This document shows positions 1 to 64,000 of a stretch of DNA of 64,000 nt, in pieces (positions within the stretch are counted from its first letter, which is position 1; each line of letters opens with the position of its first letter). The notes below the pieces were generated by a model. The model did no database searches, had not been told where the DNA came from, and was given only the letters and a program-made list of their open reading frames with translations. Location: the sequence record MW218148.1, one strand, 5' to 3'. A program made the translations under genes and the position numbers.

Positions 1-2
1 TT

Positions 3-1085
3 GAAAATAATGGCAGTCATTATATTTCTTTCTCTTATAGCAAATTCCAACAAGGTCAAGCACCTATTACAGAAGATGTTTTAATTAGCTATCCTCACTT
101 AAAAGAGTTCAATACTTTTTTAAAGGCTACTTATTCAAGTATTAGTGAGAACTTTGACAAAATCTTTTCTAATAATCAAGTAACTCCAGAATACCAACAA
201 CACATCTGGCAATCACCTGAATTAATCTCAGGTAAACAAATTGCAATTGCACCGGGAGTAATTCAAAGTCAAAGAAATAATGGAAATGAAATTGGTTTCA
301 ATATCATGGTTAATGATACTAGTAAATATGACTTCTTAACAGCAAACACATTTATTAGCTTGGTTACTTTATTAGCTAGAATTACTAATGATCCATTAAC
401 TTTCCGTAATCAATGTATTCAAGCAGAAATGCAATCTAAAGAAATTGAAAATAATTACTTATTAAAAGGGTTATTAAGAGCTCAAGGTTTACCTACAGAC
501 ATGAGTAATCATCACATGGATGAAAAAGCTTCTTATGGAAATAACTCAGCTCCACGTAATAACTATAATAACAATAATAGCTATAACAATGGTGGAAACA
601 AGTTTGGTAACTTTGGTGGAGGTAATAACGGAAATTTTAATAGACCTCAGCAACAACAAGGAGGTTTTAACCAACAACAAGCACCACAACAAAGTAGTAA
701 TCCATTTGGAAATTTCGGTAATCCACAACAACAGCAGCAACCACAAAGTAGTCCAAATCCATTTAATACAGAACAAAGTAATGCTCAAGCACCACAACAA
801 AGTGGTAATCCATTTGATGTTGGTGGATCAAATGAAATCTCGGATGATGATTTACCATTTGTAACTAAAGAAGAAGTTAATACTCAACCTCAACAACAAG
901 ATAACAGACAGATTGACAAAGGTAACATGTTTAAAGATGCTGAAGTTAATAAAGAATCTGGTTCATTGGAAGAACTATCTAATACAGTTAATAAAGAAGA
1001 ATCAGGTAAGGCAGAATCTTTATTAAACGACTTTATTAAAAAAGGTAAAGAAACAGAGCAAGAAGATGACGATTTAGGTATCTAA
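3..1085 (+). CDS. Putative single-stranded DNA-binding protein (5'-truncated by window edge)
   Basis: Frame is open from position 3, so the ORF extends upstream of the track start at 306. Long G/N/Q/P-rich linker (QQQQGGFNQQQAPQQSSNPF), the SSB-type acidic tip DDDLPF (843-860) and a terminal DDDLGI. No OB fold can be confirmed from the visible part. Confidence 0.55.
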   Translation, partial: ENNGSHYISFSYSKFQQGQAPITEDVLISYPHLKEFNTFLKATYSSISENFDKIFSNNQVTPEYQQHIWQSPELISGKQIAIAPGVIQSQRNNGNEIGFNIMVNDTSKYDFLTANTFISLVTLLARITNDPLTFRNQCIQAEMQSKEIENNYLLKGLLRAQGLPTDMSNHHMDEKASYGNNSAPRNNYNNNNSYNNGGNKFGNFGGGNNGNFNRPQQQQGGFNQQQAPQQSSNPFGNFGNPQQQQQPQSSPNPFNTEQSNAQAPQQSGNPFDVGGSNEISDDDLPFVTKEEVNTQPQQQDNRQIDKGNMFKDAEVNKESGSLEELSNTVNKEESGKAESLLNDFIKKGKETEQEDDDLGI

Positions 1086-1095
1086 TCAGATTAAA

Positions 1096-1135
1096 ATATG
1101 ATCTAATATGGGTTAATATCCATATTAGGTCATAT
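1096..1135 (+). terminator. Hairpin, probable intrinsic terminator
   Basis: ATATGATCTAATATGG / CCATATTAGGTCATAT stem just after the stop codon, T-rich tract downstream. Confidence 0.6.
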
Positions 1136-1174
1136 TCCATCTTTTATTTTTTATAAAAAATTAAGATAAGGTAG

Positions 1175-2023
1175 TTGATATACATTATGGAAAACAAAAA
1201 TGACTTAAGCGAATTAGAAAGAATTATAAATGATATGGACACTATGGATGTTAAAGAAGTATTTAAAAAGGTAAGATCATCAGATTCAGATAGTAGTAAT
1301 GAAATTGATAAAGAGTCTTCTAAATATAAAGGAGATATTAAAGGTATTGTTACTAAAGAAGAATATGAAGAATTACCTTATTTAGGTAAGAAATGTATTC
1401 AATTTATGGAGAATTATGTAGCTGATAAAGAGGATTTAACTTTTGAAGATTATTTCGAAAGATACGCTAACACATATGGTAAAGATGAAATTAACTCATT
1501 TAAAAATACTATATACAGACTTAAGACAAGCAAAGTATTTACAATACAATCTTTAATAAGTATAGTTAATGTTATCGGTTATGAAGTTCATATGGAAGCT
1601 GAAGAGTTTAAACCTATGCAAAATCTTAGAGTATATAAACCTAAGAGAAAAGTAAACGCTTCTAGATTTATGGGTAAATTACATTTTGAATTAGATCCTA
1701 ATGTAGTATATGAAGATTTTATATTGGAATTTATAACATTCTTAGAAGATTTAGGTGATGAAGGTTATACTTTTGAAATGTTATTTGGAGAACTTGAATA
1801 TAATTCTGATGAAAGAAATCCAGTTAATAAACTTAAATCTACTTTAGATAAATTAATTAAGCAAGGTAAACTTACTTGGAAAACTATGGAAACAGTTTCT
1901 GAATGTTTAGGTATGAACCTTAAAGTTGATTTTAAGAAAGATACAATTGATACAGATGAGATCAAAAAATTTGATGCATCAAGTAGAATAAAACTTAGAG
2001 ATGATGATATTACTAAAAAGTAA
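1175..2023 (+). CDS. Protein with two tandem HTH-like repeats (putative DNA-binding regulator)
   Basis: Two similar segments, TIQSLISIVNVIGYEVHME and TWKTMETVSECLGMNLKVD, resemble the C-terminal helices of XRE-type HTH domains. Start may be ATG at 1187. Confidence 0.45.
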   Translation: MIYIMENKNDLSELERIINDMDTMDVKEVFKKVRSSDSDSSNEIDKESSKYKGDIKGIVTKEEYEELPYLGKKCIQFMENYVADKEDLTFEDYFERYANTYGKDEINSFKNTIYRLKTSKVFTIQSLISIVNVIGYEVHMEAEEFKPMQNLRVYKPKRKVNASRFMGKLHFELDPNVVYEDFILEFITFLEDLGDEGYTFEMLFGELEYNSDERNPVNKLKSTLDKLIKQGKLTWKTMETVSECLGMNLKVDFKKDTIDTDEIKKFDASSRIKLRDDDITKK

Positions 2024-2032
2024 TCAAAATAT

Positions 2033-2080
2033 ATCCCCTAACCTTATTAATTTAAGGTTAGGGGAATTTTATTTTTTTTT
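2033..2080. terminator. Bidirectional terminator, ATTAATTT-loop family
   Basis: CCCCTAACCTT-ATTAATTT-AAGGTTAGGGG between convergent genes; identical copy at about 29268. Confidence 0.8.
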
Positions 2081-3748
2081 TTATTCTATAGGTTCTTCTG
2101 GAGATTCTTCCACTTGTGAAGCAGTGATATTAATAGTAATATCTTTACTTACACTATCAGAAACAACCTTAACTTTAGCAGTTCCTTCAGCTTTAGCAGT
2201 TACAAGACCACTGTTGTTAACTGAAGCAAATTCAGTTCCTGAAGTAATAGAATAACTTACAGGGTTTCCTTTAGGATCTGTAGTTACTGTTAATTGTTGA
2301 GTTTCATTATCTTTCATATCAACACTATTAGGAGTAACTGTTAGACTTTTAGTCTTTACTCTAGTTACATTGACGTTAACTGTTTTACTAATAGAATCAG
2401 AACTTACTTTAACTTTAGCAGTTCCTATAGCTTTAGCAGTCACAAGACCACTACTATTAACAGAAACAACATTAGTTCCTTCAGTAATAGAATAATTTAC
2501 AGTGTTTGTAGATGGTTGAATTTTAACGTCTAACTGTTGAGATGATTCTGCATCTATGTTAATTTCTTCTGGAGTAACAGTTAGACTCTTAGTCTTTAAA
2601 CGACTTACATTAACCTCTACATTTTTAGAAACATTATCTGACTTAACTGTCACATTTGCAGTTCCTTCAGAAATACCAGTAATATTTCCTTTATTATCTA
2701 ATGAAGCAAATTCAGAACCGTCTTTTAATTCAAAGCTTACTGCTCTTCCTTCTGGTTCAGTAGTAACTTCTAATTTCTGAGTTTGTTCAGCTTCAATATT
2801 AACTGTCTCTGGAGTAACAGTTATACTTTTAGTTTGGTTAATACTTTCAAATTTTCCGTCTTTAGGATTATAAATAGAATATTCAAGTTTTTTATCAATT
2901 TCTTTTTGTATAGTTTCTTCACTTAAAATACGGATATTGAAATTAATAATATTATCTTGAATACTTCTCTCAAATACTTTAACTAAGACTTCGCCAGTTT
3001 TACTAAAGAATAATAAACGATTTTTATCTGCTTGATATTTAGTGTAACTTTCATCACTAATTTCTACATTTAATAATTGTATTAAGTTTTCTTTAGCTAC
3101 AGGAGTAACTTCTTTAGAATCAAAGTCTTTATAACCTAAAATTTTATCTAAAGGTAAAGTAGATTCTTTAAGAACGTTAATGTCTTGTTGTAATTGAACT
3201 AAACGACCTGTAAATTTACCGTATTCTTTAACTTTAATAAATACTGAATCAGAAACACGTTCAAATAAGTTTTTATGTCCTAAAGAAGTTGCGATATTGA
3301 ATTTATCTTGAGAATCTTTAGGGAAATATAATTTAACTTCGTATTCTTCATCTATTTCTAAATCTGAAGTAGGAATACTTAAGATTTCAGACTTAATTTC
3401 TTTAGCAGTATAAGTGTCTACTACAGTTTTGTCTGATAATTTAATTAAGTCAAATTTTAAAAGACCTAATACTTCACGATCATCAACTGGATTGATGTAG
3501 AAAGGAATATTGATAAATTTATCAGATTCTCCTTCAGTTTTAAAGTATACAGTTCTTCTATCATATTTAATCTTACCAGTTTCAGGAAGTGGTTTAACGT
3601 CAGTAATAGTCCAACCAGCTTGTTTTAAACTAGCTAAATCATTACCAGAAAGGATAACATCTTCTTTTGGTCCTTTTTCACCCAATCCTAAAAATGGAAT
3701 TAATTTTTCATCTAATAATTTTACTCTATAGTAGTTAGTAGTTGCCAT
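2081..3748 (-). CDS. Virion protein with three C-terminal Ig-like (Big_2) domains
   Basis: Three repeats of about 81 aa: S(I/L)TVTP...L.V...P...V.(F/Y)...G...SV...G.(I/V)T....G.A.V.V.SD.VSK.V.(V/I)NV. Confidence 0.85.
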   Translation of the reverse strand: MATTNYYRVKLLDEKLIPFLGLGEKGPKEDVILSGNDLASLKQAGWTITDVKPLPETGKIKYDRRTVYFKTEGESDKFINIPFYINPVDDREVLGLLKFDLIKLSDKTVVDTYTAKEIKSEILSIPTSDLEIDEEYEVKLYFPKDSQDKFNIATSLGHKNLFERVSDSVFIKVKEYGKFTGRLVQLQQDINVLKESTLPLDKILGYKDFDSKEVTPVAKENLIQLLNVEISDESYTKYQADKNRLLFFSKTGEVLVKVFERSIQDNIINFNIRILSEETIQKEIDKKLEYSIYNPKDGKFESINQTKSITVTPETVNIEAEQTQKLEVTTEPEGRAVSFELKDGSEFASLDNKGNITGISEGTANVTVKSDNVSKNVEVNVSRLKTKSLTVTPEEINIDAESSQQLDVKIQPSTNTVNYSITEGTNVVSVNSSGLVTAKAIGTAKVKVSSDSISKTVNVNVTRVKTKSLTVTPNSVDMKDNETQQLTVTTDPKGNPVSYSITSGTEFASVNNSGLVTAKAEGTAKVKVVSDSVSKDITINITASQVEESPEEPIE

Positions 3749-3768
3749 TATTAATTCATCATCCTTTC

Positions 3769-4242
3769 TTATTGATTTTGCAATAATAACTCGATTAAGT
3801 CTTTCTTACGAGCATTGTTCGCATATTCGATTTCTTTAGAATCTAATTCTTCTTTAAGTTCAGCAACAGTGAATTCATTTAAGTCTTCTTCTGTAACTTC
3901 AACTTCTTTAGCTTCTTCTTTAGACTCTTCTTCAGTTTCAGCTTCTTCCTCTTCTTGAGATTCAGGTTCTTCTACTTTTTCTTCAATTTTCTCATCAGCT
4001 TTATCCTCTACCGCTTCTGATACTTCTTGATCTTCAACTTTAGTTTCTTCTTCCTCTTTTTTACTACTAGGATATTCATAGTCTTCGTCAACAATAGTAA
4101 CATGTAAACCTAAACGTCTGAATAAACGGATTTGTGAACCTGAAGCTTGGAAAGGTTTAACAAAAGGACCTTTACCTTTACCAGGTACAAAAGCTTTTTC
4201 GTTAATGATAATGAAATTATTATCTTCTCTGAAATTTAACAT
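3769..4242 (-). CDS. Acidic virion-cluster protein with C-terminal HeH/LEM/SAP-like helix pair
   Basis: C-terminus LNEFTVAELKEELDSKEIEYANNARKKDLIELL; Glu-rich linker; N-terminal module shared with 8797..10077. Confidence 0.6.
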   Translation of the reverse strand: MLNFREDNNFIIINEKAFVPGKGKGPFVKPFQASGSQIRLFRRLGLHVTIVDEDYEYPSSKKEEEETKVEDQEVSEAVEDKADEKIEEKVEEPESQEEEEAETEEESKEEAKEVEVTEEDLNEFTVAELKEELDSKEIEYANNARKKDLIELLLQNQ

Positions 4243-4271
4243 ATGTTATTAATCTCCTTTATTATATTTTA

Positions 4272-4283
4272 TAAATAAAAGTT
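4272..4283 (-). promoter_or_regulatory. Late promoter variant AACT-N6-TA
   Basis: AACT ttTATT TA on the minus strand, 30 nt upstream of 4242. Confidence 0.45.
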
Positions 4284-4312
4284 ATAGAGGAATATTATAA
4301 AAATTCCTCTAT
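4284..4312 (-). terminator. Terminator after CHAP lysin
   Basis: ATAGAGGAAT / ATTCCTCTAT 10-bp stem at the stop codon. Confidence 0.6.
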
Positions 4313-5160
4313 TAACTAAACGTACCCCATGCAGATCCAATACGTTGTCCTTTACCATTAGATTTACCAATAGGTACATGAACGTATTGTCCTTTAAATT
4401 TACCAGATACCCAAATTAAACCATCGAAATCTTGGATTTCATCATATTTAATTGAGTCTCCTTTTTTCATTGCAGGTCCTTGAGGCCATCCAGTCCATGG
4501 ACCATTCTTACGTGTAATGATTCCTGAATCAACATTACATTTGAATGTAGCTTTTTCAGCTTTCCATAGGATACCGGCAGAATTACGTTTCCATTTACTA
4601 GTATTTGCAGTTGCTTTTTTAGCTGTTGCTTTCTTAACTACTTTCTTCTTAGTTGTAGCTTTTTTAGTAGCTGTCTTAGTTGTAGTTGATGCTTTCTTAG
4701 CTACAGTAGTTTTAGGCTTAGATGCAGATTCAAATGAAGGACGAATTACTCCCCAGAAACCTGTATAGTCATGAAATACTTTAGCGGCAGGTGAACCATT
4801 ACTTCCTGAGTTAAACCAGTTTTGGTCAACTGAATAGAAGTTATAAAGATTAGCTGAAGTGATAATTCCAGTATGTCCAAATTCTTCATAAGGTGCGTTA
4901 GCCCAAATAGCGATATCTCCAGCTTGAGGTAAGAAGTTAGCAGTATTCTTGATTAACTTCCAACCAGTAGGTAAAGTATTATCCTTAAGGTCTTTAGCGT
5001 TACCCCATGGCCAGAATTTACCATCTGTTAAGTAATTACAATAACCGATAGTTAAATCCATACATTGTGCTCCATAAGCTCCATCCATATCAAGTCTACG
5101 ACCAATACGATTATTAACCCAATTCAAAGCTTGAGTTTTAGTTTTCATAATATATTTCAA
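4312..5160 (-). CDS. Endolysin, CHAP domain + SH3b cell-wall-binding domain
   Basis: AQCMDL (catalytic Cys), GHTGII (His), VDQNW; K/T/A-rich linker; SH3_5-like C-terminus ending AWGTFS. ATG at 5148 is the better-spaced start. Confidence 0.9.
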   Translation of the reverse strand: MKYIMKTKTQALNWVNNRIGRRLDMDGAYGAQCMDLTIGYCNYLTDGKFWPWGNAKDLKDNTLPTGWKLIKNTANFLPQAGDIAIWANAPYEEFGHTGIITSANLYNFYSVDQNWFNSGSNGSPAAKVFHDYTGFWGVIRPSFESASKPKTTVAKKASTTTKTATKKATTKKKVVKKATAKKATANTSKWKRNSAGILWKAEKATFKCNVDSGIITRKNGPWTGWPQGPAMKKGDSIKYDEIQDFDGLIWVSGKFKGQYVHVPIGKSNGKGQRIGSAWGTFS

Positions 5161-5189
5161 TTCCTTTCTAAATTTTCTTTAGTTCTTTA

Positions 5190-5201
5190 TATTTAGTTGT
5201 T
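5190..5201 (-). promoter_or_regulatory. Late promoter AACA-N6-TA
   Basis: AACA actaaa TA upstream of the CHAP lysin. Confidence 0.65.
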
Positions 5202-5226
5202 CTTTATCATGGATTTTTTAATAGTC

Positions 5227-5264
5227 TCCCTAACGATCCTCTTTTATCAGATTCACGTTAGGGA
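5227..5264 (-). terminator. Hairpin between the two lysin genes
   Basis: TCCCTAACG / CGTTAGGGA stem with a 20-nt loop. Confidence 0.45.
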
Positions 5265-5287
5265 AATTATTAAGATGAGAACAAATA

Positions 5288-6244
5288 TTAACTAAATGTT
5301 CCCCATGCTGGACCAACACGTTTACCATTACTGTTAGATTTACCAACAGGTACATAAACATATTGACCATTTAGTTTACCTGAAACCCAGATATAACCAT
5401 CGAAATCTTGAATTTCATCATACTTAATTGACTGTCCTTTTTTAAGAAGAGGACCTTGAGGCCATCCAGTCCATGGACCACCTTTACGAGTTACAATACC
5501 TACTGATACACCACATTTAAATGTAGCTTTTTCAGTTTTCCATAGGATACCTGCAGAGTTACGTTTCCATGTAGTAGAAGTTTCATTAGTTGTTTTAGCA
5601 GGTTTAGGTGTAGCTTTGGTTTTAGTTTCTGTCTTTTTAACTGTATCAGCTTTTTTAGCTGTTGAAGTTGTAGCACCTGATTTCATGTAAGCTAATACTT
5701 TCTTATCTACATTACTAACACTACGAGACATACCACATGCAGCTAATAAGTTACCCGGATCTTGCTTATCTGCTTGAATATCCTGATGTCCAGGCATATT
5801 AGTCTCAGCGTTAACTTTTTCAGTCTTACATAAATAAGCTAAGATTCTACAGTAGTTATCGAATGATTTTAATGAACGAGTTCTATCAGTGAAGTAACAT
5901 CCTTCCACTCCAATAGCTCCATCATTAGCATCAATACCATACCACTGATTATCTGTAGGTGTATTATACATAACGTGCCATGCTTTTTCATCTAAAGGAA
6001 CACAAATAATACATTCTTTATCATCAACGAAAATATGAGCAGAAGCAGTAGCGTTCCAATCAATATTATACGTATTTTTATAATAGTCTACATTATTTTG
6101 TGCAGTCGTATTAGGATTACCAGTGTCATGAGCAACAATGAATTTAGGGCCAGTTAATTTATCTCCAGCTCTACGAGTACCAATAGGTAAGAAGTCTGTA
6201 TATACAGGAACTCCGTTCCAAGTACCAATGTGTTTTTTAGCCAT
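5288..6244 (-). CDS. Endolysin, N-acetylmuramoyl-L-alanine amidase (Amidase_2) + SH3b
   Basis: IVAHDTGN, SAHIFVD, AWH, IGVEGC, GHQDIQADKQDPG Zn-amidase motifs; SH3b highly similar to that of the neighbouring CHAP lysin. Confidence 0.9.
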   Translation of the reverse strand: MAKKHIGTWNGVPVYTDFLPIGTRRAGDKLTGPKFIVAHDTGNPNTTAQNNVDYYKNTYNIDWNATASAHIFVDDKECIICVPLDEKAWHVMYNTPTDNQWYGIDANDGAIGVEGCYFTDRTRSLKSFDNYCRILAYLCKTEKVNAETNMPGHQDIQADKQDPGNLLAACGMSRSVSNVDKKVLAYMKSGATTSTAKKADTVKKTETKTKATPKPAKTTNETSTTWKRNSAGILWKTEKATFKCGVSVGIVTRKGGPWTGWPQGPLLKKGQSIKYDEIQDFDGYIWVSGKLNGQYVYVPVGKSNSNGKRVGPAWGTFS

Positions 6245-6272
6245 AATTAAATTTTTCCTCCTTGAATTCTTA

Positions 6273-6284
6273 TATTAGTTTGTT
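6273..6284 (-). promoter_or_regulatory. Late promoter AACA-N6-TA
   Basis: AACA aactaa TA, 29 nt upstream of the amidase start. Confidence 0.6.
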
Positions 6285-6502
6285 TCTTCTTCTGTAGAAC
6301 TCCAAACATCAGTAGACATAATATCTAATGCTTCAGGAGCTTCTACTATTTGAACTTCTTCATTTTCATGTAAATTATTTGATAGTATCTCAGCATATTC
6401 TAAGTGACATATTGTCAAAGTTCCATCTACAGATTTTCTCCAGTGTTCAGTATTATAACCTAATTTATCAAAAAATTCTACATTTGCAATAGCAAACTTC
6501 AT
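6275..6502 (-). CDS. Small protein closing the LamG cassette (possible chaperone or cap)
   Basis: ATG at 6502 overlaps the upstream TAA (TAATG) with SD AAAGGTGG; 75 aa, MKFAIANVEFF... Confidence 0.6.
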   Translation of the reverse strand: MKFAIANVEFFDKLGYNTEHWRKSVDGTLTICHLEYAEILSNNLHENEEVQIVEAPEALDIMSTDVWSSTEEETN

Positions 6503-7239
6503 TACAATTTCCACCTTTCTTTTTCCAAATCAAAGTTATGGTTTATTTCTTCTTCAGTAAGTATTCTATCGTATATCCTTACGGTTTTAAATAATGTATT
6601 ATTTTTATCATTTACAGCTCGAATAATTTCTAAATCTAATCCCATTAAAGATATATTCTTACCAGTTGTATCACTATTAACACTACTTTTACTCATATTA
6701 TTACCATTAATAAAAATATTACGTTCTAAAATTTCCCCACCTGAAAGAGTAACGATCACATGTTGTAATCCAATATTACTTTCGGGGAAAGAGTAATACT
6801 CATGAAATAAACCAGTTGAATTATTTATATGCAAATCTAATTGACCATAGTGAAATATTAAACTGACCCTATCTGAACCATTAGCTAAAAAAAGTAAATA
6901 CTGCCAGTTTATTTTACTATCGTAAATATCAAATACTAATTCTAAAGTTAGATCTTTGTTTTTTCTACGAATAGGATTTTTACTTTTAATATAATCGTCA
7001 ACACCATCAAATTTTAAACCTTCTCCGGTATATCCACTATCATTAGTATAATTGAATCCAAATAAGTTACTATCGCTATCGTTTCCACTAAGGTCTTTTA
7101 AAGTATCTTTATTGGTATCATTGTTATTTATACCTTTTAATTCATACCATAATAATAGATTATCTTTAACTGGATTAGGGTAAATGATATCATTACCTTT
7201 ATAAAGTAAATTAATAGGTTTATTACCTAAACTGATCAT
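6502..7239 (-). CDS. LamG/concanavalin-A-like module 3 (putative receptor-binding protein)
   Basis: YPNPVKDNLLLWYELKG...LKDLSGN...LKFDGVDDYI...VRIYDRILTEEEINHNF, Laminin_G_3-like pattern. Confidence 0.75.
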   Translation of the reverse strand: MISLGNKPINLLYKGNDIIYPNPVKDNLLLWYELKGINNNDTNKDTLKDLSGNDSDSNLFGFNYTNDSGYTGEGLKFDGVDDYIKSKNPIRRKNKDLTLELVFDIYDSKINWQYLLFLANGSDRVSLIFHYGQLDLHINNSTGLFHEYYSFPESNIGLQHVIVTLSGGEILERNIFINGNNMSKSSVNSDTTGKNISLMGLDLEIIRAVNDKNNTLFKTVRIYDRILTEEEINHNFDLEKERWKL

Positions 7240-7242
7240 TAA

Positions 7243-7959
7243 TTATAACCCCCATCTCTCTTTTTCTATTTTATAGTCGTGTTGTATTTCTTGGTCAGTT
7301 AATGCTCGGTTGTAAGCTTTAACAGAAAGCATTTTACCTGTTAAATTTGTATTTCCTGATACCCATTTTCCTAACTTAGTTAGTTTTACTTCTCTAGTAG
7401 AGATTTCAGTGTTTACTGTTGATAGTAGTTCATCGTTTCCATATAGTTTTAAAGTTTTTGTATTATCGTCTAAAGTCATTGTTATTACTACTTTAGATTG
7501 ATTGTTTTGTTGCATTTTATAGAATAAAATATTACTATTAGATGTTGCACTTATTTGCTTGTCTGTATATACCGAACAGTGTAAAGCGTTATAATTTCTA
7601 CGCATGTAAAAGGCTTGCTGGTCAAAACCTGCAAAAAATTGTACATTTGCTGAAAAGTCCATATCTAAAGTCATAGTTAAAGTAAATGAATTACCTAAGA
7701 ATACGTCAGTTGATAAGTCATCATCAATATTATCAAATTTAAGACCATCATTATATCCACTATCATCTGTATAAGAAAAGTTTTGTAACGTTCCATTGTT
7801 ACCTTTACCGCTTAAATCTTTAGCAGTATTCTTACTCACATCACTATTTTTCATACCTTTAAAGTCATACCACAACACTAATCCATCTTTAATGGGATTT
7901 GGATATGTTAATTCATTACCTCTATATATGAAATTTATTGGATAGTTTCCTAATTTCAT
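7243..7959 (-). CDS. LamG/concanavalin-A-like module 2
   Basis: YPNPIKDGLVLWYDFKG...KDLSGKGNNGTL...LKFDNIDD...KAYNRALTDQEI. Start at 7959 via ATGA overlap with the upstream stop (track start 7971). Confidence 0.75.
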   Translation of the reverse strand: MKLGNYPINFIYRGNELTYPNPIKDGLVLWYDFKGMKNSDVSKNTAKDLSGKGNNGTLQNFSYTDDSGYNDGLKFDNIDDDLSTDVFLGNSFTLTMTLDMDFSANVQFFAGFDQQAFYMRRNYNALHCSVYTDKQISATSNSNILFYKMQQNNQSKVVITMTLDDNTKTLKLYGNDELLSTVNTEISTREVKLTKLGKWVSGNTNLTGKMLSVKAYNRALTDQEIQHDYKIEKERWGL

Positions 7960-8780
7960 CTCAAATCCCACCTTTTCTTCTCTATCTGATAATTATGCGC
8001 TACTTCCGCTTCAGATAAAACTCTATCATAAATTTTTAAAGAGTACATTTCATGTTCAAATCTTCTATAATATACGTCAGCACTACCCTGTCCGAAGAAA
8101 GTTATTAAATCTTTTTCTTGAGGGGTTGTGATAGTTATGTCATTCAATGGTTTCTCATCTTTTTTGGCACCATTCACATATAGAATTAATTTATCGTTTT
8201 TATCTAATGTAGCAGTTATATGGAACTCATCTCCGTATTTGTACCCTCCTATCGTGCTGTGAGAATACGCACTTCTTCCACCTTCAGCACCATAATAAGT
8301 GGATGCTGAAACAACAAATTCATCAGATGAAGTTATATTAAAGTCCTTTATAAACTGTATCCAAAATCTTCCGTAAGTTTTATTTGTCATAAATATTTCT
8401 GAACCTTGAGTCATTATTTTTTCTGTCATTTTCAAAGATATTTCTACACTAAATTTTTGACCGTTGTTTATTTTCTTCATATCTAATGTTTCAACCGTGT
8501 TATCTGGGTACTTTATAACAGGAATTAATCTGTCATCTATACCATCAAATTTAAGGCCTTTGTTTCCATAACCACTCTCATTTGTATAAGCGAAGTTAAG
8601 TTGTTGAGCTTCTAAATTACCATTACCGCTTAAATCTTTAGTGACACCCTTATTTACATCACTATTTTTCATACCTTTAAAGTCATACCATAAAACTAAT
8701 CCATCTTTAACCGGATTAGGATAAATCAATTTATTTCCTTGATATAAAAAGAATGCATCTAAACTTCCCATATTTATCAT
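7956..8780 (-). CDS. LamG/concanavalin-A-like module 1
   Basis: YPNPVKDGLVLWYDFKG...KDLSGNGN...LKFDGIDD...LYVNG...KIYDRVLSEAEV. Confidence 0.75.
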   Translation of the reverse strand: MINMGSLDAFFLYQGNKLIYPNPVKDGLVLWYDFKGMKNSDVNKGVTKDLSGNGNLEAQQLNFAYTNESGYGNKGLKFDGIDDRLIPVIKYPDNTVETLDMKKINNGQKFSVEISLKMTEKIMTQGSEIFMTNKTYGRFWIQFIKDFNITSSDEFVVSASTYYGAEGGRSAYSHSTIGGYKYGDEFHITATLDKNDKLILYVNGAKKDEKPLNDITITTPQEKDLITFFGQGSADVYYRRFEHEMYSLKIYDRVLSEAEVAHNYQIEKKRWDLR

Positions 8781-8796
8781 AATATAACCATCCTTT

Positions 8797-10077
8797 CTAT
8801 ATAATGAAATAAAGAGTGTTAGGATCCTTTTCAGCTAAAGAATCATATTCATCTCTAGTATATACTTTAGGCGGTACTGATACTCCTGGATCACCTTTAG
8901 GACCTTGATCACCTTGAGGACCTTTTATTGAAATTTGTTTGGCATAAGTATTTGTACCAGTTTTCTTATATAAGTCACCATTATTAATTAAAACATAATC
9001 ACCAGTTCGGTATGAAGTACTTCCGCCATTAGTATCAGTAGGAGCAGTTGCAATGTTTGCAGTATATATAGAATAACCTATAGCACCCGTTGACCCTACA
9101 GCACCTCTAATACTATACTGCTTAGTATAAGTATTAACGCCAGTTTTCTTATATAAGTCACCATTATTAATTAAAACATGGTCACCGATACGATAAGATT
9201 CATTACCGCCATTAGTATCAGTAGGAGCAACTGCAATATTAGCTGTATAGATAGAGAATCCTTGTGGACCAGTTGGACCTTGAGGACCTGGATCACCTTC
9301 ATATATTGAAGCATTTTCTACCATATAATTTTTAAGGTTGGTTTTGTAATCCCCAATAGTATTTTCAAAATTAGTTATCTTAGTATTAAAAGATTCTTGA
9401 GCTAACTTTAATGTTTCACTCTTTTCTCTAATCTCAGATAACTTTTCTTCAACTCTAATAACATCATTTTCCATGTTCTTAATATAGTTAGCATTTTCGC
9501 TAAGCTTTTCCATCTCATCATTAAGAGACATAGCATTATTAAAGTTACTTTGGAAGTTATTTTTAACTGTTTCAAAACTGTTTAATTGCTCTTTAAGAGA
9601 GTCTAATTTATTCTGAGTTTCAGAGACTACATTATCAATCTCTTGTCTACCGGATTCAATTTCACCTTTTTTATCAGTAACTATTTTATTGAATTGCTCT
9701 AGTCCTTGAATGTATTCATTAAGTTCTTCATTACCAACTGAATTATCTTTAATTTTCTCTAATACGTCATTAATATTCTTTTCAATAGCAGAACTATCAG
9801 ATACCATTATTCTTATTTGTTTGAAAGTTTCGTTTATTTGTAGATATTTTTGTTCTATGAATTTTTCAGTAGATTCAAAAGTAGCTACTTCATAAACACC
9901 GTCTTCATTAATATCTTCATAAGAAGAACTAGATACAATATTATATTGTATTCCCATAAGTTGGTATAATTTTATTAAATCTTTATTAATATAAAACGGT
10001 TTATTAATTGGTCCCATACCTTTATTAGGTATAAAAGTTTTATGTGGTACAGTTATCAATATTTTATTTTCATCCAT
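8797..10077 (-). CDS. Fibre protein: N-terminal shared module, coiled coil, collagen G-X-Y segments
   Basis: Heptad-rich centre, GDPGPQGPTGPQG and GPQGDQGPKGDPG, 61-aa internal duplication, C-terminus YTRDEYDSLAEKDPNTLYFII typical of phage fibres. Confidence 0.75.
   Translation of the reverse strand: MDENKILITVPHKTFIPNKGMGPINKPFYINKDLIKLYQLMGIQYNIVSSSSYEDINEDGVYEVATFESTEKFIEQKYLQINETFKQIRIMVSDSSAIEKNINDVLEKIKDNSVGNEELNEYIQGLEQFNKIVTDKKGEIESGRQEIDNVVSETQNKLDSLKEQLNSFETVKNNFQSNFNNAMSLNDEMEKLSENANYIKNMENDVIRVEEKLSEIREKSETLKLAQESFNTKITNFENTIGDYKTNLKNYMVENASIYEGDPGPQGPTGPQGFSIYTANIAVAPTDTNGGNESYRIGDHVLINNGDLYKKTGVNTYTKQYSIRGAVGSTGAIGYSIYTANIATAPTDTNGGSTSYRTGDYVLINNGDLYKKTGTNTYAKQISIKGPQGDQGPKGDPGVSVPPKVYTRDEYDSLAEKDPNTLYFII
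8900..9260 (-). repeat. 183-nt (61-aa) tandem duplication in the fibre gene
   Basis: 40-nt identical blocks at 8957-8996 and 9140-9179; protein repeat G(F/Y)SIYTANIA.APTDTNGG..SYR.GD.VLINNGDLYKKTG.NTY.KQ.SI.G. Confidence 0.9.
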
Positions 10078-10115
10078 GATGATTTAGCCCTCTCTTTCTA
10101 AATATATGCAATATA

Positions 10116-10196
10116 AACCCCCTAATACACGTTATAAACCGATGATTTTTCTATATAGGTTTGCGGCTCATCGTTTAAAAATGTATTAGGGGATCT
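10116..10196 (-). other. Long (about 80 nt) hairpin in the 5' leader of the fibre/LamG operon
   Basis: CCCCTAATACA / TGTATTAGGGG outer stem with an inner TAAAC.GATGA / TCATCGTTTA stem, just downstream of the late promoter at 10218. Confidence 0.6.
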
Positions 10197-10206
10197 GGAA
10201 TTATTA

Positions 10207-10218
10207 TATAATAATGTT
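10207..10218 (-). promoter_or_regulatory. Late promoter AACA-N6-TA
   Basis: AACA ttatta TA upstream of the fibre operon. Confidence 0.6.
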
Positions 10219-10225
10219 ATATGAA

Positions 10226-12679
10226 TTACGAGTTAATAATTTTGAATTTATTTTCATTATTAAAATCTTGTTCTAATCTTTCTTCATTAGTTAATATTTC
10301 TTGGAGGTCTTTTGTATCCATATCAAAATTAACTTTCTTACCATTGATAGATAGGGAAGATTCACTTAGAATAATATCTTTAGAAGTATTTAAATCATTG
10401 ATATTTTCATCTAAGTATTTCTTTACTCTAACTTTTTCTTCATTAGTTACGTTCTCATAAGCTTCAAATACCATATCTTCATAGTATTCTTCTAACGATT
10501 CTTCGTAACCTTCATAAAGAACATCATCTTTGTTTTTCAAGTCAAACATAATGCTTTCTTCTAATGCTTCTAAATCAACTTCTTCATTTAGAGTATCTTT
10601 AACATCTTCGTTAACTTCATCTAGTGGATTAAGTAAGTTTTCTAATAAACCTGATTCAGATTCATTATTAACACGTTGAACTACATTCATACTAAATTCT
10701 TCTTCAAGATTTTCTAATGAAATTTCTTGGTCAGTATAGAATTCTTTAAGTACTTTATTTACTTTAGGTTCAACTACAACTACTTTCTTAAATCCTTTAC
10801 CAAAGTCAACTTTATTAACTAGTAGAGAAGAAGGATTATAAACTTTAGGTAATTCATCTAAATAAGATTCTTTATGAATAACAATATCTACACGTTTACC
10901 TAATGATTCAGATAAAGCATTGGCATATCTAACTAAATCTTTAGCTGTATAAGTTTCATTAACTTGGTCTTCATTAACTGTTTTAGTTTTAAATTCAACA
11001 TCAGTAGAACCACAATTCTCACAAACTAGTTCATCTTCGTTAGTATTAGGATCTATCTCTTCCTGAACCCCACATTCATTACAGATAACTTCTCCAACTT
11101 CTTTAGAGTTTTGTAATGCTTCTTCAATTTCTTCATTACAATTCTCACAAACTAGTTCATTTGATTCATTCATAGTTAATTTATTTCCACAGCTTTCACA
11201 AACCATTTTACCATTTTCAATTTTACCAGTTTCAGATAAGAATTGTCTAATAGTATTGATAGATTCATTAGTAACAAATATTTGTTTTTGGTCTTTGCTT
11301 TCTAACATAAATGAATTTAATAGGTTTTCATGAATCTTTTCTGAAACACCTTTAAATGATTTAACAGTAGCAAAGCTAAATTCTTCTCCAATAGCAATGA
11401 ATGGGAATGCTTTGTTTTTATCATCTACATAATTTTCATTAGCGATGATATCAACTTTTCCATCTTTTTTAACATCATCTACTTCTGGAGTACCAATAGT
11501 ATAACCTATTTTGGCATCAGTAGCTAGAATTCCATTTCTTAAATCCACGTAAGTAAATTCTGGAGCTGGATCTTTTTCATATAAATATGGACCAGGACTA
11601 GCACTTTCAGTTACAGCACCAGATACTGAAGCTGAACCATTTGCTGCTGACATTCCACCGTCACTAACAGAACTTGCACTTACATTAGAATTAGAAGTGC
11701 TTACTGAAACTGAGTTTTGAGGTCCAAAAGTAGTAGGTACTATCATTTGAGAGTCTAAGAACTTAGCTCTTAATTCAGAGTAACCAGGTCTAGTTTCTTC
11801 ATCATCATCTTCATCGAACAAAGATCCTTCTTCAATTTCATTATCTGAATTAGCTACATCAGTAGAAACAGTCTCATCTTTATCTAATATAATTGGTTCA
11901 TCATAATCAGGATGATCAGAGTCAATTATTTCTACTCCATCTTCTTCCTCAGCATCTTCAATTTCATCAAGATCATCAGATTCTTCATCGTCAAACTCTT
12001 CTTCTTTGATTAGTTCATTGAACATTTCTTCAATTTCTTCAGCATCATTAGGAATATCTCTATCTAAATCTTCATCAAAATCATCTTCAAATAAAAACAT
12101 ATCTTCATTAATGTCTTCTGAAATAATATTTCTTTTAACTAAACTTTTATGAATTTTTTCCATAACTTTTTCTTTTTTAGCTATAACAGATTTTGAATGA
12201 ATATCTTTCTTCTTAATTTTTCCTTTTTTAGTTTTACCTATAATACCTTTAAGACTATCAATATTCTTTATAAAAGTATCTTTGATTCCCTCATTAGAAT
12301 TTTCAAATTCTTCTTTAAGATTTCCATTTTTATCTTTAATTTCTTGTACTGTAATATTTGATTCTTTTAAACGGAATAATCCTTCATTCAATTCTCGTAA
12401 ATTTGCTGAAGCTACCGCTCGGAATAAATCATTCAAGACCTTCAATAATTCTTTTTCATTTCTGAATTTTCTTACAACAAAACTAAGATCTATAATATCT
12501 AATTCTTGATTTACAAATAATACACATGACATTAAGTTTTTACCTTCTATATAAAATAATGTATCTGTGACAATTTCATAACCATTTTCTCTCAAAGAGT
12601 CTGAGTATGGCATAACTGTTTCAAATAAACCATCATTAAATGCATCCAATGTTTTTTTAAGTTCTTTATTTTTTCCCAA
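10226..12679 (-). CDS. Large acidic putative prohead core/internal head protein with Zn-ribbons
   Basis: Four CxxC pairs (CESC, CENC, CNEC, CENC), D/E-rich tracts, many hydrophobic-x-E motifs (TNES, MNES, VNET, LSES, LNEE, LEES). Confidence 0.5.
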   Translation of the reverse strand: MGKNKELKKTLDAFNDGLFETVMPYSDSLRENGYEIVTDTLFYIEGKNLMSCVLFVNQELDIIDLSFVVRKFRNEKELLKVLNDLFRAVASANLRELNEGLFRLKESNITVQEIKDKNGNLKEEFENSNEGIKDTFIKNIDSLKGIIGKTKKGKIKKKDIHSKSVIAKKEKVMEKIHKSLVKRNIISEDINEDMFLFEDDFDEDLDRDIPNDAEEIEEMFNELIKEEEFDDEESDDLDEIEDAEEEDGVEIIDSDHPDYDEPIILDKDETVSTDVANSDNEIEEGSLFDEDDDEETRPGYSELRAKFLDSQMIVPTTFGPQNSVSVSTSNSNVSASSVSDGGMSAANGSASVSGAVTESASPGPYLYEKDPAPEFTYVDLRNGILATDAKIGYTIGTPEVDDVKKDGKVDIIANENYVDDKNKAFPFIAIGEEFSFATVKSFKGVSEKIHENLLNSFMLESKDQKQIFVTNESINTIRQFLSETGKIENGKMVCESCGNKLTMNESNELVCENCNEEIEEALQNSKEVGEVICNECGVQEEIDPNTNEDELVCENCGSTDVEFKTKTVNEDQVNETYTAKDLVRYANALSESLGKRVDIVIHKESYLDELPKVYNPSSLLVNKVDFGKGFKKVVVVEPKVNKVLKEFYTDQEISLENLEEEFSMNVVQRVNNESESGLLENLLNPLDEVNEDVKDTLNEEVDLEALEESIMFDLKNKDDVLYEGYEESLEEYYEDMVFEAYENVTNEEKVRVKKYLDENINDLNTSKDIILSESSLSINGKKVNFDMDTKDLQEILTNEERLEQDFNNENKFKIINS

Positions 12680-12702
12680 TGTGATTTCAATCCTTTCAGT
12701 TT

Positions 12703-13983
12703 TTATTTTCTAAAAGTTCCTTCAATACTATCTTTGATTATAAATAATATACATGGTAGTAATACGTAATCTTCTAAATCCATATCGTATTTATCATCAT
12801 AGTAATTGAAAACTTTCTCTAATATTTTTTCATCTATTTTTTCATCATTCATATACATAGAAATCAGTTTATAACGATTATCAAAATAAGTTAAACTTTT
12901 AGTACCTTGATAATCTTCATTAACTTCATTAATCTTAGTTAAATTACTTAACTCTATAAATTCATTTAATCCATCTATTATTTCTGTATCTTCTACATTT
13001 TTATGAACAAAGCTTAACTCTTTATATTTCTCTCTAAACATCTTTAAGAAGTTATCTTTAGTGTCATTAAGAGTAATAATATTAGGTAATGTCTTTTTAT
13101 CTTTTAATTTTTCATATAAAGAGAATTTATAATTCTTTTGATTTATTCTTTCATTTTTAGGATTCTTATCTTTATACGGTAATATATTTGATAAATATGT
13201 GCTAGTTTTTACTAATAAATTATTATCATATATAAATCTAGATAAGTTCAAATCTATATACTTAATAGGAGCTACTGCACTGAATTCATCTTCGTAATAT
13301 ATAAACGTATTTAATGAAGAATTATAGAAATGATCTATGAATAATTGAGAAAATTCATCAGCATATTTAATGCTATGATTAACTTGATAAAAGTCTTCTT
13401 CTAATATTAATGATTTATTATCAGTTCCAATATTTGAAAATACTGTTCTATATACGTTTGATACTTGATTTTCAATATCTTCAGTATTGACATTAAAGTT
13501 TTGGTAGTATATTTTATAATATGAAGAATTTTCTAATGAACTCATTTCTACATTAGTTATTCTATATATTCGACTAGTTCCACTTTCCTTAGATTGGTAT
13601 TGAAATACAATAAAATCGTCTGGTAAAGGTTCAATAGTGCCAGGTAATATAACTGCTTCAGATTCTAAATCTTTTTCAGTTCCCCACTCTTCATCCCATT
13701 CAATAGTAGGATTCATTTCAGATACGTTGTATAGAGGGAAATCTTTTAATTTATTATATTTCAAAGGAGAATTATCTCCAATAATTTCTTCAACATTATC
13801 TAGTGAACGATCAGAAGTAGATTTCTCATGATCTTTACTATAGTATGTAACAAAACTAGGAGCTCCTGCTTGAAACTTACTATATTTTTCTGTACCGGAT
13901 AAATATGAGGATACGTAACTATTTACAATGTCTTTTGGTTGTAAATCATCATTCGAAATAAATGTACCCATTTTAATCCTCAC
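12703..13983 (-). CDS. Conserved jumbo-phage virion structural protein (possibly neck-like)
   Basis: PSFVTYY...ST.D....EIIGDNSPLKYNKLKDFPLY...AVILPGTIEPLPDDF pattern recalled from jumbo-phage structural proteins; late promoter upstream. Specific function not established. Confidence 0.4.
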   Translation of the reverse strand: MRIKMGTFISNDDLQPKDIVNSYVSSYLSGTEKYSKFQAGAPSFVTYYSKDHEKSTSDRSLDNVEEIIGDNSPLKYNKLKDFPLYNVSEMNPTIEWDEEWGTEKDLESEAVILPGTIEPLPDDFIVFQYQSKESGTSRIYRITNVEMSSLENSSYYKIYYQNFNVNTEDIENQVSNVYRTVFSNIGTDNKSLILEEDFYQVNHSIKYADEFSQLFIDHFYNSSLNTFIYYEDEFSAVAPIKYIDLNLSRFIYDNNLLVKTSTYLSNILPYKDKNPKNERINQKNYKFSLYEKLKDKKTLPNIITLNDTKDNFLKMFREKYKELSFVHKNVEDTEIIDGLNEFIELSNLTKINEVNEDYQGTKSLTYFDNRYKLISMYMNDEKIDEKILEKVFNYYDDKYDMDLEDYVLLPCILFIIKDSIEGTFRK

Positions 13984-14003
13984 TTTCTTATTTAATTTTC
14001 GTA

Positions 14004-14015
14004 TATGGTATTGTT
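14004..14015 (-). promoter_or_regulatory. Late promoter AACA-N6-TA
   Basis: AACA atacca TA upstream of 13983. Confidence 0.65.
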
Positions 14016-14042
14016 ATCTTTGATTACTTTTTTAATATAATA

Positions 14043-14075
14043 ATCCCAATACCTATCGATTTAAGGTATTGGGAT
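14043..14075 (-). terminator. Terminator
   Basis: ATCCCAATACCT / AGGTATTGGGAT stem, loop ATCGATTTA. Confidence 0.7.
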
Positions 14076-14085
14076 ATTTAAGAAA

Positions 14086-14592
14086 TTAAAGACCGAATTC
14101 TTTATCTAATGATTCTTCTAAAGAACTAATCTCTTCATTTGTAACTGGGTTCTCTTCAACGGCTTCAAATAAGCTGAATAAAGCTTCTTGAACTGGATCA
14201 ACTACAGAATTAATTTTATCTTCCATAGCTTCATTTACCTTAGTAGGTAATTTTTTGAATAGGTCAACGTATTTTTTCTCATTAGCGTCTGCCCATTTTT
14301 CAGCACGTCTAGGGTCACTGAAAGCACATACGAAAATTTTGCGAGTCATAAAACCTGTTGAACCTGATTTATCTTTTAAACGGTAAGTAAAGTAAACAGA
14401 TTTACCGATATTAGTTAAACCATATTCTTCGTCAAATTTTTTACCTTTAGCAACTAAAACTGCTTTCTTTTTAGTTGCACGTGCAACGAATGCATCCTGA
14501 ATATCTTTATCTGAAGCGTTTAATAATTTACGTAAAGTATCTTTAACTTTACCTTCTTGTAAGAAAGTTTCTTTAATTAATTCTACTGACAT
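14086..14592 (-). CDS. Putative internal head protein, paralog of 14650..15207
   Basis: AEKWADANEKKYVDLFKKLP matches AQKWVQSNGNKFVSIFKKAP; LQEG, VNEA, LEES motifs. Confidence 0.5.
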   Translation of the reverse strand: MSVELIKETFLQEGKVKDTLRKLLNASDKDIQDAFVARATKKKAVLVAKGKKFDEEYGLTNIGKSVYFTYRLKDKSGSTGFMTRKIFVCAFSDPRRAEKWADANEKKYVDLFKKLPTKVNEAMEDKINSVVDPVQEALFSLFEAVEENPVTNEEISSLEESLDKEFGL

Positions 14593-14629
14593 ATTATAAT
14601 TTCCTCATTTCATTTTAATATTTTTATTA

Positions 14630-14641
14630 TATAAATTAGTT
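14630..14641 (-). promoter_or_regulatory. Late promoter variant AACT-N6-TA
   Basis: AACT aattta TA upstream of 14592. Confidence 0.45.
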
Positions 14642-14649
14642 TAAATAAA

Positions 14650-15207
14650 TTATAATTTAAATTCTTCATCCAATAATTGCTCTAAGTTTTCAATAACCTT
14701 ATCATCTTTACTAACTTCAGGTTTCTTATCAGGAGCTTTCTTAAAGATGGATACAAATTTATTTCCATTACTTTGAACCCATTTTTGTGCATCTTTGAAA
14801 TGATCTGCAACTATTCCAATAGGTATTCTTCTAATTTTATCTTTACCTTTATACTTGATAGGTACTTCTAAAGCAGCGTTTTTACCACCAGTACGTTTGG
14901 CTACCACTACAACATTACCGGAATCAATCTTAATACCTTTACTTTTAGCTTTTATTTTAAAATTCATACAAGCTTTAGAAAAATCCGCTTCAAGAGTATC
15001 AGGCTCAACAATTCCTTCTTGAACTGCTACATCTTGAGTATTTCCACAATCTTCACACACTAATTGTCCTGATTCATTTGAAGACATTTTAGAACCGCAC
15101 TCTTCACAAATAGGTTCTTCTTTATCAGTGTCAATATCACGCTTTAATTCTTCATTAACTAAACCAAATTCTTTATCTAAAGATTCTTCTAGTAATTTAA
15201 GATCCAT
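14650..15207 (-). CDS. Putative internal head protein with Zn-ribbon
   Basis: ICEECGSKMSSNESGQLVCEDCG; LLEES, VNEE, VQEG motifs; paralog of 14086..14592. Confidence 0.5.
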   Translation of the reverse strand: MDLKLLEESLDKEFGLVNEELKRDIDTDKEEPICEECGSKMSSNESGQLVCEDCGNTQDVAVQEGIVEPDTLEADFSKACMNFKIKAKSKGIKIDSGNVVVVAKRTGGKNAALEVPIKYKGKDKIRRIPIGIVADHFKDAQKWVQSNGNKFVSIFKKAPDKKPEVSKDDKVIENLEQLLDEEFKL

Positions 15208-15239
15208 TATATTTTCCTCTTTTCTATTTATTTTATTAA

Positions 15240-15251
15240 TATTAATGTGTT
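15240..15251 (-). promoter_or_regulatory. Late promoter AACA-N6-TA
   Basis: AACA cattaa TA upstream of 15207. Confidence 0.65.
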
Positions 15252-15270
15252 AAAATATTATATCACTAAA

Positions 15271-15303
15271 AATAACCCTAACCAAAATGCAAATGGTTAG
15301 GGC
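15271..15303 (-). terminator. Terminator after RNAP beta
   Basis: CCCTAACCA / TGGTTAGGG stem. Confidence 0.6.
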
Positions 15304-15311
15304 ATATAATA

Positions 15312-18300
15312 TTAAATCATTTCTTTTACTTTACGTTTTAATTCGATTAATGCTTTATTAGTAAAGAGCATCAAGTAAATATCGGTAGTCATACGAGATA
15401 CGATACTTAGTGGAGAGAATATAGCTTCAATTTCTTCATCAGGTCTATATTCTGCATAAGGTGATTCATTAGGAGGAGTAACATCGGCAATAACTGTTTT
15501 ACATGCACCGTAGAAACTAATCTTATCACCAATACTCATATCATCTTCATACTCTGTGAAGATTTCAATAAGTACTCCATCTACTTTTTCACCTTTAATT
15601 TTCTCACTATTAATTTTCTCAACTGCAGGAATATCTACGTCTAGACCAGGTAATGTAGATTTATTACCTTTCACAGCATCTTTATATTCCTTATATTTAT
15701 TCTTAGATTTGTTAATATATCCATTAACTAACTTAGATAGTGTAGGAGACATATTTTCAATATCATCATTATAATAGATATTTACTTTCTTGATAACTCC
15801 GGTATATTTACTTCTTACTGCACGATTTGATATATCTTGGATTTCTTGTTCAAATTCAGAACCGATTTTATCTAGTAAAGAACCAATTCCTACGTCATCA
15901 AATGAATTCTCAAATATCATTAATGGATCTCCAGTACGTACATTTTGACCTTCTTTAACGATATATTGAATATTTGTATTAGAAGCTAAGTTAACTGTTT
16001 TCTTCATAGTAACTTTAGTTGACATCGCTTCAGACATACTATTAGAGATAATGGAACTATCTTCATACGTACCATAGCTTGAAGCAACTGCAACTTTTGA
16101 TAATTTACCTGCAGCAAATTGAATATCATTTTTACTACCTGAACCAGCAAAGTAATCATCATTCTTAGCTAATATTTGACCTTTATTAAATTTATTTCCA
16201 ACCTCAAATTGTGGAGTAAGTTTATTATTTTGATAGAAACCACCATTAGAGTTCTTAGCAAGTTTTTCAGATATATCAATTACATCTTTATCTCCATTAA
16301 CATATTCAACAGTCATCAGACCAGTCTTTTCATTAACAGATATAACTTTACCATCTTCTTTAGCTTTAAAGGCAAAGGTATCAGATATTTGATAAGCTAA
16401 AGCTTTATCCACACCAGATCCAACTAATGGACGATCATTTGTCTTAGTGGCAATTAAATGCTTAGCTTGAGTACCTGTCATTCCTATACGTGGTGAGTCG
16501 GCATGTTTACTAGTATAGGGGTTGAGTAATTCTAATGGAGTGTACAATGCAGTATCAGGAACGTTTTCTTTCTTATTACCATCGGTATATCCACGAGTAG
16601 ATTTAATTTGTGTATCATATGAAAGTTGTCTAACTATACCTACCTTATTAGAGTCAGGAGTGGATATTCCTAATATACCTTGCATACTTTCATCGTAAGA
16701 ACGAATATCGGGTTCATATGATTGTTCAGAGTTACGTCCAGCCGGACCTTTAAATGTAACAGAAGTCATTTTATCTATTTCTAAGTTAGGGTTTAAATCA
16801 GATACTTCATCAACTGTTGGCTGTTCCATAATTGTCTTGATCAATTGGTCTTGTTTAACAGAAATATTTCTAGGATTCTTATTATTGTAAGAGTCAGAAT
16901 ATTCTTTATAAGCGTTCGCCATCATTTTATATAATAATGCATTGATTTGCTCTGGACCACGAACACGATAAATTCCCATATCATTATGGTCTTTAGCTGA
17001 TACATCTTCTAACATTGTGTTAGCTAATAGTAATAATTCAACCATATTGTCAGGAAGTTTTAAGTCTTTCAATACTTCTTTAGTAATAGGATCCATTGCT
17101 AAATCCATAGTATTTTTAATACCTTTACCAACATTACGACTGTAGAATTTATCATTGAAATATTCTAAGTAAGGTGTTTCAGTTTCAAAATCACTGAAGT
17201 TATATTGAGAAGTAGGTAATACAGTTAATCCAGACATTAATAAATCAAATCTCAATTTATCCGTAGAGTATATTAAATAACCATCTTGGAATTTAATCTT
17301 ATTCTTCTTATCATGAATACTGATTCTTTCATTTTCTTCAGTAAATTTGTAATCAACCTCATACAAATCAAGAATATGCGTTAAACCTTTATAGAATCCT
17401 AATAATAAGATTGTAGGAACTAATTTATTGGTAATCTTAACACGAGAAAATGCCATAGTTTTATTAGATTGAATATTTTTACTAAATTTCTTATCAATAA
17501 CACCAAAGTCAACCTCATCATCTAATTTCTCAATTAAGTAATCAAATATATTTACTTTCATAGACTTGATATTAGATTTTCCACACTCATACATAACTGA
17601 TTCAGTTTTATCAGCTAAAATTAATTTAGACTTATTAACATTATAGCCAATAGGGAAATATTTATCTTGATCATAGTCTATTTGAGATAAACTATTGCTA
17701 TTGGAAATCATTCCTAATAAACTTCTTTGGTTGAATTCAAGAGTATTAATTTCATCTTTAAAAGTTAAAATATTTCTTGATAAACTGTTATAAATAACTG
17801 AAGTAACATATTTATCATTGATTAAAGAAGCATTACCTTTCTTAACAGATAACTTAGATTTACTTTCAATATATTCTATAACTTGATCATCTTCAATAAC
17901 TTTTTTAATCCATTCAGTTTCAGCGTTTTCTTTATAACCAAATTTTTCTATAATGAATTTATTATAGTTAGTTGTGATCCAAACTGTGTCTGGTCTATAC
18001 TTAACAATTGGCCACATCATTAACTGTTTAGTAAGAACTTTCTTACCTCCATTAAGTTTCATATACTTACCGTCAATAACTTTAGGTACATCAAACTTAA
18101 CATTGTGAGTTAATCCATCTGGGCTCTTGAATTGAACTTTAACAGTGTTCTTTAATGATTGACTATCCGAATTATCCAACACTTCCATTTTATTAATGAA
18201 TACTGGAATTTCTTCATTGTCATTAAAACTCTTCATGATATCAATAAAATCTTTATTAAAAGTTTTTTCCATATAAGATTTATCAAAGTCATTAGAAGCA

Positions 18301-19568
18301 ATATTGTTAACTGTTTCTTCATTTATATTATCAATATTTTCATTGATTTCTCTATCAATGATTTTATCTTCAGAAAAACTAAAATCTTCTAATTGATTCA
18401 AGTATTCTTCTTGTTTATTAGATAAAGCTAAAATTTTCTTAGTATTTCTAAGAGCTTCTTCACCTATATTAGATTTATTTTTAATATTTCTCTTTATAGA
18501 TCTGAATGATTCATTCTTATCTAATACGTCCGTGTATAAAGTCTCTGTATCAATATCAATCAATTCTTTATTGTCTTTTAATTCTTTTTCGACAGCTAAA
18601 GCTATATTATATTCATCATCCACACTCATATCAATATTGTCTAATGATCTCATATGACTAATTACTGAATCAATTTTGTTAGACATTCTTTCTAATTCTT
18701 CATCATTTTCATATTCAGTATCATCGTATTGAGCTTCTATTGGATCAATATCTTTGACATTATCAAAAGCATTTTTCTTAAATGATTGATCTTTAGCTAC
18801 TGTTTTGTCATCGTCTTCAACATTAGATACTTCATCTACATTTAATGATTGTGTATTAGAGTCAATCATTCTTCTTAATCTTTGTCTAAGTCTCATATTA
18901 AGTTTATTGTAATCTTTATAATCAAATTTAAACATGATTCCATTATCTAAAGATATGAATAATAAGTTAACATTTTGATTTTCACCATGAGGTAATTGTT
19001 CTTGTCTATTGATCATCATAAACATACTTGACATAAAGTCTTTAGTATTAGGTCTAATAGCTTCTTGTGAAGATCTATTATAACCATCTACATTTATTAC
19101 ATATAAAAGATTATTGTAATCTTCTGTATTATTGATTGTATTGAATGTAGAATTAATTGAATCTAATACTGTAGAAACATTTTTAGTCATTAATGACTTA
19201 TCTTCTAAATCAATAAACTTAGTTGAATCAACTATATAGTTTCTACCTTTAAATAATTTCTCATTTCTTTCAACTCTATACTGTTTATAAGATTTAGATT
19301 TAATTTCTTTTTGATACTCAGAAATATTAGTTAATAATCTAGTTCTTCTGTTTTTAGTTCTATACAATCTTGGAGTATAGATATTTTTAAAATTCTGATG
19401 ATATAAAATACCACTATTTAAAAAATCTGTAAAGGAATTATCTTTAAATCCTTTATAAATAACTAATTGATCTTTCTTTTTATCTTTAATTTCCTCATCA
19501 ATAGCTTTAATTTTATATCCTGATATTGAATAGAATTTAAGATTTTTTAATCTATTAAGATATTTCAA
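15312..19568 (-). CDS. rpoB: Multisubunit RNA polymerase beta subunit, unsplit (probably virion RNAP)
   Basis: RpoB motifs in order: GILGISTPDSNKVGIVRQLS (TPEG.NIGL), GMTGTQAKH (MQRQA), GTYEDSSIIS, GDKISFYGACKTVI (GDK...HG.KG), FSPLSIVSRMT (NP...SRM). About 430-aa N-terminal extension. Confidence 0.92.
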   Translation of the reverse strand: MKYLNRLKNLKFYSISGYKIKAIDEEIKDKKKDQLVIYKGFKDNSFTDFLNSGILYHQNFKNIYTPRLYRTKNRRTRLLTNISEYQKEIKSKSYKQYRVERNEKLFKGRNYIVDSTKFIDLEDKSLMTKNVSTVLDSINSTFNTINNTEDYNNLLYVINVDGYNRSSQEAIRPNTKDFMSSMFMMINRQEQLPHGENQNVNLLFISLDNGIMFKFDYKDYNKLNMRLRQRLRRMIDSNTQSLNVDEVSNVEDDDKTVAKDQSFKKNAFDNVKDIDPIEAQYDDTEYENDEELERMSNKIDSVISHMRSLDNIDMSVDDEYNIALAVEKELKDNKELIDIDTETLYTDVLDKNESFRSIKRNIKNKSNIGEEALRNTKKILALSNKQEEYLNQLEDFSFSEDKIIDREINENIDNINEETVNNIASNDFDKSYMEKTFNKDFIDIMKSFNDNEEIPVFINKMEVLDNSDSQSLKNTVKVQFKSPDGLTHNVKFDVPKVIDGKYMKLNGGKKVLTKQLMMWPIVKYRPDTVWITTNYNKFIIEKFGYKENAETEWIKKVIEDDQVIEYIESKSKLSVKKGNASLINDKYVTSVIYNSLSRNILTFKDEINTLEFNQRSLLGMISNSNSLSQIDYDQDKYFPIGYNVNKSKLILADKTESVMYECGKSNIKSMKVNIFDYLIEKLDDEVDFGVIDKKFSKNIQSNKTMAFSRVKITNKLVPTILLLGFYKGLTHILDLYEVDYKFTEENERISIHDKKNKIKFQDGYLIYSTDKLRFDLLMSGLTVLPTSQYNFSDFETETPYLEYFNDKFYSRNVGKGIKNTMDLAMDPITKEVLKDLKLPDNMVELLLLANTMLEDVSAKDHNDMGIYRVRGPEQINALLYKMMANAYKEYSDSYNNKNPRNISVKQDQLIKTIMEQPTVDEVSDLNPNLEIDKMTSVTFKGPAGRNSEQSYEPDIRSYDESMQGILGISTPDSNKVGIVRQLSYDTQIKSTRGYTDGNKKENVPDTALYTPLELLNPYTSKHADSPRIGMTGTQAKHLIATKTNDRPLVGSGVDKALAYQISDTFAFKAKEDGKVISVNEKTGLMTVEYVNGDKDVIDISEKLAKNSNGGFYQNNKLTPQFEVGNKFNKGQILAKNDDYFAGSGSKNDIQFAAGKLSKVAVASSYGTYEDSSIISNSMSEAMSTKVTMKKTVNLASNTNIQYIVKEGQNVRTGDPLMIFENSFDDVGIGSLLDKIGSEFEQEIQDISNRAVRSKYTGVIKKVNIYYNDDIENMSPTLSKLVNGYINKSKNKYKEYKDAVKGNKSTLPGLDVDIPAVEKINSEKIKGEKVDGVLIEIFTEYEDDMSIGDKISFYGACKTVIADVTPPNESPYAEYRPDEEIEAIFSPLSIVSRMTTDIYLMLFTNKALIELKRKVKEMI

Positions 19569-19666
19569 TTAATATTCCATTCCTTTCGTTAATTTATTTT
19601 ATTGACTGATATATTTATATTAATTTGATTTTTTAATATTATATATTTTAATTCAATAAATTTCTA

Positions 19667-19678
19667 TATTCTATAGTT
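19667..19678 (-). promoter_or_regulatory. Late promoter variant AACT-N6-TA
   Basis: AACT atagaa TA about 100 nt upstream of the beta gene. Confidence 0.4.
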
Positions 19679-19761
19679 TTGATTATGAATATTATGTATT
19701 TTATTAATACATTTTTATAGAATAAAAATGTGTATTATCCCCTAAAAATATAATAATTTAT

Positions 19762-19816
19762 ATTAATTATAATATTTATAAATATTATAATTAATTATTA
19801 TTATTAATTAATAATA
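19762..19816. repeat. Perfect 34-bp and 18-bp A/T palindromes in an 87-nt A/T-only tract
   Basis: 19762-19795 ATTAATTATAATATTTATAAATATTATAATTAAT is self-complementary, as is 19799-19816; no G or C from 19743 to 19829. Confidence 0.8.
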
Positions 19817-19885
19817 TAATTATTATATTCCGGGAGTTTTTTAAAATTTTATTGCATAATTGATAAAAATATAATAACTGACGGT

Positions 19886-19897
19886 AACAACTTAATA
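19886..19897 (+). promoter_or_regulatory. Late promoter AACA-N6-TA
   Basis: ggtAACA acttaa TA upstream of beta'-C. Confidence 0.7.
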
Positions 19898-19928
19898 TCA
19901 ATAAAATAATGAAAGAAGTGAAACTGAA

Positions 19929-21155
19929 TTGGCTAATATGACTTATCAAAATAAGACACTTAATGAAAAAGAGATATCAACCTTATTAAGTATAGGTAAA
20001 GATGATATTACATTAGATAAATTAAAAGAATTATTTGCATTCAGAAAAAACTCTGAACCAATGTTTAATCCTTCTGATAAATTCACATTAAAGAAAAATC
20101 TAGTGTATAATAAAAATGATGAGAAAACTACTGTTGGTAGATATATATTTAACAAATTCATTTTAGATAATAAAATTGGACCTATTATTGGATATATGAA
20201 TCGTAATATGAATGGTTCAGGTATAGGTGACTTCCAGTCAGATTTATCAAATCTGTTACTTAATGATATCATAACGACTAAAGATATGTCAGAATACATT
20301 GACAAACTTCAATGGTTAGGATTCTCTATAGCTGGATTTATTAATTCTAGTTTAACAACTACTATGATGACAGCTACGGAAAAAGTTAAACAGAAAAAAG
20401 AAGAACTATTGATTAAATATGAAAAAGCTTTAAATACTCCTGGTGAAGAATTGAATGCTATAGAAGTTATTGAGAAAGAATTAATTAAATTAAGTAAAGA
20501 AGAATTAAAAGGAATTGCTGACTTGGATATTTATGATAGTGGTTCACGTGGTTCATTCGGTAATAACTATAAATTAACAGCATTGATACGTGGAGCTAAT
20601 AAAAACTTTGCTGATCCAAGTAAAATTAGAATTGCTAAAAGTTCATTAGCTGAAGGGATTGATCCTAATGAACTATACATGTTTGGTGATATAATGACTG
20701 CAGGTTCAGCAGGACGTGCGCTTGGTACTCAAGAAGGAGGATATCAGGCTAAACAATTAATGTCGGCCTTCCAAACAACTGTTCTAGATAAAAAAGGTTC
20801 TGATTGTAGAACAAAACATCATCTTAAATTACTTTTAGATAAATCAAACGCATCATTGATGATGTATAGATATTTCAAAGATAATAACTCAAGAGCAGGT
20901 CAATTAATTTTATTAACACCTGAAAATGTGGATGATTACATGGGTAAAGTTTTAGAATTTAGAAGTCCTATGTATTGTGCTAGTGAAGATATTTGTAGTA
21001 AATGTGCAGGAGAATTACCTTACAAACTAGGTATTGAAAATATTGGTCTATTGGTTAACCAAGTAGCCCAAGCAATTGTAACAAGTTCTATGAAATCTTT
21101 CCATGATATGACTATCAAACAAAATGAAGTTGATATAGAAAGTTATATAGAATAA
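19929..21155 (+). CDS. rpoC: RNA polymerase beta' C-terminal subunit (probably virion RNAP)
   Basis: SGSRGS (SGARG), bridge helix GRALGTQEGGYQAKQL, Zn site DCRT...RSPMYC.SEDICSKCAG, trigger loop NIGLLVNQVAQAIVTSSMKSFH. The catalytic NADFDGD is absent, so beta'-N lies elsewhere. Confidence 0.9.
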   Translation: MANMTYQNKTLNEKEISTLLSIGKDDITLDKLKELFAFRKNSEPMFNPSDKFTLKKNLVYNKNDEKTTVGRYIFNKFILDNKIGPIIGYMNRNMNGSGIGDFQSDLSNLLLNDIITTKDMSEYIDKLQWLGFSIAGFINSSLTTTMMTATEKVKQKKEELLIKYEKALNTPGEELNAIEVIEKELIKLSKEELKGIADLDIYDSGSRGSFGNNYKLTALIRGANKNFADPSKIRIAKSSLAEGIDPNELYMFGDIMTAGSAGRALGTQEGGYQAKQLMSAFQTTVLDKKGSDCRTKHHLKLLLDKSNASLMMYRYFKDNNSRAGQLILLTPENVDDYMGKVLEFRSPMYCASEDICSKCAGELPYKLGIENIGLLVNQVAQAIVTSSMKSFHDMTIKQNEVDIESYIE

Positions 21156-21159
21156 CATA

Positions 21160-21199
21160 AATTTAGTGACATTAATTTGTCACTAAATTATTTTTTTTT
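21160..21199 (+). terminator. Terminator, ATTAATTT-loop family
   Basis: AATTTAGTGAC-ATTAATTT-GTCACTAAATT followed by a T run. Confidence 0.8.
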
Positions 21200-21316
21200 T
21201 AATTTATATAAATAACTAATAAATATAGAAATTTAAATTTCTATATTAGGTATTATATTGGCATATCATTACCTTTTAAGGCGCTTGTTTATGATAAAAT
21301 TAGACAAGTGTTATTT

Positions 21317-21394
21317 GTTTCCATAGCTTAATTTGGTAGAGCAAACCTTTTGAATAAGGTTATAGGTGTGAGTTCAATTCTCACTGGGAACACC
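21317..21394 (+). tRNA. Atypical tRNA (8-nt anticodon loop, identity uncertain, 3' end ACCG)
   Basis: Acceptor GTTTCCA/TGGGAAC; D arm GCTT-AATTTGGTA-GAGC; anticodon stem AACCT/AGGTT with loop TTTGAATA; T arm GTGAG-TTCAATT-CTCAC. Confidence 0.75.
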
Positions 21395-21395
21395 G

Positions 21396-21880
21396 AAAAG
21401 GATTAATCATCCTAATATTGAAGCTGCAGATTCAGTATAAATAAAAACATAATATACGTTGTATGCCACACGCATATTATTAGATTCAACTAGTGTAAAG
21501 GCATATCGCTAGTTGTAAAACAATAAGTCAGACGTTATGATCTGTCATATCATAACGTAATCCAGACTTAGTTAACTCTCTTGCGTAATTAACTAGGTCA
21601 CATCTAATAGAATTAATAAAGTAGGACTCATCTACGATAAAGTTATGAGTATCTGAGCTTTATTAATTCTCAAGAAGGTTTTCTAGTTTAAGTTCCTATA
21701 TCAATTGAGATAAAGAAAACTAGAATATAAAATTTTGTAGTTTTACATTCTTTGTACTCCAATAATTTTGAAAACAAAGAATGACCAATACAATGCTTTA
21801 TTTCTTTTTAGCTCACAACTTAAAAGAAAAACTAGGTGGACCATTTTATGCTTTATTGGTCGGCAAATAATTATTAAAGC
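21396..21880 (+). ncRNA. Candidate large structured non-coding RNA
   Basis: No ORF of 60 aa or more; about ten consecutive helices, several of 9-13 bp; loop-loop complementarity TATGCC/GGCATA; bounded by the tRNA and a terminator. Strand inferred from the tRNA and terminator. Confidence 0.65.
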
Positions 21881-21884
21881 AATC

Positions 21885-21926
21885 TCCCCTAACCTCATTA
21901 ATTTGTAGGTTAGGGGAATTTTTTTT
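21885..21926 (+). terminator. Terminator, ATTAATTT-loop family
   Basis: CCCCTAACCT.ATTAATTTG.AGGTTAGGGG followed by a T run. Confidence 0.75.
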
Positions 21927-21938
21927 ATACATACTTTT

Positions 21939-21984
21939 AAATATATATTATAAAAATGAGATATTGAATAATAATTTAATATCT
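21939..21984 (+). promoter_or_regulatory. Early promoter motif + adjacent hairpin
   Basis: AAATATATATTATAAAAATGA (21939-21959) then an 11-bp stem, 21959-21969/21974-21984. Confidence 0.7.
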
Positions 21985-22015
21985 GATAATTTTATAATAT
22001 GGAGATGAAGATGAT

Positions 22016-24232
22016 ATGATTGGATCAAAATTAAAAAGTCAACTAAATAAGAAGTTTAGAGAACTAGAAAGAAGTCAATATTCTGTTTATGAAGTTGATG
22101 AAAACAAAGACTATGATCTTAATAAAGGTAAAATAAAAGTAAAGGATATTGATAAAAATATTACAGTAGAAACCAAAGTCCATTATCTTAAGTATAGAAA
22201 AGACTTAAAATGGTTAGATGGAATGTTTATTAAAGCTGAAAGTGAGAAAGAAGTTAACAAGGAAGATAAAAAGGAAGAAGATAAAAAGGAAGAAGATAAA
22301 AAGGAAGATGATAAAACAGAAATTAAAATAAAAGAAAGTCCTGAAATTGAAAATGAGAAAAATGATTTACTGACTAGTACTAGTAAGTTGAAAAGTAAAA
22401 TTAAAGAAGTTAAAAATTCTCCTGAATTTATTAGAAATACATTTTATCAAACTCTCTCAGACAAAAAGTACGGTAAAAATAGATATATCATGGATAATTT
22501 CAATCCGGGTAACGTTAATAAATCTAATGATATACATTGTAATATTCATGGTAAATTTAAAAGATCCCCTAAAGAATTCTTTAATCATGGAAAAGAATGT
22601 CCTAAATGTATGAATAGCGAAAAGATGGTAAAAGATATAGTGGAATTAAATATGTCTTCTAAAAGAGATGACTTATTTAAAGAGATAATTGATATTAACA
22701 GTGGGATGAAAATTGAAGATAGACTTACAGTACTTACTACCAAAGAACTTTTTGATGATACTTTCATATGCCAAATATACGAAAGTTGGGCTAAAAAATT
22801 ATACGATAGAGAATATGATATGTCTAAATTTAAACCGGAATACATGGTTCATCCTCAGATTATAATTTATGAAGGTAAAGAATATAAAACCACTTTAGAC
22901 TCATTCTTTAAAAAGAGAATTGACATCATACAAGACGAGGAAAAACCTGAAGAGAAAGTAAAAGAAAAACAAGTTAAGAAAAAATATAATGCAGAAGAAG
23001 AAAATAAAAAATTATTAGCGGATGTATTTAATCAGCCTGAAATTAAAATTAGTAAAGAACCTGAAAAGATTGGTAGAAAATCTTCTCAAGCTGAAAGATT
23101 TGAAAGAAATATAAGTCCACTTCCTGAACCTAAAAAGGTTGAGAAGAAAGAAGAAGATAAATATGATATTCAATATTTAATAAATACTTCTGATATGAAC
23201 TTAAATTCGAAAATACATGAAATTAATAAACGTAAGTATTCTGATGCAGAAAGATTAAGATTCTATAATGGAACTACAATTCTCAAACATGGTAGAAATA
23301 AATATATAATGGATAAATTCAAACCTAATACTATTAAACATGAGCAAGAAATAGTTTGTAAAATTCATGGTACATTCAAAATGACTCCTGGTGATTTCCT
23401 ACTTGATGGGAAACAGTGTCCTAAGTGTTCTCAAGGTAAAACTTCTATGACAGAAAACTTTGTAAAAGAATACATTAGAGATATGGGAATTGAAGTTAAT
23501 ACTTATGAAGATAGAGAAATTATTAAACCATATGGAATTGATATCATTATAGAGGATTTAAAACTAGCTATAGAAGTTAATGGAATTAAATATCATTCTT
23601 CAGAAACAAGATCTGATAGCTCAAATAAATATCATCAATTAAGAAAATTAAAAATGTTAGCTGACAAGGGTTATTCTTTAATTAGTATTTATGATGATGA
23701 AATTCCTAATGATAATAAAAATATTGGATGGGATAAATTTTCTAAGTTCCTAACTGAAATTATGCTATTTAATGAAGATTTTGTTATAGATGATTTTAAT
23801 GCACGTAGTATGCAAATAAGAGGTATTAGTTATTATAAATTTAGAGAATTCTTTGAAAATTCTAGACAACAATTTGATTCTGTAGACTTTGAATATAAAG
23901 GAGTATTCTACAAAGAGAAATTAGTATCTGTATTTTCGTATAATAAAGACACTCTTGAATGTCATAACTATCATACCGTAATGAATAATAAATATGATTT
24001 GGAGTTGATTGGAAGAACTTATAAAGATTTAAAATTTATTGTTAAACGTGATTCATACAATTCATACAAGTTAAAAGACTATGGTATGCTTTCTGTAGCT
24101 GAAACAGAACCTGAATTCTGTAATTTCACAAAAACAAAGGATTTTAAAACTAGTTACTTTAGAACTAAGAATAAAGATGTTAATAATAAAAATAAAATAT
24201 ATGACTGTGGTAAAGTAGTCTATATATTCTAA
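22016..24232 (+). CDS. Free-standing homing-endonuclease-like protein (Hef/Vsr-type PD-(D/E)XK)
   Basis: Two C.IHG.F...P..F...G..CPKC Zn repeats; ENFVKEYI...PYGIDIIIEDLKLAIEVNGIKYHS nuclease core; degenerate GNAT-like C-terminus; EDKKE repeats at 22259-22317. Confidence 0.7.
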   Translation: MIGSKLKSQLNKKFRELERSQYSVYEVDENKDYDLNKGKIKVKDIDKNITVETKVHYLKYRKDLKWLDGMFIKAESEKEVNKEDKKEEDKKEEDKKEDDKTEIKIKESPEIENEKNDLLTSTSKLKSKIKEVKNSPEFIRNTFYQTLSDKKYGKNRYIMDNFNPGNVNKSNDIHCNIHGKFKRSPKEFFNHGKECPKCMNSEKMVKDIVELNMSSKRDDLFKEIIDINSGMKIEDRLTVLTTKELFDDTFICQIYESWAKKLYDREYDMSKFKPEYMVHPQIIIYEGKEYKTTLDSFFKKRIDIIQDEEKPEEKVKEKQVKKKYNAEEENKKLLADVFNQPEIKISKEPEKIGRKSSQAERFERNISPLPEPKKVEKKEEDKYDIQYLINTSDMNLNSKIHEINKRKYSDAERLRFYNGTTILKHGRNKYIMDKFKPNTIKHEQEIVCKIHGTFKMTPGDFLLDGKQCPKCSQGKTSMTENFVKEYIRDMGIEVNTYEDREIIKPYGIDIIIEDLKLAIEVNGIKYHSSETRSDSSNKYHQLRKLKMLADKGYSLISIYDDEIPNDNKNIGWDKFSKFLTEIMLFNEDFVIDDFNARSMQIRGISYYKFREFFENSRQQFDSVDFEYKGVFYKEKLVSVFSYNKDTLECHNYHTVMNNKYDLELIGRTYKDLKFIVKRDSYNSYKLKDYGMLSVAETEPEFCNFTKTKDFKTSYFRTKNKDVNNKNKIYDCGKVVYIF

Positions 24233-24237
24233 AATAT

Positions 24238-24272
24238 ATCCCCTAATACTATTAATTTAGTATTAGGGGATT
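24238..24272. terminator. Bidirectional terminator, ATTAATTT-loop family
   Basis: CCCCTAATACT-ATTAATTT-AGTATTAGGGG; identical 34-mer at 52885. Confidence 0.8.
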
Positions 24273-24287
24273 TTATATTATTTTTTT

Positions 24288-24971
24288 TTATTGAATAATC
24301 TTATTTGGTTTAACTTCATTTTTCATCTTGATTTCAGTCTTAACTTTATCAAGAACTTCTGATTCATATAATGAAGGATCTTCTTCATATTTCTTAGTCA
24401 TCTTCTTAACAGCTTCTATTTTATTTTCTAAAGGAGCTTCCAATTCAACTTCACTAAAAAGATCTTCAAAATTACCGAAAACAAATTCTTCATTCAGAGG
24501 TATGAATAAATCACCATTATGTGCTAATTCATGAGCAGTATAAGATAATGGCACTATACCTATTTTACCTTCAAAATGCATTTTAATGACATCTTCAGCC
24601 ACAGTAAAACTCTCATAAGACTTTTTATACTCATAATTAGTCTTAAGTTTTTCTCTATAGCTAGATACTATATCATATAAAGATAATGGGTAGTGGTGCA
24701 TTTCTATAGTTAAACGCTTATCGTCATTTATATCAACTTCTGGAATAAACTTACATTTAGTAAGATCCATTTCAGTTTTCAAAGCTTTAATAAATGATTT
24801 GTATTCATATGAGCTTCTAACTATTTTTTCAATATATTTATTAAATGTCTCTTCAGACTTTATTTCATCTTCACTATTATACATTTCGAATTTCTTTGTT
24901 TCATCTACATTTAACTCTATAGTTTCGACTAATTTTGGAAGGTCTTTTTTATCTACTTTTGGCATTTGCAT
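24288..24971 (-). CDS. Conserved jumbo-phage protein with HNH-like motif
   Basis: KCKF...TIEMHHYPLSLYDIV...VPLSYTAHELAHNG; late promoter upstream. Confidence 0.45.
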   Translation of the reverse strand: MQMPKVDKKDLPKLVETIELNVDETKKFEMYNSEDEIKSEETFNKYIEKIVRSSYEYKSFIKALKTEMDLTKCKFIPEVDINDDKRLTIEMHHYPLSLYDIVSSYREKLKTNYEYKKSYESFTVAEDVIKMHFEGKIGIVPLSYTAHELAHNGDLFIPLNEEFVFGNFEDLFSEVELEAPLENKIEAVKKMTKKYEEDPSLYESEVLDKVKTEIKMKNEVKPNKIIQ

Positions 24972-25016
24972 AGATTTAATTACCTTCTTTCTAATTTTCT
25001 TTTATTTATATTAATA

Positions 25017-25028
25017 TAAATAATTGTT
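25017..25028 (-). promoter_or_regulatory. Late promoter AACA-N6-TA
   Basis: AACA attatt TA upstream of 24971. Confidence 0.6.
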
Positions 25029-25070
25029 ATGAATTATTTATATGAACCTATGCGTTTCATGAAATTTTTT

Positions 25071-25117
25071 AAATATATATTATAAAAATGAAGTGTTACT
25101 TAGCTAATAACATTTCA
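25071..25117 (+). promoter_or_regulatory. Early promoter motif + adjacent hairpin
   Basis: AAATATATATTATAAAAATGA (25071-25091) then a 10-bp stem, 25089-25098/25108-25117. Confidence 0.7.
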
Positions 25118-25148
25118 CAAAAATTTAAAAATGGAGAGTGAATAGGAT

Positions 25149-27278
25149 ATGAGTAAACAAATTTTAAACACAAGTTATTTGACAGAGGAAGAATTCAAAA
25201 AGGAAATAATGTGGTACAAAGAAGAGGTTAAAAAGAATTATCCAATTAAAAAGGAATATAGTAGAGATTTTCATAACAATGTAAATAGTTTATTTAAAGA
25301 AATTATAGAAACAATGAAAAACAATAGATTCATAGGAGAAGAAATTAGATTTGTATCATATGACTCAGACGATTACTATAATAACACTGTATATGTGGTT
25401 TATGAAATCATGGGTTATGCTTTCATAACATTGGTTAGTTCTAATGTATTTGATCTAGATGAATACAATTCTGTATTAGGTTTATTACATTTTATTAAGT
25501 CAAGCTTTATGGATAATTATAATATAGCTAGACTTTATCATGATAAAGATTATAGTTATCATAGAGCTTTAAATGTTATCTATGAAGATCATGGAGATAA
25601 TTTATTTGATCATATCATTGCCAATAAGCAGGATACTTTAGAAAAATATTCTGATAGATTACAAATGTTTGATGTTAATAAACCTTCATTTAGTGTTTAT
25701 TTAGAACAACCTGATAATGTTTTAATAGAATCTCTATTAAGCTCAAGACTATATCTTAATGAAATTAATGATGCCGACTTAATATTAGAGAACTATAAAG
25801 AAAGTAAGGTTGTTAATCCTTATGGGTTAGTTGCAACAAAAAGAAACGTATCACCAACTTACAACTATAGCCAGAAATCAGACTATCAATTATCAAATAC
25901 TTCGATGTATTACTCATCAAAAAATATAATATCACCAAATTATGATAAATATTTAGATATTGAAGGATTGGATCGCATTAATGTAACTGATATTGCTACA
26001 AATAAAATAAACAGTTCATTTAATCCTTTTAGATTAAACTTATTATCTCCATCAGGATATAATAAATTAGGTAATATAATGGTTATCTACATGTTATTAT
26101 CTGAGTTTGAAATTGAAAATTCAGAATCTTATATTGAAGATTTAGTTTCAGGATTGTTTACTAATTTTAAGAGTAAAGTTACCATTAATTCTAAAATGAC
26201 TGTAACAAGTACTGATTTGATCTCTAATAAGAGCGGTCAAGATAAGAGACTATTATATATGGACCTTCTTAATCAAGATGATGGTAGTTCATCAATTGTA
26301 TTATTCACATTAATTAATAATATGATTTACAACTACATTAATAACAATGACTTTGATTGGACTACAGCTAAGTTTGGATTATTAGACGTTATTAAATTTA
26401 ATTTAAAATCTCATAAATTAAAAGACTTCAGAAAAGAAGTTAAAGAAATTTATAAATTTAGAGTTAAGGATGTCAAATCTAAAGCTTATAAGAGAGATGA
26501 AGAATATAAGTATAAATCTTTCAAAGAAAGTGTTATGGCATATGTAGAAAAATTAGGTTTAAACAAATTAGTTAAAGATATTAATGACATATTAGGAGAT
26601 GAAGAGTTTATGAATAACGAAAAAGAATTAGGAATAACAGAATCACAAGTAGAAAAGTTCAACAGAAGATACGGTATGTTTAATGAAATCGATGAACAAG
26701 ATGAAAAAGATATTCATGAATACTTTGAAGAACTCAATAAAAATGAAGAGAAAAATGATAGTTCAGAAGATATTGACCCTAAAGTAGTTGACTTTATAAC
26801 TAGTGTAAATAGTGCTAGTGATTTAATTGCAGATAATAAAAATGATGAATACGAAGTTATTAAAGATAGTAAAATCTTCCAAGACATCACTTTTAAATAT
26901 GCAGGTCAAAAACATATTTTAACTAAAGTACCTAATTCAAAAGTTAAAGTAGAAATTAATAAGAAAAAACTTTTCATCAATTGTATTTTTGATGATGCAG
27001 AATTTAATTACTTTGTAAATTCTATTAAATTCATTGATAGCAGAAGAGTGGAGTTTACAAGTAATGAAGGGAAGTCAAAAATTGTGAATGATTATTACGA
27101 TATTCTTACAGGTGAGGAAAGCTTAAATGAAATTAGACCAACTAACGTAAGAAGAGGTTTAGACTATAATATTGACTTAATTAAGAATATCACTGGTCTA
27201 AGTAATATTTCTAAAGAAGGTAATAAAGTTTATCACAATGGTGAATTCCTATGTGAAGTAGAAGAATTAATGATTTAA
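25149..27278 (+). CDS. Hypothetical protein (709 aa, early)
   Basis: Long ORF with SD GGAGAG/AGGA; no recognisable motif. Confidence 0.75.
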   Translation: MSKQILNTSYLTEEEFKKEIMWYKEEVKKNYPIKKEYSRDFHNNVNSLFKEIIETMKNNRFIGEEIRFVSYDSDDYYNNTVYVVYEIMGYAFITLVSSNVFDLDEYNSVLGLLHFIKSSFMDNYNIARLYHDKDYSYHRALNVIYEDHGDNLFDHIIANKQDTLEKYSDRLQMFDVNKPSFSVYLEQPDNVLIESLLSSRLYLNEINDADLILENYKESKVVNPYGLVATKRNVSPTYNYSQKSDYQLSNTSMYYSSKNIISPNYDKYLDIEGLDRINVTDIATNKINSSFNPFRLNLLSPSGYNKLGNIMVIYMLLSEFEIENSESYIEDLVSGLFTNFKSKVTINSKMTVTSTDLISNKSGQDKRLLYMDLLNQDDGSSSIVLFTLINNMIYNYINNNDFDWTTAKFGLLDVIKFNLKSHKLKDFRKEVKEIYKFRVKDVKSKAYKRDEEYKYKSFKESVMAYVEKLGLNKLVKDINDILGDEEFMNNEKELGITESQVEKFNRRYGMFNEIDEQDEKDIHEYFEELNKNEEKNDSSEDIDPKVVDFITSVNSASDLIADNKNDEYEVIKDSKIFQDITFKYAGQKHILTKVPNSKVKVEINKKKLFINCIFDDAEFNYFVNSIKFIDSRRVEFTSNEGKSKIVNDYYDILTGEESLNEIRPTNVRRGLDYNIDLIKNITGLSNISKEGNKVYHNGEFLCEVEELMI

Positions 27279-27316
27279 AATTATTTTAACATCATTAAAT
27301 AACGTTTAAATTATCA

Positions 27317-27350
27317 ATAGGTGTCTTAATAAAGGCACCTATTTTTTTTT
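27317..27350 (+). terminator. Terminator
   Basis: ATAGGTGTCTT / AAGGCACCTAT stem with a long T run. Confidence 0.75.
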
Positions 27351-27367
27351 TGGAGGGATGGATAAAA

Positions 27368-27985
27368 TTGATAGATTTTAATAAACATATAAATAATGAC
27401 GTTAGGAACATAGAAATTTATTGTGATGGAGCAATAAAAGGCGTTAGATCAAAAGGAACTAAATATGGAGGTATTGGTATTATTCCTGTCCAAGAAGATT
27501 TATTTGATTATCTATCTATACCTTACATAGGAGAAGATCTAACTAATAATAGATTAGAAATGTTGGCTGTAATATTCACTATATTATTCTCATTAGAAGT
27601 TTCTCAAGATTATAAAGGTAAAACAAATATTAATATAAAGTCTGATAGTGAATATACTGTTGATGGTTATAATATAAATTTAGATAATTGGATAATACAA
27701 GGTTGGAAGAACTCTTCAGGTGCTGACGTTAAGAACAAAGAATTGTGGAAGTTAATTGAAAGAGTTAAATGTTATTTAAATAGAAACAGAAATAAATATT
27801 ATGTAAATTTACAATGGACTAAAGGACATGATAAGGAAAAATATAATGAATTATCAGACGAATATGCAGTTAAAGCTAAAATGGAAGCATATGAAAACAA
27901 TGAATCTGCCTTTACTATGACCTATGCTATAGAAAAAGCTGAGTCATTCATAAATAAATTAGAAGAAAGAGAGAAGATGAGTTAA
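27368..27985 (+). CDS. rnhA: Ribonuclease HI
   Basis: IYCDGA, TNNRLEMLAV, IKSDSEY, VKNKELW, WTKGH, NELSDEYA. TTG at 27368 sits best behind SD GGAGGG (track start 27350). Confidence 0.92.
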   Translation: MIDFNKHINNDVRNIEIYCDGAIKGVRSKGTKYGGIGIIPVQEDLFDYLSIPYIGEDLTNNRLEMLAVIFTILFSLEVSQDYKGKTNINIKSDSEYTVDGYNINLDNWIIQGWKNSSGADVKNKELWKLIERVKCYLNRNRNKYYVNLQWTKGHDKEKYNELSDEYAVKAKMEAYENNESAFTMTYAIEKAESFINKLEEREKMS

Positions 27986-28546
27986 ATGACTACAAGAATA
28001 GATTTTAACAATGAAGAAGAATATGAAGAATTCTTAGACATAAATGAATGGAATAGATTATGTATGGATTTCTGTATTAGATCATCTAGCATTAGTAAAT
28101 GTGCTGCTCGAAAAGTTAGTTCTATTATAGCAGATAAAGATTCAATATACTCTTTAGGAGTTAATGGTACTTTTCCGGGTAAATTAAATTGTAATGATAT
28201 ATTTAAAAAAGAAGATGGAGTATGGTACATCAAAGACATTAATGAAGAAACAAACCTTTTAGAATGGATGAAATGTGAGGATCAAGAATCTCATCATAAA
28301 TGGTCTTTATTAAATGAGGTTCATGCTGAGATAAATGCTCTATCTAAAATGAATAAAAAAGGAATCTCAACTAAAAATCTTGATTTATATTGTACCCATT
28401 CACCTTGTTATAATTGTGCCAAAAGTATAATTGCTGCTGGTATTAAAAACGTTTATTATAATGAATTATATGATGGATATGAAGACGTAATGGATCTTTT
28501 AACATCTAACGGAATTAACTTTATTAAGATTGAAGTGGGTGAATAA
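27986..28546 (+). CDS. dCMP deaminase
   Basis: C....V.S.I...GVNG, HAEINAL, SPCYNCAKSII Zn-deaminase motifs. Confidence 0.92.
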   Translation: MTTRIDFNNEEEYEEFLDINEWNRLCMDFCIRSSSISKCAARKVSSIIADKDSIYSLGVNGTFPGKLNCNDIFKKEDGVWYIKDINEETNLLEWMKCEDQESHHKWSLLNEVHAEINALSKMNKKGISTKNLDLYCTHSPCYNCAKSIIAAGIKNVYYNELYDGYEDVMDLLTSNGINFIKIEVGE

Positions 28547-28548
28547 AA

Positions 28549-28782
28549 TTGATGATTGCTGTAGATATACTTAATTATATAGTTGTTTTATTTGTAGCTT
28601 ATGTAATAATATATACACTCTTTTATATATTAAAAATGTATAAATTAGATAAAAAATTAAAAGAAGAAACGTATATGTTAGAAAAGAAATTAGAAGAAGA
28701 AAATATTAGATTTTATAAAAGAAGTAGATTTAACCAAATGAGATCTGGACATAGAAAGAAAAGAAGTGATATGAATGCATAG
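28549..28782 (+). CDS. Small membrane protein
   Basis: N-terminal hydrophobic helix followed by a basic tail. Confidence 0.6.
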   Translation: MMIAVDILNYIVVLFVAYVIIYTLFYILKMYKLDKKLKEETYMLEKKLEEENIRFYKRSRFNQMRSGHRKKRSDMNA

Positions 28783-29263
28783 TATAGATTTACTTTTAAT
28801 AATTACATCTTTATTATTTTTATCTACACTATTATTTGTATTTTTAACTTTCTACTTCAGAAATAAGTTTATTAAAGCTTCAAAATTAAATTCTCAGTAT
28901 CAAAATAAGATATCCATATTGGAAAAACAATCTACTGGTAAAGACATACTAGATTCATTAGAAGCTATGATTGATGAGTTTCTAAAACCTACTTATGATT
29001 TAACTATAGAAGAAACTTATATGGATCTTAAGTTAGATAATCCTTCAGTGGCAAATAGAAATATCTCTATATCAGAACAAAGAAAGAATATTATACTGGA
29101 AGATGCTTATAATAAATTTATGCATTATTTATCTGATGACTTCAGGAATAAACTGTCTCTAGTTTATAAGAATGATGAGATTGAAAATATAATACTTGAT
29201 ATTATGTACTACAAATTAACTATATACGTTAAAGAAAGAAATGAGCTACAAAAAAATTCTTAA
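28775..29263 (+). CDS. Membrane-anchored hypothetical protein
   Basis: LLLIITSLLFLSTLLFVFLTFYF N-terminal transmembrane segment, helical remainder. Confidence 0.65.
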   Translation: MHSIDLLLIITSLLFLSTLLFVFLTFYFRNKFIKASKLNSQYQNKISILEKQSTGKDILDSLEAMIDEFLKPTYDLTIEETYMDLKLDNPSVANRNISISEQRKNIILEDAYNKFMHYLSDDFRNKLSLVYKNDEIENIILDIMYYKLTIYVKERNELQKNS

Positions 29264-29267
29264 TTAT

Positions 29268-29314
29268 ATCCCCTAACCTTATTAATTTAAGGTTAGGGGA
29301 ATTTTATTTTTTTT
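29268..29314. terminator. Bidirectional terminator, ATTAATTT-loop family
   Basis: Identical over about 50 nt to the element at 2030-2080. Confidence 0.8.
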
Positions 29315-30082
29315 TTATAATAATACATTTATTAAATCTGTTAAGAATCTTAATTGATTTTTGTATGAAAGATATTCTGCTTTTATATCTTCTTCTAGAT
29401 CATCTTCTACATACATTTCCATAGAATCCATTTCAATAATATATTTATTCTCAATAATATCTTTATAATAACCTATAGGTAAATTATTAGTAACTAAATT
29501 ATCTTTAAATATAAGTAGTTTCTTGTATAAGTCAGTTTTATCTTTCTTTTTATCTTCCCACAGACATTCTGTTAGAAATTTAAATAAATAATTTTTATGA
29601 TGTTCTTTGACTTCACTTGAATAACCTTTTATGTCCATTTCATCTTTATATAAATTAATATAGTGTTCTTTATCCAATATATTAATGTAATTATCATATT
29701 CTTTACTTTCTACAAATCTAACATTTTTAGAAATATTTAAGTTATTACATTTTTTACCAATAACAAATATAGCATCTTTTTTAATACTAAGAATATCACT
29801 ATCATTAAGATTATTACTTTCGATAAATATCTTTCTAGCTATCTTAAATCCATTCATTAAAACTTCATTCATTTTTTTATTGTTTCTCAACATTTTACCA
29901 ATAATAACATTTCTTTCATATTTAGAAGTATTCTTTAATTTGTTATATTGCTCTTCATTAAAATAACCAGAATCAAATAATATATTCATACCAGCTGATT
30001 TAATATCATATTCAGTAATTACAGTATCTTTAATATATCTTACGTCTGATGTGTAATTAGTTTTCATGTATAAATTAGACAC
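29315..30082 (-). CDS. Small DNA-polymerase-palm-like protein (divergent PolB-type)
   Basis: EYDIKSAG (motif A-like D..S), R...IG helix, ILSIKKDAIFV (motif C-like). Assignment is from pattern recall. Confidence 0.4.
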   Translation of the reverse strand: MSNLYMKTNYTSDVRYIKDTVITEYDIKSAGMNILFDSGYFNEEQYNKLKNTSKYERNVIIGKMLRNNKKMNEVLMNGFKIARKIFIESNNLNDSDILSIKKDAIFVIGKKCNNLNISKNVRFVESKEYDNYINILDKEHYINLYKDEMDIKGYSSEVKEHHKNYLFKFLTECLWEDKKKDKTDLYKKLLIFKDNLVTNNLPIGYYKDIIENKYIIEMDSMEMYVEDDLEEDIKAEYLSYKNQLRFLTDLINVLL

Positions 30083-30153
30083 TGCAATTACCTCCTCTAT
30101 AATATTTTAATAAACCAATTACTATTTAAAAATACATTAGCTAAGTAATTAAT

Positions 30154-30288
30154 TTATAATCCTCCTATATAATCATCGCCAGCCTCTTTACTAATTTCAT
30201 ATTCTCTCTCAATATCTTCTTCTGATTTACCTTGTAATCCTTCTGCAACTTCACCATCTTCATCAAATAAAAAATCTAAAAATTTCAT
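30154..30288 (-). CDS. Unlisted 44-aa acidic peptide
   Basis: Strong SD GAGGAGG before ATG; MKFLDFLFDEDGEVAEGLQGKSEEDIEREYEISKEAGDDYIGGL. Confidence 0.65.
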   Translation of the reverse strand: MKFLDFLFDEDGEVAEGLQGKSEEDIEREYEISKEAGDDYIGGL

Positions 30289-30346
30289 TATAAAACCTCC
30301 TCAAATAATTATTTTCGTAAATTTTATGCTATTCTTTTATAGTATT

Positions 30347-30907
30347 TTAATTCTTAACAAAGTTATGTTTCATCAATGTCTTAATAAATTCTTTATTAGT
30401 TAACCAGTCACCAGTATTATTAACTACTTCAAGATCAGTTGCTTCATCTAAATCTTTCTTTTCTTTCTCTAAATCTTCTCTATTTCTTCCTTCACGTTTA
30501 ACTTGATTCTTTTCATTAACTACTTGAATAGTAATAATGTCAGAATCTTCACCATATTTCTCTTTAATATCTCTTACAGAAGCATCTCTACCTTCTCTAT
30601 TTACAATAATAATATTTACATTATAAATACCATTTTGCGGATATTCTAAACTTTGATCAATTGTACCGTAATAATTTTCGTAGAAATTAGTCTTAGCTAT
30701 TAAATTACCTTTCATATCATCATATTCTTCTTTATTTAAGAATACATAATCTACACCGTTTACTTCATCTTCTCTTCTTTCTCTAGTTGTTACTTGATCT
30801 AACTTCTTGAAGAATAAGTGCGGATAATCTTTCTGATCCGATAAGTTATTTGCTAAAACTGTTTTACCTGAACCTGATACACCACATAATAATATAAATT
30901 TTTTCAT
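30347..30907 (-). CDS. gmk: Guanylate-kinase-like (d)NMP kinase
   Basis: P-loop GVSGSGKT, VTTRERREDEVNGVDYVFL, ENYYGT. Confidence 0.85.
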   Translation of the reverse strand: MKKFILLCGVSGSGKTVLANNLSDQKDYPHLFFKKLDQVTTRERREDEVNGVDYVFLNKEEYDDMKGNLIAKTNFYENYYGTIDQSLEYPQNGIYNVNIIIVNREGRDASVRDIKEKYGEDSDIITIQVVNEKNQVKREGRNREDLEKEKKDLDEATDLEVVNNTGDWLTNKEFIKTLMKHNFVKN

Positions 30908-30981
30908 AAAAGAAGAACCTCCAAATTTTATTATCTAATATTATTTGGTTTTCTACATTTTTTAGAAAAATTTGTTATAAA

Positions 30982-31725
30982 CTATGAACGAATTCCATCT
31001 TTTTCTCTTAATTTATCTATTAATGTAATAAATTCATTGTATTTTTTATCTAATATTTTAATGTAGTTATACTCTGAATTAGATGCAACTTCATCTTTTT
31101 TCTTTTCTTTAAGTTCATCACGTTTTTGGTAGTGATTATTTTTCCCTTTAATTTCAACTAATAGGTTAAAATCAGGTAAGTAGAAGTCAGGCATATAAAA
31201 ATGATCTTTGTTTGCAAATTTATAAGGAATAACTATATTAGATGGTGATAAAACATTATTAGACTTAAAGTCCATTTGTTTGTCTAAGAATTCTAAAAAG
31301 TCTTTTTCATAAGAACCCACATAAGGAGTAGGTAAACCTTTACCTGAAGACCAATGATACTTTCCAGATATTTTTCTATTAGCTAACATTTTATTTTGCA
31401 TATCAGGATCATTTAATAAAGTCGTCTTACCGTACTTTTTATTCATTCTTTCTTTAAATTGCTCTCTATATTTTTCCTTACAAATCTTATCATGTACTCT
31501 TTCATATTTTTCAGTTTTCTCATTAAATTTGGTAGGTTTTCCACATATGATACATGTACCATGAGTTTTTTTATTTCTAAAGTTAAAATAAACGTTAGCA
31601 GCAGATAAATTACCTAATTCTTTAGGATGACATTTTTCCATATGATTATATAATCCTTTTTTATCTACATATTTCTTAGGACAAAATGGACATTTATGAT
31701 ATTTTGTAGCCATTATTAATTTCAC
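30982..31725 (-). CDS. Zn-finger + TnsA-like PD-(D/E)XK endonuclease (head-completion-like)
   Basis: CPFC...LYNHMEKCH C2H2; CIICGK; GSYEKDFLEFLD...YMPDF, YLPDFNLLVEIKG; late promoter upstream. Confidence 0.65.
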   Translation of the reverse strand: MKLIMATKYHKCPFCPKKYVDKKGLYNHMEKCHPKELGNLSAANVYFNFRNKKTHGTCIICGKPTKFNEKTEKYERVHDKICKEKYREQFKERMNKKYGKTTLLNDPDMQNKMLANRKISGKYHWSSGKGLPTPYVGSYEKDFLEFLDKQMDFKSNNVLSPSNIVIPYKFANKDHFYMPDFYLPDFNLLVEIKGKNNHYQKRDELKEKKKDEVASNSEYNYIKILDKKYNEFITLIDKLREKDGIRS

Positions 31726-31753
31726 CGTTCTTTCATATTGATATTATTTAGTA

Positions 31754-31765
31754 TAAATGCTTGTT
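31754..31765 (-). promoter_or_regulatory. Late promoter AACA-N6-TA
   Basis: AACA agcatt TA upstream of 31725. Confidence 0.65.
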
Positions 31766-31886
31766 TCTATAGTTTTAACATAAAAAATTAAGAGGCAGTT
31801 TATTTTGAAATATAATATTATATATTAATTTAATTGAAAGTCGGTGATATATTATCGCTACTAAGGGAAAACACTTTAGAAAAGAG

Positions 31887-32294
31887 ATGTTTCTAGCTCA
31901 GAATATCTATAACAAGCAACACATGTTAGAAGATATGGAAGCACTGGGTCAGACTATACAAAATCTTATTATAATGAAGAAAGGTACTTATCCTAATACC
32001 CCTAGTTTAGGAGTTGGAATAGAAGATTATTTATTTGAAATCTTAGATAACGAAACTATATCTGATATTACTAATAATATTAATACTCAGATAAGTCAGT
32101 TTATAGTATCAAATTCAGTTAATATAGACGTTAAAGTAATACAATTAAACAATAGTAATGCCAATTTAAATAGTCTAAAGATAGATGTTACATTAACGGA
32201 AACTAATGATAATTCTAAAAATCAAAGTTTCTCGTTTATATTTGCATCTAATTTATTAACTAAGAAAATGATTACTAAACTTGTTTTAGGATAA
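31887..32294 (+). CDS. Baseplate wedge protein, T4 gp25-like
   Basis: IQNLIIMKKGTYPNTPSLGVGIEDYLFE...I..QISQF, gp25/GPW pattern. Confidence 0.75.
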   Translation: MFLAQNIYNKQHMLEDMEALGQTIQNLIIMKKGTYPNTPSLGVGIEDYLFEILDNETISDITNNINTQISQFIVSNSVNIDVKVIQLNNSNANLNSLKIDVTLTETNDNSKNQSFSFIFASNLLTKKMITKLVLG

Positions 32295-32331
32295 ATAAAA
32301 TTAAAAGAAAAAGAATGGAGAGTAAATTTTA

Positions 32332-33693
32332 ATGGTAAAAAAAGCAGATAACCAAGAACTAAACGATTTTATGTCAGATGAAGAATTAAAAGAAATCGAT
32401 GCAAGTCCTTCAGAGGAAAATGTTAAAAAAGAAACTCAAAATAAACAAGGTCAAAATAATAATAATAAAAAGAGAAATAACAACAACCGTAGAAGAAATA
32501 ACAACAAACAAAATCAAAATAATAAAAAATCAGCTATTCCTACACAAAGAAACAAAGAGGAAGTTAAGAAAGAAGAACCTAAGAAACAAGCTCCTAAAGA
32601 TACTTCTGAAATGACTCTTTCTGATTTTGAAGACTATCAAAAAGAAGAGGCTAAAAAAGGTAAAGAAAGAGAAGAATATTTAAAAGGTCTTGAACAAATT
32701 GGAAGTAATGAAAGATCAAATTTATTAAATAATATTAGTGTAGATTTAGATAATATTGAATTAATTTCTGATATTGATTATGATATTGATAAAGAAAATA
32801 CTAATTTTGTATTAAACAGTAAAGCAACTCATCAAGTTGTATTACCTCAATCTTCATATATTGCACATATGGAAAGTTTACGTAACCAAGAAATTCTTTC
32901 TATTGCAGAATCAATTGATGATGATTACAATGCAATGTTAAAACGTTACCAATTATATTTCCATAAAATGAATACGAATTCATTAGGTATTACTAACTTC
33001 CAAGATTTTGCTAAATTAACTTCAGTATACGATGTTAGTACTATTGAATATGGATTATATAATATCTCATTCCCAGGTGAAACTAAATTTGATATTCAAT
33101 GTGGATCATGTAAATCTAAATTAAAAGATGTTAAAATCTCTAATGATCAATTAATGTCATTTAAAGATGAAGAAGTATTTGAACATGTAACTAAAAATGT
33201 TAAAAATATCACTACTATTGAAGAAAGTAAAGAACACTCATTAATTTATAGTGAAAAACGTATAATCTTAGCTGACTCTAAAATTATCTTTGAAATTGTT
33301 ACACCTACTGTTGAAAAACACTTAAGTGTATTAGGTAGTATCCATACAGATGGTTTATCTGAAGAAGAGTCTGAAAGATTTAAACAAAATGCTACAGCTT
33401 TAATGCATGTTAAAAATGTATACATTCCTGACTTGAAATCACTTAAAGAAGAAGGTAAAGCTAAATATCGTATGCTACCTGAATCAAATATGAAGGATAA
33501 AATGAAAGTAATTGAAAATCTTTCTATCCGTGATGGACATCAGTTAACAGATGCTATATTTGATAGAGTTAATAAAAATGCTATTGAATACGCTATCAAA
33601 GGAGCTAAATGTCCTAAATGTGAAAACGATCTAGGAAAAATTGATATTGATATGAGTGAAATGCTTTTTCGGGAAGCGCTGCATTTGGTTTAG
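32332..33693 (+). CDS. Tail/baseplate hub assembly chaperone (T4 gp26-like), disordered N-terminus
   Basis: SFPGETKFDIQCGSCK and AKCPKCENDLGKIDIDMSEMLF Zn pairs; follows gp25; ends at a slippery CTTTTTC. Confidence 0.6.
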   Translation: MVKKADNQELNDFMSDEELKEIDASPSEENVKKETQNKQGQNNNNKKRNNNNRRRNNNKQNQNNKKSAIPTQRNKEEVKKEEPKKQAPKDTSEMTLSDFEDYQKEEAKKGKEREEYLKGLEQIGSNERSNLLNNISVDLDNIELISDIDYDIDKENTNFVLNSKATHQVVLPQSSYIAHMESLRNQEILSIAESIDDDYNAMLKRYQLYFHKMNTNSLGITNFQDFAKLTSVYDVSTIEYGLYNISFPGETKFDIQCGSCKSKLKDVKISNDQLMSFKDEEVFEHVTKNVKNITTIEESKEHSLIYSEKRIILADSKIIFEIVTPTVEKHLSVLGSIHTDGLSEEESERFKQNATALMHVKNVYIPDLKSLKEEGKAKYRMLPESNMKDKMKVIENLSIRDGHQLTDAIFDRVNKNAIEYAIKGAKCPKCENDLGKIDIDMSEMLFREALHLV

Positions 33694-33965
33694 TCACAAC
33701 CACGAACAGCAAGCAGTATAAAAAGAAGGTTTATGACGATGCAGCGTATATAGCATATCTGCTTGATTTATTTGAAGGACGTTTATCTTTTAATGAAATT
33801 CTTAATATGGAATTGAATATTCTTAACTCTATGGTTAGAGCTAAAGAAAAAGAAATGAAAAATAAACGTATGCAACAGAAAAAGATAGAATCTGCTCAAA
33901 GAAGGAATTTCGATAATGGAATGCCTAAAACTGAATTACCTAGACACTTAAATCCAGGTGGTTAA
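33660..33965 (+). CDS. Unlisted -1-frame extension (gp51/GT-like), probably reached by frameshift
   Basis: About 101 open codons in the -1 frame, YLLDLFEGRLSFNEILNMELNILNSMVRAKEKE..., with no start codon until 33807. Confidence 0.6.
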   Translation, partial: NAFSGSAAFGLVTTTNSKQYKKKVYDDAAYIAYLLDLFEGRLSFNEILNMELNILNSMVRAKEKEMKNKRMQQKKIESAQRRNFDNGMPKTELPRHLNPGG

Positions 33966-33997
33966 TAAAAAAGAAAATGAAAGGAGCTGACTATTGA

Positions 33998-34291
33998 TTG
34001 GTTAATAACACTAAAGATAGTCAGAAGATCCTTCATATTTATGATTCTCTTGTTGAAGGTGATGAGAACCTAATATCATCTCTATGTCATTCAGAAAAAG
34101 GTTTACTTTTTGTAAACCTTTTGTTTGATGTAGATTATAAAGTTAAAGAAGGATTTTCTAAAAACTATAATGAATTTGATTACGTCATTTTAGAAACAGA
34201 AGATAAAGAAAAATTAAAAGAAAAAGTTTCATATATAAAAAATTTAAAAATTGAAGACAACAAAAATAGTATAAGAATTTCAATCGTATAA
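33998..34291 (+). CDS. Hypothetical protein
   Basis: 97-aa ORF with SD AAAGGAG. Confidence 0.65.
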   Translation: MVNNTKDSQKILHIYDSLVEGDENLISSLCHSEKGLLFVNLLFDVDYKVKEGFSKNYNEFDYVILETEDKEKLKEKVSYIKNLKIEDNKNSIRISIV

Positions 34292-34305
34292 AGTGAGGTA
34301 CAACT

Positions 34306-36045
34306 ATGTCAGAAAAGAATAAAGAAAAAAAGTTAGTTTCAAATATAGTAGATGAAGAATCTTATAAAGATATAGCAGAGGTAACTATTGATACTATTTC
34401 AAATACTTTAATGAAATCATTAGGTTATTTTGGTTCTACAACTATTTTTGATGATGGTATCAGTAGATACGTAACTAAAGATGGTTATAATATTCTTAAG
34501 AATATTAGGTTCCAAGATACAATCGCTACAGCTATCTTAAATTTCATTAAAGAAGTATCTTTATCATTAGTTAAATCAGTGGGAGATGGATCAACTTCAT
34601 CAGTAATTAACTCACAGTCTATGTTTAAAGAGATTAACAAAAGATTAAAAGAAAAAGACGATTTAGGTGGATATTCTCGTAAAGAGATTTCAGATTCATT
34701 AAATAATATGAAAGAATTAATTTCTAAAGAGTTAATTAAAATATCTACTGAAATCAATGAAGACAATTTCTATAAATTAAAAAATATCGCTACAGTATCA
34801 AATAATAATGATGAAAAATTAGGGGATATGATCTATGAAATCTTTACTAAGATTGGTAATAAAGGTTTTATTTTCCCAGAAACATCTGATAATGATGAAG
34901 ATCATTACACTTTAACTAGAGGTATTGAAACACCTTATGCATTATTGGATAATAAATTAATTAATAACAAAGATGACCACTCAGTTGATTTTAACAAACC
35001 TTATGTAGTTGTAGTTAATGATAAATTAACTGAAGAAGATATTAAGTGGACTTCAGACATAATCTCAAAAATTAAACCTTTTTCAGGACAAGGTTTAGTA
35101 TTCTTTGCCCCATCGTTCTCTAAAGAATTTAAAGACTATATTAAAAATAATATCCATGCAAATAGAAACAATGGTTCATTGCAAGCAGTTGAGACTGATT
35201 TTGAATTATCAATTGGATCACATTATAAAGACCCAGAGAAATTAGAAGACTTAGCAATCTATACCGGTGGTTCTATTATAGATAAAACAGTTGATAAAGA
35301 AGAATTCTATAAAAATGTAGAAGCTGTTGTAGACTCTCATGAAACTGATCCAGAATGGATGTTATTTAAAGAAACGGTTATTGGTAGAGCTGATCGTATT
35401 ACTATTGATAGTTTTAAAACTCAAATTATTAATGGACATGGAAATGGTTCTAAGCGTTTGAAAGATCGTATTTCTGAAATCAATAATGAAATTAAACATT
35501 ATGTAGATATGAATTCAGACCAAGCTATTACTGCCATCACTGATCTACAGAAGAGAGCTAATTCTTTAAATAATGCAATTGCTAAATTATATGTAGGTGG
35601 ATCTTCTCATGCAGAGAAAACATCTAGACTTTATTTAGTAGAAGATTCAGTTCATGCTTCTAAATCAGCTTTAAAATATGGATATGTATCAGGTGGAAAT
35701 CTTTCTGTTAATAAGGTTATTAAAAATATTGACAGAGAAAAATTAAGTACTTTAGATAATTTAACTCTAGACTTAATCGACATTTCTTCTCGTGAAGTAT
35801 ATCATAAAGTATTAGAAAACTTTAATAGATTTGATAAACATGAAATTAAATCTATTACACAAACATGTATTGAAAAAGATGCTATTTTAAATATTAAGAA
35901 GAATGAATATGAACAGGATTATGAAACAGATATTATTAACTCTGTAGAAACTGATATCAAAATATTAGAAACTACAATTAGTATTATCGGATTGATTTCA
36001 TTAAGTAACCAATTCTTAACTAATTCAATTATCATTCCTCAATAA
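34306..36045 (+). CDS. groEL: Phage chaperonin (GroEL-like)
   Basis: TKDGYNILKNI, VGDGSTSSVI ATP-binding loop, IATVSNNND, DLAIYTGG, LYVGG, VEDSVHA..AL..G.VSGG. No GroES in the window. Confidence 0.9.
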   Translation: MSEKNKEKKLVSNIVDEESYKDIAEVTIDTISNTLMKSLGYFGSTTIFDDGISRYVTKDGYNILKNIRFQDTIATAILNFIKEVSLSLVKSVGDGSTSSVINSQSMFKEINKRLKEKDDLGGYSRKEISDSLNNMKELISKELIKISTEINEDNFYKLKNIATVSNNNDEKLGDMIYEIFTKIGNKGFIFPETSDNDEDHYTLTRGIETPYALLDNKLINNKDDHSVDFNKPYVVVVNDKLTEEDIKWTSDIISKIKPFSGQGLVFFAPSFSKEFKDYIKNNIHANRNNGSLQAVETDFELSIGSHYKDPEKLEDLAIYTGGSIIDKTVDKEEFYKNVEAVVDSHETDPEWMLFKETVIGRADRITIDSFKTQIINGHGNGSKRLKDRISEINNEIKHYVDMNSDQAITAITDLQKRANSLNNAIAKLYVGGSSHAEKTSRLYLVEDSVHASKSALKYGYVSGGNLSVNKVIKNIDREKLSTLDNLTLDLIDISSREVYHKVLENFNRFDKHEIKSITQTCIEKDAILNIKKNEYEQDYETDIINSVETDIKILETTISIIGLISLSNQFLTNSIIIPQ

Positions 36046-36049
36046 AATT

Positions 36050-36092
36050 TGACCGAAACCATTATAACAATTAAATGGTTTCGGTTTATTTT
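36050..36092 (+). terminator. Terminator
   Basis: GACCGAAACCATT / AATGGTTTCGGTT stem plus T run. Confidence 0.75.
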
Positions 36093-36104
36093 TCGTCTTT
36101 TATA

Positions 36105-36116
36105 AACACAATATTA
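36105..36116 (+). promoter_or_regulatory. Late promoter AACA-N6-TA
   Basis: AACA caatat TA upstream of 36207. Confidence 0.55.
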
Positions 36117-36206
36117 ATTTCTAAAATTTTAAATTTTGATATAAATTTATTTGCTTTTTTGCAAAAATTTTGATATAATTAAAAATATAAGAAAGGGGAT
36201 TTTGTA

Positions 36207-36971
36207 TTGACTAATTTTACAGCTTCACAATTCCTCAAAAACCCTACAGGTAAAGGTTCAGCAACTGTGGCAAGACGTGATAGAATTATACTAGATATGA
36301 GAACAAGATTTTCTTATCTATACAGGAAAAATAAAAGGAATTTTAAGTTAAAAATATTCTTATATCAGGATAAGTATTACTTTTATTTTCAAATACCTTC
36401 TGAAGACTATTATAAAGAGGGATTAATATATGACGTTATAATAGAATTTAGACCACCTAATGAAAAAGCAGCTAAGTCTAAAGATCTTAATAACTACTTA
36501 ATTAGATTTATTAGTAACTCTCCTAACTTCATGTTTACTTATGGTTATCTTTATAATAAGGATGATTTATTAATAAGTTGGTTAAGCTATAAATTAGGAC
36601 CTAAAGCACTAAATCAACCTCCAGAAATAAGAAACCCTAGACTTGAATACGGTTTTGAGAAATCAGTTTATTTTGCTCTTTTATACTTGGAAACAAACCC
36701 TAAAGCATTAAAAAATCCATTACACTTAACTTTACCTAACAGACAAAGAATTAAAAGCTCATTTAAATCATCTGAGTTAAAGTTAAGGGAATACAACAAA
36801 ATTAAGAAACAAAATTCATCTAAGAAAAAGAATCAATCATCTTTAAAGAAAAAGTTAAATGATCGTGTATCTAAATTCAACGAAGAAAAGCAGAGGAAAA
36901 CTAAACCGATTAACCGTAAAGTAAAACCTATCGGTAAGGTTAAAAAGGTTAAAACAACAAAGAGAAAATGA
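36207..36971 (+). CDS. Conserved jumbo-phage protein with basic C-terminal tail
   Basis: FLKNPTGKGS...FQIPSE...YDVIIEF...SNSPNFMFTY...FEKSVYFA; Lys-rich end. Confidence 0.6.
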   Translation: MTNFTASQFLKNPTGKGSATVARRDRIILDMRTRFSYLYRKNKRNFKLKIFLYQDKYYFYFQIPSEDYYKEGLIYDVIIEFRPPNEKAAKSKDLNNYLIRFISNSPNFMFTYGYLYNKDDLLISWLSYKLGPKALNQPPEIRNPRLEYGFEKSVYFALLYLETNPKALKNPLHLTLPNRQRIKSSFKSSELKLREYNKIKKQNSSKKKNQSSLKKKLNDRVSKFNEEKQRKTKPINRKVKPIGKVKKVKTTKRK

Positions 36972-36977
36972 CTTAAT

Positions 36978-37023
36978 AAATATATATTATAAAAATGATA
37001 AATGATTAAAACCATTTATCATT
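36978..37023 (+). promoter_or_regulatory. Early promoter motif + adjacent hairpin
   Basis: AAATATATATTATAAAAATGA (36978-36998) then an 11-bp stem, 36994-37004/37013-37023. Confidence 0.7.
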
Positions 37024-37043
37024 TCATCATTATTATTTGAGGA

Positions 37044-38789
37044 GTGTGTCGGATATTGGAAAGAATTGCTGAGATTGAAGAAAAGAAAGGTTTAGACTTA
37101 AAAAGGATTGATAAACTAGTTTTTAACGAAGAAGAAGTGCCATTATTATCTAGTAACGTTAATAAGCTTAATAGAGTTTATGGAGATTTTAACCCTACGA
37201 ATAAGTATATTAATTCACAAGATTTAGAGACAATAGAAAAAGAAAGTAGTAAAGGTAAAGTCGACTTTGATTACATACAAAGAGATGATATTTTACCTTT
37301 AGTTAAATTTATTGAATCAGAAAAGAATGACACTATCTTTATAGACTTCAATAAAATACTTGAAACAGATAATCGAAAAGTAAATAAAGAAGAAGATTTT
37401 AATGACATATTTACAATTCAGATTAAACAAAGATCTTACAAGAGTATATTAGATTTTATTGTTAATGATATGAATTATATTGTTAATGAAATACCGCATA
37501 TTATAATTAAAGCAGCGACTATATTAAGTAAGATTTCTAAACTTAAAGATAATTATGATGAAGTAGATTTCTTTAAAGATATACAAAATCTCATTGAAGA
37601 TGAAGATCTAAGAAATATTATTCGTTATATTGTGGAGAATAACTATACTATAAACTTAGATCAAACTAATGCTGAAGCAATGTTACAAAGTAAAAAGGTT
37701 ATTAAGAAAGACCTTCAAGTAACAGACAAAGTCAATCAGTCATTCTTATCAGCAGCTTTGTTACAAAGATTTATCATACCGTTTATTAGTCAATATTATG
37801 TAATCACTAATAAGTATCATTGTGAAAATGCTGATGCAGATAAAGAAAGAACTAAAAATGGTTATTTCAAAGCGTTCAATTATTGTATGTGCGTTGCTTC
37901 ATTTGATTATAATGTAAGTAATAATAATAAACTGTACAAGATTGTTGAACCGAAAGTAATCAAAACGAAATATAATGATAGAGTTATTTGGAGATTCTTA
38001 GATTTAAGATCTATCGATCCAGATACAGTTATCAACAAAATTATGGATAAAATTATCAGACAAATCGTATGTAAATTATTAGTTGATACTTCAGCTGTAG
38101 CGTACTTTACTTCAGTAATTAAATTCTCTATTGATTATGAATTTAAATATAAATATCCTATCAAATTCAGATCTATTAGATTAACTACTGATGACGATGA
38201 TGAGGAAGATAGCTTTGATAGATTCCAAATGAATAATTTCCATAAGGTTAATGAACGTTTAGATTTAGCTAATAAAATCACTATAGACAGATTCATTAAT
38301 GAAAGAATTAAAGAACTAGATATTTCAGATGATTATATAAATAGATTATATGATAAATTTGATTATATTAATGATCTTCAATCACACTTAATTAAAGTAT
38401 ACTTTGCTGAATACTTTAATGTAACTACTAATGATAGAAAAAGTATTGTCTCGCTTTTAGCTATCATGTCTAAAGAATTAATTAACAATAATATGGTTAC
38501 TCTAGGTAAAATTGTTGCTAGTAAAGTTATATCTGGAACTAAGGCTAAGAATGTAGGTAAACTATCTCTTGATGTTATCGCTGATAGATATTATGTTGAA
38601 GCTTGGAATAAATATAAATTTATAAATGACATCACAGAAAAAGATAATTTCATCTTAAGAATAGCTTTGGTTAATGGATATTCATTTAGTTTCACTCCAG
38701 AAGATAATAATAAAGAAGAAGAGATTATAGAAGATATTGATAAGAAGTTCTTTATATCAGAAGTGTCTCAATTCATTTCTCAGTATTAA
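37044..38789 (+). CDS. Sigma-like promoter-specificity subunit of non-virion RNAP (AR9 gp226-like)
   Basis: Ordered blocks KQRSY, IVENNYTINLDQ, DLQVTD, NKLYKIV, KTKYNDRVIW, FKYKYPIKF match my recollection of AR9 gp226; early promoter upstream. Start may be TTG at 37056. Confidence 0.7.
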   Translation: MCRILERIAEIEEKKGLDLKRIDKLVFNEEEVPLLSSNVNKLNRVYGDFNPTNKYINSQDLETIEKESSKGKVDFDYIQRDDILPLVKFIESEKNDTIFIDFNKILETDNRKVNKEEDFNDIFTIQIKQRSYKSILDFIVNDMNYIVNEIPHIIIKAATILSKISKLKDNYDEVDFFKDIQNLIEDEDLRNIIRYIVENNYTINLDQTNAEAMLQSKKVIKKDLQVTDKVNQSFLSAALLQRFIIPFISQYYVITNKYHCENADADKERTKNGYFKAFNYCMCVASFDYNVSNNNKLYKIVEPKVIKTKYNDRVIWRFLDLRSIDPDTVINKIMDKIIRQIVCKLLVDTSAVAYFTSVIKFSIDYEFKYKYPIKFRSIRLTTDDDDEEDSFDRFQMNNFHKVNERLDLANKITIDRFINERIKELDISDDYINRLYDKFDYINDLQSHLIKVYFAEYFNVTTNDRKSIVSLLAIMSKELINNNMVTLGKIVASKVISGTKAKNVGKLSLDVIADRYYVEAWNKYKFINDITEKDNFILRIALVNGYSFSFTPEDNNKEEEIIEDIDKKFFISEVSQFISQY

Positions 38790-38804
38790 AAAAAAATATT
38801 TAAA

Positions 38805-38846
38805 AATAACCCATACACTTCTTATTGAGGTGTATGGGTTGTATTA
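38805..38846. terminator. Bidirectional terminator
   Basis: AACCCATACAC(T)T / GAGGTGTATGGGTT between convergent genes. Confidence 0.7.
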
Positions 38847-38872
38847 TTTTTTTTTCTTGGATCATAGAAAAT

Positions 38873-40024
38873 CTATCGGTTTAATTCACCTTCAAATAGA
38901 TAATCAATATTAATGTAAGTTCTTTCAAACACTTCTTCATTAAGTGTTTTAATTTCATTAGGATCATTAAAGTCAATAATCTGTGATGAAATTATATTCT
39001 GTATCTTACTACCGTCTATCTCATCAACTATATGTGAATGATTAAACAATTTAAATCTCTTAATTAATTCTTCCATTTTATCGTCTTTTAATTTACCTGA
39101 AAATAACTTTCTTAAAGAAGATTCATTTGCATAATCTTTAAGAGGTGATAACTCTATATCAGATATCATTTTATCTAATAATTTGACTGTAGATACTGGT
39201 CCATAACCAGGAATTGATTTGTATTCTTGATCTTTATGGTCTGTAAATAAGTTATATATGTCTAAGATATTATAGTCTATATTAACAAATTCATTAATGT
39301 CCTTTTTAGTTCCTGAACTAAATAACTCATCTTTAACATTCTCTTTTGATATAACTTTACTCTTTTCTGAACCTCTTAACTCTAATAATAACATTCTATC
39401 TTTATATTTTAATAACTGTCTGTATATTTTATCATTACTAACTATTAAAGAATAATCATTATTATTGTCTATATTAGTTTTATTTATAATATAGTATGGT
39501 AGTATAGTTGGTTCTATTTTGTAGGTATCAATAAAATATGCATTAGGAATATACTTAACTATAGTTTTAACCAACTCTAAAGTTGATTTAATTGTCTTAT
39601 TTGTATCTCTATAAGTTATATTATTTTTATCCATCTTCTTATAATATTCTTTCTTATAGTTACTATCTATATTTGTATGATAAATGGATTCTTTATCTGA
39701 ATAGAATAAAAAGAATCTACTATGCATACTTAACCTACTTGCAAAGAAATGTCTATAATGCCCTATTATATTAACCAACTCTACCACTAAATTTAATCTA
39801 TCTTTAGTTTTTATATGAGTAAAGTTTTCAGCTATCTGAGGCGAATATAACTGTTTGATTACTGAATTGATATCTATATAAACAGTAACGTTATCATTGT
39901 TTGTATAACTATTAAATTTCCCTCCTTCTACATAAGGTCTAACTAATTCTGTCATTTTGTTATAATTTAATTTTTTGGAATTTATAATACGTTCTATTAT
40001 ACTAATATCCATTATGTAACTCAC
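38873..40024 (-). CDS. 5'-3' exonuclease / FEN-like (T4 RNase H-like), divergent
   Basis: VYIDINS, IVSNDKIYRQLL (S.D.D..QL), H3TH motif SIPGYGPVSTVKLL. Confidence 0.65.
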   Translation of the reverse strand: MSYIMDISIIERIINSKKLNYNKMTELVRPYVEGGKFNSYTNNDNVTVYIDINSVIKQLYSPQIAENFTHIKTKDRLNLVVELVNIIGHYRHFFASRLSMHSRFFLFYSDKESIYHTNIDSNYKKEYYKKMDKNNITYRDTNKTIKSTLELVKTIVKYIPNAYFIDTYKIEPTILPYYIINKTNIDNNNDYSLIVSNDKIYRQLLKYKDRMLLLELRGSEKSKVISKENVKDELFSSGTKKDINEFVNIDYNILDIYNLFTDHKDQEYKSIPGYGPVSTVKLLDKMISDIELSPLKDYANESSLRKLFSGKLKDDKMEELIKRFKLFNHSHIVDEIDGSKIQNIISSQIIDFNDPNEIKTLNEEVFERTYINIDYLFEGELNR

Positions 40025-40030
40025 GTCCTT

Positions 40031-40051
40031 TCATTTCTATAATATATAATT
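40031..40051 (-). promoter_or_regulatory. Early promoter motif (no hairpin, SD follows directly)
   Basis: AATTATATATTATAGAAATGA, 19/21 to the consensus. Confidence 0.6.
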
Positions 40052-40093
40052 ATATATTAATTCGTAATTTTATAAAAATTGATATTAGATGGT

Positions 40094-40105
40094 AACATTC
40101 ACTTA
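40094..40105 (+). promoter_or_regulatory. Late promoter AACA-N6-TA
   Basis: ggtAACA ttcact TA upstream of 40129. Confidence 0.7.
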
Positions 40106-40128
40106 TAATAATATGTATTGGGAAGTCG

Positions 40129-41412
40129 GTGAATTTTAAATTGATAGAGAGTTTAATTACTAAAAAAATATTTAATATAAGGTTAATAGCTTTATATTCA
40201 GATGGAGAATCTGAAGATTTATCTCAATTCATTAAACGATCCAGAATTGAAATGAACTTTCAAGAATTCATAATGCCTTACTATAGGTTTATATTAAGAT
40301 TACCTAAAGAGACTATAATTAAAATTAATAAAGACAGAGACAAAATTGTTTTCTCATTCAACTCAAATATGATAACTACTGATGCTGAAAGTGAAAGTCT
40401 TTCTGTACCATTTTATGAAGAAATTATATTGAAACCATTAATGGATTTAAGTAATCCAGTTAATTATGATGATAGAATAACTAGAGATGATGAAGATGAG
40501 AAACATTTATTTGATCGTTATGAATTAGTAGCAATATCAGAAGAGACTTTAAAAACAAATAAACCTATTGTATCTGGAATATATAATAACTGTACTGTAT
40601 CAGAAGTAGTTACAGATCTATTATCAAATCTTAATAATAGAGATATCTATCTCCATGAAATTGATAATGATAAGATATATGAACAAATAATACTACTTCC
40701 AGCTAATGTATATGATAATATAAAATTCATAGATGATGTTTATGGAATATATAATAGAGAAATCAAAGTATTTAATCATGAATCAGGTTTAAATATACTA
40801 CCAATGTCTGGATTTGATCCTAATGAAATTGGTAAAGTTAAAATTGATATAAGATTTCCTGCCAATCAAACTGCTGAAGAAATCATAGAAGGATCATATG
40901 AACAAATATCTGAAGTTGATGATAGAGTAAGAAATAAAAATATATCTACTAAAATAAATAATGTATCTTTAATAGACAATACACGTTTATTTAATGAGCT
41001 AATCGGTTCTGAAATAAATCTTTTTGGAATGGAAAATACTTCTGATTCACCTAAATTAAGTACTCATAAGAGATATATTGAAGATAGAAATGGTGTTGTT
41101 AATAAAGTTAAAGTTTATGATGACATATACGATAATCCATACAGTTTAGAAAAAGAATTTAATAATAGTAAAGATATAATTGTAAAAATTCAGCTTAATG
41201 ACATTGATATAACTATGGATGATACATTCAAACAATTTGACTTAGAATTCTTTAATCAATATTATAAACACTATAATGGTTTATATGAGTTACTTTCAAT
41301 TAATCAAGAATTCAAGACCGCTAACAAAGCTTTAGTTCTTTCTAATTATGTAACTTTAAGAAAAATAAATGACCATGTATTTACACAAAATGATAATAAT
41401 CCCAATACCTAA
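40129..41412 (+). CDS. Virion structural protein, possibly baseplate-hub-like
   Basis: Late promoter; IYHEIDND..YEQIILLP......IKFIDDVYGIY pattern resembles hub proteins. Weak assignment. Confidence 0.4.
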   Translation: MNFKLIESLITKKIFNIRLIALYSDGESEDLSQFIKRSRIEMNFQEFIMPYYRFILRLPKETIIKINKDRDKIVFSFNSNMITTDAESESLSVPFYEEIILKPLMDLSNPVNYDDRITRDDEDEKHLFDRYELVAISEETLKTNKPIVSGIYNNCTVSEVVTDLLSNLNNRDIYLHEIDNDKIYEQIILLPANVYDNIKFIDDVYGIYNREIKVFNHESGLNILPMSGFDPNEIGKVKIDIRFPANQTAEEIIEGSYEQISEVDDRVRNKNISTKINNVSLIDNTRLFNELIGSEINLFGMENTSDSPKLSTHKRYIEDRNGVVNKVKVYDDIYDNPYSLEKEFNNSKDIIVKIQLNDIDITMDDTFKQFDLEFFNQYYKHYNGLYELLSINQEFKTANKALVLSNYVTLRKINDHVFTQNDNNPNT

Positions 41413-41432
41413 AGAAAAGGTATTGGGATATA
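41399..41432. terminator. Bidirectional terminator
   Basis: AATCCCAATACCT / AGGTATTGGGAT; same stem as the element at 14043. Confidence 0.7.
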
Positions 41433-41435
41433 TTA

Positions 41436-42197
41436 TTAACTGATATATTTCTGAACGTCATTTAATAGATTAACATGGCTTTGCATTGAATTTTTAATAA
41501 CCTGTCTGTAGATCACATTTAGTTTATTAAGATCATTAACTAATAATTGATTTTCTCTGATTTTTTGCTCTTCAATTTCTTTATTTGCAAATTTAATAGA
41601 AGTTTCTGAAGTTGCTTTCATTGTATCTGCTGAAATCTTAAATGATCTAGCAAATACTTTAGCTTCATTAAACTGTTCAAAAGATTTATTAACCACATAT
41701 TCTAAATCCATAGACATTGTTAAGGGTATTTCTAAATAATGATCTTTCTCATTTAATTCCAGCTCAAATTCCCTACACTTAGCTGCAAATCCTTCTTGAC
41801 CTGCATATTTAAGCGTATCTTCATGTTTTCTTAAATCAGTGGATTTCCAAATAAGGAAAGTTGATGCTGGACCTGAAAGATTTCCCATAACTCTATTAAT
41901 TTCTTCTTTATTCTTTCTAATCTTCTTGATAGTTGATTTAGTTTTCATAGTCACTCTATTAAAATTAGTATTAAAGAACTTCATGAATTTAACCAAAGTA
42001 TTTTTTATCAATGCTAATATATTTAAAAAGAACTCTTTCAATGCATGAAAGAAACTTTCAACTGGCGATTCATTTAATCTGGCAATTTCATTATGAAAAC
42101 CTAATGAAGAGTTTACTATTTCTATTTCTTCTTTAAGAAAAACTGTTTCAAATTCTTTGTTTTCTAACAAAACAAAATCTCTCCTTTCATATTTCAA
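41436..42197 (-). CDS. Putative internal head (inner-body-type) protein
   Basis: LLEN, RLNES, then the amphipathic helix KEFFLNILALIKNTLVKFMKFF; paralog of 42248..43096. Confidence 0.55.
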   Translation of the reverse strand: MKYERRDFVLLENKEFETVFLKEEIEIVNSSLGFHNEIARLNESPVESFFHALKEFFLNILALIKNTLVKFMKFFNTNFNRVTMKTKSTIKKIRKNKEEINRVMGNLSGPASTFLIWKSTDLRKHEDTLKYAGQEGFAAKCREFELELNEKDHYLEIPLTMSMDLEYVVNKSFEQFNEAKVFARSFKISADTMKATSETSIKFANKEIEEQKIRENQLLVNDLNKLNVIYRQVIKNSMQSHVNLLNDVQKYIS

Positions 42198-42209
42198 ATA
42201 AAAAAAAAA

Positions 42210-42239
42210 GACCTAATACCCATATAGAGTATTAGGTCT
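42210..42239 (-). terminator. Terminator
   Basis: GACCTAATAC / GTATTAGGTC stem, A run on the + strand (U tract on minus). Confidence 0.7.
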
Positions 42240-42247
42240 GTAATCAA

Positions 42248-43096
42248 TTAAGCATTCATAGCTTTAGCTTTTTTGTCAGCTGCTTTATTTTGATCTTTAA
42301 CAGCTTGTTTAGCGTTTTTAGCACTTGCTTTGCTTCCACTATTTAAGATTTTAGCTACTTTATAAGCTTTGCCAAGAACTTCATTATTACTAGCAATTGA
42401 CATTGAAGCATATTTACGAGCTAATGCTATACATTTATTATTGATTTTAATTTCAGCTTTCTTTTGATTCACTAATTCTTTATCCCCTTTAGCGGCTGCT
42501 TGAGTACCAGTTTTAGCACTGCCATCAGCGTTAGAAGAGTTTGTTTTGATAGTTTTAGCAGTCGATTTAATTTCTTTCATGCTCGTACTAGAATTACGAA
42601 CTGCATTCACTATAGAACTTTTATCTTTTAATGTTGATTCTTTCCAAATTACACTTTTATCACTTTTTTCTGCATTAAGTAAAGATTGTAATTGGTATAG
42701 TTCTTCTTCTTTTTTCTTAACATCAACATTAGCTGTGTCAAGTTTGCCTAAGTCAACCCCACCAGATAGAAGAACAAATACTTTTTCTTCTTGGTCTTTT
42801 TCAACTGTACCATTTAAGTTTGCTTGAGCAATATATTTTTTAATATTGTTGAAACGAGAGAATAATTTATTGTAAGCATCAACGAAGAAAGTCATGAATT
42901 TCTTAACCGCTTCTTTAATAGCTTTAATAATTTTGATAAAGAATTCTTTAGCTTTTTCGCCAAATCCTTTTCCGTCTTTTGTATCTTCTTCAGCTTCATT
43001 TAAGGCATTGAAACTTTCTAACACCATAAGTTCATTTTCTGAAGCAGATAATTGTTCTTCTAAAATAGAATATTCAAATGATTGATTTTGTAACAT
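42248..43096 (-). CDS. Putative internal head (inner-body-type) protein
   Basis: ILEE, VLES, ALNEA, then KEFFIKIIKAIKEAVKKFMTFF; K/A-rich helical C-terminus. Confidence 0.55.
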   Translation of the reverse strand: MLQNQSFEYSILEEQLSASENELMVLESFNALNEAEEDTKDGKGFGEKAKEFFIKIIKAIKEAVKKFMTFFVDAYNKLFSRFNNIKKYIAQANLNGTVEKDQEEKVFVLLSGGVDLGKLDTANVDVKKKEEELYQLQSLLNAEKSDKSVIWKESTLKDKSSIVNAVRNSSTSMKEIKSTAKTIKTNSSNADGSAKTGTQAAAKGDKELVNQKKAEIKINNKCIALARKYASMSIASNNEVLGKAYKVAKILNSGSKASAKNAKQAVKDQNKAADKKAKAMNA

Positions 43097-43147
43097 TATA
43101 TAATTTCCTCCATTTATTTAAATTTATATATTTTGTTTTTTAATACA

Positions 43148-44194
43148 TTAGAAACTGATATTAAAATCATCTTCTAATTCTCTTCCAATTTCTGAATCGA
43201 TTTTATCAGATTCTGACTTACCTTGAACTTCAGATACACCATCTTCAATATCAATTCGGTCAGCTAATTTATTTAAACGTTCAGCAGCTTTATTCTGTTT
43301 TTCACGTGCTTTATCTGATAAGTTATCATTTTGTTCACCTTCAATGATTTTAACAGCTTCACGTAAATATTCAGCTAAGTCTGAACGGGTTTTGATTATT
43401 TTAATGTACGCTTGTTTAACTAAAAATAAAGATAACATAGATCCTGCAAGTACAGTTATAGTTAACCCACCGTATTTAATGAATTTTTCAGATTTTGATA
43501 ATTTATCAAGCACATCACTTGCACCAATTTCTTTAGCTAATTTACTAATACTGTCAAGATCAAATTCAAATCCTTCATTAGTACTAATGAAAGAACCTTC
43601 AAATTTAAAAGTATCTCTAAGTTTTCCAGCTTTGTACATTTTCAAAACATTTTCCAATGTTTTTAATTCAACAGAGTCTTTCTTTCTTAACTTATCACCA
43701 TTAAATACTAATCTACCTTGTTCATTATCAAAACCTAAGAAGAATAGTTGAGTAGTAAGTAATAGTACAGAAGAAGCAACAGTAGTATAAACTAATTGTC
43801 CCACTTCATTATTATTGTTAAAACATTTTTTAAAGTTATTTTTTTCTTTTTCAAGTAAGTTTACAGAATTCTCTACTGTATCAAAAACGGAAATAAGTTT
43901 AGGGTCAAAGCTTCTAGACTTATGAGCTTTTAAAAATTTAAAAGTTTTTTCAAAATCTTTATATGCTTTAACCTTATTAAAATCACCTTTACTAGAAAGG
44001 ACTGATTTTAAGTTTTTATTTCCTGATTTTTTCAACATTTTTTCAGACGTTTTAGAAATAGCTACAGTTAAGGCTTGCATTTTCTCTTCTGGATCTAATC
44101 TCTTAAAAGGTCTGAAAGGTAAAGAGAATTCCTGTAAAACTTTTTGTGTCATTGCATCTTCACTAAGAAGATGTTTGCTTTCAAGAAGTTCCAC
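43148..44194 (-). CDS. Putative virion/internal head protein
   Basis: GTG at 44194 behind SD AGGAAGTGGAG gives MELLESKHLLSED (track start 44230 has no SD); two hydrophobic segments. Confidence 0.55.
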   Translation of the reverse strand: MELLESKHLLSEDAMTQKVLQEFSLPFRPFKRLDPEEKMQALTVAISKTSEKMLKKSGNKNLKSVLSSKGDFNKVKAYKDFEKTFKFLKAHKSRSFDPKLISVFDTVENSVNLLEKEKNNFKKCFNNNNEVGQLVYTTVASSVLLLTTQLFFLGFDNEQGRLVFNGDKLRKKDSVELKTLENVLKMYKAGKLRDTFKFEGSFISTNEGFEFDLDSISKLAKEIGASDVLDKLSKSEKFIKYGGLTITVLAGSMLSLFLVKQAYIKIIKTRSDLAEYLREAVKIIEGEQNDNLSDKAREKQNKAAERLNKLADRIDIEDGVSEVQGKSESDKIDSEIGRELEDDFNISF

Positions 44195-44283
44195 AGGGAA
44201 TCTCCACTTCCTTTCTAGGAATAAATTCAAATAAAATAGAAAATGCTAATCTACACGCTAATATAAATTTCATTTTTATTTTA

Positions 44284-44295
44284 TAAAATTTTGTT
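44284..44295 (-). promoter_or_regulatory. Late promoter AACA-N6-TA
   Basis: AACA aaattt TA. Confidence 0.6.
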
Positions 44296-44365
44296 CTAAA
44301 TATAATTCCATTAATTTATTCAAATTAAGAAATATATCTTATTATATGATAAATGTTTCTACTAA

Positions 44366-45889
44366 TTATCGTTTTAATAATTTTTCAAGCATTTCAGAAG
44401 TTAAATCTTTTTGGTTATTCTTAACTTTGTAAGCACCAAGTTTACTTTCTTTAATGACTTCAAATTTATTATGGTCTGGTAAATATTTATAAACTAATTC
44501 TCTAGTTTGGTCTATGATAATAAAGTCTAATAAGAAGAATTCATTATAAATTTTCTTAACTGCTCTACGGTCAGATAATAAATCTACACCAGTTTTACGT
44601 TTAACTTCGTTAGCTTCATCAATAGTAATCATTAAAGCTGTTGTTGGAATATAGTTAGCTTTAGCTGACTTAGCAATACCAGAAGCTTTATTAACTGTAT
44701 AAAGAGAATTTAATTTGTTCCAAATAGCACCAGAACGTCCTTTTTTAGAGTCTTGAGCTATTTTTTTAACTTTATCAGCATCTAATAATAAATCTTTAAC
44801 TAAACGTAATTCACCTGTAGTAAATTTAACTAATTTAGTTACTAAGTTTGAACCACGAGATTTATCAGAAAGATAGAAGATGATGTCTTCAGTTTTAACA
44901 ACATGAACTACTGTTTTAACACCGAATTTAACTTCTTTAGGAACTAATACTCCTGGTAAATATTCACCTTTACTATCAGTTCCCATAAAAGTAACTTTAG
45001 AAGAAATAGTTGTAGGTAAAGAAGAATTTATTTTATCTTTATCAATAACTACTTTTGCACCGAATTTTTCATCTACTTCATTCTTAGATCTAGAAACATA
45101 ACTCTCAACTCTATCTAAAAATGAATCTAAGACGGTATCATCCGATATAAATAGAACTTTGCCTTTAGCATCTTTATGAGGTTCACCATTTAAAAGATTT
45201 TTAACATTTTTTGAAGGATCACTCTCTTTAAGTCCTTTAAATTCATATTCTTCAGTTTCAATTTTTTCTTTCTCTATTTCATTTCCATCTCTATCTTTTT
45301 TAGCTTCTTCTCTTATAGTTAACTTAAGTTTCAAATCATAGGTAGTTGATGAATTTTCTTGTCTAGATTTAATAAAATCTTTTTCATCAAAATCAAATTC
45401 ATATTTTCTTGTATTTTCATTATTGCTTATTTTAAATCCTTCATTTACAAGTTCTTTCATTTCTTCTCTAGTGATAGTCATATTATTTAAAGAAGACATA
45501 TTAAATTTTTCTTCAGGAGTTTCTAATAAATAATTATTAGATCTTTTAATATCTTCTTTTGTACTTTCAGCTAAATTTACATTATTATGTAAATCAGCCA
45601 TAAATGAAGTAGGGTCTTTCGGATCAAAAGTTTGTAACGGTGAATTTGTTAATACAAAATCAAACTCAAAAGCTCTCTCTAATTCTAACTGGTTTCTCAT
45701 TAATTCAACTGTGTCTTGTTCTATAGTATCAGATGTAACTAAAGGGAACTGTAGAATGAAATCTCCTGATCTAGATTTCATTGAACGTTTTCTTTTATTA
45801 TTGTCTTTATAATTTTTTCTTATACTATTTGGTTTTATATCTTGTAATAAAGATATTACATCTGTAAAAAGATTTACTTTATTGGCCAA
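44366..45889 (-). CDS. Conserved jumbo-phage virion protein
   Basis: ILQFPLVTSD.I...LE, LAES and VNEG motifs, PTTALMITIDE; late promoter. Confidence 0.5.
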   Translation of the reverse strand: MANKVNLFTDVISLLQDIKPNSIRKNYKDNNKRKRSMKSRSGDFILQFPLVTSDTIEQDTVELMRNQLELERAFEFDFVLTNSPLQTFDPKDPTSFMADLHNNVNLAESTKEDIKRSNNYLLETPEEKFNMSSLNNMTITREEMKELVNEGFKISNNENTRKYEFDFDEKDFIKSRQENSSTTYDLKLKLTIREEAKKDRDGNEIEKEKIETEEYEFKGLKESDPSKNVKNLLNGEPHKDAKGKVLFISDDTVLDSFLDRVESYVSRSKNEVDEKFGAKVVIDKDKINSSLPTTISSKVTFMGTDSKGEYLPGVLVPKEVKFGVKTVVHVVKTEDIIFYLSDKSRGSNLVTKLVKFTTGELRLVKDLLLDADKVKKIAQDSKKGRSGAIWNKLNSLYTVNKASGIAKSAKANYIPTTALMITIDEANEVKRKTGVDLLSDRRAVKKIYNEFFLLDFIIIDQTRELVYKYLPDHNKFEVIKESKLGAYKVKNNQKDLTSEMLEKLLKR

Positions 45890-45922
45890 TGTATTTCCGC
45901 CTTTCTTTTCTTATTATTTTTA

Positions 45923-45934
45923 TAAAGATATGTT
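45923..45934 (-). promoter_or_regulatory. Late promoter AACA-N6-TA
   Basis: AACA tatctt TA upstream of 45889. Confidence 0.65.
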
Positions 45935-46063
45935 TGATCATGGGAAACGATAAAAAATTAGAAAAAAAAAATAAATTTAGATATCGTATCAACTAAGACA
46001 CGATATCTAAATTTTTGTGAGTGAGTTATTTTTGAATATCCATCATATTCGAGAAGTTTTATC

Positions 46064-46210
46064 TTAAATTTTATCATAATTAGACAAAATATGCTTATTT
46101 TTAAAATCTTCGAAATCATCTCTTACTACATAAGATCCGCTTCCTATATTTCTATTAAATTTTTCCATAAAACTTTTTTCTTTCTTTTCCGATACATTAT
46201 CTTTATTCAA
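46064..46210 (-). CDS. Unlisted 48-aa ORF (possibly a frameshifted remnant)
   Basis: SD GGGGAGAG, TTG start, MNKDNVSEKKEKSFMEKFNRNIGSGSYVVRDDFEDFKNKHILSNYDKI. Confidence 0.45.
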   Translation of the reverse strand: MNKDNVSEKKEKSFMEKFNRNIGSGSYVVRDDFEDFKNKHILSNYDKI

Positions 46211-46460
46211 TTTTTGAATCTCTCCCCATTTATATTACTACTATTAAATATATTACATAAATATGTGTGAACGGACTAACCACCTTAAATATAATAGATA
46301 TAACTGTTTTGATTATTGACCTAAATGTCATTTGGGAATCTTTTTATTGGTTAACTCACTCTGTTCACATTTTGTTATTTTATACTTCCATTCATTTTAG
46401 TATAGGGGATCTAAAATGAATCGGCATATTTATATATCTTAGTAGAATATAGTATATTAA

Positions 46461-46504
46461 TGAGATGTTAATTTCTTAACTTCTCACTTTTATAATATAT
46501 ATTT
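46461..46504 (-). promoter_or_regulatory. Early promoter motif + adjacent hairpin
   Basis: AAATATATATTATAAAAGTGA (46504-46484) then a 10/11-bp stem, 46486-46461. Confidence 0.7.
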
Positions 46505-46573
46505 AAAAACTATTTACAAAAAAAAAAAGAAGAATCTTAAGATTCTTCTTTTAATACATTTGTAGGTTATATT

Positions 46574-47551
46574 TTAAAATATTCCTTTCTTCAGTCTTAT
46601 TATATCTTGAATTGTAGTTATTTCAATATTCTCTTTTTTAGCTTTATATTCTACTAATGAATTTGCTTCCAAGAATATTTTATAATTATTCATTCTCTTT
46701 AAATCAGACCAATTAAAACCATTTCTTAAAAGATATTGTTTGGCTTCTTGATAGTCAGTATTAATTGCTCTATCAAAGTAAGTTTTATCCAATTTTTCTC
46801 TTTCTAAAAATTCTCTCACTAATTTTCTTTTTTCACTATTTATTTTTTCTTCTTCTTTATTTATATCCCTTACAATGTTAAAATCAAGATCATATTCTAT
46901 ACCTTCATTAATATATATAAATTCATCTCCTCTTACTTGTTTTTCCATTTTTTCTCTTGCCAATTCTTCAACCAATTTTTCTTCAGATCTAAGAAATACA
47001 TTTTCGAAGTATTCTCTATCAAATTTATACTTACCATTAGAAAGATCTATAACTATAAATGGATATTCTGGTTCTCTTACCAGACCCGGACCAGCTTTTA
47101 TATTTCTGCCTTTTTTATTTTTTATCAGTTTTCTAAGTCTCATTTTACCAACTGAATCTTCCTTTCTAAAACCTATAAAATCATTAAGTCTATATATATT
47201 ATAATCTTTATCTACAGCAAATATTCTTTTCCCTCTAGTTAACATATCCATTCTATTAAGATATTCTAATTCTTCTCCTGTAATATTAAATTCAAAATCC
47301 ATCTTTCTTTCGAATCCTTTGAAGTCACAGTTTCTTATACAATCTTTCATTGTATCAAATTTTTTAATATACATCTTTTCTTCTACTGCGTCATTATGTT
47401 CACTACCAATAGAATCAATAAGAATATTTATCGTACTTGAAAAAGTAGATCCTTTACCATCATCTATTTTTCTTCTTCCCATAAATTTGTCTACTTTGTC
47501 ATAATATACATTATACTTCTCTTGTATACTTTTTCTATATTTAATACCCAT
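46574..47551 (-). CDS. Hypothetical protein (325 aa, early)
   Basis: Long K/E-rich ORF with SD AAGGATGG. Confidence 0.7.
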   Translation of the reverse strand: MGIKYRKSIQEKYNVYYDKVDKFMGRRKIDDGKGSTFSSTINILIDSIGSEHNDAVEEKMYIKKFDTMKDCIRNCDFKGFERKMDFEFNITGEELEYLNRMDMLTRGKRIFAVDKDYNIYRLNDFIGFRKEDSVGKMRLRKLIKNKKGRNIKAGPGLVREPEYPFIVIDLSNGKYKFDREYFENVFLRSEEKLVEELAREKMEKQVRGDEFIYINEGIEYDLDFNIVRDINKEEEKINSEKRKLVREFLEREKLDKTYFDRAINTDYQEAKQYLLRNGFNWSDLKRMNNYKIFLEANSLVEYKAKKENIEITTIQDIIRLKKGIF

Positions 47552-47613
47552 TTTTAATCCATCCTTTATTATTTTTTTTTTATTTACAACTTTTAAGATT
47601 TTCTATATAATAT

Positions 47614-47733
47614 TTACTTCTTTTGATACATCTTGATCGTTTCCCTCATCCACTTTGCTTTCTTTGCCGCTTTCTTCGCCATTGCTCTGTTTCTCTTGTG
47701 ATTGAGTATCATTTGCTTAATTATCTCTTTCAT
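47614..47733 (-). CDS. Unlisted 39-aa highly basic peptide
   Basis: SD AAGGATGG; MKEIIKQMILNHKRNRAMAKKAAKKAKWMRETIKMYQKK; first gene after an early promoter. Confidence 0.65.
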   Translation of the reverse strand: MKEIIKQMILNHKRNRAMAKKAAKKAKWMRETIKMYQKK

Positions 47734-47760
47734 TTTTAATCCATCCTTTTTATTTAAATT

Positions 47761-47802
47761 AGTTGATAGTTATTATCAACTTCATAATTATAATATAAAT
47801 TT
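47761..47802 (-). promoter_or_regulatory. Early promoter motif + adjacent hairpin
   Basis: AAATTTATATTATAATTATGA (18/21) then AGTTGATA-ataac-TATCAACT. Confidence 0.6.
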
Positions 47803-47834
47803 ATAAATTAATTTATTACGGAAAAACATACTTT

Positions 47835-47846
47835 AACATAGCCTTA
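47835..47846 (+). promoter_or_regulatory. Late promoter AACA-N6-TA
   Basis: AACA tagcct TA upstream of the tube/baseplate operon. Confidence 0.65.
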
Positions 47847-47868
47847 TTAAAAATAATGATCGATAGGG

Positions 47869-48831
47869 GTGACAAGAGAATTGGCTGAAGATAATTTTAA
47901 AAAGGCGTTAAAAAAAGAAGGAGATATTCATGAAATAAAATCCTTTAATCCATATAGAATGAAAGATAAAAACTCAGAAATATTTAATAAAGGTCTACCT
48001 TTTATTTTCTTTACAGCACCTAGACTTAATCTAGTTGATGATAATCTAGGTAGAGAAGGTTTCTTTCTTTATTTAAGAGCAGTTAAACCTGATTTATTAA
48101 AAAGTCTTAACTTCAGTAATGCTGGAGCTTTAAGTTCTGGTAAACCGTTTATGCCAATTCTTTCTAATAGATTTATGGGAATATCTATTCCTGATACACA
48201 AACTACAATGAAAGAATTCCATGAGACATTTTATGGTTATAAACAGCATTTACCTATAGGTAATGTTAACTCCCTTGCTGGTGGAGAAATTACGGTTGAT
48301 TTTGAGGAAAATAAAGAAATAGATATAATACACTTGATTAAAGCGTGGAGTGAGTATATAGAAGGTATTACAAGAGGATATATGTATCCTTCTGATGATG
48401 CTAAGAATAAAAGATATATAGACTATACTAGTTCTATATATTATTTCTTATTAGATTTTGATGGAGAGACTATTCTTCATTACTCTAAATATACTGGTTG
48501 CTTCCCTATTAATGTACCTTATGATGTATTTTCACAAAATATTGGAGAAGATCCAGAAGTTCCTCATGTATCAATTAACTTTGCTTATTCATATAAAGAA
48601 GATATGAACCCAGATACTCTAGTTGATTTTAATTCAGTATCTACTATGGCAACTAGTATAGCTAATGCTTCAGGAACTCAACCTATTAAAGCTAAAATTA
48701 ATACTGTATCTATGGGTAATAAATTAAATTATGATGAAATGTATCCAGTTGATACGGGAAATCCGTACGTAGTTATGGGGCAAAGAAAAGAAGATAAAGC
48801 TAAACCAAAATATAGATTAAGATTTTTATAA
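47869..48831 (+). CDS. Tail-tube-fold protein (T4 gp19/gp54-like)
   Basis: ITVDFEE....IIHLIKAWSEYI...YTSSIYYFLLD.DG.TI...KYTGCFPINVP...VSINFAY tube pattern. Confidence 0.65.
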   Translation: MTRELAEDNFKKALKKEGDIHEIKSFNPYRMKDKNSEIFNKGLPFIFFTAPRLNLVDDNLGREGFFLYLRAVKPDLLKSLNFSNAGALSSGKPFMPILSNRFMGISIPDTQTTMKEFHETFYGYKQHLPIGNVNSLAGGEITVDFEENKEIDIIHLIKAWSEYIEGITRGYMYPSDDAKNKRYIDYTSSIYYFLLDFDGETILHYSKYTGCFPINVPYDVFSQNIGEDPEVPHVSINFAYSYKEDMNPDTLVDFNSVSTMATSIANASGTQPIKAKINTVSMGNKLNYDEMYPVDTGNPYVVMGQRKEDKAKPKYRLRFL

Positions 48832-48853
48832 GAAAGAGAGTTGAAAATAATAA

Positions 48854-51841
48854 ATGGCTATAACACAGTATTTCTCTAATGAACAAGAGAAACTTGATTT
48901 TCTTAATAAAGCTAATATAGACACAGAAAGTGTTATTAAGATAGGTAGTACTTCATATGATGTCAAAGACAAGTGGTTTAATATGGCTGCTAAGTTCTTT
49001 GAAATTGATACAGAGAATACTCCTATTGATGAAAATGAAGATGAAGATTTAATTTCATTACTTAAAGCTGGATTATTCGGTTATATTAATGAAATTAATT
49101 CACATGAAGTTAAAAATGCTATATATCATAGAAATGTATTATATGATGAGTTATTCTTAAATACAGCATCAATACCTATGTCTATATACAACTTCGCTAA
49201 GTTATATAACGTACCTATTCAAATGGCTAAACCTGCTAACTTTAAAGTAGATTTTGTTATTAGAAAAGATGATATATTAAAATTACCTTCTAAGGAAATT
49301 GTATCGTCACAAGAAATAGATAAGAAGAAATCATTAAAAACTTATGAAGTCTCTTTATCTAAAGAACAAGAATTCACTATAGGTAACTTTAAGTACTGTT
49401 TACCTTATGATGTATCAATGGTATTAAAACAGTATCCAATTACTAGAGATGGTAAAGAAGCTATTGATTATAAAATTACTGCTAGATACGATGTAGACAA
49501 TAATCTATTTAAGTTTTCTTCTATTATAGATAATAATATTAAAGTGTCTAAAAATATAATCAATGGTGTTGATTATATGTATTTCTCTTTAGACCTTTAT
49601 CAAATTGAAAGAGTATCTAAAGAATTTAACGTTACTACAAATGATATTGCTGAAAATATTTATTTTAATTCAAATTATGATAATCAATTAGCTGGTTTTA
49701 ATGTATTCTATGAATATATGGGAGATAGAACTCCTATGGAAACTTACTTTAATAATACATTCACACCAGAAACAGGAAATCCATTCTGCTACTATAATTT
49801 TAAAGATGATAACACTTTAGAAATATCATTTTCAAATATAGCTAACTCATTTAGACCTAAAGCTAACAGTAAGATAATAGTTGAAACTTTAACTACTAAA
49901 GGTGAAATGGGTAACTTTTCTTATAATGATACACTTAAAGTAGAAATTAATACTGGTAATACATTTGAAAAAGTGCCGGTGTCAATTCTTCCTAAAGGAA
50001 ATTCAGTTGATGGTAAAAACAGACCTGATGTTTATACAGAAAAGAGAAGAATAATTAATAAAGCTATTACTAGAGATAATATCATTACTGACTTTGATGT
50101 TAAGAATTATTTCAATGACATTAATGATAACAATAACATTAATAACTCTTTCATTAACTTTATTAAGAAACGTAATGATCTTTATACACGTATGTATAAT
50201 GCATTCTTATTGTTAAGGGATAGTGATAAGAAAGTAATGCCTACAAATACAGCACCGTATATAGAATTTCCTAAACAATATTTCATTGGAAACACTTCTT
50301 TAGGAAATGAAGAAGACGGTTATGTTATTCCGGAAAATAGTTTATTCAGATATGACGGAGATACCAAAAAATATGTCCACATTGAAAAAGGATTAGACGA
50401 TCCTACTGAAAAAGAAAAGTTTGAAAAAGATAAAGATTCACTTTATTATGTTAACCCTTATTTGATTAAGGTTAATAAGTATCCATTTTTATCTACTAAC
50501 TATTATAAAGTTCATGTAAATGATTTATTCTCTACTGAGTATAAATACATTAATGAATTAATACCAAATAATATAACTACTACTGACTTATATGTAGAAA
50601 AGTTAAATGACTTTAAAAATACATTAGAGTCTGATACTTTTAAATTTAGCTTAGAAATTGGTATGGATAGTTCGATACAAGAAATGAAGGATTTATTAAA
50701 GGTAAGAGCAGTATTAATTTCTCAAGAAACTGGTGAGAGATATGGTTACTTTGAATTAAATCCAGAAGAAAGTATTGAATCTGAAAATAATATTATTGAT
50801 GAATCTGATTCAGCTTCAGACAAATCATCTTTATATTCAGGTATGATTTCTACAAATAGATCTTTCCATGATGGTAAGTTATCTATTACTGACTCTCTTT
50901 ATAATGATAAAGGTGTAGTACAAGATAATGTATTTATTGATGAGAAATTTGTAGTTAAAGTTGGTTTACTTTATAAAGATGAAGATATGAGATATTTTAA
51001 TGACCTTGATATATCTGATGAGATGAATTTCTTTAAAGATTCTTTCCCTGATCATAGAGAAGAAGATATAAAAGATTATTCTTTAGCATGTTCTATGGAA
51101 ACTTTTGAAGGTGTATCAATATACAAAGATATGTCTCATGTAATGAATAGTACTGTATCTATGACTAGTGATAAATGTAAAGTAGAACTTGTTCCTTTAT
51201 TCTCATTAGGCTACTTCATGAATAATTATGAAGAAGTTTATACAGTATTGGAAGGATATAAAGAAATATTAGAAGACGCTATACCTAGATTACAAAATAA
51301 TACTAGTATAGATATGAAGCTTTATAATACTAAAGGACCTTCTAATAATTATTATCTAGATACTGAATTAAATGATGATAATTTAAATAATAAATATATC
51401 TCTAGAACAGATATTCTTTTAGATTTAGATATTACTCTTTATGCACCTATTAATGATTTCTTAGATGGAGAAATTAAACGTTATATTTCTGACTTTGTAG
51501 AAGCATGTAACGAAAAAGGTGTACTACCTATATCTAACTTAATCAGATTATTAGAACAAAACTTCGATATAATCAAGTATATAGTGTTCAATGGTATTTC
51601 TGGTAAGTATGCGGAAAAAGTAGACAACCATTACCAAAAACTACTTAATACTAATGTAGATTATATGGACTTAAGTAAACAACAAATTATTGAGTACGTT
51701 CCAGAATTTATCAATATTAAGAAAGTACTTAAAGATAATCAAGTTGAAGTGAGTAATGAAGACTCTGAAAGTGGAACTACAGTTATTGATCTAGGTTTAT
51801 CTTATGATGATGTAGTTAATATAACTTATTCAATATCATAA
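48854..51841 (+). CDS. Large baseplate wedge protein (T4 gp6-like)
   Basis: GLFGYINE...ELFLNTA.IP.SIYNFA, ETLTTKGEMGNF, G...DG...RDNIITDFD pattern; follows the tube-like gene. Confidence 0.65.
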   Translation: MAITQYFSNEQEKLDFLNKANIDTESVIKIGSTSYDVKDKWFNMAAKFFEIDTENTPIDENEDEDLISLLKAGLFGYINEINSHEVKNAIYHRNVLYDELFLNTASIPMSIYNFAKLYNVPIQMAKPANFKVDFVIRKDDILKLPSKEIVSSQEIDKKKSLKTYEVSLSKEQEFTIGNFKYCLPYDVSMVLKQYPITRDGKEAIDYKITARYDVDNNLFKFSSIIDNNIKVSKNIINGVDYMYFSLDLYQIERVSKEFNVTTNDIAENIYFNSNYDNQLAGFNVFYEYMGDRTPMETYFNNTFTPETGNPFCYYNFKDDNTLEISFSNIANSFRPKANSKIIVETLTTKGEMGNFSYNDTLKVEINTGNTFEKVPVSILPKGNSVDGKNRPDVYTEKRRIINKAITRDNIITDFDVKNYFNDINDNNNINNSFINFIKKRNDLYTRMYNAFLLLRDSDKKVMPTNTAPYIEFPKQYFIGNTSLGNEEDGYVIPENSLFRYDGDTKKYVHIEKGLDDPTEKEKFEKDKDSLYYVNPYLIKVNKYPFLSTNYYKVHVNDLFSTEYKYINELIPNNITTTDLYVEKLNDFKNTLESDTFKFSLEIGMDSSIQEMKDLLKVRAVLISQETGERYGYFELNPEESIESENNIIDESDSASDKSSLYSGMISTNRSFHDGKLSITDSLYNDKGVVQDNVFIDEKFVVKVGLLYKDEDMRYFNDLDISDEMNFFKDSFPDHREEDIKDYSLACSMETFEGVSIYKDMSHVMNSTVSMTSDKCKVELVPLFSLGYFMNNYEEVYTVLEGYKEILEDAIPRLQNNTSIDMKLYNTKGPSNNYYLDTELNDDNLNNKYISRTDILLDLDITLYAPINDFLDGEIKRYISDFVEACNEKGVLPISNLIRLLEQNFDIIKYIVFNGISGKYAEKVDNHYQKLLNTNVDYMDLSKQQIIEYVPEFINIKKVLKDNQVEVSNEDSESGTTVIDLGLSYDDVVNITYSIS

Positions 51842-51883
51842 AAAATAATTAAAATATAAAATAAAGAAAGAGGTTTAAGAAGA

Positions 51884-52867
51884 ATGGCTAAAACATTTAT
51901 TTCTGATTACCGTAAAAATCAAGCTAATCTTAATAGAAAAGCAGCTAATGCTTTAGAACAGAAAAAGTACAATGATAGTATTAATGAAGAATTACAAGTA
52001 TCAAAAGAAAAAGATTTAATTGCAGGTAGAAATAATAAATTACGTGCTAATAATAAAGTAGCTATTAATAATGCTAAAAACAAATCTGAGAAGGATCTTA
52101 AAGATTTAAACTCTCAAACAATTATGACAACTTTATTTTCAGCTTTAGTATTTAATACTTTCCCTAACAAAATTGCGGATAAATCTAAATTACGTGAGAA
52201 AATTGTTTCTAAGAGTAGATTATTCTTTAATGAAGCTATGAATGCTGAATTAGCTACTTATCAAGGTAGTGAAGTATTCTCTAACGCTAAATTTAATGCA
52301 GATGTATATGCTAAAGATGCTCGTGGAGTAATTGATCCTAAGGATTCAATCAAAGGAGCTAAAGTAGTATATCAAAAAGGTAGAACTGAATTTGATTACT
52401 TAACAAACGTAGTTGCTAAGAAAATTGAATCAGCTGTAATCCGTGAATCTGAATTGGTTGATGTTCGTGAAAAGTTAAATGAAAGTTTAGCTGACACTCA
52501 CAAAAAGAATAATAAAACTCTATTCCGTAGTTTACACGAATCAGCTATTAATAATATTGTAAATGATGAAGCTTATCTTAAAGAAGAAGTTTCTGCTGAA
52601 GAAGTTAATATGGATGCTTTAGTTGAAGCTACTTTAGACTACACTATTATGGAATTAATCCATACTGCTAAATTAAGTACATTTAACATGGCTGAAGTTC
52701 AAAAAGCAGTTAAGAATGGTTCTATTAAAGTTAATACTAAACAGTCAAGTAAAGTTAATCCTGAAAATGGATCTACTAAACCTTCTGGTGACGGTGTTAC
52801 GCCTAGAACTGTTGGTAATGAAAATAAAATTAAAACAGGTTCAGTTAAATTAAATAACGAAGAATAA
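51884..52867 (+). CDS. Putative virion internal/scaffold-like protein
   Basis: Helical K/N/A-rich protein with INEE, IRES, LNES, LHES motifs; late operon. Confidence 0.45.
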   Translation: MAKTFISDYRKNQANLNRKAANALEQKKYNDSINEELQVSKEKDLIAGRNNKLRANNKVAINNAKNKSEKDLKDLNSQTIMTTLFSALVFNTFPNKIADKSKLREKIVSKSRLFFNEAMNAELATYQGSEVFSNAKFNADVYAKDARGVIDPKDSIKGAKVVYQKGRTEFDYLTNVVAKKIESAVIRESELVDVREKLNESLADTHKKNNKTLFRSLHESAINNIVNDEAYLKEEVSAEEVNMDALVEATLDYTIMELIHTAKLSTFNMAEVQKAVKNGSIKVNTKQSSKVNPENGSTKPSGDGVTPRTVGNENKIKTGSVKLNNEE

Positions 52868-52884
52868 AAAAAAATAATATAAAA

Positions 52885-52918
52885 ATCCCCTAATACTATT
52901 AATTTAGTATTAGGGGAT
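52885..52918. terminator. Bidirectional terminator, ATTAATTT-loop family
   Basis: Identical to the 34-mer at 24238. Confidence 0.8.
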
Positions 52919-52923
52919 ATATT

Positions 52924-54675
52924 TTAAAAGTCATCAAATATTTTTCCTGGTTCAAAGGCTTTATCTTCTTCACTGGCTTCTTTAGCTAAAGCATTATTTC
53001 TAAATTGATTAGCTATAGTTGACATTGTATTTTGTGCTCTTTCTGAGTTTATTGTATTCTCTAAATTAGAACCGATAGATTCCACACCTCTAATTTCTGC
53101 AGTACCCTCATCAACACTAAGTTTAAATGAGTTATCGAATGGTTGAGCAAAGTATTCAATTCTATCTTCACCCATTTTACCACGACTAGCTATAAGTTTA
53201 AATGATAAATGATCGTCTTGACTCTCATCTTTAGCATTCTCTCTATTAATGATTATACCATAGTCTAAGTTTTCTAGAATCATAGCAGATTCGGCTACCT
53301 GACTTCTATCTAACTGTTTGGCAATATCTGTCTTATTCTCACTTAAAGCTTTTTCCACATTCTTATATGCTTCTCGGTTTAATTGAGCTGCTGTTACTAA
53401 CGGAATATCTTTCTCTTTAGCAAATACTGTAAATTCATCTGTAATTGCACCTAAACGTATACGTAAATCTTCAATATGATCTGAAGCTCTAATACGTTTT
53501 AAATAGTCTTGTACCATCATAATCATTTGGTATCCTTGATCAGCTAAGTTTTCATATACTTCATATAAATAATCAGTTGATACTTCATTATTTTTCTTGT
53601 ATTCAACTACTAAACTAATACCTGTTTTTTCATAAGTGTATTTAATTAATTCATTAACACATTCTTGAGGTGTTTGATCTGATTCACTCATAGAATGACC
53701 TGTTACATATTCATACATTCTATCCAATGATTCACTCATAGAGTTTTCCATAGTTAAATAGTAAACTACAGGTTTTTTATTAGGATCAATAGTCTTGATA
53801 TTATCAGCTTTATTTGCTAAAGTAACTGACATTAACATATTAAGTAAAGTACCTGATTTGAATGACTTAGGTGTTCCGAAGAATGAATAAACACGACCAT
53901 TTTCGAAACCTCCATTAATCATTTTATTTAACATCTTATAACCTGTTTTTAACTTGTTAGATGGATTACGTAGTTTATCAATAGAATCGGCCATTACTTC
54001 TACTGCATTGTCTATTTCTAAAAAGTTAATAAAACTATTCTTAGTTGATCCAGCCCCACTAGAAGTTCTTTTAATAACTTTGTTTACATCAGAAATAGGT
54101 TCAATTACTTGTTTTAATAAGTCAGTTGGATTAAGTCTATCCATTGTAATTTGATCATAAATATATTTAAATACATCTGCTTTTTGATAAAGTTCTAAAG
54201 TAGCAAATCTTTCTTTAATATAAACATTAATCTGATCTATTTCTCTGTCTGATAATTGTTCTATTTCATTCTTATAATAATTATCAACAGTTTTAAGAGT
54301 TTCATATAAATGACTTTCTGACATTTGATTTTTAAATTTATCAATTAGATGTTCAATTAAGATATCTGGAGACTCAATGGATTCTTCTAGTCTTATCTTA
54401 ACCAATTCTTTAAGTACCTTAACTGTATCTTTTTGATGTTGTTGACCTTCATCATATACATAATCCTCATTAAGATTCTCTAAAAATTTATCTAGCCTTT
54501 TTAAATTTGTTGCATTAATTAAACGATTCTCAGTTATTGTATACTTAATTATCTGCATTAGTGTGTTATAAGGTATACTTATATTAGCGTAATTAATAAG
54601 TTGGTTATTGTCATTAATGTAAAAACTACCATTATTTTGTTTATTATTCATATTTGAATTGTCTAAAAATGCCAT
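52924..54675 (-). CDS. dnaB: Replicative DnaB-like helicase
   Basis: KLKTGYKMLNKMINGGF, Walker A GTPKSFKSG, LTMENS, MVQDYL, TAAQLNR, ESAMILENLD, KLIASR. Confidence 0.88.
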   Translation of the reverse strand: MAFLDNSNMNNKQNNGSFYINDNNQLINYANISIPYNTLMQIIKYTITENRLINATNLKRLDKFLENLNEDYVYDEGQQHQKDTVKVLKELVKIRLEESIESPDILIEHLIDKFKNQMSESHLYETLKTVDNYYKNEIEQLSDREIDQINVYIKERFATLELYQKADVFKYIYDQITMDRLNPTDLLKQVIEPISDVNKVIKRTSSGAGSTKNSFINFLEIDNAVEVMADSIDKLRNPSNKLKTGYKMLNKMINGGFENGRVYSFFGTPKSFKSGTLLNMLMSVTLANKADNIKTIDPNKKPVVYYLTMENSMSESLDRMYEYVTGHSMSESDQTPQECVNELIKYTYEKTGISLVVEYKKNNEVSTDYLYEVYENLADQGYQMIMMVQDYLKRIRASDHIEDLRIRLGAITDEFTVFAKEKDIPLVTAAQLNREAYKNVEKALSENKTDIAKQLDRSQVAESAMILENLDYGIIINRENAKDESQDDHLSFKLIASRGKMGEDRIEYFAQPFDNSFKLSVDEGTAEIRGVESIGSNLENTINSERAQNTMSTIANQFRNNALAKEASEEDKAFEPGKIFDDF

Positions 54676-54700
54676 ATCGTAAATACACTCTCCGTTACTA

Positions 54701-55852
54701 TTATTTTTCTTTACTTAGATTGATCAAGTCTTCAAAATCTGGATCAATAATATTTTTTACCTCTTTTAAGTCTAACTCTTTATCATGTTTAATAGTATTA
54801 AACTTAACAATTGTCTCAGGTGTATCAAGTTCATCATCTAATATGAATTGATACTTTTCGTCCACTTTAACTTCCTTGATATTTTTGTTGTTAAATTGAA
54901 CCTTTATATTTTTATCAGAACTTGAAATTTGTTTAATTATATCAACATCATCCTTAGAAGTTGAAATGAATCGGACATAATCATTTTCTTGACGTAATTC
55001 ATTGATTATTTCCATCTTCTTTTGGTCCGTTAGACTCTCATACTCATCCATGTAAACTGTAACGTAAGTAGGTGCTTCTTCATTATCTATTAATTCCACA
55101 TTATAATTATCTGTATCAAGATCATTAGTTACTACCAAGAACCCTTTATCTTTAGTATCTTTAAATGAATATCTTGAATATGAACCAGTATAGTATACTT
55201 TATCTTTATATTCGTGATAATCATGAATATGTCCATATACAGATACTCCTTTAGTAACTCTCATTAATTCTTTTGCTTCTAATATTGGAGCTGATTTAAC
55301 TGGATTCTCTGAATCATCCTCATCTGGAACGAATGTGACAAAATCAATCATTCCATGTCCAAATATATTATCATACGTATTATCTTCAACTGAATAAAGT
55401 AATTCATTATAGAATTCTTTTTTATCATCTGGATATTCCTCAGGTATATAAAGTAAATTAACTTCTTTACCATTATGTTTGATTAATTCAGTTTCTAAAG
55501 TATTAATAATTTTAAAATTATCATATTCTAATTCATTTTGATTAAATACATCAAGTTGATTAAAGTCATGAGTTTTAGTTCCTTTAATTAATCTAAGTAA
55601 GAAGTTTTTATTTTTACTTAATTCAAACATTTTATCCATGAACTCTAATACTTCTTTCCCAGCAGGTTCATTAAATCTAAGAACTCTATCAAATAAGTCA
55701 CCTGAAATAACTACCATATCAATGTCATCATTATCTTTTATATATTTTAAAAAATACTTATCTAATTCATCAGATAATTTTTTTGGATTCTTTTTACCAT
55801 AATGTATATCTGCAATAACGACTGTTTTAAATTGTTTACTCATCACTATCAT
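54701..55852 (-). CDS. sbcD: SbcD/Mre11-like metallophosphoesterase nuclease
   Basis: IADIHYG, ISGDLFD, GTKTHD, GHG, GHIH, YTGSY. Confidence 0.9.
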   Translation of the reverse strand: MIVMSKQFKTVVIADIHYGKKNPKKLSDELDKYFLKYIKDNDDIDMVVISGDLFDRVLRFNEPAGKEVLEFMDKMFELSKNKNFLLRLIKGTKTHDFNQLDVFNQNELEYDNFKIINTLETELIKHNGKEVNLLYIPEEYPDDKKEFYNELLYSVEDNTYDNIFGHGMIDFVTFVPDEDDSENPVKSAPILEAKELMRVTKGVSVYGHIHDYHEYKDKVYYTGSYSRYSFKDTKDKGFLVVTNDLDTDNYNVELIDNEEAPTYVTVYMDEYESLTDQKKMEIINELRQENDYVRFISTSKDDVDIIKQISSSDKNIKVQFNNKNIKEVKVDEKYQFILDDELDTPETIVKFNTIKHDKELDLKEVKNIIDPDFEDLINLSKEK

Positions 55853-56249
55853 CCTTTACTAAAAAGTCTATCATCTTCATAAGAGTTTCTTTAACATATT
55901 TTAGATCTCGATAAACTGAATCATCGTTCAACATCATCAATCCACTAAAATAAATTTCTGGAGATAAATCACCATAATGACAACAATCAAAACCAATTAT
56001 TCCATTACTGTCATAAGTAATTCCTCCATGAGAATAATATTCGACATCTTTATTATAATTATAACCAACTTCAATATAACCATTTAAAAATCCCAATTCA
56101 TGCCTTATTATAAAAGCATTATAACCTTTATATTCAAATTCATACTTATTCTTTCTAACTCCAAGTATTTTATTTTCTTTTTCTAAAATGTGTTTAAGAG
56201 TATCAATATCATTCATCTTCTCCAATCCCTTTCTTATTTTGATCATCAA
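55836..56249 (-). CDS. Conserved phage hypothetical protein
   Basis: GFLNGYI...HGGITY...GFDCCHYGD, a motif recalled from many phage proteins of unknown function. Confidence 0.65.
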   Translation of the reverse strand: MMIKIRKGLEKMNDIDTLKHILEKENKILGVRKNKYEFEYKGYNAFIIRHELGFLNGYIEVGYNYNKDVEYYSHGGITYDSNGIIGFDCCHYGDLSPEIYFSGLMMLNDDSVYRDLKYVKETLMKMIDFLVKDDSDE

Positions 56250-56709
56250 TCTCCATTATCATCTTCATTTTTTCATCAAATTCTCCTGATTCAATGTTCT
56301 CTTTAATACTATCTTTCAATTTACCGTTAATACTTTCTCTATTAGTTTTGATAAATTCATATACAGCATCAGCTAATTCATCTGTCATACTTACTAGATT
56401 AGCTTCATTATTATCGTCAAACTCTAAATATGCAAAAGCTGTTTTACCAAAACATGGTAATCCTCCGAACATCATAAAGTTAATATCTTCTTCTGTAAAT
56501 CTTTCTCCTACTTCCCCAAAGTAAGTAAATGAAACTACTGAATGTAATGGAGCTGGCATAACATCCATTGTAATATTCTCTACTGGAATATCCAATTCTT
56601 CTGCCATAGTTTCATACATATTATTCTCTTCAAAAATTACTTCTTTCCTTGTGTAATCATCCTTATTTGGTTCAATAAAAACAAAATTAATTTTCATTAT
56701 CTCTTTCAT
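56209..56709 (-). CDS. Hypothetical acidic protein (early)
   Basis: 166-aa ORF heading the sbcD-dnaB unit. Confidence 0.65.
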   Translation of the reverse strand: MKEIMKINFVFIEPNKDDYTRKEVIFEENNMYETMAEELDIPVENITMDVMPAPLHSVVSFTYFGEVGERFTEEDINFMMFGGLPCFGKTAFAYLEFDDNNEANLVSMTDELADAVYEFIKTNRESINGKLKDSIKENIESGEFDEKMKMIMEIDDQNKKGIGEDE

Positions 56710-56852
56710 CTCCTATTTGTATTAGTATTTTACTATATTTATATATTAATTCAACTATCAAAATTTCTTAATCAAATTTTTTTAAAATTTATCCGAAATA
56801 ATAATATTATTATTAAGGTTTAAAAGTTAAAAATATATAAATATTAATAATT

Positions 56853-56873
56853 ACTTTAATATAATATATATTT
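56853..56873 (-). promoter_or_regulatory. Early promoter core
   Basis: AAATATATATTATA core (then TTAAAGT), about 145 nt upstream of 56709. Confidence 0.5.
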
Positions 56874-56985
56874 AATATATAAATTCATTTTTAATATTTA
56901 ATTAATAAAATTAAATAAATAATAATATTAATTAAATTAATATTCTATAAAGAATCATAATACAAAACTATTAAAAACTGATGTT

Positions 56986-56997
56986 AACATTTAAATA
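56986..56997 (+). promoter_or_regulatory. Late promoter AACA-N6-TA
   Basis: gttAACA tttaaa TA upstream of 57031. Confidence 0.65.
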
Positions 56998-57030
56998 TTA
57001 AAATAAACGATAGAAAGAGTTGAAAATAAA

Positions 57031-57930
57031 TTGAGAACTTACGGTTTAAATGAATCAGAACTATATAAACAATTAAATCTAGATGTGAGTAAATTAACTA
57101 AACAAATCAAATCTGAACATTTAGTAGGACAAGAACAATTATCTGATAGCTTTAGTATTATTAGAACTCGTATAAACCAAGCTTCTAAAAATGAAGTAGT
57201 TGACAAATTAGAAAGTGGAGAAATTATTTTACTTAATTCTAAAGAGGCTAAACTACCTAATTTTATGCCAGTACTTAATATTCAAGGTAATAAAGCTTTA
57301 GTAAATATTACACCATATGTTAAATCTAATATGAATATTACTCCTAATACTTTATTTGGTTTAGCTCAAGCAGGTTTAATTAATATCAAAGTTAAAAAAG
57401 ATGCTAATAAAATTAGAAATAATGCTAAACTATTAATCTATTCAAGTCAGATATATTCTAGATTAACTTCTAAAGTAATGGATAAACTTTATGCAACTAA
57501 TATTAATAAAAATGATTCAGATCTAATTTCTTACATGTTAGCCAAATTCTTCTTAGTAAGTATTATTGGTAGAACTAATGATGAAGTTACTGAACAAATT
57601 GCGTATAAGTCATGTCATAATAGAACTGACTTCGCATTAATTAAAGAGATGGAAAATAAATTTGATGGACAAGCTTCAATGTTGAATATTTTCAGTCTAT
57701 TTAAAGAATTTAAGAAACATCCGAACTTTAGTAAATTCTCATCAAGATCATTCATTGAGAACTTCACTAAAATGTATGGAGAAACTTCTATCTTAGCTAT
57801 AGACCATTTACCTTCATTCTACAATATGATATTCTCAGCATATGTTAATGCAGGTATCAATAAAGAATTTATTATTCTTAATGCAATTAATGATAAAATT
57901 ATTATTAACTGTTACAGAAGTTTCTTTTAA
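57031..57930 (+). CDS. Conserved late hypothetical (probable virion) protein
   Basis: 299-aa ORF with late promoter and SD; no motif recognised. Confidence 0.6.
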   Translation: MRTYGLNESELYKQLNLDVSKLTKQIKSEHLVGQEQLSDSFSIIRTRINQASKNEVVDKLESGEIILLNSKEAKLPNFMPVLNIQGNKALVNITPYVKSNMNITPNTLFGLAQAGLINIKVKKDANKIRNNAKLLIYSSQIYSRLTSKVMDKLYATNINKNDSDLISYMLAKFFLVSIIGRTNDEVTEQIAYKSCHNRTDFALIKEMENKFDGQASMLNIFSLFKEFKKHPNFSKFSSRSFIENFTKMYGETSILAIDHLPSFYNMIFSAYVNAGINKEFIILNAINDKIIINCYRSFF

Positions 57931-57938
57931 ATTTAAAG

Positions 57939-57976
57939 GAGTCAATCAACTTAATTAAAATAGGTTGATTGACTCA
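57939..57976 (+). terminator. Terminator/attenuator
   Basis: GAGTCAATCAACTT / AGGTTGATTGACTC 14-bp stem. Confidence 0.7.
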
Positions 57977-58004
57977 TATTTTATAACGGAAAGGAGAATT
58001 AATT

Positions 58005-61000
58005 TTGAGTATTAAAATAAATAACGAATTGTATTACAATCTAAGAGATAAAACAAGATTAAGCAGAGTAGAAAATACTCAAGAATTAGTTACTGGTAGT
58101 TTCTATACTTTCTATAATGACTTACTCTTAGAAATTAGATACAATAATAAGATTTATGTATATACAGGTTATTCAACTCAGGGAGAACCTGTTTTAGAAT
58201 TAGATTTCCTTAAAGCTGAATTAGATATAGATAACATAGAAGATGTATTTATGTATGATAATATACTTGTAATCATCAGTGAAAAAGGTTACTATAGATG
58301 TTTCATGGACCAGTTATCCGAGAATATAAATAATTCAAATATGGAAGCTGTATATAGTCATAATTTCTATAGATCTAGTGAAGACTTAAACTATAGACCT
58401 TACTCTTTATTTAATGATATGATTTGTATTAAAGACGCCAATGATAAATTGGTTATTAAGAGTATTAAAGATGATTCATATACTAAAACTATTGTATTTA
58501 ATAAAAATATTGAAGGATTCAGTTTCTTATATGAAGAAGGTTTAGCTCTTAGTTTTTATGGAGAACCTTATTACATTCGTGTGTATGATTTTGAAAAAGA
58601 AAAGTACACTCAGAATTTTAAAATAAATGAAAATATTAATGAATATGAGTATGATATTCAGCATCAAATAACTAGAATATTCAAATTTAAGAATACGTTA
58701 TACTATTCAACACGTTCAGGTAGAATTTATAAGAGTCAAATTTATAATAAATTAATTAACTCTATTTCATATAGATTTTATCAATCAGGGTCAGCTATTG
58801 ATTATATAAAATCATACGGTAATTATATTACATTCACAAATAGAAGTAATAATATTTTAATATATAATACTGACTATGACAGAAAAGAAATAGTTAAGAA
58901 TAATTACCTAGTAAAATCTCTAGCTATAAGTAATTTTATGATGGTTATTTCTCTTTATGATAGTATTGATGAAGATTATAAGAAAGAAATAGTTGAGACT
59001 GGAGTATATCCACCAGATGTTAAATTAAATCCGGTTAATAAATATGTAATGTATAATCCACCTAGCGTAGATGTACTAAAAGAGAAATTAGAATATAGAT
59101 TTGACGATCCTAATGATCCTCTAGTATATATAAATCTTAATGTAAAACTATCTGAGAATAAGCTAAATAACTTTGATGATAGTCAATATAGACTTAAGCT
59201 TAATATAGTACATTCTGATGATACGACTGTTATAGAAGAATCTGATGTTAAGATATATAAACAACAAGGTACAGTCAAAAATATGTATGTTAAAGTTGGA
59301 AGAAAATCTCAATGGGTTGATAATAATAAATTACTATCATTATTAGAAAATGGTGATTTACGTTATAGGTTTACTGTAGATAATATTGATAACTATGTAA
59401 CATTCTATAATACAGAATACCCAAGCATTAGTAATGAATTATACAGACACTTAACGGGAACAGAAGTAGTCTTAGATAGATCTCCAGAGAAGAGTCATTA
59501 TGATGCTATCTCAAAAGAATTAGATATTAAAGATATATTTAATGATGCTGAAGATGAAAAAGTTATTTCGTTATTGTCTAATTTAGTAAATGAAAAAGTT
59601 ATATATCCTTCATCTAATCTACGTATTGATTCTGAAGATATGTATTTAGATTACCCTGATTACGATCCAAGAAGATATATTGATTTTAGTAATGAGTATC
59701 CTGATGGACAATTGGATACTAATGTAATCAACTCAGACGTATACTTTAATGGCCTTAAATTATTTAAAAATGATTTACTTCAGAAAGATAATTTTGACGG
59801 TTCGGTTAACGTTTATTTAAATCATTTAGCTATGAAAAAATATATGAATCCTAAGAACTATGAATATACTATCCAAGATAGAAAATTATCTAAAACAGAC
59901 AGTTTTATTATTTCTAATAAATCTAGAAGTTTATATCAAACAGAAAAACTTATGATTAAACATACAGTTACTAATGATTATGAAAACCAAACATCATTAC
60001 TACCAACTAAAGGTATTTTATTACCTAATACTAGAGTTAATCAATTTAAGATTCAAAATATTAGAGTATATGTTAAAGTATATAATACTAGTGAAAATGG
60101 TAATGAATATTATCATAGACTAAATCCAAGAAACTTCAATCTTTGGATTGATAAAGAATATAATATGCTTAGAGTTGCGGTTTATGGCATACAGATTCCG
60201 GAAGGTTCTACATTAATGATTATGGATAATGGTTTAACTAATAATGTCATTCTATATGATAAACTTAATTACATTAAGCGTGATATTGATAGTTTACCTA
60301 TAGTTGAAGTTGGTCCTCAAGGAGAATTATTAACTGAATTAAGTAGAAGAACTGAAGATGTGGAAGTTATTGTAGATGGATTAACTTTAATACCTGGTCG
60401 AGATTTCCATGTAATGAATACACCTAACGATCCAGATATTCCTTCCTTAGTTGCTTTCAGAAATGTTATTCCTAATACAGCTAAAGTAGAAATTGCATTA
60501 TTAAATGAAAATTCTTCTGATGTTTATTACTTTAAACGTCCTGCTGTTGATACTACTAATGTATTTGTACTACCTGATGATAAACGCATTTTTACTAATA
60601 ATATCTATCAGAATGATCCTTATAAAGATATCAATCTATTAAAGAATTCTGATGAAGATGTTATAACTAAAGATAATGTAGTTAAGGAATATGAATTATT
60701 AGAACCTTTAGAGAAAAATACTGATTATGTATTGACTATGAGAGCTCAAATGCCTGTTGATATTGATTATCTTAATATAACTTCTAATGGAACTACTAAA
60801 AATATAGTTAGTATTCAATCAAGTTCATATGATTCAACTACTAAAACTTATCAGGTTAAATTCAAATTAGAAGATTTGGGTGATGGTCTTAATACGGGAA
60901 TAGTTATTAGGAAAACTCAAGAAAGCAGCAGAGATGTTAAAATTGATTGGGTTAAATTAAAGAAAGAATCTCATTCAACTAGACTATGGGAATCTTACTC

Positions 61001-63992
61001 TCAAGGACCTGAATTTAAAAACAAAGCTGTTAACTTTGAAGTGTTTGTTAATAATAAGAAAATTCCTAGTAACTATGTAACAGTATTAAATTCAAAAGCT
61101 ATTAAGATAAGTGAAATATCTGGTTATGCGTTAAATAATGTTATGATTAGATTTAACTTCTCTTATGATGAAGTTTTACAAAGAGTTATTGATAATTATA
61201 AATACAAGAATATTGATGTTAATGAAGATAGATACCATGATGACAGTATTTCTGATATTAAATCTCCTTTCGATGTACTAACTAGTAATAAGCAAGCTAA
61301 AACGTTAGGTAACTTATTATTAATACAATTGATCAATAGTGGTAAAAATATACTTGACTGTAACGTTGAAAATTTACCTATCGATGTTAATCTTAATACA
61401 AGTATGATTGAAAATAGTTATATTAGAAAGAATATCAATCTTGATATGAATAGAACTAATTTAATTAATACTATTAATAAGATTAGTGACATGGTTAATG
61501 AGATATTAGATGTTAATGATACTAACGATAACTTGATATTGAATAGTAATAATCCTTCATTATACATTTCAACAGGTAAAAATATATTGAACGACAGTCT
61601 GAATTCCAAAATGAGTCCTAACAATACAGGTTTTGGTTTAGCTACTCAAAACAAAGATCTGAGTTGGAGTATTGAAAGTGATCCTGATAAAGAAATTTCA
61701 GTATATTATTACTTAAAACATAAATCTTTCACTAATAGAACTTCTAGAGATATGGAATTAAATAAATGGTATACTATATCCATGGATATAATTACAGACA
61801 ATGATACTACGATTGAGATTGGAATAAAATCTAGAGGTATAATAAATTACTACTCACCTAATGAAAGTTACTTATATTATGATGTACAGAAAAATACTAG
61901 AAAAAGAATTCATTATATATTTAAATGGGTAGATGATCAAATATTAAATGATATACCATTTATTGTAAGAACATTTGGTAAAAATTCTAAGAATACAATT
62001 GTTACTTATGATAAAATGAAATTCTCAGAGGGTATCAATATTGATGATCCTTATACAATTGAAGAGGAAATAAAACATTACAGTGAATATCCTTTTTCTA
62101 AGAAAGACAAATATAACAGTGAATTTGAATTACGTTCTAATATCCGTGATATAAAACTTAAAAATAGTGAAATCTCCTTAGGTTTTGATTTAGATACTTC
62201 TTTATATGAACCAGATAGTATATATACATTATCTTTCTATTCTAGAAATAAAAATAAATCATACTTAAAATTCATTAATGAAAAGTTAGATATAAATGTT
62301 GATATTAGAAATGATGAATTTAAACGATATGTCAAATATGTTTATCTTTCTGATATAGATGATTTAACCAAGTCAATGAGAGAATTTGTGTTTAAATCTG
62401 ATGATAGTATTAATATGGATCTATTTGGATTTAAATTAGAAAGAGGGCTAAAAGCCACTAGATACAATCCTAACATCAAGGATTTACAAGGAAATGATTA
62501 TATAAGTAATGCTCTTAATGTAAACGTTGATAGTAATTCAAACTTGATAGAAAATAGTACTGAAACTTATGAACTTAAAGATGTTGATACTAGGTGTGTC
62601 AATCTATTAAATAATACGGATTACACTATAAATAACAACTCTAGTGCAACTCCACTATCAATGGTAGGAAAACTAGTACCAAATCAGACTTATACATTAT
62701 CATTTGACTTAAATTTAGTGAACGGTAGACCCAAAACTCAAAAACGTGTTGGTATAGAAATAAAAGTTACATTCACTGATGGTACTACTAAATTCTATGG
62801 TTCTTGGTTTAGATTTGAAGAAGAAGGAGGAGTAAACTTTAAAGGTAGAATTGAAGAAACGTTTACTGTATATTCTGAAAAAGTTCAATCTATAACTTAT
62901 GTAAAAGTATTTACAGACTTAATTGACTCTGATTTAGTTGAAATTTCTAGACCTCAGTTAGAAATTGGTAATAAAGCAACTAACTGGTCTCCTTCTTATG
63001 ACGATATTACTAATAAATATAGTAATTATATAAGTGATAAGAAAATAGGTTTAGATTTATCTAGTAAAAACTTAACAATAAACGAAGAAGAATATCCTAA
63101 TAGGAATAATTTTTCTTATCAAAGTTTAGTTCCAACTAATGAAATATTTAAAGATACTAATGAACCTATTTGGAAAATAGTTAAAGAAAATAACAGTACT
63201 CCTCCTATATCTTTCGTGAATAATTTGGGAGGAAATTCTATAACTGTAAAGAATAATGAATCTTACACATTTAGTATTTATGCTATGGTTGAAAATAATG
63301 ATAGTTCGTCATCCAATTTAATATGGTATGATATCGATGATAGAACTAGTTACTCCACTACTTTTGTAAATAAAGAAGGTATGAATAGATATTCAAGTAC
63401 ATTTACAAATACGTCAGGAGTTGATAAGCGAGTGATACCTTATTTCTATTCAGCTAAGAATACAGTTACTTACTTTAGTAGTCCTCAAATAGAAAAAGGT
63501 AAATTTATGACTTCATATAACTATAACTCTTATAGAAAAGATAAGAAATTTACTTTAGATTTACTAGAAGAGTTGAAAAATACCAATATGGAAATATCAA
63601 TTCCAACATACAATATAGATACTTACAATGTGGATAATGATAGTTTCTATACTTTCTCTATGGATGTAAAAATTAATAACATTGGAGATATATCTACTAA
63701 ATCTCTATATGGCGGTTATAAAGATAATCAAGGTAATTATACTTCATCTAAAAATGTTTTCTATATTCCTTTAGATAAGAACAAAACATCATTTAGAGCT
63801 TTCTTTATAATGTATATCAGAGATATTAATGAAATTGATTCATTTGTATTCCGTTCAGGTTATTCTAAAGAACAATCTATTAAGAATTCAATGACATTCA
63901 GTAAGTTTAAAATGGAGAAAGGTAATATTGCAACTCCTTACTCTAAACCAGCTAATAAAGAGAAAACTCTATTATTAGATCCAGAAATATAA
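58005..63992 (+). CDS. Giant tail/baseplate fibre protein with repeated carbohydrate-binding-like domains
   Basis: N-terminal beta-propeller-like region; repeated N(L/I)(L/I).NS ... YTLSF ... (K/Q)(L/I/M)E.G..AT.(Y/W).P units (CBM_4_9-like) typical of phage tail proteins. Confidence 0.7.
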   Translation: MSIKINNELYYNLRDKTRLSRVENTQELVTGSFYTFYNDLLLEIRYNNKIYVYTGYSTQGEPVLELDFLKAELDIDNIEDVFMYDNILVIISEKGYYRCFMDQLSENINNSNMEAVYSHNFYRSSEDLNYRPYSLFNDMICIKDANDKLVIKSIKDDSYTKTIVFNKNIEGFSFLYEEGLALSFYGEPYYIRVYDFEKEKYTQNFKINENINEYEYDIQHQITRIFKFKNTLYYSTRSGRIYKSQIYNKLINSISYRFYQSGSAIDYIKSYGNYITFTNRSNNILIYNTDYDRKEIVKNNYLVKSLAISNFMMVISLYDSIDEDYKKEIVETGVYPPDVKLNPVNKYVMYNPPSVDVLKEKLEYRFDDPNDPLVYINLNVKLSENKLNNFDDSQYRLKLNIVHSDDTTVIEESDVKIYKQQGTVKNMYVKVGRKSQWVDNNKLLSLLENGDLRYRFTVDNIDNYVTFYNTEYPSISNELYRHLTGTEVVLDRSPEKSHYDAISKELDIKDIFNDAEDEKVISLLSNLVNEKVIYPSSNLRIDSEDMYLDYPDYDPRRYIDFSNEYPDGQLDTNVINSDVYFNGLKLFKNDLLQKDNFDGSVNVYLNHLAMKKYMNPKNYEYTIQDRKLSKTDSFIISNKSRSLYQTEKLMIKHTVTNDYENQTSLLPTKGILLPNTRVNQFKIQNIRVYVKVYNTSENGNEYYHRLNPRNFNLWIDKEYNMLRVAVYGIQIPEGSTLMIMDNGLTNNVILYDKLNYIKRDIDSLPIVEVGPQGELLTELSRRTEDVEVIVDGLTLIPGRDFHVMNTPNDPDIPSLVAFRNVIPNTAKVEIALLNENSSDVYYFKRPAVDTTNVFVLPDDKRIFTNNIYQNDPYKDINLLKNSDEDVITKDNVVKEYELLEPLEKNTDYVLTMRAQMPVDIDYLNITSNGTTKNIVSIQSSSYDSTTKTYQVKFKLEDLGDGLNTGIVIRKTQESSRDVKIDWVKLKKESHSTRLWESYSQGPEFKNKAVNFEVFVNNKKIPSNYVTVLNSKAIKISEISGYALNNVMIRFNFSYDEVLQRVIDNYKYKNIDVNEDRYHDDSISDIKSPFDVLTSNKQAKTLGNLLLIQLINSGKNILDCNVENLPIDVNLNTSMIENSYIRKNINLDMNRTNLINTINKISDMVNEILDVNDTNDNLILNSNNPSLYISTGKNILNDSLNSKMSPNNTGFGLATQNKDLSWSIESDPDKEISVYYYLKHKSFTNRTSRDMELNKWYTISMDIITDNDTTIEIGIKSRGIINYYSPNESYLYYDVQKNTRKRIHYIFKWVDDQILNDIPFIVRTFGKNSKNTIVTYDKMKFSEGINIDDPYTIEEEIKHYSEYPFSKKDKYNSEFELRSNIRDIKLKNSEISLGFDLDTSLYEPDSIYTLSFYSRNKNKSYLKFINEKLDINVDIRNDEFKRYVKYVYLSDIDDLTKSMREFVFKSDDSINMDLFGFKLERGLKATRYNPNIKDLQGNDYISNALNVNVDSNSNLIENSTETYELKDVDTRCVNLLNNTDYTINNNSSATPLSMVGKLVPNQTYTLSFDLNLVNGRPKTQKRVGIEIKVTFTDGTTKFYGSWFRFEEEGGVNFKGRIEETFTVYSEKVQSITYVKVFTDLIDSDLVEISRPQLEIGNKATNWSPSYDDITNKYSNYISDKKIGLDLSSKNLTINEEEYPNRNNFSYQSLVPTNEIFKDTNEPIWKIVKENNSTPPISFVNNLGGNSITVKNNESYTFSIYAMVENNDSSSSNLIWYDIDDRTSYSTTFVNKEGMNRYSSTFTNTSGVDKRVIPYFYSAKNTVTYFSSPQIEKGKFMTSYNYNSYRKDKKFTLDLLEELKNTNMEISIPTYNIDTYNVDNDSFYTFSMDVKINNIGDISTKSLYGGYKDNQGNYTSSKNVFYIPLDKNKTSFRAFFIMYIRDINEIDSFVFRSGYSKEQSIKNSMTFSKFKMEKGNIATPYSKPANKEKTLLLDPEI

Positions 63993-64000
63993 TAAAATAT

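Follow-up and report, generated by a model that had tools for sequence, protein, structure and literature searches.

In the T-even phages, with their gp37/gp38 tip adhesins, and in phages with adaptor-mounted tailspikes (K1-5, CBA120 and G7C), the tip is separate from the shaft, and horizontal exchange is made possible by docking ends that are conserved while the binding parts vary; these are Gram-negative systems with proteins and folds unrelated to those described here. The tripod of phages TP901-1 and Tuc2009 consists of a holder, BppU, and separately encoded carbohydrate-binding proteins, BppA and BppL, and in Tuc2009 it can mount two binding modules together (PMC4742702). The closest solved relative of the fibre studied here is FibU of phage 80alpha (gp68, PDB 6v8i), the Phietavirus upper baseplate fibre, which carries a PF24243-type tail at its extreme C-terminus after a collagen-like segment. 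FibU is a thin, non-essential baseplate fibre that ends in a 4-nm knob (PMC7048315), and its distal half and any partner protein are not visible in the 80alpha structure. In the 80alpha-related phage phiETA, a 131-aa ORF with adaptor-like hairpin repeats at its start follows FibU after 5 nt. Modular receptor-binding proteins with a shared adaptor are known in kind, and the cassette reported here is probably of this type.

The window, a stretch of 64,000 nt from MW218148.1, comes from the Staphylococcus jumbo phage vB_StaM_SA1 (hereafter SA1). Five genes on the minus strand (ORF212-216) encode, in this order, a fibre, three LamG heads and a small ORF, and the cassette is probably a host-attachment kit of modular build, because related phages reshuffle its heads. 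The genes are as follows:

8797..10077, minus strand: fibre gene ORF216, 426 aa, an ORF labelled hypothetical in the MW218148 annotation
7956..8780, minus strand: head 1, LamG1, 274 aa, core type A, from its Laminin_G_3 match
7243..7959, minus strand: head 2, LamG2, core type B, 238 aa if counted from the ATG at 7959, from its AF2 model
6502..7239, minus strand: head 3, LamG3, 245 aa, core type C, from its Laminin_G_3 match
6275..6502, minus strand: small partner ORF, 75 aa, from its conservation across cassettes

The original prediction, made from the letters of the window, described one collagen fibre followed by three swappable LamG heads. Its conserved starts and ends, divergent cores, fibre tail and 35-nt block stood, whereas its account of the LamG2/LamG3 junction and the term collagen fibre did not, and the claim of many fused fibres was not confirmed. 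It also left out the conserved 75-aa ORF at 6275-6502, although this lies within the range that it covered.

The fibre (ORF 8797-10077, minus strand, 426 aa) ends in KDPNTLYFII as predicted, and its last 20 residues (407-426 of 426) match Pfam PF24243, Phage_tail_C (E 1.3e-6). The parts of the gene are:

9934..10071, minus strand: N-terminal domain of ~46 aa (aa 3-48), a candidate virion anchor common to ORF209
9328..9885, minus strand: alpha-helical coiled-coil shaft, aa ~65-250, from PDB and weak Pfam matches
9259..9297, minus strand: first collagen-like run of four G-X-Y triplets, aa 261-273, a 9-nt periodic repeat
8912..9277, minus strand: 61-aa unit present twice in tandem (2 x 183 nt, 75% nt identity), from repeat analysis
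8884..8922, minus strand: second collagen-like run of four G-X-Y triplets, aa 386-398, from repeat analysis
8800..8874, minus strand: C-terminal tail, aa 402-426 (...PPKVYTRDEYDSLAEKDPNTLYFII), matching PF24243 and the proposed head socket

The N-terminal domain is 37% identical to ORF209 (3769-4242; BLASTP E 1e-10), matches phrog_23231 as ORF209 does, and is kept in all jumbo-phage orthologues. The shaft gave weak Pfam matches to Myosin_tail, PspA and DUF7118, and its PDB matches were prefoldin coiled coils. The description as a collagen fibre holds for the two short G-X-Y runs that flank the duplicated unit but is too strong for the fibre as a whole, which is mostly coiled coil (residues ~65-250), and the Pfam Collagen profile was not reached by the SA1 fibre. 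The 61-aa duplication is found only in SA1 and in P0002, a metagenomic relative. Over residues 3-278 the fibre has 54% identity with UFVDC4_00062 of phage DC4 (782 aa), a protein annotated as a tail fibre and found with one peptide in DC4 virion mass spectrometry (MS); the alignment stops just past the first collagen-like run, and similarity is lost afterwards. Judged from these alignments, the fibre is a chimera, with the proximal 278 aa the jumbo lineage's own and the distal part FibU-like. The prediction of a split fibre was supported, in that the SA1 fibre has no distal globular domain, whereas its DC4 orthologue, encoded at the same locus, carries a pectin-lyase-like one within a single chain.

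The three heads are, as had been proposed, LamG paralogs with conserved ends and unrelated cores. Their identity to one another is 54-71% over the N flank, falls to 16-18% across the core and reaches 41-44% over the C flank. Against the PF13385 (Laminin_G_3) cut-off of 27.6, LamG1 (31.0 bits) and LamG3 (35.1 bits) score above and LamG2 (25.8) slightly under. However, the AF2 model of LamG2 (pLDDT 90.8, pTM 0.89) is an all-beta jelly-roll sandwich with a terminal helix (222-236) and an N-terminal hairpin (strands 11-13 and 16-19), and its top BFVD matches are ConA-like lectin proteins (TM 0.64-0.74); adaptor hairpin and lectin fold are both confidently predicted. The conserved start is an extra beta-hairpin only over its first ~22 residues, whereas from about residue 28 much of the conserved sequence consists of lectin-fold strands and the terminal helix. 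Among 89 family representatives, conservation was sharply bimodal: the most common residue had a share of 0.57-0.72 at flank positions against 0.23 in the core, and in some heads foreign cores such as GH113 sit between both flanks. The fold, together with these relatives with glycoside-hydrolase cores, suggests that the heads are putative carbohydrate-binding proteins.

The original prediction placed the Shine-Dalgarno sequence of each next gene inside the 3' end of the preceding head, and these sites were located at the head junctions:

7968..7974, minus strand: AAGGTGG for head 2, in the K-R-W codons of head 1
7248..7253, minus strand: weak GGGGGT for head 3, in the W-G-L codons of head 2
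6511..6517, minus strand: AAGGTGG for the small ORF, in the K-R-W codons of head 3

Stop and start overlap, as proposed, in ATGA at LamG1/LamG2 (7956-7959) and in TAATG at LamG3/small ORF (6500-6504), but LamG2 and LamG3 are separated by an in-frame TAA and a 3-nt spacer before the ATG. The coupled junctions are also kept in relatives, in line with the predicted translational coupling, and this comparison shows that every head's 3' end holds the ribosome-binding site for whichever gene comes next.

The same cassette, in which a PF24243-ending fibre is joined by the small ORF and by up to three heads (at least one) that bear the adaptor, was found in jumbo phages, a Kayvirus (SAP23), the Mammaliicoccus phage phi36 and many siphophage or prophage contigs. 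Of 28 loci with a tail-motif fibre, spread over several unrelated phage lineages, 26 have an ORF with the adaptor that begins at most 16 nt after the fibre. These fibres share their last ~45 residues and have unrelated N-termini, namely the jumbo anchor, BppU_N in siphophage-like contigs (e.g. P0003-P0007), or, in SAP23, phi36 and other contigs, a region without a family match or with a weak BppU_N match only. Among the loci read, ~18 had one head, ~8 had two and SA1 alone had three. The idea that tail and adaptor motifs are contiguous in many single-chain fibres was not confirmed: one natural fusion (P0116) was found among the best 150 family representatives, and a targeted search added none. 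Its chain runs from fibre through tail motif, a ~17-residue linker and adaptor to LamG, with the small ORF downstream. Its model matched, at fold level only (12-17% identity), PDB entries for the lectin-like domains of trans-sialidases and of GH43 enzymes as well as the lectin-like subdomain found in clostridial neurotoxin/NTNH proteins, and the tail motif was not modelled in the AF2 monomer (pLDDT <50). The small ORF, always the final cassette gene and with an acidic C-terminus, is the most conserved one, with 59-70% identity among its jumbo, Kayvirus, phi36 and siphophage versions, while the copy next to the fused fibre-head gene is 37% identical; it had no family match in Pfam, PHROG or PDB.

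Across relatives the array is not invariant, and head number, order and cores vary. LamG1 shares 64-71% identity with heads from Machias, PB50, AH12 and LY01, which occupy slot 1 or 2 there. No head in the 50,697 phage records exceeds 35% identity to LamG3, but one in a metagenome contig (L033) is 84% identical and is followed by a small ORF whose Machias/AH12-like sequence is of the jumbo-phage type. The second head of phi36 matches LamG2 with 74% identity, which marks head 2 as a case of horizontal transfer. Recombination between constant flanks, also part of the original prediction, is supported because Machias and AH12 share a collinear frame (77-90% nt identity) in which the same slots hold different cores; in their N-terminal peptides, identical residues have identical codons in 12/12 and 11/11 cases. 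Comparison thus shows gain, loss, reordering and exchange of heads across unrelated phages, through recombination in the constant flanks and the collagen-like run.

The 35-nt block shared by heads 1 and 2 was confirmed as exact, with no other copy in the window and no match in shuffled sequences:

8656..8690, minus strand: copy 1, encoding WYDFKGMKNSDV in head 1, an exact match to 7838-7872
7838..7872, minus strand: copy 2, in head 2, an exact match to 8656-8690

Given 84% identity across the 130-nt flank, a run of at least 35 identical nt has P ~0.04, and the 26-nt core of the block is exact in six other cassettes. Among identical residues of the SA1 paralogs, codons are identical in 34/48 cases in the flank versus 12/20 in the core. 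Recent gene conversion inside SA1 may have occurred, with modest support. An invertible tail-fibre switch of the Mu Gin or P1 Cin type was rejected: the heads are co-oriented, inverted repeats are short and at chance level, there is no invertible segment, and neither the cassette nor the annotated genes next to it include a recombinase or invertase. A diversity-generating retroelement (DGR) target was likewise rejected, as long direct repeats occur only as the paralogs' coding N flanks and as the 183-nt duplication in the fibre, and no reverse transcriptase is annotated among the genes around the cassette. The reverse transcriptase of these phages is reported as not DGR-like (bioRxiv 10.1101/2020.12.14.422802).

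Considering these results, we propose, as somewhat the better bet, the following scenario, in which the five genes form an adhesin cassette that works like plug and socket. The proximal ~278 fibre residues, with the N-terminal anchor and coiled coil, would fix the fibre to the particle, and the distal fibre from the first collagen-like run would be a FibU-type end that stops in the ~25-residue PF24243 tail. Each head would be a single ConA/LamG lectin domain, of which the ~80 first and ~30 last residues are constant and the middle ~125 hypervariable; its start would form the beta-hairpin adaptor and first strands, and its end the last strand and terminal helix. The constant part of every head may fit the same socket on the fibre tail, and the three heads may therefore compete during assembly, so that one population, perhaps even one virion, would show several carbohydrate specificities. 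The small constant ORF may aid folding or mounting. The cassette presumably works without a genetic switch, with co-oriented, translationally coupled genes and neither invertase nor invertible segment.

Near-identical fibres are followed by 1, 2 or 3 heads, and a fixed stoichiometry is therefore not required; moreover, the same core type is found in different slots, and one kind of adaptor on all heads implies equivalent rather than distinct sites. These observations speak against a fixed multi-head assembly with all paralogs on each fibre, for instance one per trimer chain or as a Tuc2009-like tripod, so that the heads would act simultaneously within one organelle instead of as alternatives. 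We consider such an assembly unlikely, even though BppA and BppL have both been solved with BppU in one Tuc2009 tripod (PMC4742702), siphophage-type fibres of the family have a BppU_N domain, SA1 has exactly three heads on a collagen/coiled-coil fibre expected to be trimeric, and translational coupling of all heads favours comparable synthesis. An end-to-end chain, in which the fibre and heads 1, 2 and 3 form a beaded distal fibre, is very improbable. Natural single chains with two tandem LamG domains (P0011 and P0023) and the N-terminal peptide of jumbo-phage slot-1 heads, which differs from that of later slots, would agree with it; however, every SA1 head has the adaptor hairpin that the second domain of the tandem chains lacks, the small ORF is preceded by the same C-terminal end, and single-head cassettes put the later-slot adaptor type straight after the fibre.

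The proteins may also not be virion parts but soluble multivalent lectins of an accessory (moron-like) cassette, made late and freed at lysis, a reading to which we give slightly less weight than to the fixed assembly. Such lectins might coat wall debris or neighbouring cells, limiting progeny loss on dead cells or blocking competitors. The cassette is rare (7 of 50,697 phage records) and lies beside or after lysis genes in most lineages, often after the endolysin, or among the early genes near the terminal repeat of SAP23, positions typical of accessory rather than core structural genes; FibU, too, is non-essential (PMC7048315). ORF212-216 are absent from the 52 proteins of the published SA1 virion LC-MS/MS, which had low sensitivity, but this absence is weak evidence because the annotated tail fibres ORF114 and ORF122 and both tape measures are missing too. 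Against free lectins, the fibre's proximal 278 aa have their orthologue in a DC4 virion protein annotated as a tail fibre, siphophage versions begin with the baseplate-docking domain BppU_N, 80alpha FibU is on the baseplate, and signal peptides are absent. According to PMC10579305, tail-fibre chaperones typically lie just downstream of fibre genes and travel with them from phage to phage, and the LamG proteins could be assembly chaperones or transient fibre-tip caps rather than adhesins. This we find the hardest of all to credit, since the fibre tip is constant and the head cores are hypervariable, the reverse of what a chaperone matched to the tip would require, some heads have glycoside-hydrolase cores, and the small constant ORF is the better candidate.

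The single-chain fibres of DC4, PALS_2, S6, MarsHill and Madawaska have an orthologous proximal 278 aa and lie at the same place as that of SA1, between an acidic zinc-ribbon protein and an amidase (PMC10638138). In DC4-type fibres, however, the distal part is a covalent pectin-lyase-like beta-helix, with no tail motif, LamG genes or small ORF, and the DC4 fibre gene is directly followed by the amidase. The FibU gene, like the SA1 cassette, lies beside the lysis module, siphophage members of the cassette family have its BppU_N start, and the SA1 tail aligns to residues 369-388 of 390 in 6v8i, although weakly (E 1.1) and over a short stretch. Unlike FibU, the SA1 fibre has the jumbo-lineage anchor and coiled coil and no BppU_N (PF10651 unmatched), is without FibU's ~180-aa distal region, and has three LamG head genes and the small ORF downstream. 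SA1 would resemble the TP901-1/Tuc2009 tripod in combining a holder with separately encoded, putative carbohydrate-binding proteins, but here a jumbo myovirus would use a long fibre as holder, the LamG heads share a hairpin adaptor, and the arrays vary from 1 to 3; searches of Pfam, PHROG and the PDB, by sequence and by fold, linked none of the heads to BppL or BppA. Compared with T-even fibres and adaptor-mounted tailspikes, SA1 places several co-oriented paralogs with a common adaptor after a single fibre and adds a small partner that is constant. The split state of fibre and head is the norm in this fibre family, and the three-head array is what sets SA1 apart.

Phage SA1 (vB_StaM_SA1; MW218148.1) is a 260.7-kb jumbo myovirus with S. 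lentus as its isolation host, and window positions 6000–10300 match it at 100%. Its cassette comprises five minus-strand genes, all annotated 'hypothetical', followed by two endolysin genes, as listed here in transcription order:

8797–10077, minus strand: fibre, 426 aa, first in transcription order
7956–8780, minus strand: LamG1, 274 aa, second
7243–7959, minus strand: LamG2, 238 aa, third
6502–7239, minus strand: LamG3, 245 aa, fourth
6275–6502, minus strand: small ORF, 75 aa, fifth
After the small ORF: two endolysin genes, amidase-SH3_5 and CHAP-SH3_5

The original prediction that each head module carries the ribosome-binding site of its successor was borne out, in that the purine-rich site before the next gene is encoded by the K/E-R-W(-G) codons of the upstream head, and the head-to-next-gene gap is −4 to +3 nt in all relatives except phage LY01 (15 and 117 nt). 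The claimed overlaps are present at LamG1/LamG2 (ATGA) and at LamG3/small ORF (TAATG), each with AAGGTGG ahead, but not between LamG2 and LamG3, where the stop codon is in frame, a 3-nt spacer separates it from the ATG and a weak GGGGGT lies ahead. The 16-nt spacer between the fibre and LamG1 contains AAAGGA, and in siphophage fibres GAGGTG for the head is encoded by the final codons of the ...ISEV end. The K/E-R-W residues are kept even where no gene lies downstream, and many relatives have F instead of W, indicating that the ribosome-binding site is a secondary use of a protein motif. Programmed read-through or frameshifting to fuse the fibre with the first head was rejected, as the stop-to-start gap is 2, 3, 5, 14 or 16 nt among relatives and the frame is not conserved. 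Scanning for promoters and terminators within the cassette gave matches no better than those in shuffled sequences; these phages use their own RNA polymerases. The only strong terminator-like hairpin in 2–13 kb of the window (2034–2065) is 13 bp, G+C-rich and bidirectional, and marks the point where the minus-strand gene block ends convergently.

All three heads are Laminin_G_3/ConA-like. Conserved ends around divergent cores had been noted in them, and pairwise identity was indeed 54–71% in the N flank and 41–44% in the C flank, against 16–18% in the core. Conservation was likewise bimodal with sharp edges among 89 family representatives, the share of the commonest residue being 0.57 for residues 1–22, 0.72 for 23–82, 0.23 for 83–205 and 0.62 for 206–238. 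The AF2 model of LamG2, built with 88 homologues (pLDDT 90.8, pTM 0.89), consists of an N-terminal beta-hairpin (strands 11–13 and 16–19), a beta-sandwich and a terminal helix (222–236) bearing the ...EKERW... end, and the AF2 picture of the head part of P0116, a natural fibre–head fusion, agrees with it. Beyond approximately residue 28, what looks like a constant flank is made of strands belonging to the lectin fold, the hairpin (the adaptor) being the sole add-on. The head models match ConA-like lectin domains in fold searches; a toxin reading, raised by matches to the lectin-like subdomain of clostridial neurotoxin/NTNH, was rejected as generic ConA-like similarity (12–17% identity).

Foreign cores also occur within the frame. 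P0104 (contig L018, 4001–5941) has constant N and C flanks around a core with a Pfam match to glycoside hydrolase GH113, and P0145 keeps both flanks around another large foreign core. L018 carries one fibre, then two large heads. Furthermore, the hairpin adaptor is tandemly duplicated in L013 (5202–5999), L022 (408–1208), P0031, P0073 and P0076, and some relatives have two LamG domains per chain, the hairpin being absent from the second. Foreign cores, duplicated hairpins and tandem LamG chains show that the head ends behave like a frame and that the hairpin can be repeated; the duplications suggest that the adaptor is a shaft-like unit.

The fibre ends in KDPNTLYFII, as had been read from the ORF, and a match to Pfam PF24243 ('phage tail tip domain') covers its final 20 residues. 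The term 'collagen fibre' was too strong: two short runs of four G-X-Y triplets are present, flanking a duplicated 61-aa unit, but the chain is chiefly coiled coil. The duplicated 61-aa unit (window 8912–9277, minus strand) replaces the ~20-aa ...FKYSDFTEEQL...LKGEKGD-type repeats of phages Machias, AH12, LY01 and DC4, and metagenomic fragment P0002 holds both kinds of repeat. Fibre residues 3–278 are 54% identical to UFVDC4_00062 of DC4, with similarity ending just past the first collagen-like run; this 782-aa protein, annotated as a tail fibre and represented by one peptide in DC4 virions, runs on within one chain into a pectin-lyase-like domain, and the amidase gene comes directly after it. 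Phages PALS_2, S6 and MarsHill have only the proximal ~260 fibre residues in common with SA1, Madawaska has a shorter overlap (residues 3–182), and Machias, PB50, AH12 and LY01 show the SA1-like state at the fibre locus. On these alignments, the SA1 fibre is a chimera. The locus accordingly has two states, either a single-chain fibre with its own distal domain or the split cassette, in which LamG genes and the small ORF accompany a short fibre with a PF24243 tail.

The N-terminal ~46-aa domain of the fibre is also found in ORF209 (3769–4242, minus strand, 157 aa; 37% identity, E 1e-10), whose C-terminus has a HeH/SAP-like motif behind an acidic linker; the common domain points to one putative anchor with two different cargoes. 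ORF208 was considered as a further carrier of this domain and rejected, its similarity not being significant, which leaves only ORF209. ORF208 (2081–3748, minus strand) has 555 aa and three Ig-like Big_2 domains. The published SA1 virion MS places it among the most abundant proteins (41% coverage), the DC4 homologue was likewise detected, and ORF208 is probably a decoration protein. The gene directly upstream of the fibre (10226–12679, minus strand) encodes a zinc-ribbon-like, very acidic protein of 817 aa with four CxxC pairs; its position is conserved in DC4, Machias, AH12 and LY01, and it went undetected in virions.

Recombination between the constant flanks, proposed earlier as the source of head diversity, is seen when Machias is compared with AH12. 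The two are collinear at 85% nucleotide identity from the fibre into the head in slot 1 (the first position after the fibre), as far as its first ~245 nt. Collinearity returns at 77% from the C flank of slot 1 over the junction into the N flank of slot 2, and again at 90% from the C flank of slot 2 through the small ORF. Within this frame, slot 1 holds a 243-aa core type in Machias versus the 274-aa type A (that of LamG1) in AH12, and slot 2 holds type A in Machias versus type B (that of LamG2) in AH12. Same-slot genes with unrelated cores have identical codons at 12/12 and 11/11 of their identical N-terminal peptide residues. When module number, order and core were compared across relatives, the array proved variable, with one to three heads and type A in slot 1 (SA1 and AH12) or slot 2 (Machias and LY01). 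LamG2 and the second of the two heads in Mammaliicoccus phage phi36 are 74% identical (77% in nucleotides). For LamG3, 50,697 phage records yielded no close relative, but a head on metagenome contig L033, where the small ORF downstream is of the jumbo-phage type, is 84% identical to it. The 35-nt block reported as shared by modules 1 and 2 is exact and unique to these two places; with the 130-nt flank 84% identical, a run of this length is expected at P of about 0.04, and the evidence for a putative recent gene conversion within SA1 is only modest. The 26-nt core of this block is exact in six further cassettes and so offers a substrate for homologous exchange. Across the family, recombination between constant flanks is real. 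An invertible segment or shufflon and a DGR were both rejected.

In Kayvirus SAP23 (L005, 6473–7937), a mini-fibre of 171 aa is accompanied by a single head and the small ORF, located among small early genes by the long terminal repeat and far from the structural genes; in phi36, the endolysin is followed by a fibre of 229 aa with two heads and the small ORF. The cassette also occurs in four IMG/VR siphophage genomes and many metagenomic contigs, the siphophage fibres having a BppU_N domain first and collagen repeats after it. Scanning the genome collection with narrow degenerate patterns gave one prophage match only, in Mammaliicoccus lentus. SAP23 was the only Kayvirus record in the collection with a cassette match, and vB_SurM-PSU5 (139.8 kb) gave a partial small-ORF match. 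Among the loci examined, about 18 have one head, about 8 have two and SA1 alone has three. By its distribution, the cassette is a widespread mobile unit.

In the 28 loci whose fibre gene has the tail motif at its end, that gene always stops 0–3 residues past the ...LYFI (or ...LYLI) core, and an adaptor-bearing ORF begins within 16 nt of the fibre in 26, the head gene being disrupted in the other two. These are L012 and L026, of which one has a head without the N-terminal adaptor and one a head split in two ORFs, with the small ORF intact in both. In P0116, a single chain of 481 aa, a coiled coil and a diverged tail motif are connected through a ~17-residue linker to the adaptor and LamG, with the small ORF still downstream; a junction-centred word-index search found no other fibre–head fusion, so the split state is the rule. 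The small ORF had no family match in Pfam, PHROG or PDB. Fibre N-termini vary by lineage, and the last ~45 fibre residues, the head ends and the small ORF are common, as expected if the heads depend on the tail and a docking site specific to each lineage depends on the N-terminus; joint transfer of the genes on a single piece of DNA would look no different.

We infer that the heads dock on the fibre tail. In the AF2 model of P0116, taken as a stand-in for the complex, the lectin and adaptor are confident and the tail motif has pLDDT below 50. Published LC-MS/MS of CsCl-purified SA1 particles detected 52 proteins, including the neighbours ORF208 (abundant) and ORF218–220, without ORF209 and ORF212–217; both tape measures were missed as well, along with ORF114 and ORF122, which are annotated as tail fibres, and the list thus points to poor sensitivity for fibres. 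Soluble lectins outside virions, a reading to be set beside both this protein list and its poor sensitivity, are unlikely. The position by lysis genes, and among early genes in SAP23, fits an accessory cassette. A fixed multi-head organelle has a counterpart in the Tuc2009 baseplate tripod, which mounts two different carbohydrate-binding proteins together (PMC4742702); weighed alongside arrays that vary in head number and order, it is a minority reading to which we give roughly one chance in a handful. Heads strung in a beaded chain are improbable, even considering the tandem LamG domains of some relatives, and heads serving as chaperone caps are more improbable still.

Considering these results, we propose that the cassette is a plug-and-socket adhesin kit, the most likely mechanism in our judgement and one that we hold at slightly better than even. 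Heads with equivalent adaptors would compete for the fibre tail at assembly, with no genetic switch involved and the small ORF acting as an assembly helper, and diversity would arise from recombination in the flanks and in the collagen-like run.

Staphylococcal phage host range is usually credited to the main baseplate receptor-binding protein. The cassette bears on the role of FibU-type fibres, a question left by the 80alpha structure, and suggests that they are carriers of separately encoded, freely exchangeable lectin heads. The sequence rule of tail motif, hairpin adaptor and small partner allows heads now called 'hypothetical proteins' to be recognised. The cassette also documents gene flow of attachment modules, the phages involved being a jumbo phage, a Kayvirus and temperate phages that infect Mammaliicoccus and Staphylococcus. 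Should structural work confirm docking, the cassette would be a compact natural example of one shaft serving many binding specificities. More tentatively, the PF24243 tail, hairpin adaptor and MKF... partner might form a universal portable socket-and-plug standard in phages of Staphylococcaceae and other Firmicutes, by which siphoviruses, Kayviruses and jumbo myoviruses would freely trade lectin or glycosidase heads. In that case the 80alpha/phi11 FibU knob might be a similar adaptor protein with a gene of its own, and the three heads of SA1 might give mixed-head fibres and so underlie the multi-species host range of this phage.

The only solved relative, 80alpha FibU (gp68, PDB 6v8i), has the tail motif of the SA1 fibre at its chain end. 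Collagen-like and non-essential, this upper baseplate fibre has been visualised as thin fibres of 9 nm that bear a knob of 4 nm (PMC7048315). In phiETA (L036, 3001–4640), the FibU homologue ORF62 ends in the same tail motif and, after a 5-nt gap, ORF63 (131 aa) starts with two adaptor-type hairpin-like repeats, the LamG domain being absent; an ORF63-type protein may be the 4-nm knob on 80alpha/phi11-type FibU fibres. No description of the cassette, the adaptor or the small partner was found in the open-access papers searched. Modular receptor-binding proteins with conserved docking ends are already well known; the closest relatives or analogues of the cassette are FibU and the BppU tripods, and the SA1 array is the largest seen in this analysis.

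Follow-up and report, generated by a model that had tools for sequence, protein, structure and literature searches.

Early promoters of Staphylococcus jumbo phages are followed by a sequence-variable hairpin predicted at the 5′ end of the transcript

The promoters of coliphage N4 contain a short DNA hairpin of conserved sequence, which lies upstream of +1 and is read by a single-subunit RNAP. In the giant phage AR9, the early promoter AAATATATATTAT-(6N)-G(+1) was mapped by dRNA-seq and primer extension (Lavysh et al. 2017, PMC5312081). Early transcription from this promoter class is chloramphenicol-insensitive and a single mismatch in the core can abolish promoter activity (PMC5312081). For MarsHill, an AR9-like motif was predicted by MEME upstream of 29 genes (Korn et al., bioRxiv 10.1101/2020.12.14.422802). 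Structures at the 5′ end of an mRNA are known to influence its decay: B. subtilis RppH requires at least 2-3 unpaired 5′ nucleotides, RNase J1 is blocked by 5′ roadblocks, 5′ stem-loops and bound ribosomes, and the aprE leader, ompA and the SP82 5′ stabiliser serve as examples of stabilisers (PMC3997798).

We analyzed the last 64 kb of the Staphylococcus jumbo phage vB_StaM_SA1 (MW218148.1), in the following called the window, for which an early promoter motif with an adjacent hairpin had been proposed (the original prediction). Scanning the window, we found the 21-mer of this motif exactly at 21939, 25071 and 36978 on the plus strand and, on the minus strand, with one mismatch at 46504, two at 40051 and three at 47802; an exact 14-mer lies at 56873 (-). 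The positions given originally were borne out: the 21-mer with at most three mismatches has 7 matches in the window versus 0.22 expected, and none of 100 shuffles reaches 7, and the 14-mer with at most one mismatch has 9 matches versus 1.63 expected. The first 13 nt of the motif are identical to the AR9 early promoter, and the AR9 record carries early-promoter annotations on these 13-mers. Four window sites have this 13-nt core unchanged, and it differs by one mismatch at 40051 and 47802 (positions 236778 and 244529 of the record). A G lies 6 nt 3′ of the core at all seven window sites, and by homology to AR9 this G(+1) would be the start site in the Staphylococcus phages. The register of the stems at +1 (see below) speaks indirectly for its use as the start. 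AR9 homology thus supports the proposed early promoter, which was already known and in which +1 is the G of ‘TGA’. Judged from its sequence, the motif is the known early promoter read by the virion RNAP of AR9-like giant phages; SA1 and PB50 encode split multisubunit RNAPs of the AR9 type, virion and non-virion, with fragments of RNAP beta and beta′ in their annotations. A genome-wide scan, which had been suggested as a check, gave 34 sites with at most one core mismatch in SA1, and 39 each were found in S6 and PB50. Searching IMG/VR for the exact 21-mer returned 13 single scattered matches, several of them on giant-virus MAGs, which we judged to be chance and which added no relatives.

For each window site we folded +1 to +40 with a standard folding tool. 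At 21939-21958 (+) the core is exact, the 6-nt spacer reads AAAAAT and +1 is predicted at G 21958; a canonical terminator (~21885-21917) lies just 5′ of this promoter and the ORF 22016-24232 follows downstream. The leader folds into a stem-loop at 21959-21984 (+2 to +27) with 11 bp, an MFE of -8.8 kcal/mol and z = -3.9, and its orthologues in S6 and PB50 have other stem sequences and keep the anchor at +1. The promoter at 25071-25090 (+; exact motif, predicted +1 G 25090) lies upstream of the ORF 25149-27278 and has its stem-loop at 25090-25116 (+1 to +27; 9 bp including one G.U, MFE -7.2 kcal/mol, z = -3.0), where a double compensatory change from GT/AC to AC/GT is found in S6 and PB50. Its transcript probably ends at the terminator 27316-27343, past which sits the RNase HI gene, classified as ‘late’ in the published SA1 RNA-seq. 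The third exact motif (36978-36997, +; predicted +1 G 36997) precedes the ORF 37056-38789, a homologue of the AR9 nvRNAP specificity subunit g226 (E = 2e-31), and AR9 g226 is likewise preceded by an annotated early promoter. Its stem-loop at 36997-37020 (+1 to +24) has 8 bp, an MFE of -7.5 kcal/mol and z = -3.8, and the DNA palindrome reaches 4 nt further upstream.

On the minus strand, the promoter at 46485-46504 (predicted +1 G 46485) is located upstream of a small ORF (46064-46210) and then of 44366-45889, a minor virion structural protein gene; in AR9, too, an early promoter lies upstream of g214, the homologue of this protein. The claim that all sites precede non-structural genes was therefore only roughly right. 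Its stem-loop at 46462-46485 (+1 to +24) consists of 9 bp plus one A.A mismatch (MFE -8.3 kcal/mol, z = -3.8), and the S6 orthologue forms a perfect stem. The promoter at 47783-47802 (one core mismatch, predicted +1 G 47783) precedes a small ORF (47614-47733) and the ORF 46574-47551 and is followed by a stem-loop at 47761-47781 (+3 to +23; 8 bp, MFE -7.4 kcal/mol, z = -3.75). At the sites 40051 and 56873, folding of +1 to +40 gave no hairpin (z = +0.75 and -0.25, respectively). The former promoter (40032-40051, -; one core mismatch, predicted +1 G 40032) has a leader of 20 nt with the SD from +3 and the start codon at 40012, and S6 and PB50 have conserved both the lack of a hairpin and the short leader. 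The latter (56854-56873, -; exact core, spacer ATTAAA, predicted +1 G 56854) has a leader of ~150 nt and heads the operon 56709-52924, which includes a metallophosphatase and a DnaB-like helicase; its syntenic AR9 counterpart is found at 47-59, upstream of g001-g007.

The five hairpins of the original prediction were thus recovered, with z from -3.0 to -3.9 at 5 of the 7 window sites. Since the only match of an Rfam scan of the window was a tRNA-Ser (21317-21392), the leaders lie outside any known RNA family, and a terminator scan flagged no window hairpin on either strand, finding a separate GC-rich terminator family instead. Three minus-strand motif copies inside ORFs had been missing from the original prediction: 15764-15783 (one core mismatch plus G) within the virion RNAP beta gene 15312-19568, which is kept in S6 as coding sequence, 30882-30901 (one core mismatch plus G, hairpin absent) in the first codons of the guanylate kinase 30347-30907, and 27681. 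As promoters, these copies are doubtful.

The classes of the published SA1 RNA-seq, which we matched only for genes named in the published text, fit the promoter map. ORF169, which the promoter at record position 159511 immediately precedes, and ORF256 (metallophosphatase), in the operon behind window position 56873, are ‘early’. The nvRNAP subunit genes behind promoters are ‘middle’, ORF248, the minor virion structural protein, is the lone structural gene in the ‘middle’ class, and the virion RNAP genes, where the motif is absent, are late.

Next, we consider the early sites of the three Staphylococcus jumbo-phage clades represented by SA1, S6 and PB50. A stem starting at +1 to +3 was observed in 78 of 112 early sites (median z -3.5 to -4.2, median leader 55-60 nt); among these 78 hairpins the stem starts at the predicted +1 in 60, at +2 in 7 and at +3 in 11. 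At AR9 early sites only 2 of 31 are anchored in this way (median z +0.3, median leader 32 nt), and for late-type 5′ ends of SA1, S6 and PB50, which are motif predictions, the number is 10 of 96 (Fisher p = 5e-19; median z ~0, median leader 36-48 nt). No hairpins were found at early sites in the sampled regions of the B. pumilus phage BpSp (41 kb) and the Listeria phage LPJP1 (27 kb). We adopted energy-bounded criteria and matched controls because a criterion without energy cut-off (start at most +3, at least 6 pairs) passed ~30% of intergenic controls. A lenient hairpin criterion is passed by 20% of intergenic G positions, and under a stricter one (first paired base +1, dG <= -6) we found 19 of 34 SA1 sites compared to 8.3% of SA1 intergenic G positions (p = 2e-12). 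The register was scored by explicit counts of stem starts, since sliding windows are uninformative here: one that begins within a stem will fold from its first nucleotide all the same. By these measures, almost every early transcript of the Staphylococcus members is predicted to fold from its first base into a hairpin that is conserved as a structure and variable in sequence.

The stems have a median of 10 bp (range 5-18 pairs) and the loop is variable as well. T occupies -1 in 94% of hairpin-bearing promoters, the commonest spacer is AAAAAT and the predicted transcript usually starts with GARG. A makes up 56% and T 37% of the 8 nt 3′ of the stem, where there is no U-tract, and the SD follows the hairpin at a distance of 10-21 nt. 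Palindromes extend 5′ of +1 beyond a permutation null (mean 1.5 versus 1.04 nt, p = 2e-4), and an extension of at least 3 nt upstream of +1 occurs in 11 cases versus 5.1 expected. Two hairpin families recur, GAGGTAAT with 10 copies and GAAGAAAG with 6, and the hairpin module GAGGTAATGAC... is also found at gene ends, there followed by T-runs. In hairpin-less promoters the SD lies 0-27 nt from the 5′ end, resembling AR9 (median +17), and orthologues without hairpin also have short leaders; the idea that a 5′-proximal SD takes the place of the hairpin is only a correlation.

For the analysis of conservation, orthologous promoters were paired by tblastx of the downstream 700 nt, regex-called start codons being unreliable for protein-based pairing. 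We observed that the +1-anchored stem is retained across the three clades with differing sequences, and some loci have wholly different stems. Two-sided compensatory changes outnumber two-sided breaks by 14 to 5, in counts that share phylogeny and are not independent. Conserved hairpin-less promoters exist in all three Staphylococcus clades as well, and orthologues gain or lose the hairpin. Interior G.T pairs were found 23 times compared to 4 A.C pairs (p = 3e-4; ~16 versus 4 with orthologues collapsed) when the two kinds of transition mismatch were scored in the same way. Since a sense G.U is an A.C mismatch in the antisense strand, this excess favors the sense strand. The original statement that structure rather than sequence is conserved is well supported by the compensatory changes, the stem turnover and the G.U bias, and these sequence comparisons indicate that the hairpin structure is selected in the sense RNA.

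On balance, we lean towards the reading that each site is an AR9-type early promoter, followed in most cases by a 5′-terminal hairpin which would stabilise early mRNA against decay of the RppH/RNase J type. Protection of the 5′ end is the best-supported reading of the hairpin, with RNase J as the presumed enzyme, and we favor it because of the stem start at +1 to +3, the compensatory changes, the G.U bias and the tight SD spacing. The injected multisubunit virion RNAP would read the 13-nt core and, after the A-rich 6-nt spacer ending in T, would initiate at the next G. The nascent transcript, usually beginning with GARG, would fold at once, with its first paired base at +1 or sometimes at +2 or +3, into a stem of 8-14 bp that would end near +28 and be followed by ~16 nt of A-rich spacer and the Shine-Dalgarno sequence. 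A paired triphosphate 5′ end would offer no single-stranded nucleotides to an RppH-type pyrophosphohydrolase and would likewise deny entry to the 5′-exonuclease RNase J1/J2 and to 5′-end-dependent RNase Y, the initiating ribosome would cover the short gap 3′ of the stem, and early mRNAs could thereby persist during host RNA turnover. Some observations run counter to such a stabiliser. The hairpins are missing from the Bacillus phages AR9 and BpSp, although B. subtilis has RNase J, RNase Y and RppH too. Palindromes reaching upstream of +1 are not predicted by a purely 5′-terminal RNA role, and the same module recurs at gene ends before T-runs.

These observations bear on several other explanations. 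An N4-like role in promoter recognition, which the original prediction had also offered, we disfavor because the hairpin sits past the start and AR9 lacks it: the stems occupy +1 to +28, are variable and are missing from functional AR9 promoters, and the core also occurs without hairpins in the sampled regions of BpSp and LPJP1. More broadly, the hairpin could be a cis-element for the virion RNAP, either as an N4-like DNA hairpin or cruciform or as a nascent-RNA hairpin that aids clearance, counters backtracking or R-loops, or modifies the polymerase in a put-like manner. The strict coupling to +1, the restriction to the early promoter class with absence from predicted late 5′ ends, the palindromes extending 5′ of +1 and a spacer and initial transcribed sequence more conserved than in AR9 are in line with this. 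However, in AR9 the core is active without any hairpin at starts mapped by experiment, each of the three clades has conserved promoters that lack one, with gain and loss among orthologues, and the variable sequence, length and loop of the stems suit a generic structure better; the G.U bias speaks against an element at the DNA level, and a stem complete only at ~+28 would form after promoter escape. We regard this explanation as unlikely. Slightly better, but still rather improbable, are the prospects of a clade-specific cis-element needed by the phage's machinery for transcription or RNA fate, be it for put-like processivity of the virion RNAP through terminator-poor early arrays or as a tag by which a phage factor tells early phage from host mRNAs in shut-off; it is compatible with the upstream-reaching stems, the early-class restriction and the absence from the Bacillus and Listeria relatives.

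Because a canonical terminator lies just 5′ of the promoter in only 4 of 78 hairpin-bearing cases, read-through transcripts contain the hairpin as well and it could act within them, a point that also counts against the stabiliser. That it acts mainly on such polycistronic RNA, as a 3′-exonuclease barrier, a weak terminator or a processing site overlapping the next promoter, has a chance between those of the two preceding readings. The stop codon of an upstream gene can share bases with the promoter core (SA1 record 63818), the upstream stem extension would form only in read-through RNA and the module acts as a terminator elsewhere, but no U-tract follows the stem, the exact stem start at +1 finds no reason here, and the hairpin is present even behind a canonical terminator (window 21939 and 46504). 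A sense-strand intrinsic terminator we reject because its U-tract is missing from the 3′ flank. An antisense or bidirectional terminator, in which the hairpin and the complement of spacer and core (ATTTTTATAATAT...) would insulate early genes by stopping opposing transcription, is a little less probable again. The +1 register alone is compatible with it, because terminators too need a tight juxtaposition of stem and T-tract, and so are the A-rich spacer and the use of the module at gene ends with T-runs. Against it, the G.T bias favors the sense strand, strong hairpins also follow spacers such as TTTATT or TTTAAT, whose complements are poor U-tracts, stems often run into the spacer and so use up the supposed U-tract, the terminator scan flagged none of the window hairpins, and most early genes form long arrays of a single orientation, in which no opposing transcript in need of termination is obvious. 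Least of all do we expect neutral or selfish palindromic repeats gathering in AT-rich intergenic DNA without promoter-linked function. The recurrent families, the module in unrelated intergenic contexts and the ease with which AT-rich DNA folds would suit them, but they are hard to reconcile with a frequency of 70% versus a background of 10-20% in a sharp +1 register, with a hairpin kept in three clades through compensatory change and complete stem turnover, or with the strand-specific G.U bias and the fixed SD distance.

The promoter itself is nothing new; the hairpin module is new and not previously described, and hairpins at these promoters were not mentioned in the literature searched. Our findings suggest that the early transcripts of Staphylococcus jumbo phages obey a rule that can be read from the sequence, in the order core, spacer, G, a stem beginning at +1, ~16 nt and SD. 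Three clades have conserved this rule, and the Bacillus and Listeria relatives, which share the promoter, lack it. The phages thereby offer a natural comparative experiment on phage mRNA versus 5′-end-dependent decay in Firmicutes, with a structured 5′ end on one side and a 5′-proximal ribosome site on the other. For annotation, +1 hairpins should not be labelled terminators, and if the stabilising role is true, the sites would supply compact promoter-leader parts for staphylococcal expression or phage engineering.

Compared to the early promoters of AR9/PBS1, the 13-nt core, the 6-nt spacing, the predicted G start and a lineage with two multisubunit RNAPs are shared, as are syntenic promoters at the nvRNAP specificity subunit, the metallophosphatase/DnaB operon and the minor virion structural protein. 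The Staphylococcus phages differ by a more conserved A-rich spacer ending in T, the predicted GARG start and the 5′-terminal stem-loop, which lengthens the leader from ~32 to ~55-60 nt; AR9 and the sampled BpSp and LPJP1 regions have none of these three features. With coliphage N4 they have in common an injected virion RNAP and an inverted repeat beside the start site, whereas their stems lie 3′ of +1, vary in sequence and length, tolerate G.U as RNA does and are dispensable in the sister phage AR9. Some intrinsic terminators of the same phages share the module GAGGTAATGAC...GTCATTACCTC and AT-rich palindromic loops such as ATTAAT, but terminator copies stand at gene ends before T-runs, while promoter copies run from +1 and have an A-rich tract and the SD downstream. 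To the 5′ stem-loop stabilisers (E. coli ompA and papA, the B. subtilis aprE leader, and roadblocks such as ermC or the SP82 polypurine stabiliser) the leaders correspond in a stem 0-2 nt from the 5′ end with the RBS close behind, a geometry known to block RppH and 5′-dependent RNases. Those, however, are single genes with measured half-lives, whereas here the structure is found at most promoters of one temporal class in a phage genome, with a putative effect on stability.

The window matches record positions 196728-260727 of MW218148.1 at 100% identity (megablast) and forms the right-hand end of SA1, a 260.7-kb Staphylococcus jumbo phage whose kin are S6, PALS_2, MarsHill and Machias/PB50 and, more remotely, Bacillus phage AR9/PBS1. 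GC content is about 26%, and SA1 has genes for split multisubunit RNA polymerases (RNAPs) of both the virion and the non-virion type. The ORF at 37056-38789 (+), a hypothetical protein in the SA1 annotation, is a homologue of AR9 g226, the promoter-specificity subunit of the non-virion RNAP (E = 2e-31), and its homologues in MarsHill, Madawaska, Machias and PB50 carry that annotation. The GenBank record is linear and its end coincides exactly with the window end; an ORF for a 1995-aa tail protein, 58005-63992 (+), stops 8 nt short of it.

By motif scan we confirmed that the AT-rich 21-mer of the original prediction is exact at 21939, 25071 and 36978 (+) and recurs on the minus strand at 46504, 40051 and 47802 with one, two and three mismatches, respectively. 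With at most three mismatches the window holds seven matches to the 21-mer compared to 0.22 expected, and with at most one mismatch nine matches to its 14-nt core compared to 1.63 expected, among them 56873 (-). Three more copies (15783, 27681 and 30901, all minus) sit within ORFs. The near-consensus copy at 15764-15783 (-), a doubtful promoter with one core mismatch and a G at +1, runs in the sense direction of the virion RNAP beta gene (15312-19568) that contains it and is kept in S6; the homologous AR9 gene holds a real early promoter, but in an intron. The AR9 early promoter was defined as AAATATATATTAT-(6N)-G(+1) by dRNA-seq, primer extension and chloramphenicol insensitivity, and its authors assign it to the injected virion RNAP (PMC5312081); the AR9 GenBank record carries such 13-mers as annotated early promoters. 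Since the 21-mer equals the AR9 core, the commonest spacer AAAAAT, the start G and one further base, the G in its terminal TGA is the predicted +1, which would place the adjacent hairpins at the extreme 5' end of the transcript. MEME had also detected an AR9-like motif ahead of 29 MarsHill genes (MarsHill paper), so that the early promoter itself is already known. The hairpins are unmentioned in the MarsHill paper, the SA1 genome and transcriptome papers and the DC4 paper, and a pervasive, conserved, clade-specific stem-loop at +1 is undescribed in the literature searchable here.

Folding of positions +1 to +40 with a standard tool bore out the five hairpins that had been noticed beside the motif (z from -3.0 to -3.9); no hairpin was obtained in this way at 40051 or 56873. 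For a genome-wide survey we assembled SA1, S6, PB50 and AR9 from annotated records and scanned them for the core with at most one mismatch followed by a G at +1. Median fold z-scores, each 40-mer being compared with its dinucleotide shuffles, and median leader lengths were calculated only for sites that precede a Shine-Dalgarno sequence (SD) with an ORF of 30 aa or more. The three Staphylococcus phages gave 34 sites (SA1; median z -3.6, median leader 55.5 nt), 39 sites (S6; -4.2, 55 nt) and 39 sites (PB50; -3.5, 60 nt), and the Bacillus phage AR9 gave 31 sites (+0.3, 32 nt). A 5'-anchored hairpin (dG -4 or lower) was present at 78 of the 112 pooled Staphylococcus phage sites compared to 2 of 31 in AR9 (Fisher p = 1e-10). 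Its stem starts at +1 in 60 cases, at +2 in 7 and at +3 in 11, has a median of 10 pairs and ends near +28. Motif copies also occur in B. pumilus phage BpSp (41 kb sampled) and Listeria phage LPJP1 (27 kb sampled), and no hairpins were found with them in these samples. By this distribution the hairpin is an addition of the Staphylococcus clade to an older promoter. It is also specific to early sites: predicted late-type 5' ends in SA1, S6 and PB50 (AACA-N6-T[AG] before ORFs of at least 100 aa, lacking the early motif) showed anchored hairpins in 10 of 96 cases with z about 0 (Fisher p = 5e-19). Likewise, a first paired base at +1 together with a dG of -6 or lower was observed for 19 of 34 SA1 promoters compared to 8.3% of all SA1 intergenic G positions (p = 2e-12).

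Orthologous promoters were paired by tblastx of the 700 nt downstream, which matched 21 SA1 promoters in S6, PB50 or both. Conservation concerns the structure and not the sequence: most orthologues retain a +1-anchored stem of differing sequence, at some loci the stem of each of the three clades is unrelated to the other two, and the stem-loop at 25090-25116, behind the promoter at 25071, carries a double compensatory change. Across all orthologue pairs with SA1 as the reference, 235 stem pairs were unchanged; pairing was kept after 19 one-sided and 14 two-sided (compensatory) changes and broken by 33 one-sided and 5 two-sided changes. Hairpins have also been gained and lost. The promoter at SA1 record 82447 has a 33-nt leader without a hairpin, unlike both of its orthologues (S6 and PB50), which carry one, and S6 241290 has a hairpin-free leader of 27 nt while a hairpin is found in SA1 and PB50. 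Because a perfect palindrome reads alike on both strands, we scored stems blind to G.T versus A.C mismatches and tallied the interior ones. On the sense strand 23 G.T compared to 4 A.C mismatches were counted (p = 3e-4; about 16 to 4 after collapsing orthologues by eye), and this excess argues for selection on the sense RNA, not on an antisense RNA or a DNA cruciform.

The leaders have a regular layout. In nearly all cases 10-21 nt separate the 3' end of the hairpin from the SD; at hairpin-less promoters the SD lies mostly 0-27 nt from the 5' end, similar to AR9, where it starts at a median of +17. Hairpin-bearing promoters have T at -1 in 94% and A in 63-85% at the other spacer positions, a spacer more conserved than that of AR9. 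The predicted transcripts start with GAAG, GAGA or GAGG, which puts G-C pairs in the stem base, and the 8 nt 3' of the stem are 56% A. At two early promoters the leader is exceptionally long, with about 275 nt at 46211-46485 (-) before a 48-aa ORF (46064-46210) and about 150 nt at 56710-56854 (-) before 56709. Both leaders could house small ORFs or RNAs that are missing from the annotation; in AR9 the syntenic promoter upstream of g214 is likewise followed by a gap, of about 340 nt.

After matching the published ORF numbering to the record, we found the promoter map in agreement with the published SA1 RNA-seq classes. The ATPase ORF169, directly downstream of the promoter at record 159511, and the metallophosphatase ORF256, within the operon headed by 56873, are early; the promoter-linked non-virion RNAP subunit genes are 'middle', as is ORF248 behind 46504, a minor virion structural protein and the sole structural gene of that class. 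The virion RNAP genes are late, and so is RNase HI, where a terminator (27316-27343) intervenes after the promoter at 25071. Beyond the window, an early-type promoter copy with one core mismatch lies about 1.1 kb upstream of ORF8, a retron-like reverse transcriptase gene classed as 'early' in the published SA1 RNA-seq (SA1 record 9518-10647; PB50 153520 region). The annotation has no ORF between the two, making this stretch a candidate non-coding RNA. At PB50 record 205657 (-) an apparent tRNA gene with a D-arm-like GCTCAGTTGGTAGAGC lies within about 15 nt downstream of an early-promoter copy, a layout which suggests early transcription of a tRNA.

Several readings of the hairpin were weighed. 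Its proposed part in promoter recognition, as in N4, does not fit, as the stems lie downstream of +1, are variable and are dispensable in AR9. Nor does a sense terminator, for want of a U-tract. Termination of antisense transcripts is weakened: the G.U bias opposes it, strong stems persist beside T-rich spacers, and a terminator scan flagged none of the window hairpins, although it detects a separate GC-rich family. This repeat family, with CCCCTAA...TTAGGGG stems, ATTAAT-type loops and subsequent T-runs, makes up the canonical terminators (24238-24271, 29269-29300, about 21885-21917, 27316-27343, 38806-38842 and 21160-21189). The inner stem-loop of the one at 24238, AATACTATTAATTTAGTATT, recurs unchanged as the inner part of the 5' hairpin found at SA1 record 178543, so terminators and 5' hairpins seem to share common palindromic modules.

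A purely 5'-terminal RNA role leaves three observations unaccounted for. Stems run upstream into the spacer by a mean of 1.5 nt compared to 1.04 nt under a permutation null (p = 2e-4), and 11 of the 60 hairpins starting at +1 extend by at least 3 nt (5.1 expected; e.g. 36993-37024), which such a role does not explain. It also fits poorly that only 4 of 78 hairpin-bearing promoters have their own upstream terminator, and that the module GAGGTAATGAC...GTCATTACCTC, with 10 copies at +1 of early promoters across the three phages (SA1 record 22626, 63837 and 70500; S6 and PB50 likewise), is seen as well at gene ends where there is no promoter, with T-runs after it (SA1 record 52386-52415 and 157142-157170; S6 and PB50 likewise). 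A second hairpin family, GAAGAAAGATA..., has six copies in S6 and PB50. Possibly the hairpins arise from duplicating palindromic modules or also act in read-through RNA, or the start site is somewhat heterogeneous.

Taken together, we favor a 5'-terminal protective stem-loop, which we infer from the geometry of the hairpin and its likeness to known blocks to 5'-end-dependent decay. RppH of B. subtilis requires at least 2-3 unpaired 5' nucleotides, RNase J1 is halted by 5' stem-loops and bound ribosomes, and in the aprE leader ribosome binding accompanies a 5' stem-loop (PMC3997798). The short leader of the AR9 type, with its 5'-proximal SD, would then be another solution to the same decay problem.

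Follow-up and report, generated by a model that had tools for sequence, protein, structure and literature searches.

Tail assembly chaperones and recoding in known phages

Tail assembly chaperone frameshifts, including those of λ G/GT and P2 E/E+E′, were reportedly described by Xu, Hendrix and Duda in 2004. In both systems, two proteins share an N-terminal body, the second open reading frame (ORF) is startless, and a −1 shift is made shortly before the first ORF ends. The arrangement outlives sequence conservation, occasional lineages shift by +1, and λ does not need a strong RNA stimulator. The jumbo phage locus considered here would share all of these traits.

The T4 proteins gp26 and gp51, named hub assembly chaperones (PMC3004832), provide a further comparison. 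According to Vladimirov, Gautam and Davidson (2022, Virology 566:9), as cited in PMC10885494 and PMC12846349, gp26 and gp51 are the short and long forms of a tail assembly chaperone. The same citing papers, again with reference to Vladimirov et al., state that T4-like phages have the chaperone in a short and a long form and that their TAC-N genes contain poly-T slip sites. T4 itself has no such run (TTC TTT) and its long form is a separate paralog, gp51.

A conserved GTTTTT −1 site has also been described in the genes that encode tail assembly chaperones in the Vandenendeviridae and Andersonviridae (PMC12846349). As in the present case, TAC-N carries the poly-T at its 3′ end, annotations routinely list the downstream piece wrongly as a hypothetical protein, and the argument is made from an uninterrupted −1 frame over many genomes; these phages form another group, however, and their locus is immediately 5′ of the tape measure gene (PMC12846349). 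Recoding is known for the tail chaperones of these other phages but is unannotated in SA1-type jumbo phages.

The locus in phage SA1

A window of 64,000 nt from record MW218148.1 was analysed, its source being vB_StaM_SA1, a Staphylococcus jumbo phage of the AR9/PBS1-like type. Coordinates refer to this window and all of the features described lie on the + strand. The gene under study begins as an ORF of 453 amino acids (32332–33693). Directly 5′ of it is a gp25-like gene (31887–32294) that is labelled as a baseplate wedge subunit in MW218148.1, matches PHROG 261/43 under the same description (E = 5e-13), and has a weak match to Pfam GPW_gp25. A 97-aa ORF and GroEL form the 3′ flank of the gene pair. 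In λ and P2 the pair is flanked by the genes for tail tube and tape measure; the SA1 gene is instead placed beside the gp25-like and GroEL genes, and no tape-measure-like PHROG match was found among the large ORFs scanned in the window.

By annotation, the 453-aa ORF is followed by an intergenic stretch (33694–33806) and a 52-aa hypothetical protein, ORF237 (QPI17155.1, 33807–33965). From the results given below, the stretch is coding in the −1 frame according to its pN/pS values, and ORF237 corresponds to a C-terminal fragment of a longer extension. This extension is treated as a separate gene in every database record compared. The 453-aa protein, ORF236, was found by LC-MS/MS, and ORF237 was not seen (PMC9096886 Table S2). 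Since the ORF table of that study lists only the annotated 52-aa ORF, a longer −1 product was presumably not among the sequences searched. The UFV_DC4 proteome supplement gave nothing on the homolog.

The short form belongs to the gp26/gp51 superfamily

The short form (TAC-N, gp26-like) matches phrog_18873 with an E-value of 2e-73. It may be considered in terms of a low-complexity N/K/Q-rich N-terminus (approximately residues 30–125) and a conserved domain (approximately residues 130 to 446). Profile and structure comparison place it in the T4 gp26/gp51 (PF12322) hub/tail-assembly chaperone superfamily. An hhalign comparison of a 17-sequence alignment of the main domain with a five-sequence gp26/gp51 profile gave a probability of 85.9% (E = 5.2e-6, 134 columns), with residues 238–433 of SA1 collinear with residues 62–193 of gp26. 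The usable signal came from the five-sequence profile only; the probabilities were 15% and 13% with single sequences of gp26 and gp51, respectively, and 6% with a two-sequence profile. An ESM Atlas model of the exact short-form protein matched a cluster that is 84% PF12322, with TM scores of 0.68 (query) and 0.84 (target) over 259 residues. The likeness to gp26 that had been proposed from the sequence is supported by both comparisons. The SA1 short form had no match to the PF12322 HMM above the gathering score of 24.5 bits; the best score in the family, 13–14 bits (E = 0.007–0.037), belongs to g241 of phiR1-37, where the only weak PF12322 match is this homolog. A PDB sequence search returned nothing.

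The two conserved Cys pairs of PF12322 (CxC/CxxC and CPxC) are present in the short form. The first knuckle, C257-x-x-C260 (TGT GGA TCA TGT, 33100–33111), is invariant in the 17-sequence alignment and aligns with C82/C84 of T4 gp26. The second, C427-P-K-C430 (33610–33621), aligns with the gp26 CPEC (C187/C190); C430 never varies in the same alignment, and conservation of C427 is at least 90%. SA1 and T4 gp26/gp51 share a fold, a profile, two Cys knuckles and a gp25 gene as neighbour, and also a pair consisting of a hydrophobic residue and Phe at 15–16 residues past the CPxC knuckle. In SA1 this pair is the Leu-Phe of the slip site described below. The protein of SA1 has double the length of its T4 counterparts, with an additional low-complexity stretch of about 125 residues at the N-terminus and with insertions between its knuckles.

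An extension in the −1 frame

At its 3′ terminus the ORF reads ATG CTT TTT CGG GAA GCG CTG CAT TTG GTT TAG, with the TAG at 33691–33693, exactly as the sequence-only reading had it. Its account of the −1 frame also held in full: the frame opens at 33660 after a TGA (33657–33659), is open for 101 codons to 33962 with a TAA stop at 33963–33965, and has its first ATG, GTG or TTG at 33807, with none across 33660–33806. Because the TGA, two codons 5′ of the slip site, closes the −1 frame, any shift is confined to 33660–33693. By our own estimate, which takes stop codons as about 8% of triplets, the chance of a 101-codon open frame in DNA of 27% GC is about 2e-4.

The extension itself (33669–33965; 98 codons and a stop) was characterized by an alignment, an AlphaFold model, and a profile search. 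It comprises a Gly/Ser/Ala-rich linker followed by a three-helix domain with an invariant LF-x-G motif, and the AlphaFold model (pLDDT = 78) has helices at 15–35, 42–47, and 50–84. For 33696–33806, pN/pS is 0.15–0.44 in the −1 frame and 0.75–1.24 and 1.8–7.3 in the other two frames, which contain stops, a substitution pattern that indicates purifying selection in the −1 frame only. The strong purifying selection on the extension is kept across lineages down to 18–33% identity. A profile search with the extension matched 240 cluster representatives, and no full-length in-frame fusion of both parts was found among the best 150 profile matches, which argues that both forms are maintained.

The extension had also been thought to resemble gp51; by sequence, this was not supported. 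No similarity was found in hhalign comparisons of the extension with T4 gp51 (0.2%) and gp26, and the match to a three-sequence profile of T4-type extensions was limited to eight residues (probability 1%); an Atlas search with the extension gave no informative match. The T4-type relatives LPCS28 and LG08 carry GAT TTT TTC equally far past the CPxC knuckle. The pair is there a T-run with an open −1 frame, and their −1 extension can be aligned to the C-terminal tail of T4 gp51.

Conservation across lineages

The frame of the extension overlaps the end of the large ORF in all 22 lineages read. A shift of −1 is needed in 20 of the 22 lineages, where the overlap is 28–76 nt (34 nt in SA1), and all 20 have a 0-frame T_TTY at an invariant Leu-Phe. 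These 20 span Staphylococcus phages, the Bacillus phages AR9, PBS1, and BpSp, Yersinia phiR1-37, and metagenomic relatives, with identity down to about 22%. The check proposed in the sequence-only reading, that relatives should keep the T run and the overlap, came out in its favour, and the slippery sequence is conserved at the shift point as it is in genes of the G/GT type.

The remaining two lineages need +1. One (L019) has TTT TTT CGA at the junction and the other (L020/L021) has CTT TAA T. The latter resembles prfB, which encodes RF2 and is translated by a +1 frameshift at CUU UGA C. Hungry-codon shifts are likewise known, and a rare codon is found in the A site beside the slipping codon both in L019 (CGA) and in SA1 (the very rare CGG). 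The SA1 shift differs from that of prfB in its −1 direction, and a correctly spaced SD-like stimulator was not found. Since two lineages need +1, it is the fusion that is conserved and not the frame.

The second ORF overlaps the first in another frame without a start or SD of its own, as in the G/GT type. In 11–12 of 20 lineages, no canonical start is present 5′ of the conserved motif, and no SD precedes a usable candidate start in any of the 20. The sole SD-preceded candidate, an ATG in L035, is situated inside the conserved motif, four residues before the invariant Phe. Independent, SD-preceded starts in homologs had been named as the observation that would count against a frameshift; they were looked for in these 20 lineages and did not turn up. 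In annotation, gp229 of AR9 had to be given a CTG start, and the called starts of 142 family representatives are spread from 3 to 70 residues ahead of the invariant Phe.

The predicted shift site

The predicted shift site in SA1 is CTT TTT CGG in the 0 frame (33664–33672), and 20 lineages have a T_TTY at the equivalent Leu-Phe. A slippery C-TTT-TTC had been proposed at 33664–33670. The bases CTTTTTC are indeed present, but they are not phased as an X_XXY_YYZ heptamer: the 0-frame codons are CTT (33664–33666) and TTT (33667–33669), then CGG, and TTT TTC are codons of the +1 frame. A tandem slip would require a P-site CUU to re-pair with GCU, so SA1 lacks the phase for tandem tRNA re-pairing found in a canonical −1 cassette. 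Because the heptamer is out of phase, only a slip by one tRNA (tRNA-Phe) fits. The SA1 site is a minimal U_UUY in place of a phased heptamer of the G_GGA_AAG kind, and SA1 also differs from λ and P2 in protein family and size. A phased U_UUU_UUY is restricted to BpSp, L025, L029/L034, and L030. Most lineages have a run of five T, with eight in BpSp, L025, and L034, four in PB50/L022, and three in L017.

Of the 17 tabulated −1 sites, 16 have CTT as the codon ahead of Phe, and L017 has ACT (Thr). CTT makes up 16% of the Leu codons in the window and is the sole Leu codon that supplies the T needed for the slip. The A-site CGG is extremely rare, with 2 occurrences in the 18,472 codons of the window, but such rarity is not universal since PB50 has AAG and AR9 has CAT. 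In-frame NNT_TTY is common (237 in the same 18,472 codons) and so the motif alone cannot make the site efficient.

Evidence for a stimulator was sought in the RNA. The stem-loop that had been noted 3′ of the site (33678–33710; GCTG 33678–33681 with CAGC 33707–33710, enclosing TGGTT/AACCA) is present in the sequence and folds with −9.3 kcal/mol; its proposed role as a stimulator is not supported, as 74 of 200 shuffled sequences folded equally well (z = −0.34). Another SA1 fold gave z = −0.78; for the downstream fold, z was +0.73 in SA1 and averaged only −0.94 across 17 lineages. RNAalifold identified no conserved downstream structure and Rfam gave no match. A stronger, long-range 9-bp stem (33676–33684 with 33739–33747), attractive for its 6-nt spacer, was considered and rejected, being broken in PB50 and L022. 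No upstream SD-like element was found in SA1, and the motif is missing in 15 of 17 lineages. A conserved stimulator of the canonical −1 cassette, either a structure 5–9 nt downstream or an SD-like element upstream, was thus not found.

Proposed mechanism and alternatives

Taken from comparative sequence data, the locus is quite likely a chaperone gene of the gp26/gp51 superfamily in which a programmed −1 ribosomal frameshift yields short and long forms. This had been the core of the sequence-only reading, together with the observation that T4 encodes genes 26 and 51 separately, and it survived every comparative test that was run. The majority of ribosomes would stop at the TAG (33691–33693) to give the 453-aa short form, with the predicted C-terminal tryptic peptide IDIDMSEMLFR. 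In some ribosomes, tRNA-Phe would slip from UUU at 33667–33669 to UUU at 33666–33668 (CUU_UUU), making UCG (33669–33671) the next codon; slow reading of the A-site CGG, a very rare codon, probably aids the slip. The shifted ribosomes would read the linker and three-helix domain to the TAA (33963–33965), producing a long form of 446 + 98 = 544 aa. The junction is predicted to be ...EMLF|SGSAAFG... and the tryptic peptide that spans it IDIDMSEMLFSGSAAFGLVTTTNSK. ORF237 would be merely the tail of this extension. By analogy with λ G/GT and T4 gp26/gp51, both forms would have the chaperone body in common, and the added domain of the minor long form may link the chaperone to another tail component.

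The frames could also be joined in the mRNA, if the RNA polymerase of the host, or the phage's own multisubunit enzyme, added one U within the T-run of some transcripts. The site is a homopolymer that reaches eight T in BpSp, L025, and L034, and the −1 and +1 lineages could be accounted for by insertion and deletion of U, respectively. Productive slippage by bacterial and T7 polymerases takes runs of about eight or more, yet most lineages have five T, PB50/L022 four, and L017 three, far under such lengths, and L020/L021 has no run at CTT TAA T, which is nevertheless a classical ribosomal +1 site. Transcriptional slippage is thus improbable. Nor is it at all probable that the extension is a separate gene, translated from the ATG at 33807, from a non-canonical start, or by reinitiation near the upstream stop. 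Every database record annotates two genes and an in-frame ATG or TTG is found 5′ of the motif in L024, L009, and L013; however, coding selection begins well 5′ of 33807, the conserved LLDLFEG motif precedes this ATG, and a promoter-like site was not found in the gap. The distribution of starts described above, in SA1 and in the 20 lineages, also weighs against two genes, as does the shifted frame, which always extends back across the end of the large ORF to the T-run.

A third alternative, either a relic in which an ancient indel severed a once in-frame C-terminal domain that has ceased to be made or an artifact of homopolymer sequencing errors, is hardly credible given that the identical frame arrangement recurs among over 20 genomes and contigs that were sequenced independently, and given the purifying selection across divergent lineages. 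It could be suspected from one AR9-like draft contig (L028), in which a 1-nt insertion 12 nt 5′ of the run fuses the frames, but a second indel breaks the same gene and the contig has the appearance of poor assembly. For the same reason, P0021/L028 was rejected as a natural proof that an in-frame fusion is functional. A programmed ribosomal shift is left as the preferred reading.

A broader reading of the programmed shift can be put forward only tentatively, and we regard it as rather doubtful. The recoding site may be ancient and PF12322-wide, occupying one homologous position (15–16 residues after CPxC) in T4-type and AR9-type phages. AR9-type phages would depend on a one-tRNA U_UUY slip with an efficiency set by how slowly the next codon is read (within the Staphylococcus clade CGG, AGG, or CGC; where +1 is needed, CGA or a stop), such that the host or phage tRNA supply might tune the ratio of long to short forms and with it tail/hub assembly.

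Implications for jumbo phages

The annotation of at least 21 public genomes, from jumbo phages of the AR9/PBS1, phiR1-37, and Staphylococcus types, has a small spurious ORF and a gap labelled "intergenic" where there would really be one recoded gene, and approximately 240 metagenome protein clusters are pieces of the SA1-type extension. The unusually minimal site, a U_UUY without a heptamer or conserved structure, together with sister lineages that shift by +1, offers a natural series for the study of slipperiness in short runs. The T4-like picture of short and long forms with a poly-T slip, as it is cited in the later papers, would reach a distant jumbo phage lineage. Because the shift point is at the same protein position, it may be argued that the T4 gene duplication came long after the frameshift arose. 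Finally, the placement of a conserved jumbo phage "hypothetical protein" in the gp26/gp51 chaperone family provides a handle on tail and baseplate construction in these phages.

Annotation and reading frames of the SA1 chaperone locus

Staphylococcus phage vB_StaM_SA1 (SA1, MW218148.1; 260.7 kb) is an AR9/PBS1-like jumbo myovirus, and the region, which matches it at 100% identity, has 78–85% DNA identity to nine further Staphylococcus jumbo phages. Homologs of its big ORF (32332-33693, + strand, 453 aa, ORF236) were identified by tblastn in the Bacillus phages AR9, PBS1, BpSp, Goe21 and Internexus, Listeria phage LPJP1 and Yersinia phage phiR1-37. In all records, the locus is annotated as three separate 'hypothetical proteins'. 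The extension ORF of AR9, gp229 (L005:2475-2675, NC_031039.1), was given CTG as its start codon, a sign that annotators could find no ordinary one.

The comparisons strongly support an unannotated programmed frameshift, by which a short (453 aa) and a predicted long (544 aa) chaperone of the gp26/gp51 family would be made. The 3' end of the big ORF is exactly as quoted in the sequence-only reading, and its account of the -1 frame was also accurate: a TGA at 33657-33659 closes the frame, 101 open codons follow up to a TAA at 33963-33965, and the earliest ATG, GTG or TTG is at 33807. The same reading had named C-TTT-TTC as slippery; since the 0-frame codons are CTT TTT CGG, this is not a phased X_XXY_YYZ heptamer. 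The sole plausible -1 re-pairing would be that of tRNA-Phe, from UUU at 33667-33669 to UUU at 33666-33668. The junction that results, ...EMLF joined to SGSAAFG..., is the peptide that had been predicted.

When SA1 is aligned by codons with LY01, S6, PB50 and L022-L024 (three relatives from metagenomes), the -1 frame is seen to be coding 5' of the annotated ATG at 33807. Over the nominally intergenic stretch 33696-33806, pN/pS is 0.15–0.44 in the -1 frame (pS up to 0.98), which has no stops; it is 0.75–1.24 in the 0 frame and 1.8–7.3 in the +1 frame, and stops are present in both. Also 5' of the annotated ATG is LLDLFEG, the extension's best-conserved motif, in which F-x-G is invariant. A 6-codon ORF in the 0 frame (33733-33753, + strand; ATG ACG ATG CAG CGT ATA TAG, with AAGAAGG 5' of the ATG) falls within the region that is coding in the -1 frame, probably by chance.

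Conservation of the junction

The junction was read in 22 lineages, named below by phage or by locus (L0xx, phage or metagenomic). A -1 shift is required in 20 of them: SA1, LY01, S6, PB50, L022-L025, AR9, BpSp, L009, phiR1-37, L012, L013, L015, L017, L029, L030, L034 and L035. The remaining two, both metagenomic, require a +1 shift, at CTC TTT TTT CGA in L019 (1794-2051) and at CTT TAA T in L020 (3373-3648) and L021, which are identical in two metagenomes. The latter site resembles that of prfB; a GGAGGA lies 7 nt upstream of it.

The extension frame overlaps the end of the big ORF by 28–76 nt in every lineage read, and in most -1 lineages a stop closes it just 2–5 codons 5' of the T-run; the shift window is therefore narrow. 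In all 20 of the -1 lineages, the big protein's invariant Leu-Phe coincides with a 0-frame T_TTY. The Leu codon at the slip site is CTT in 16 of 17 tabulated -1 sites; the exception is ACT (Thr) in L017. CTT is the sole Leu codon that places a T before the Phe codon; Leu codon usage in the window is 16% CTT and 65% TTA. No canonical start was found 5' of the conserved motif in 11–12 of the 20 lineages, and a Shine-Dalgarno sequence before candidate starts was found only in L035, 4 residues before the invariant Phe and inside the conserved motif. From these sequences, the frameshift appears to be conserved throughout the AR9-, phiR1-37- and Staphylococcus-type jumbo phages.

A search with the extension profile returned 240 cluster representatives among 1.84 billion proteins. 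Short called ORFs (41–145 aa) make up 149 of the best 150, and the called starts are scattered 3–70 residues before the invariant Phe (142 of the best 150, in which the motif could be located). With P0021 set aside, no full-length in-frame fusion was found among the best 150 of the 240 matches. P0021, the only fused match among them, is encoded on L028 (GCA_003052465.1, contig QANM01000070.1), an AR9-like draft contig (96.8% identical to AR9) within a bacterial assembly. The chaperone gene of L028 carries two single-base insertions: one, 12 nt 5' of the run, brings the extension into frame, and the other breaks the N-terminus. The insertions are probably assembly errors, or possibly a real variant; because the second indel breaks the gene, P0021 was discounted as evidence for a functional fusion.

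Probable slippage and candidate stimulators

The fusion is kept through -1 and +1 geometries and with runs down to T3–T5. A ribosomal shift would explain both geometries, the T3–T5 runs and CTT TAA T. Transcriptional slippage, by which fused-frame mRNAs would be made, is improbable, as it leaves unexplained both the short runs and the stop-codon site CTT TAA T.

In-frame NNT_TTY sites are frequent (237 in 18,472 window codons), so something must set the slip site apart. The stem-loop that had been proposed at 33678-33710 forms at -9.3 kcal/mol, but is equaled by 74 of 200 shuffles. In SA1 the RNA 3' of the site folds with a z-score of +0.73; across 17 lineages the mean is -0.94, and L023, AR9, phiR1-37 and L015 come near -2. 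RNAalifold identified no conserved downstream structure, Rfam gave no match at the site, and neither a conserved helper nor an upstream SD-like element was found there. A stronger long-range stem was rejected as a stimulator, being broken in PB50 and L022.

The codon following the slip site is CGG in SA1, LY01 and S6, a codon used just twice in the 18,472 window codons. It is AGG in L022, CGC in L024 and CGA in L019; with AAG in PB50 and CAT in AR9, a rare A-site codon is thus not universal. Because CGG, AGG, CGC or CGA adjoins the slip codon in SA1, LY01, S6, L022, L024 and L019, slow A-site decoding would be a reasonable stimulator in these six, in a signal confounded by dual coding in the overlap. 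By analogy with lambda G/GT, the ratio of long to short product would be low and fixed.

Relationship to T4 gp26 and gp51

T4 gp26 and gp51 are listed as hub assembly chaperones (PMC3004832). Both belong to PF12322, the full length of which is matched by the gene 26 (L027:3803-4429) and gene 51 (L027:4480-5229) products; they are therefore paralogs. The big protein has no above-threshold Pfam match. An alignment of its family to a five-sequence gp26/gp51 profile scored a probability of 85.9% (E 5.2e-6), collinear over both Cys knuckles, and the ESM Atlas model of the exact big protein matched a PF12322 cluster (259 residues, TM 0.68/0.84). A feature search likewise reached PF12322-carrying clusters, and in the entire genome of phiR1-37 the big-ORF homolog alone gives a PF12322 signal. 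Residues 30–125 or so of the big ORF (32420-32700) are Asn/Lys/Gln-rich and of low complexity; this stretch is very variable in length among Staphylococcus phages and absent in Bacillus and T4-type homologs.

Citing Vladimirov, Gautam & Davidson 2022, a passage in PMC10885494 describes the short and long TAC forms of T4-like phages as separate genes, and one in PMC12846349 describes poly-T -1 signals in their TAC-N genes. In two T4-type relatives, Cronobacter phage LPCS28 and Rhizobium phage LG08, the gp26-like genes end in GAT TTT TTC, 15 residues past the CPxC knuckle, a spacing equal to that of the SA1 Leu-Phe. The -1 frame is open in both, and the C-terminal tail (50 residues) of T4 gp51 can be aligned to the whole length of its product. 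In contrast, T4 gene 26 encodes Phe-Phe as TTC TTT and lacks a slippery run. The suggestion that the SA1 lineage retains a frameshift where T4 has separate genes therefore holds for the family. The likeness of the extension to gp51 fared less well, as sequence comparison could not demonstrate that the SA1-type extension and the gp51-type tail are homologous.

Structure, expression and neighbourhood of the extension

In the AlphaFold model of the extension (33669-33965), calculated from a 14-sequence alignment (pLDDT = 78), three helices (15–35, 42–47 and 50–84) come after a disordered Gly/Ser/Ala linker; a search for solved structural relatives found none. By LC-MS/MS, ORF236 was detected with 4 peptides (emPAI 0.28) and ORF237, the annotated C-terminal piece, was not (PMC9096886 Table S2). 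The BpSp virion proteome lists the gp25-like gp287, with gp286 and gp285 absent (PMC4870245), and in the phiR1-37 annotation g239 and g240 are flagged as structural while g241 and g242 are not. This pattern is compatible with an assembly factor that is of low abundance or not part of the virion.

The SA1 gene differs from classical TAC genes in that it does not adjoin a tape measure gene. An ORF at 58005-63992 (+ strand), which runs off the window at a length of at least 1995 aa and has no PHROG match at E 1e-5, is a candidate for a very large virion or tape-measure-like protein of this phage group. The extension is separated from the GroEL gene by a 97-aa ORF (33998-34291, + strand, TTG start) without a PHROG or Pfam match. 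By position, a small ORF occupies the equivalent slot in AR9 (gp228), BpSp (gp284), L022-L025 and L030, and phiR1-37 has a terminator there instead. The 97-aa ORF may be part of the same assembly module.

The SA1-type frameshift is of a known kind and presents no new mechanism. Its interest is to the specialist, and lies in a minimal out-of-phase slip site that has no conserved stimulator, a rare A-site codon, and the use of +1 in sister lineages.
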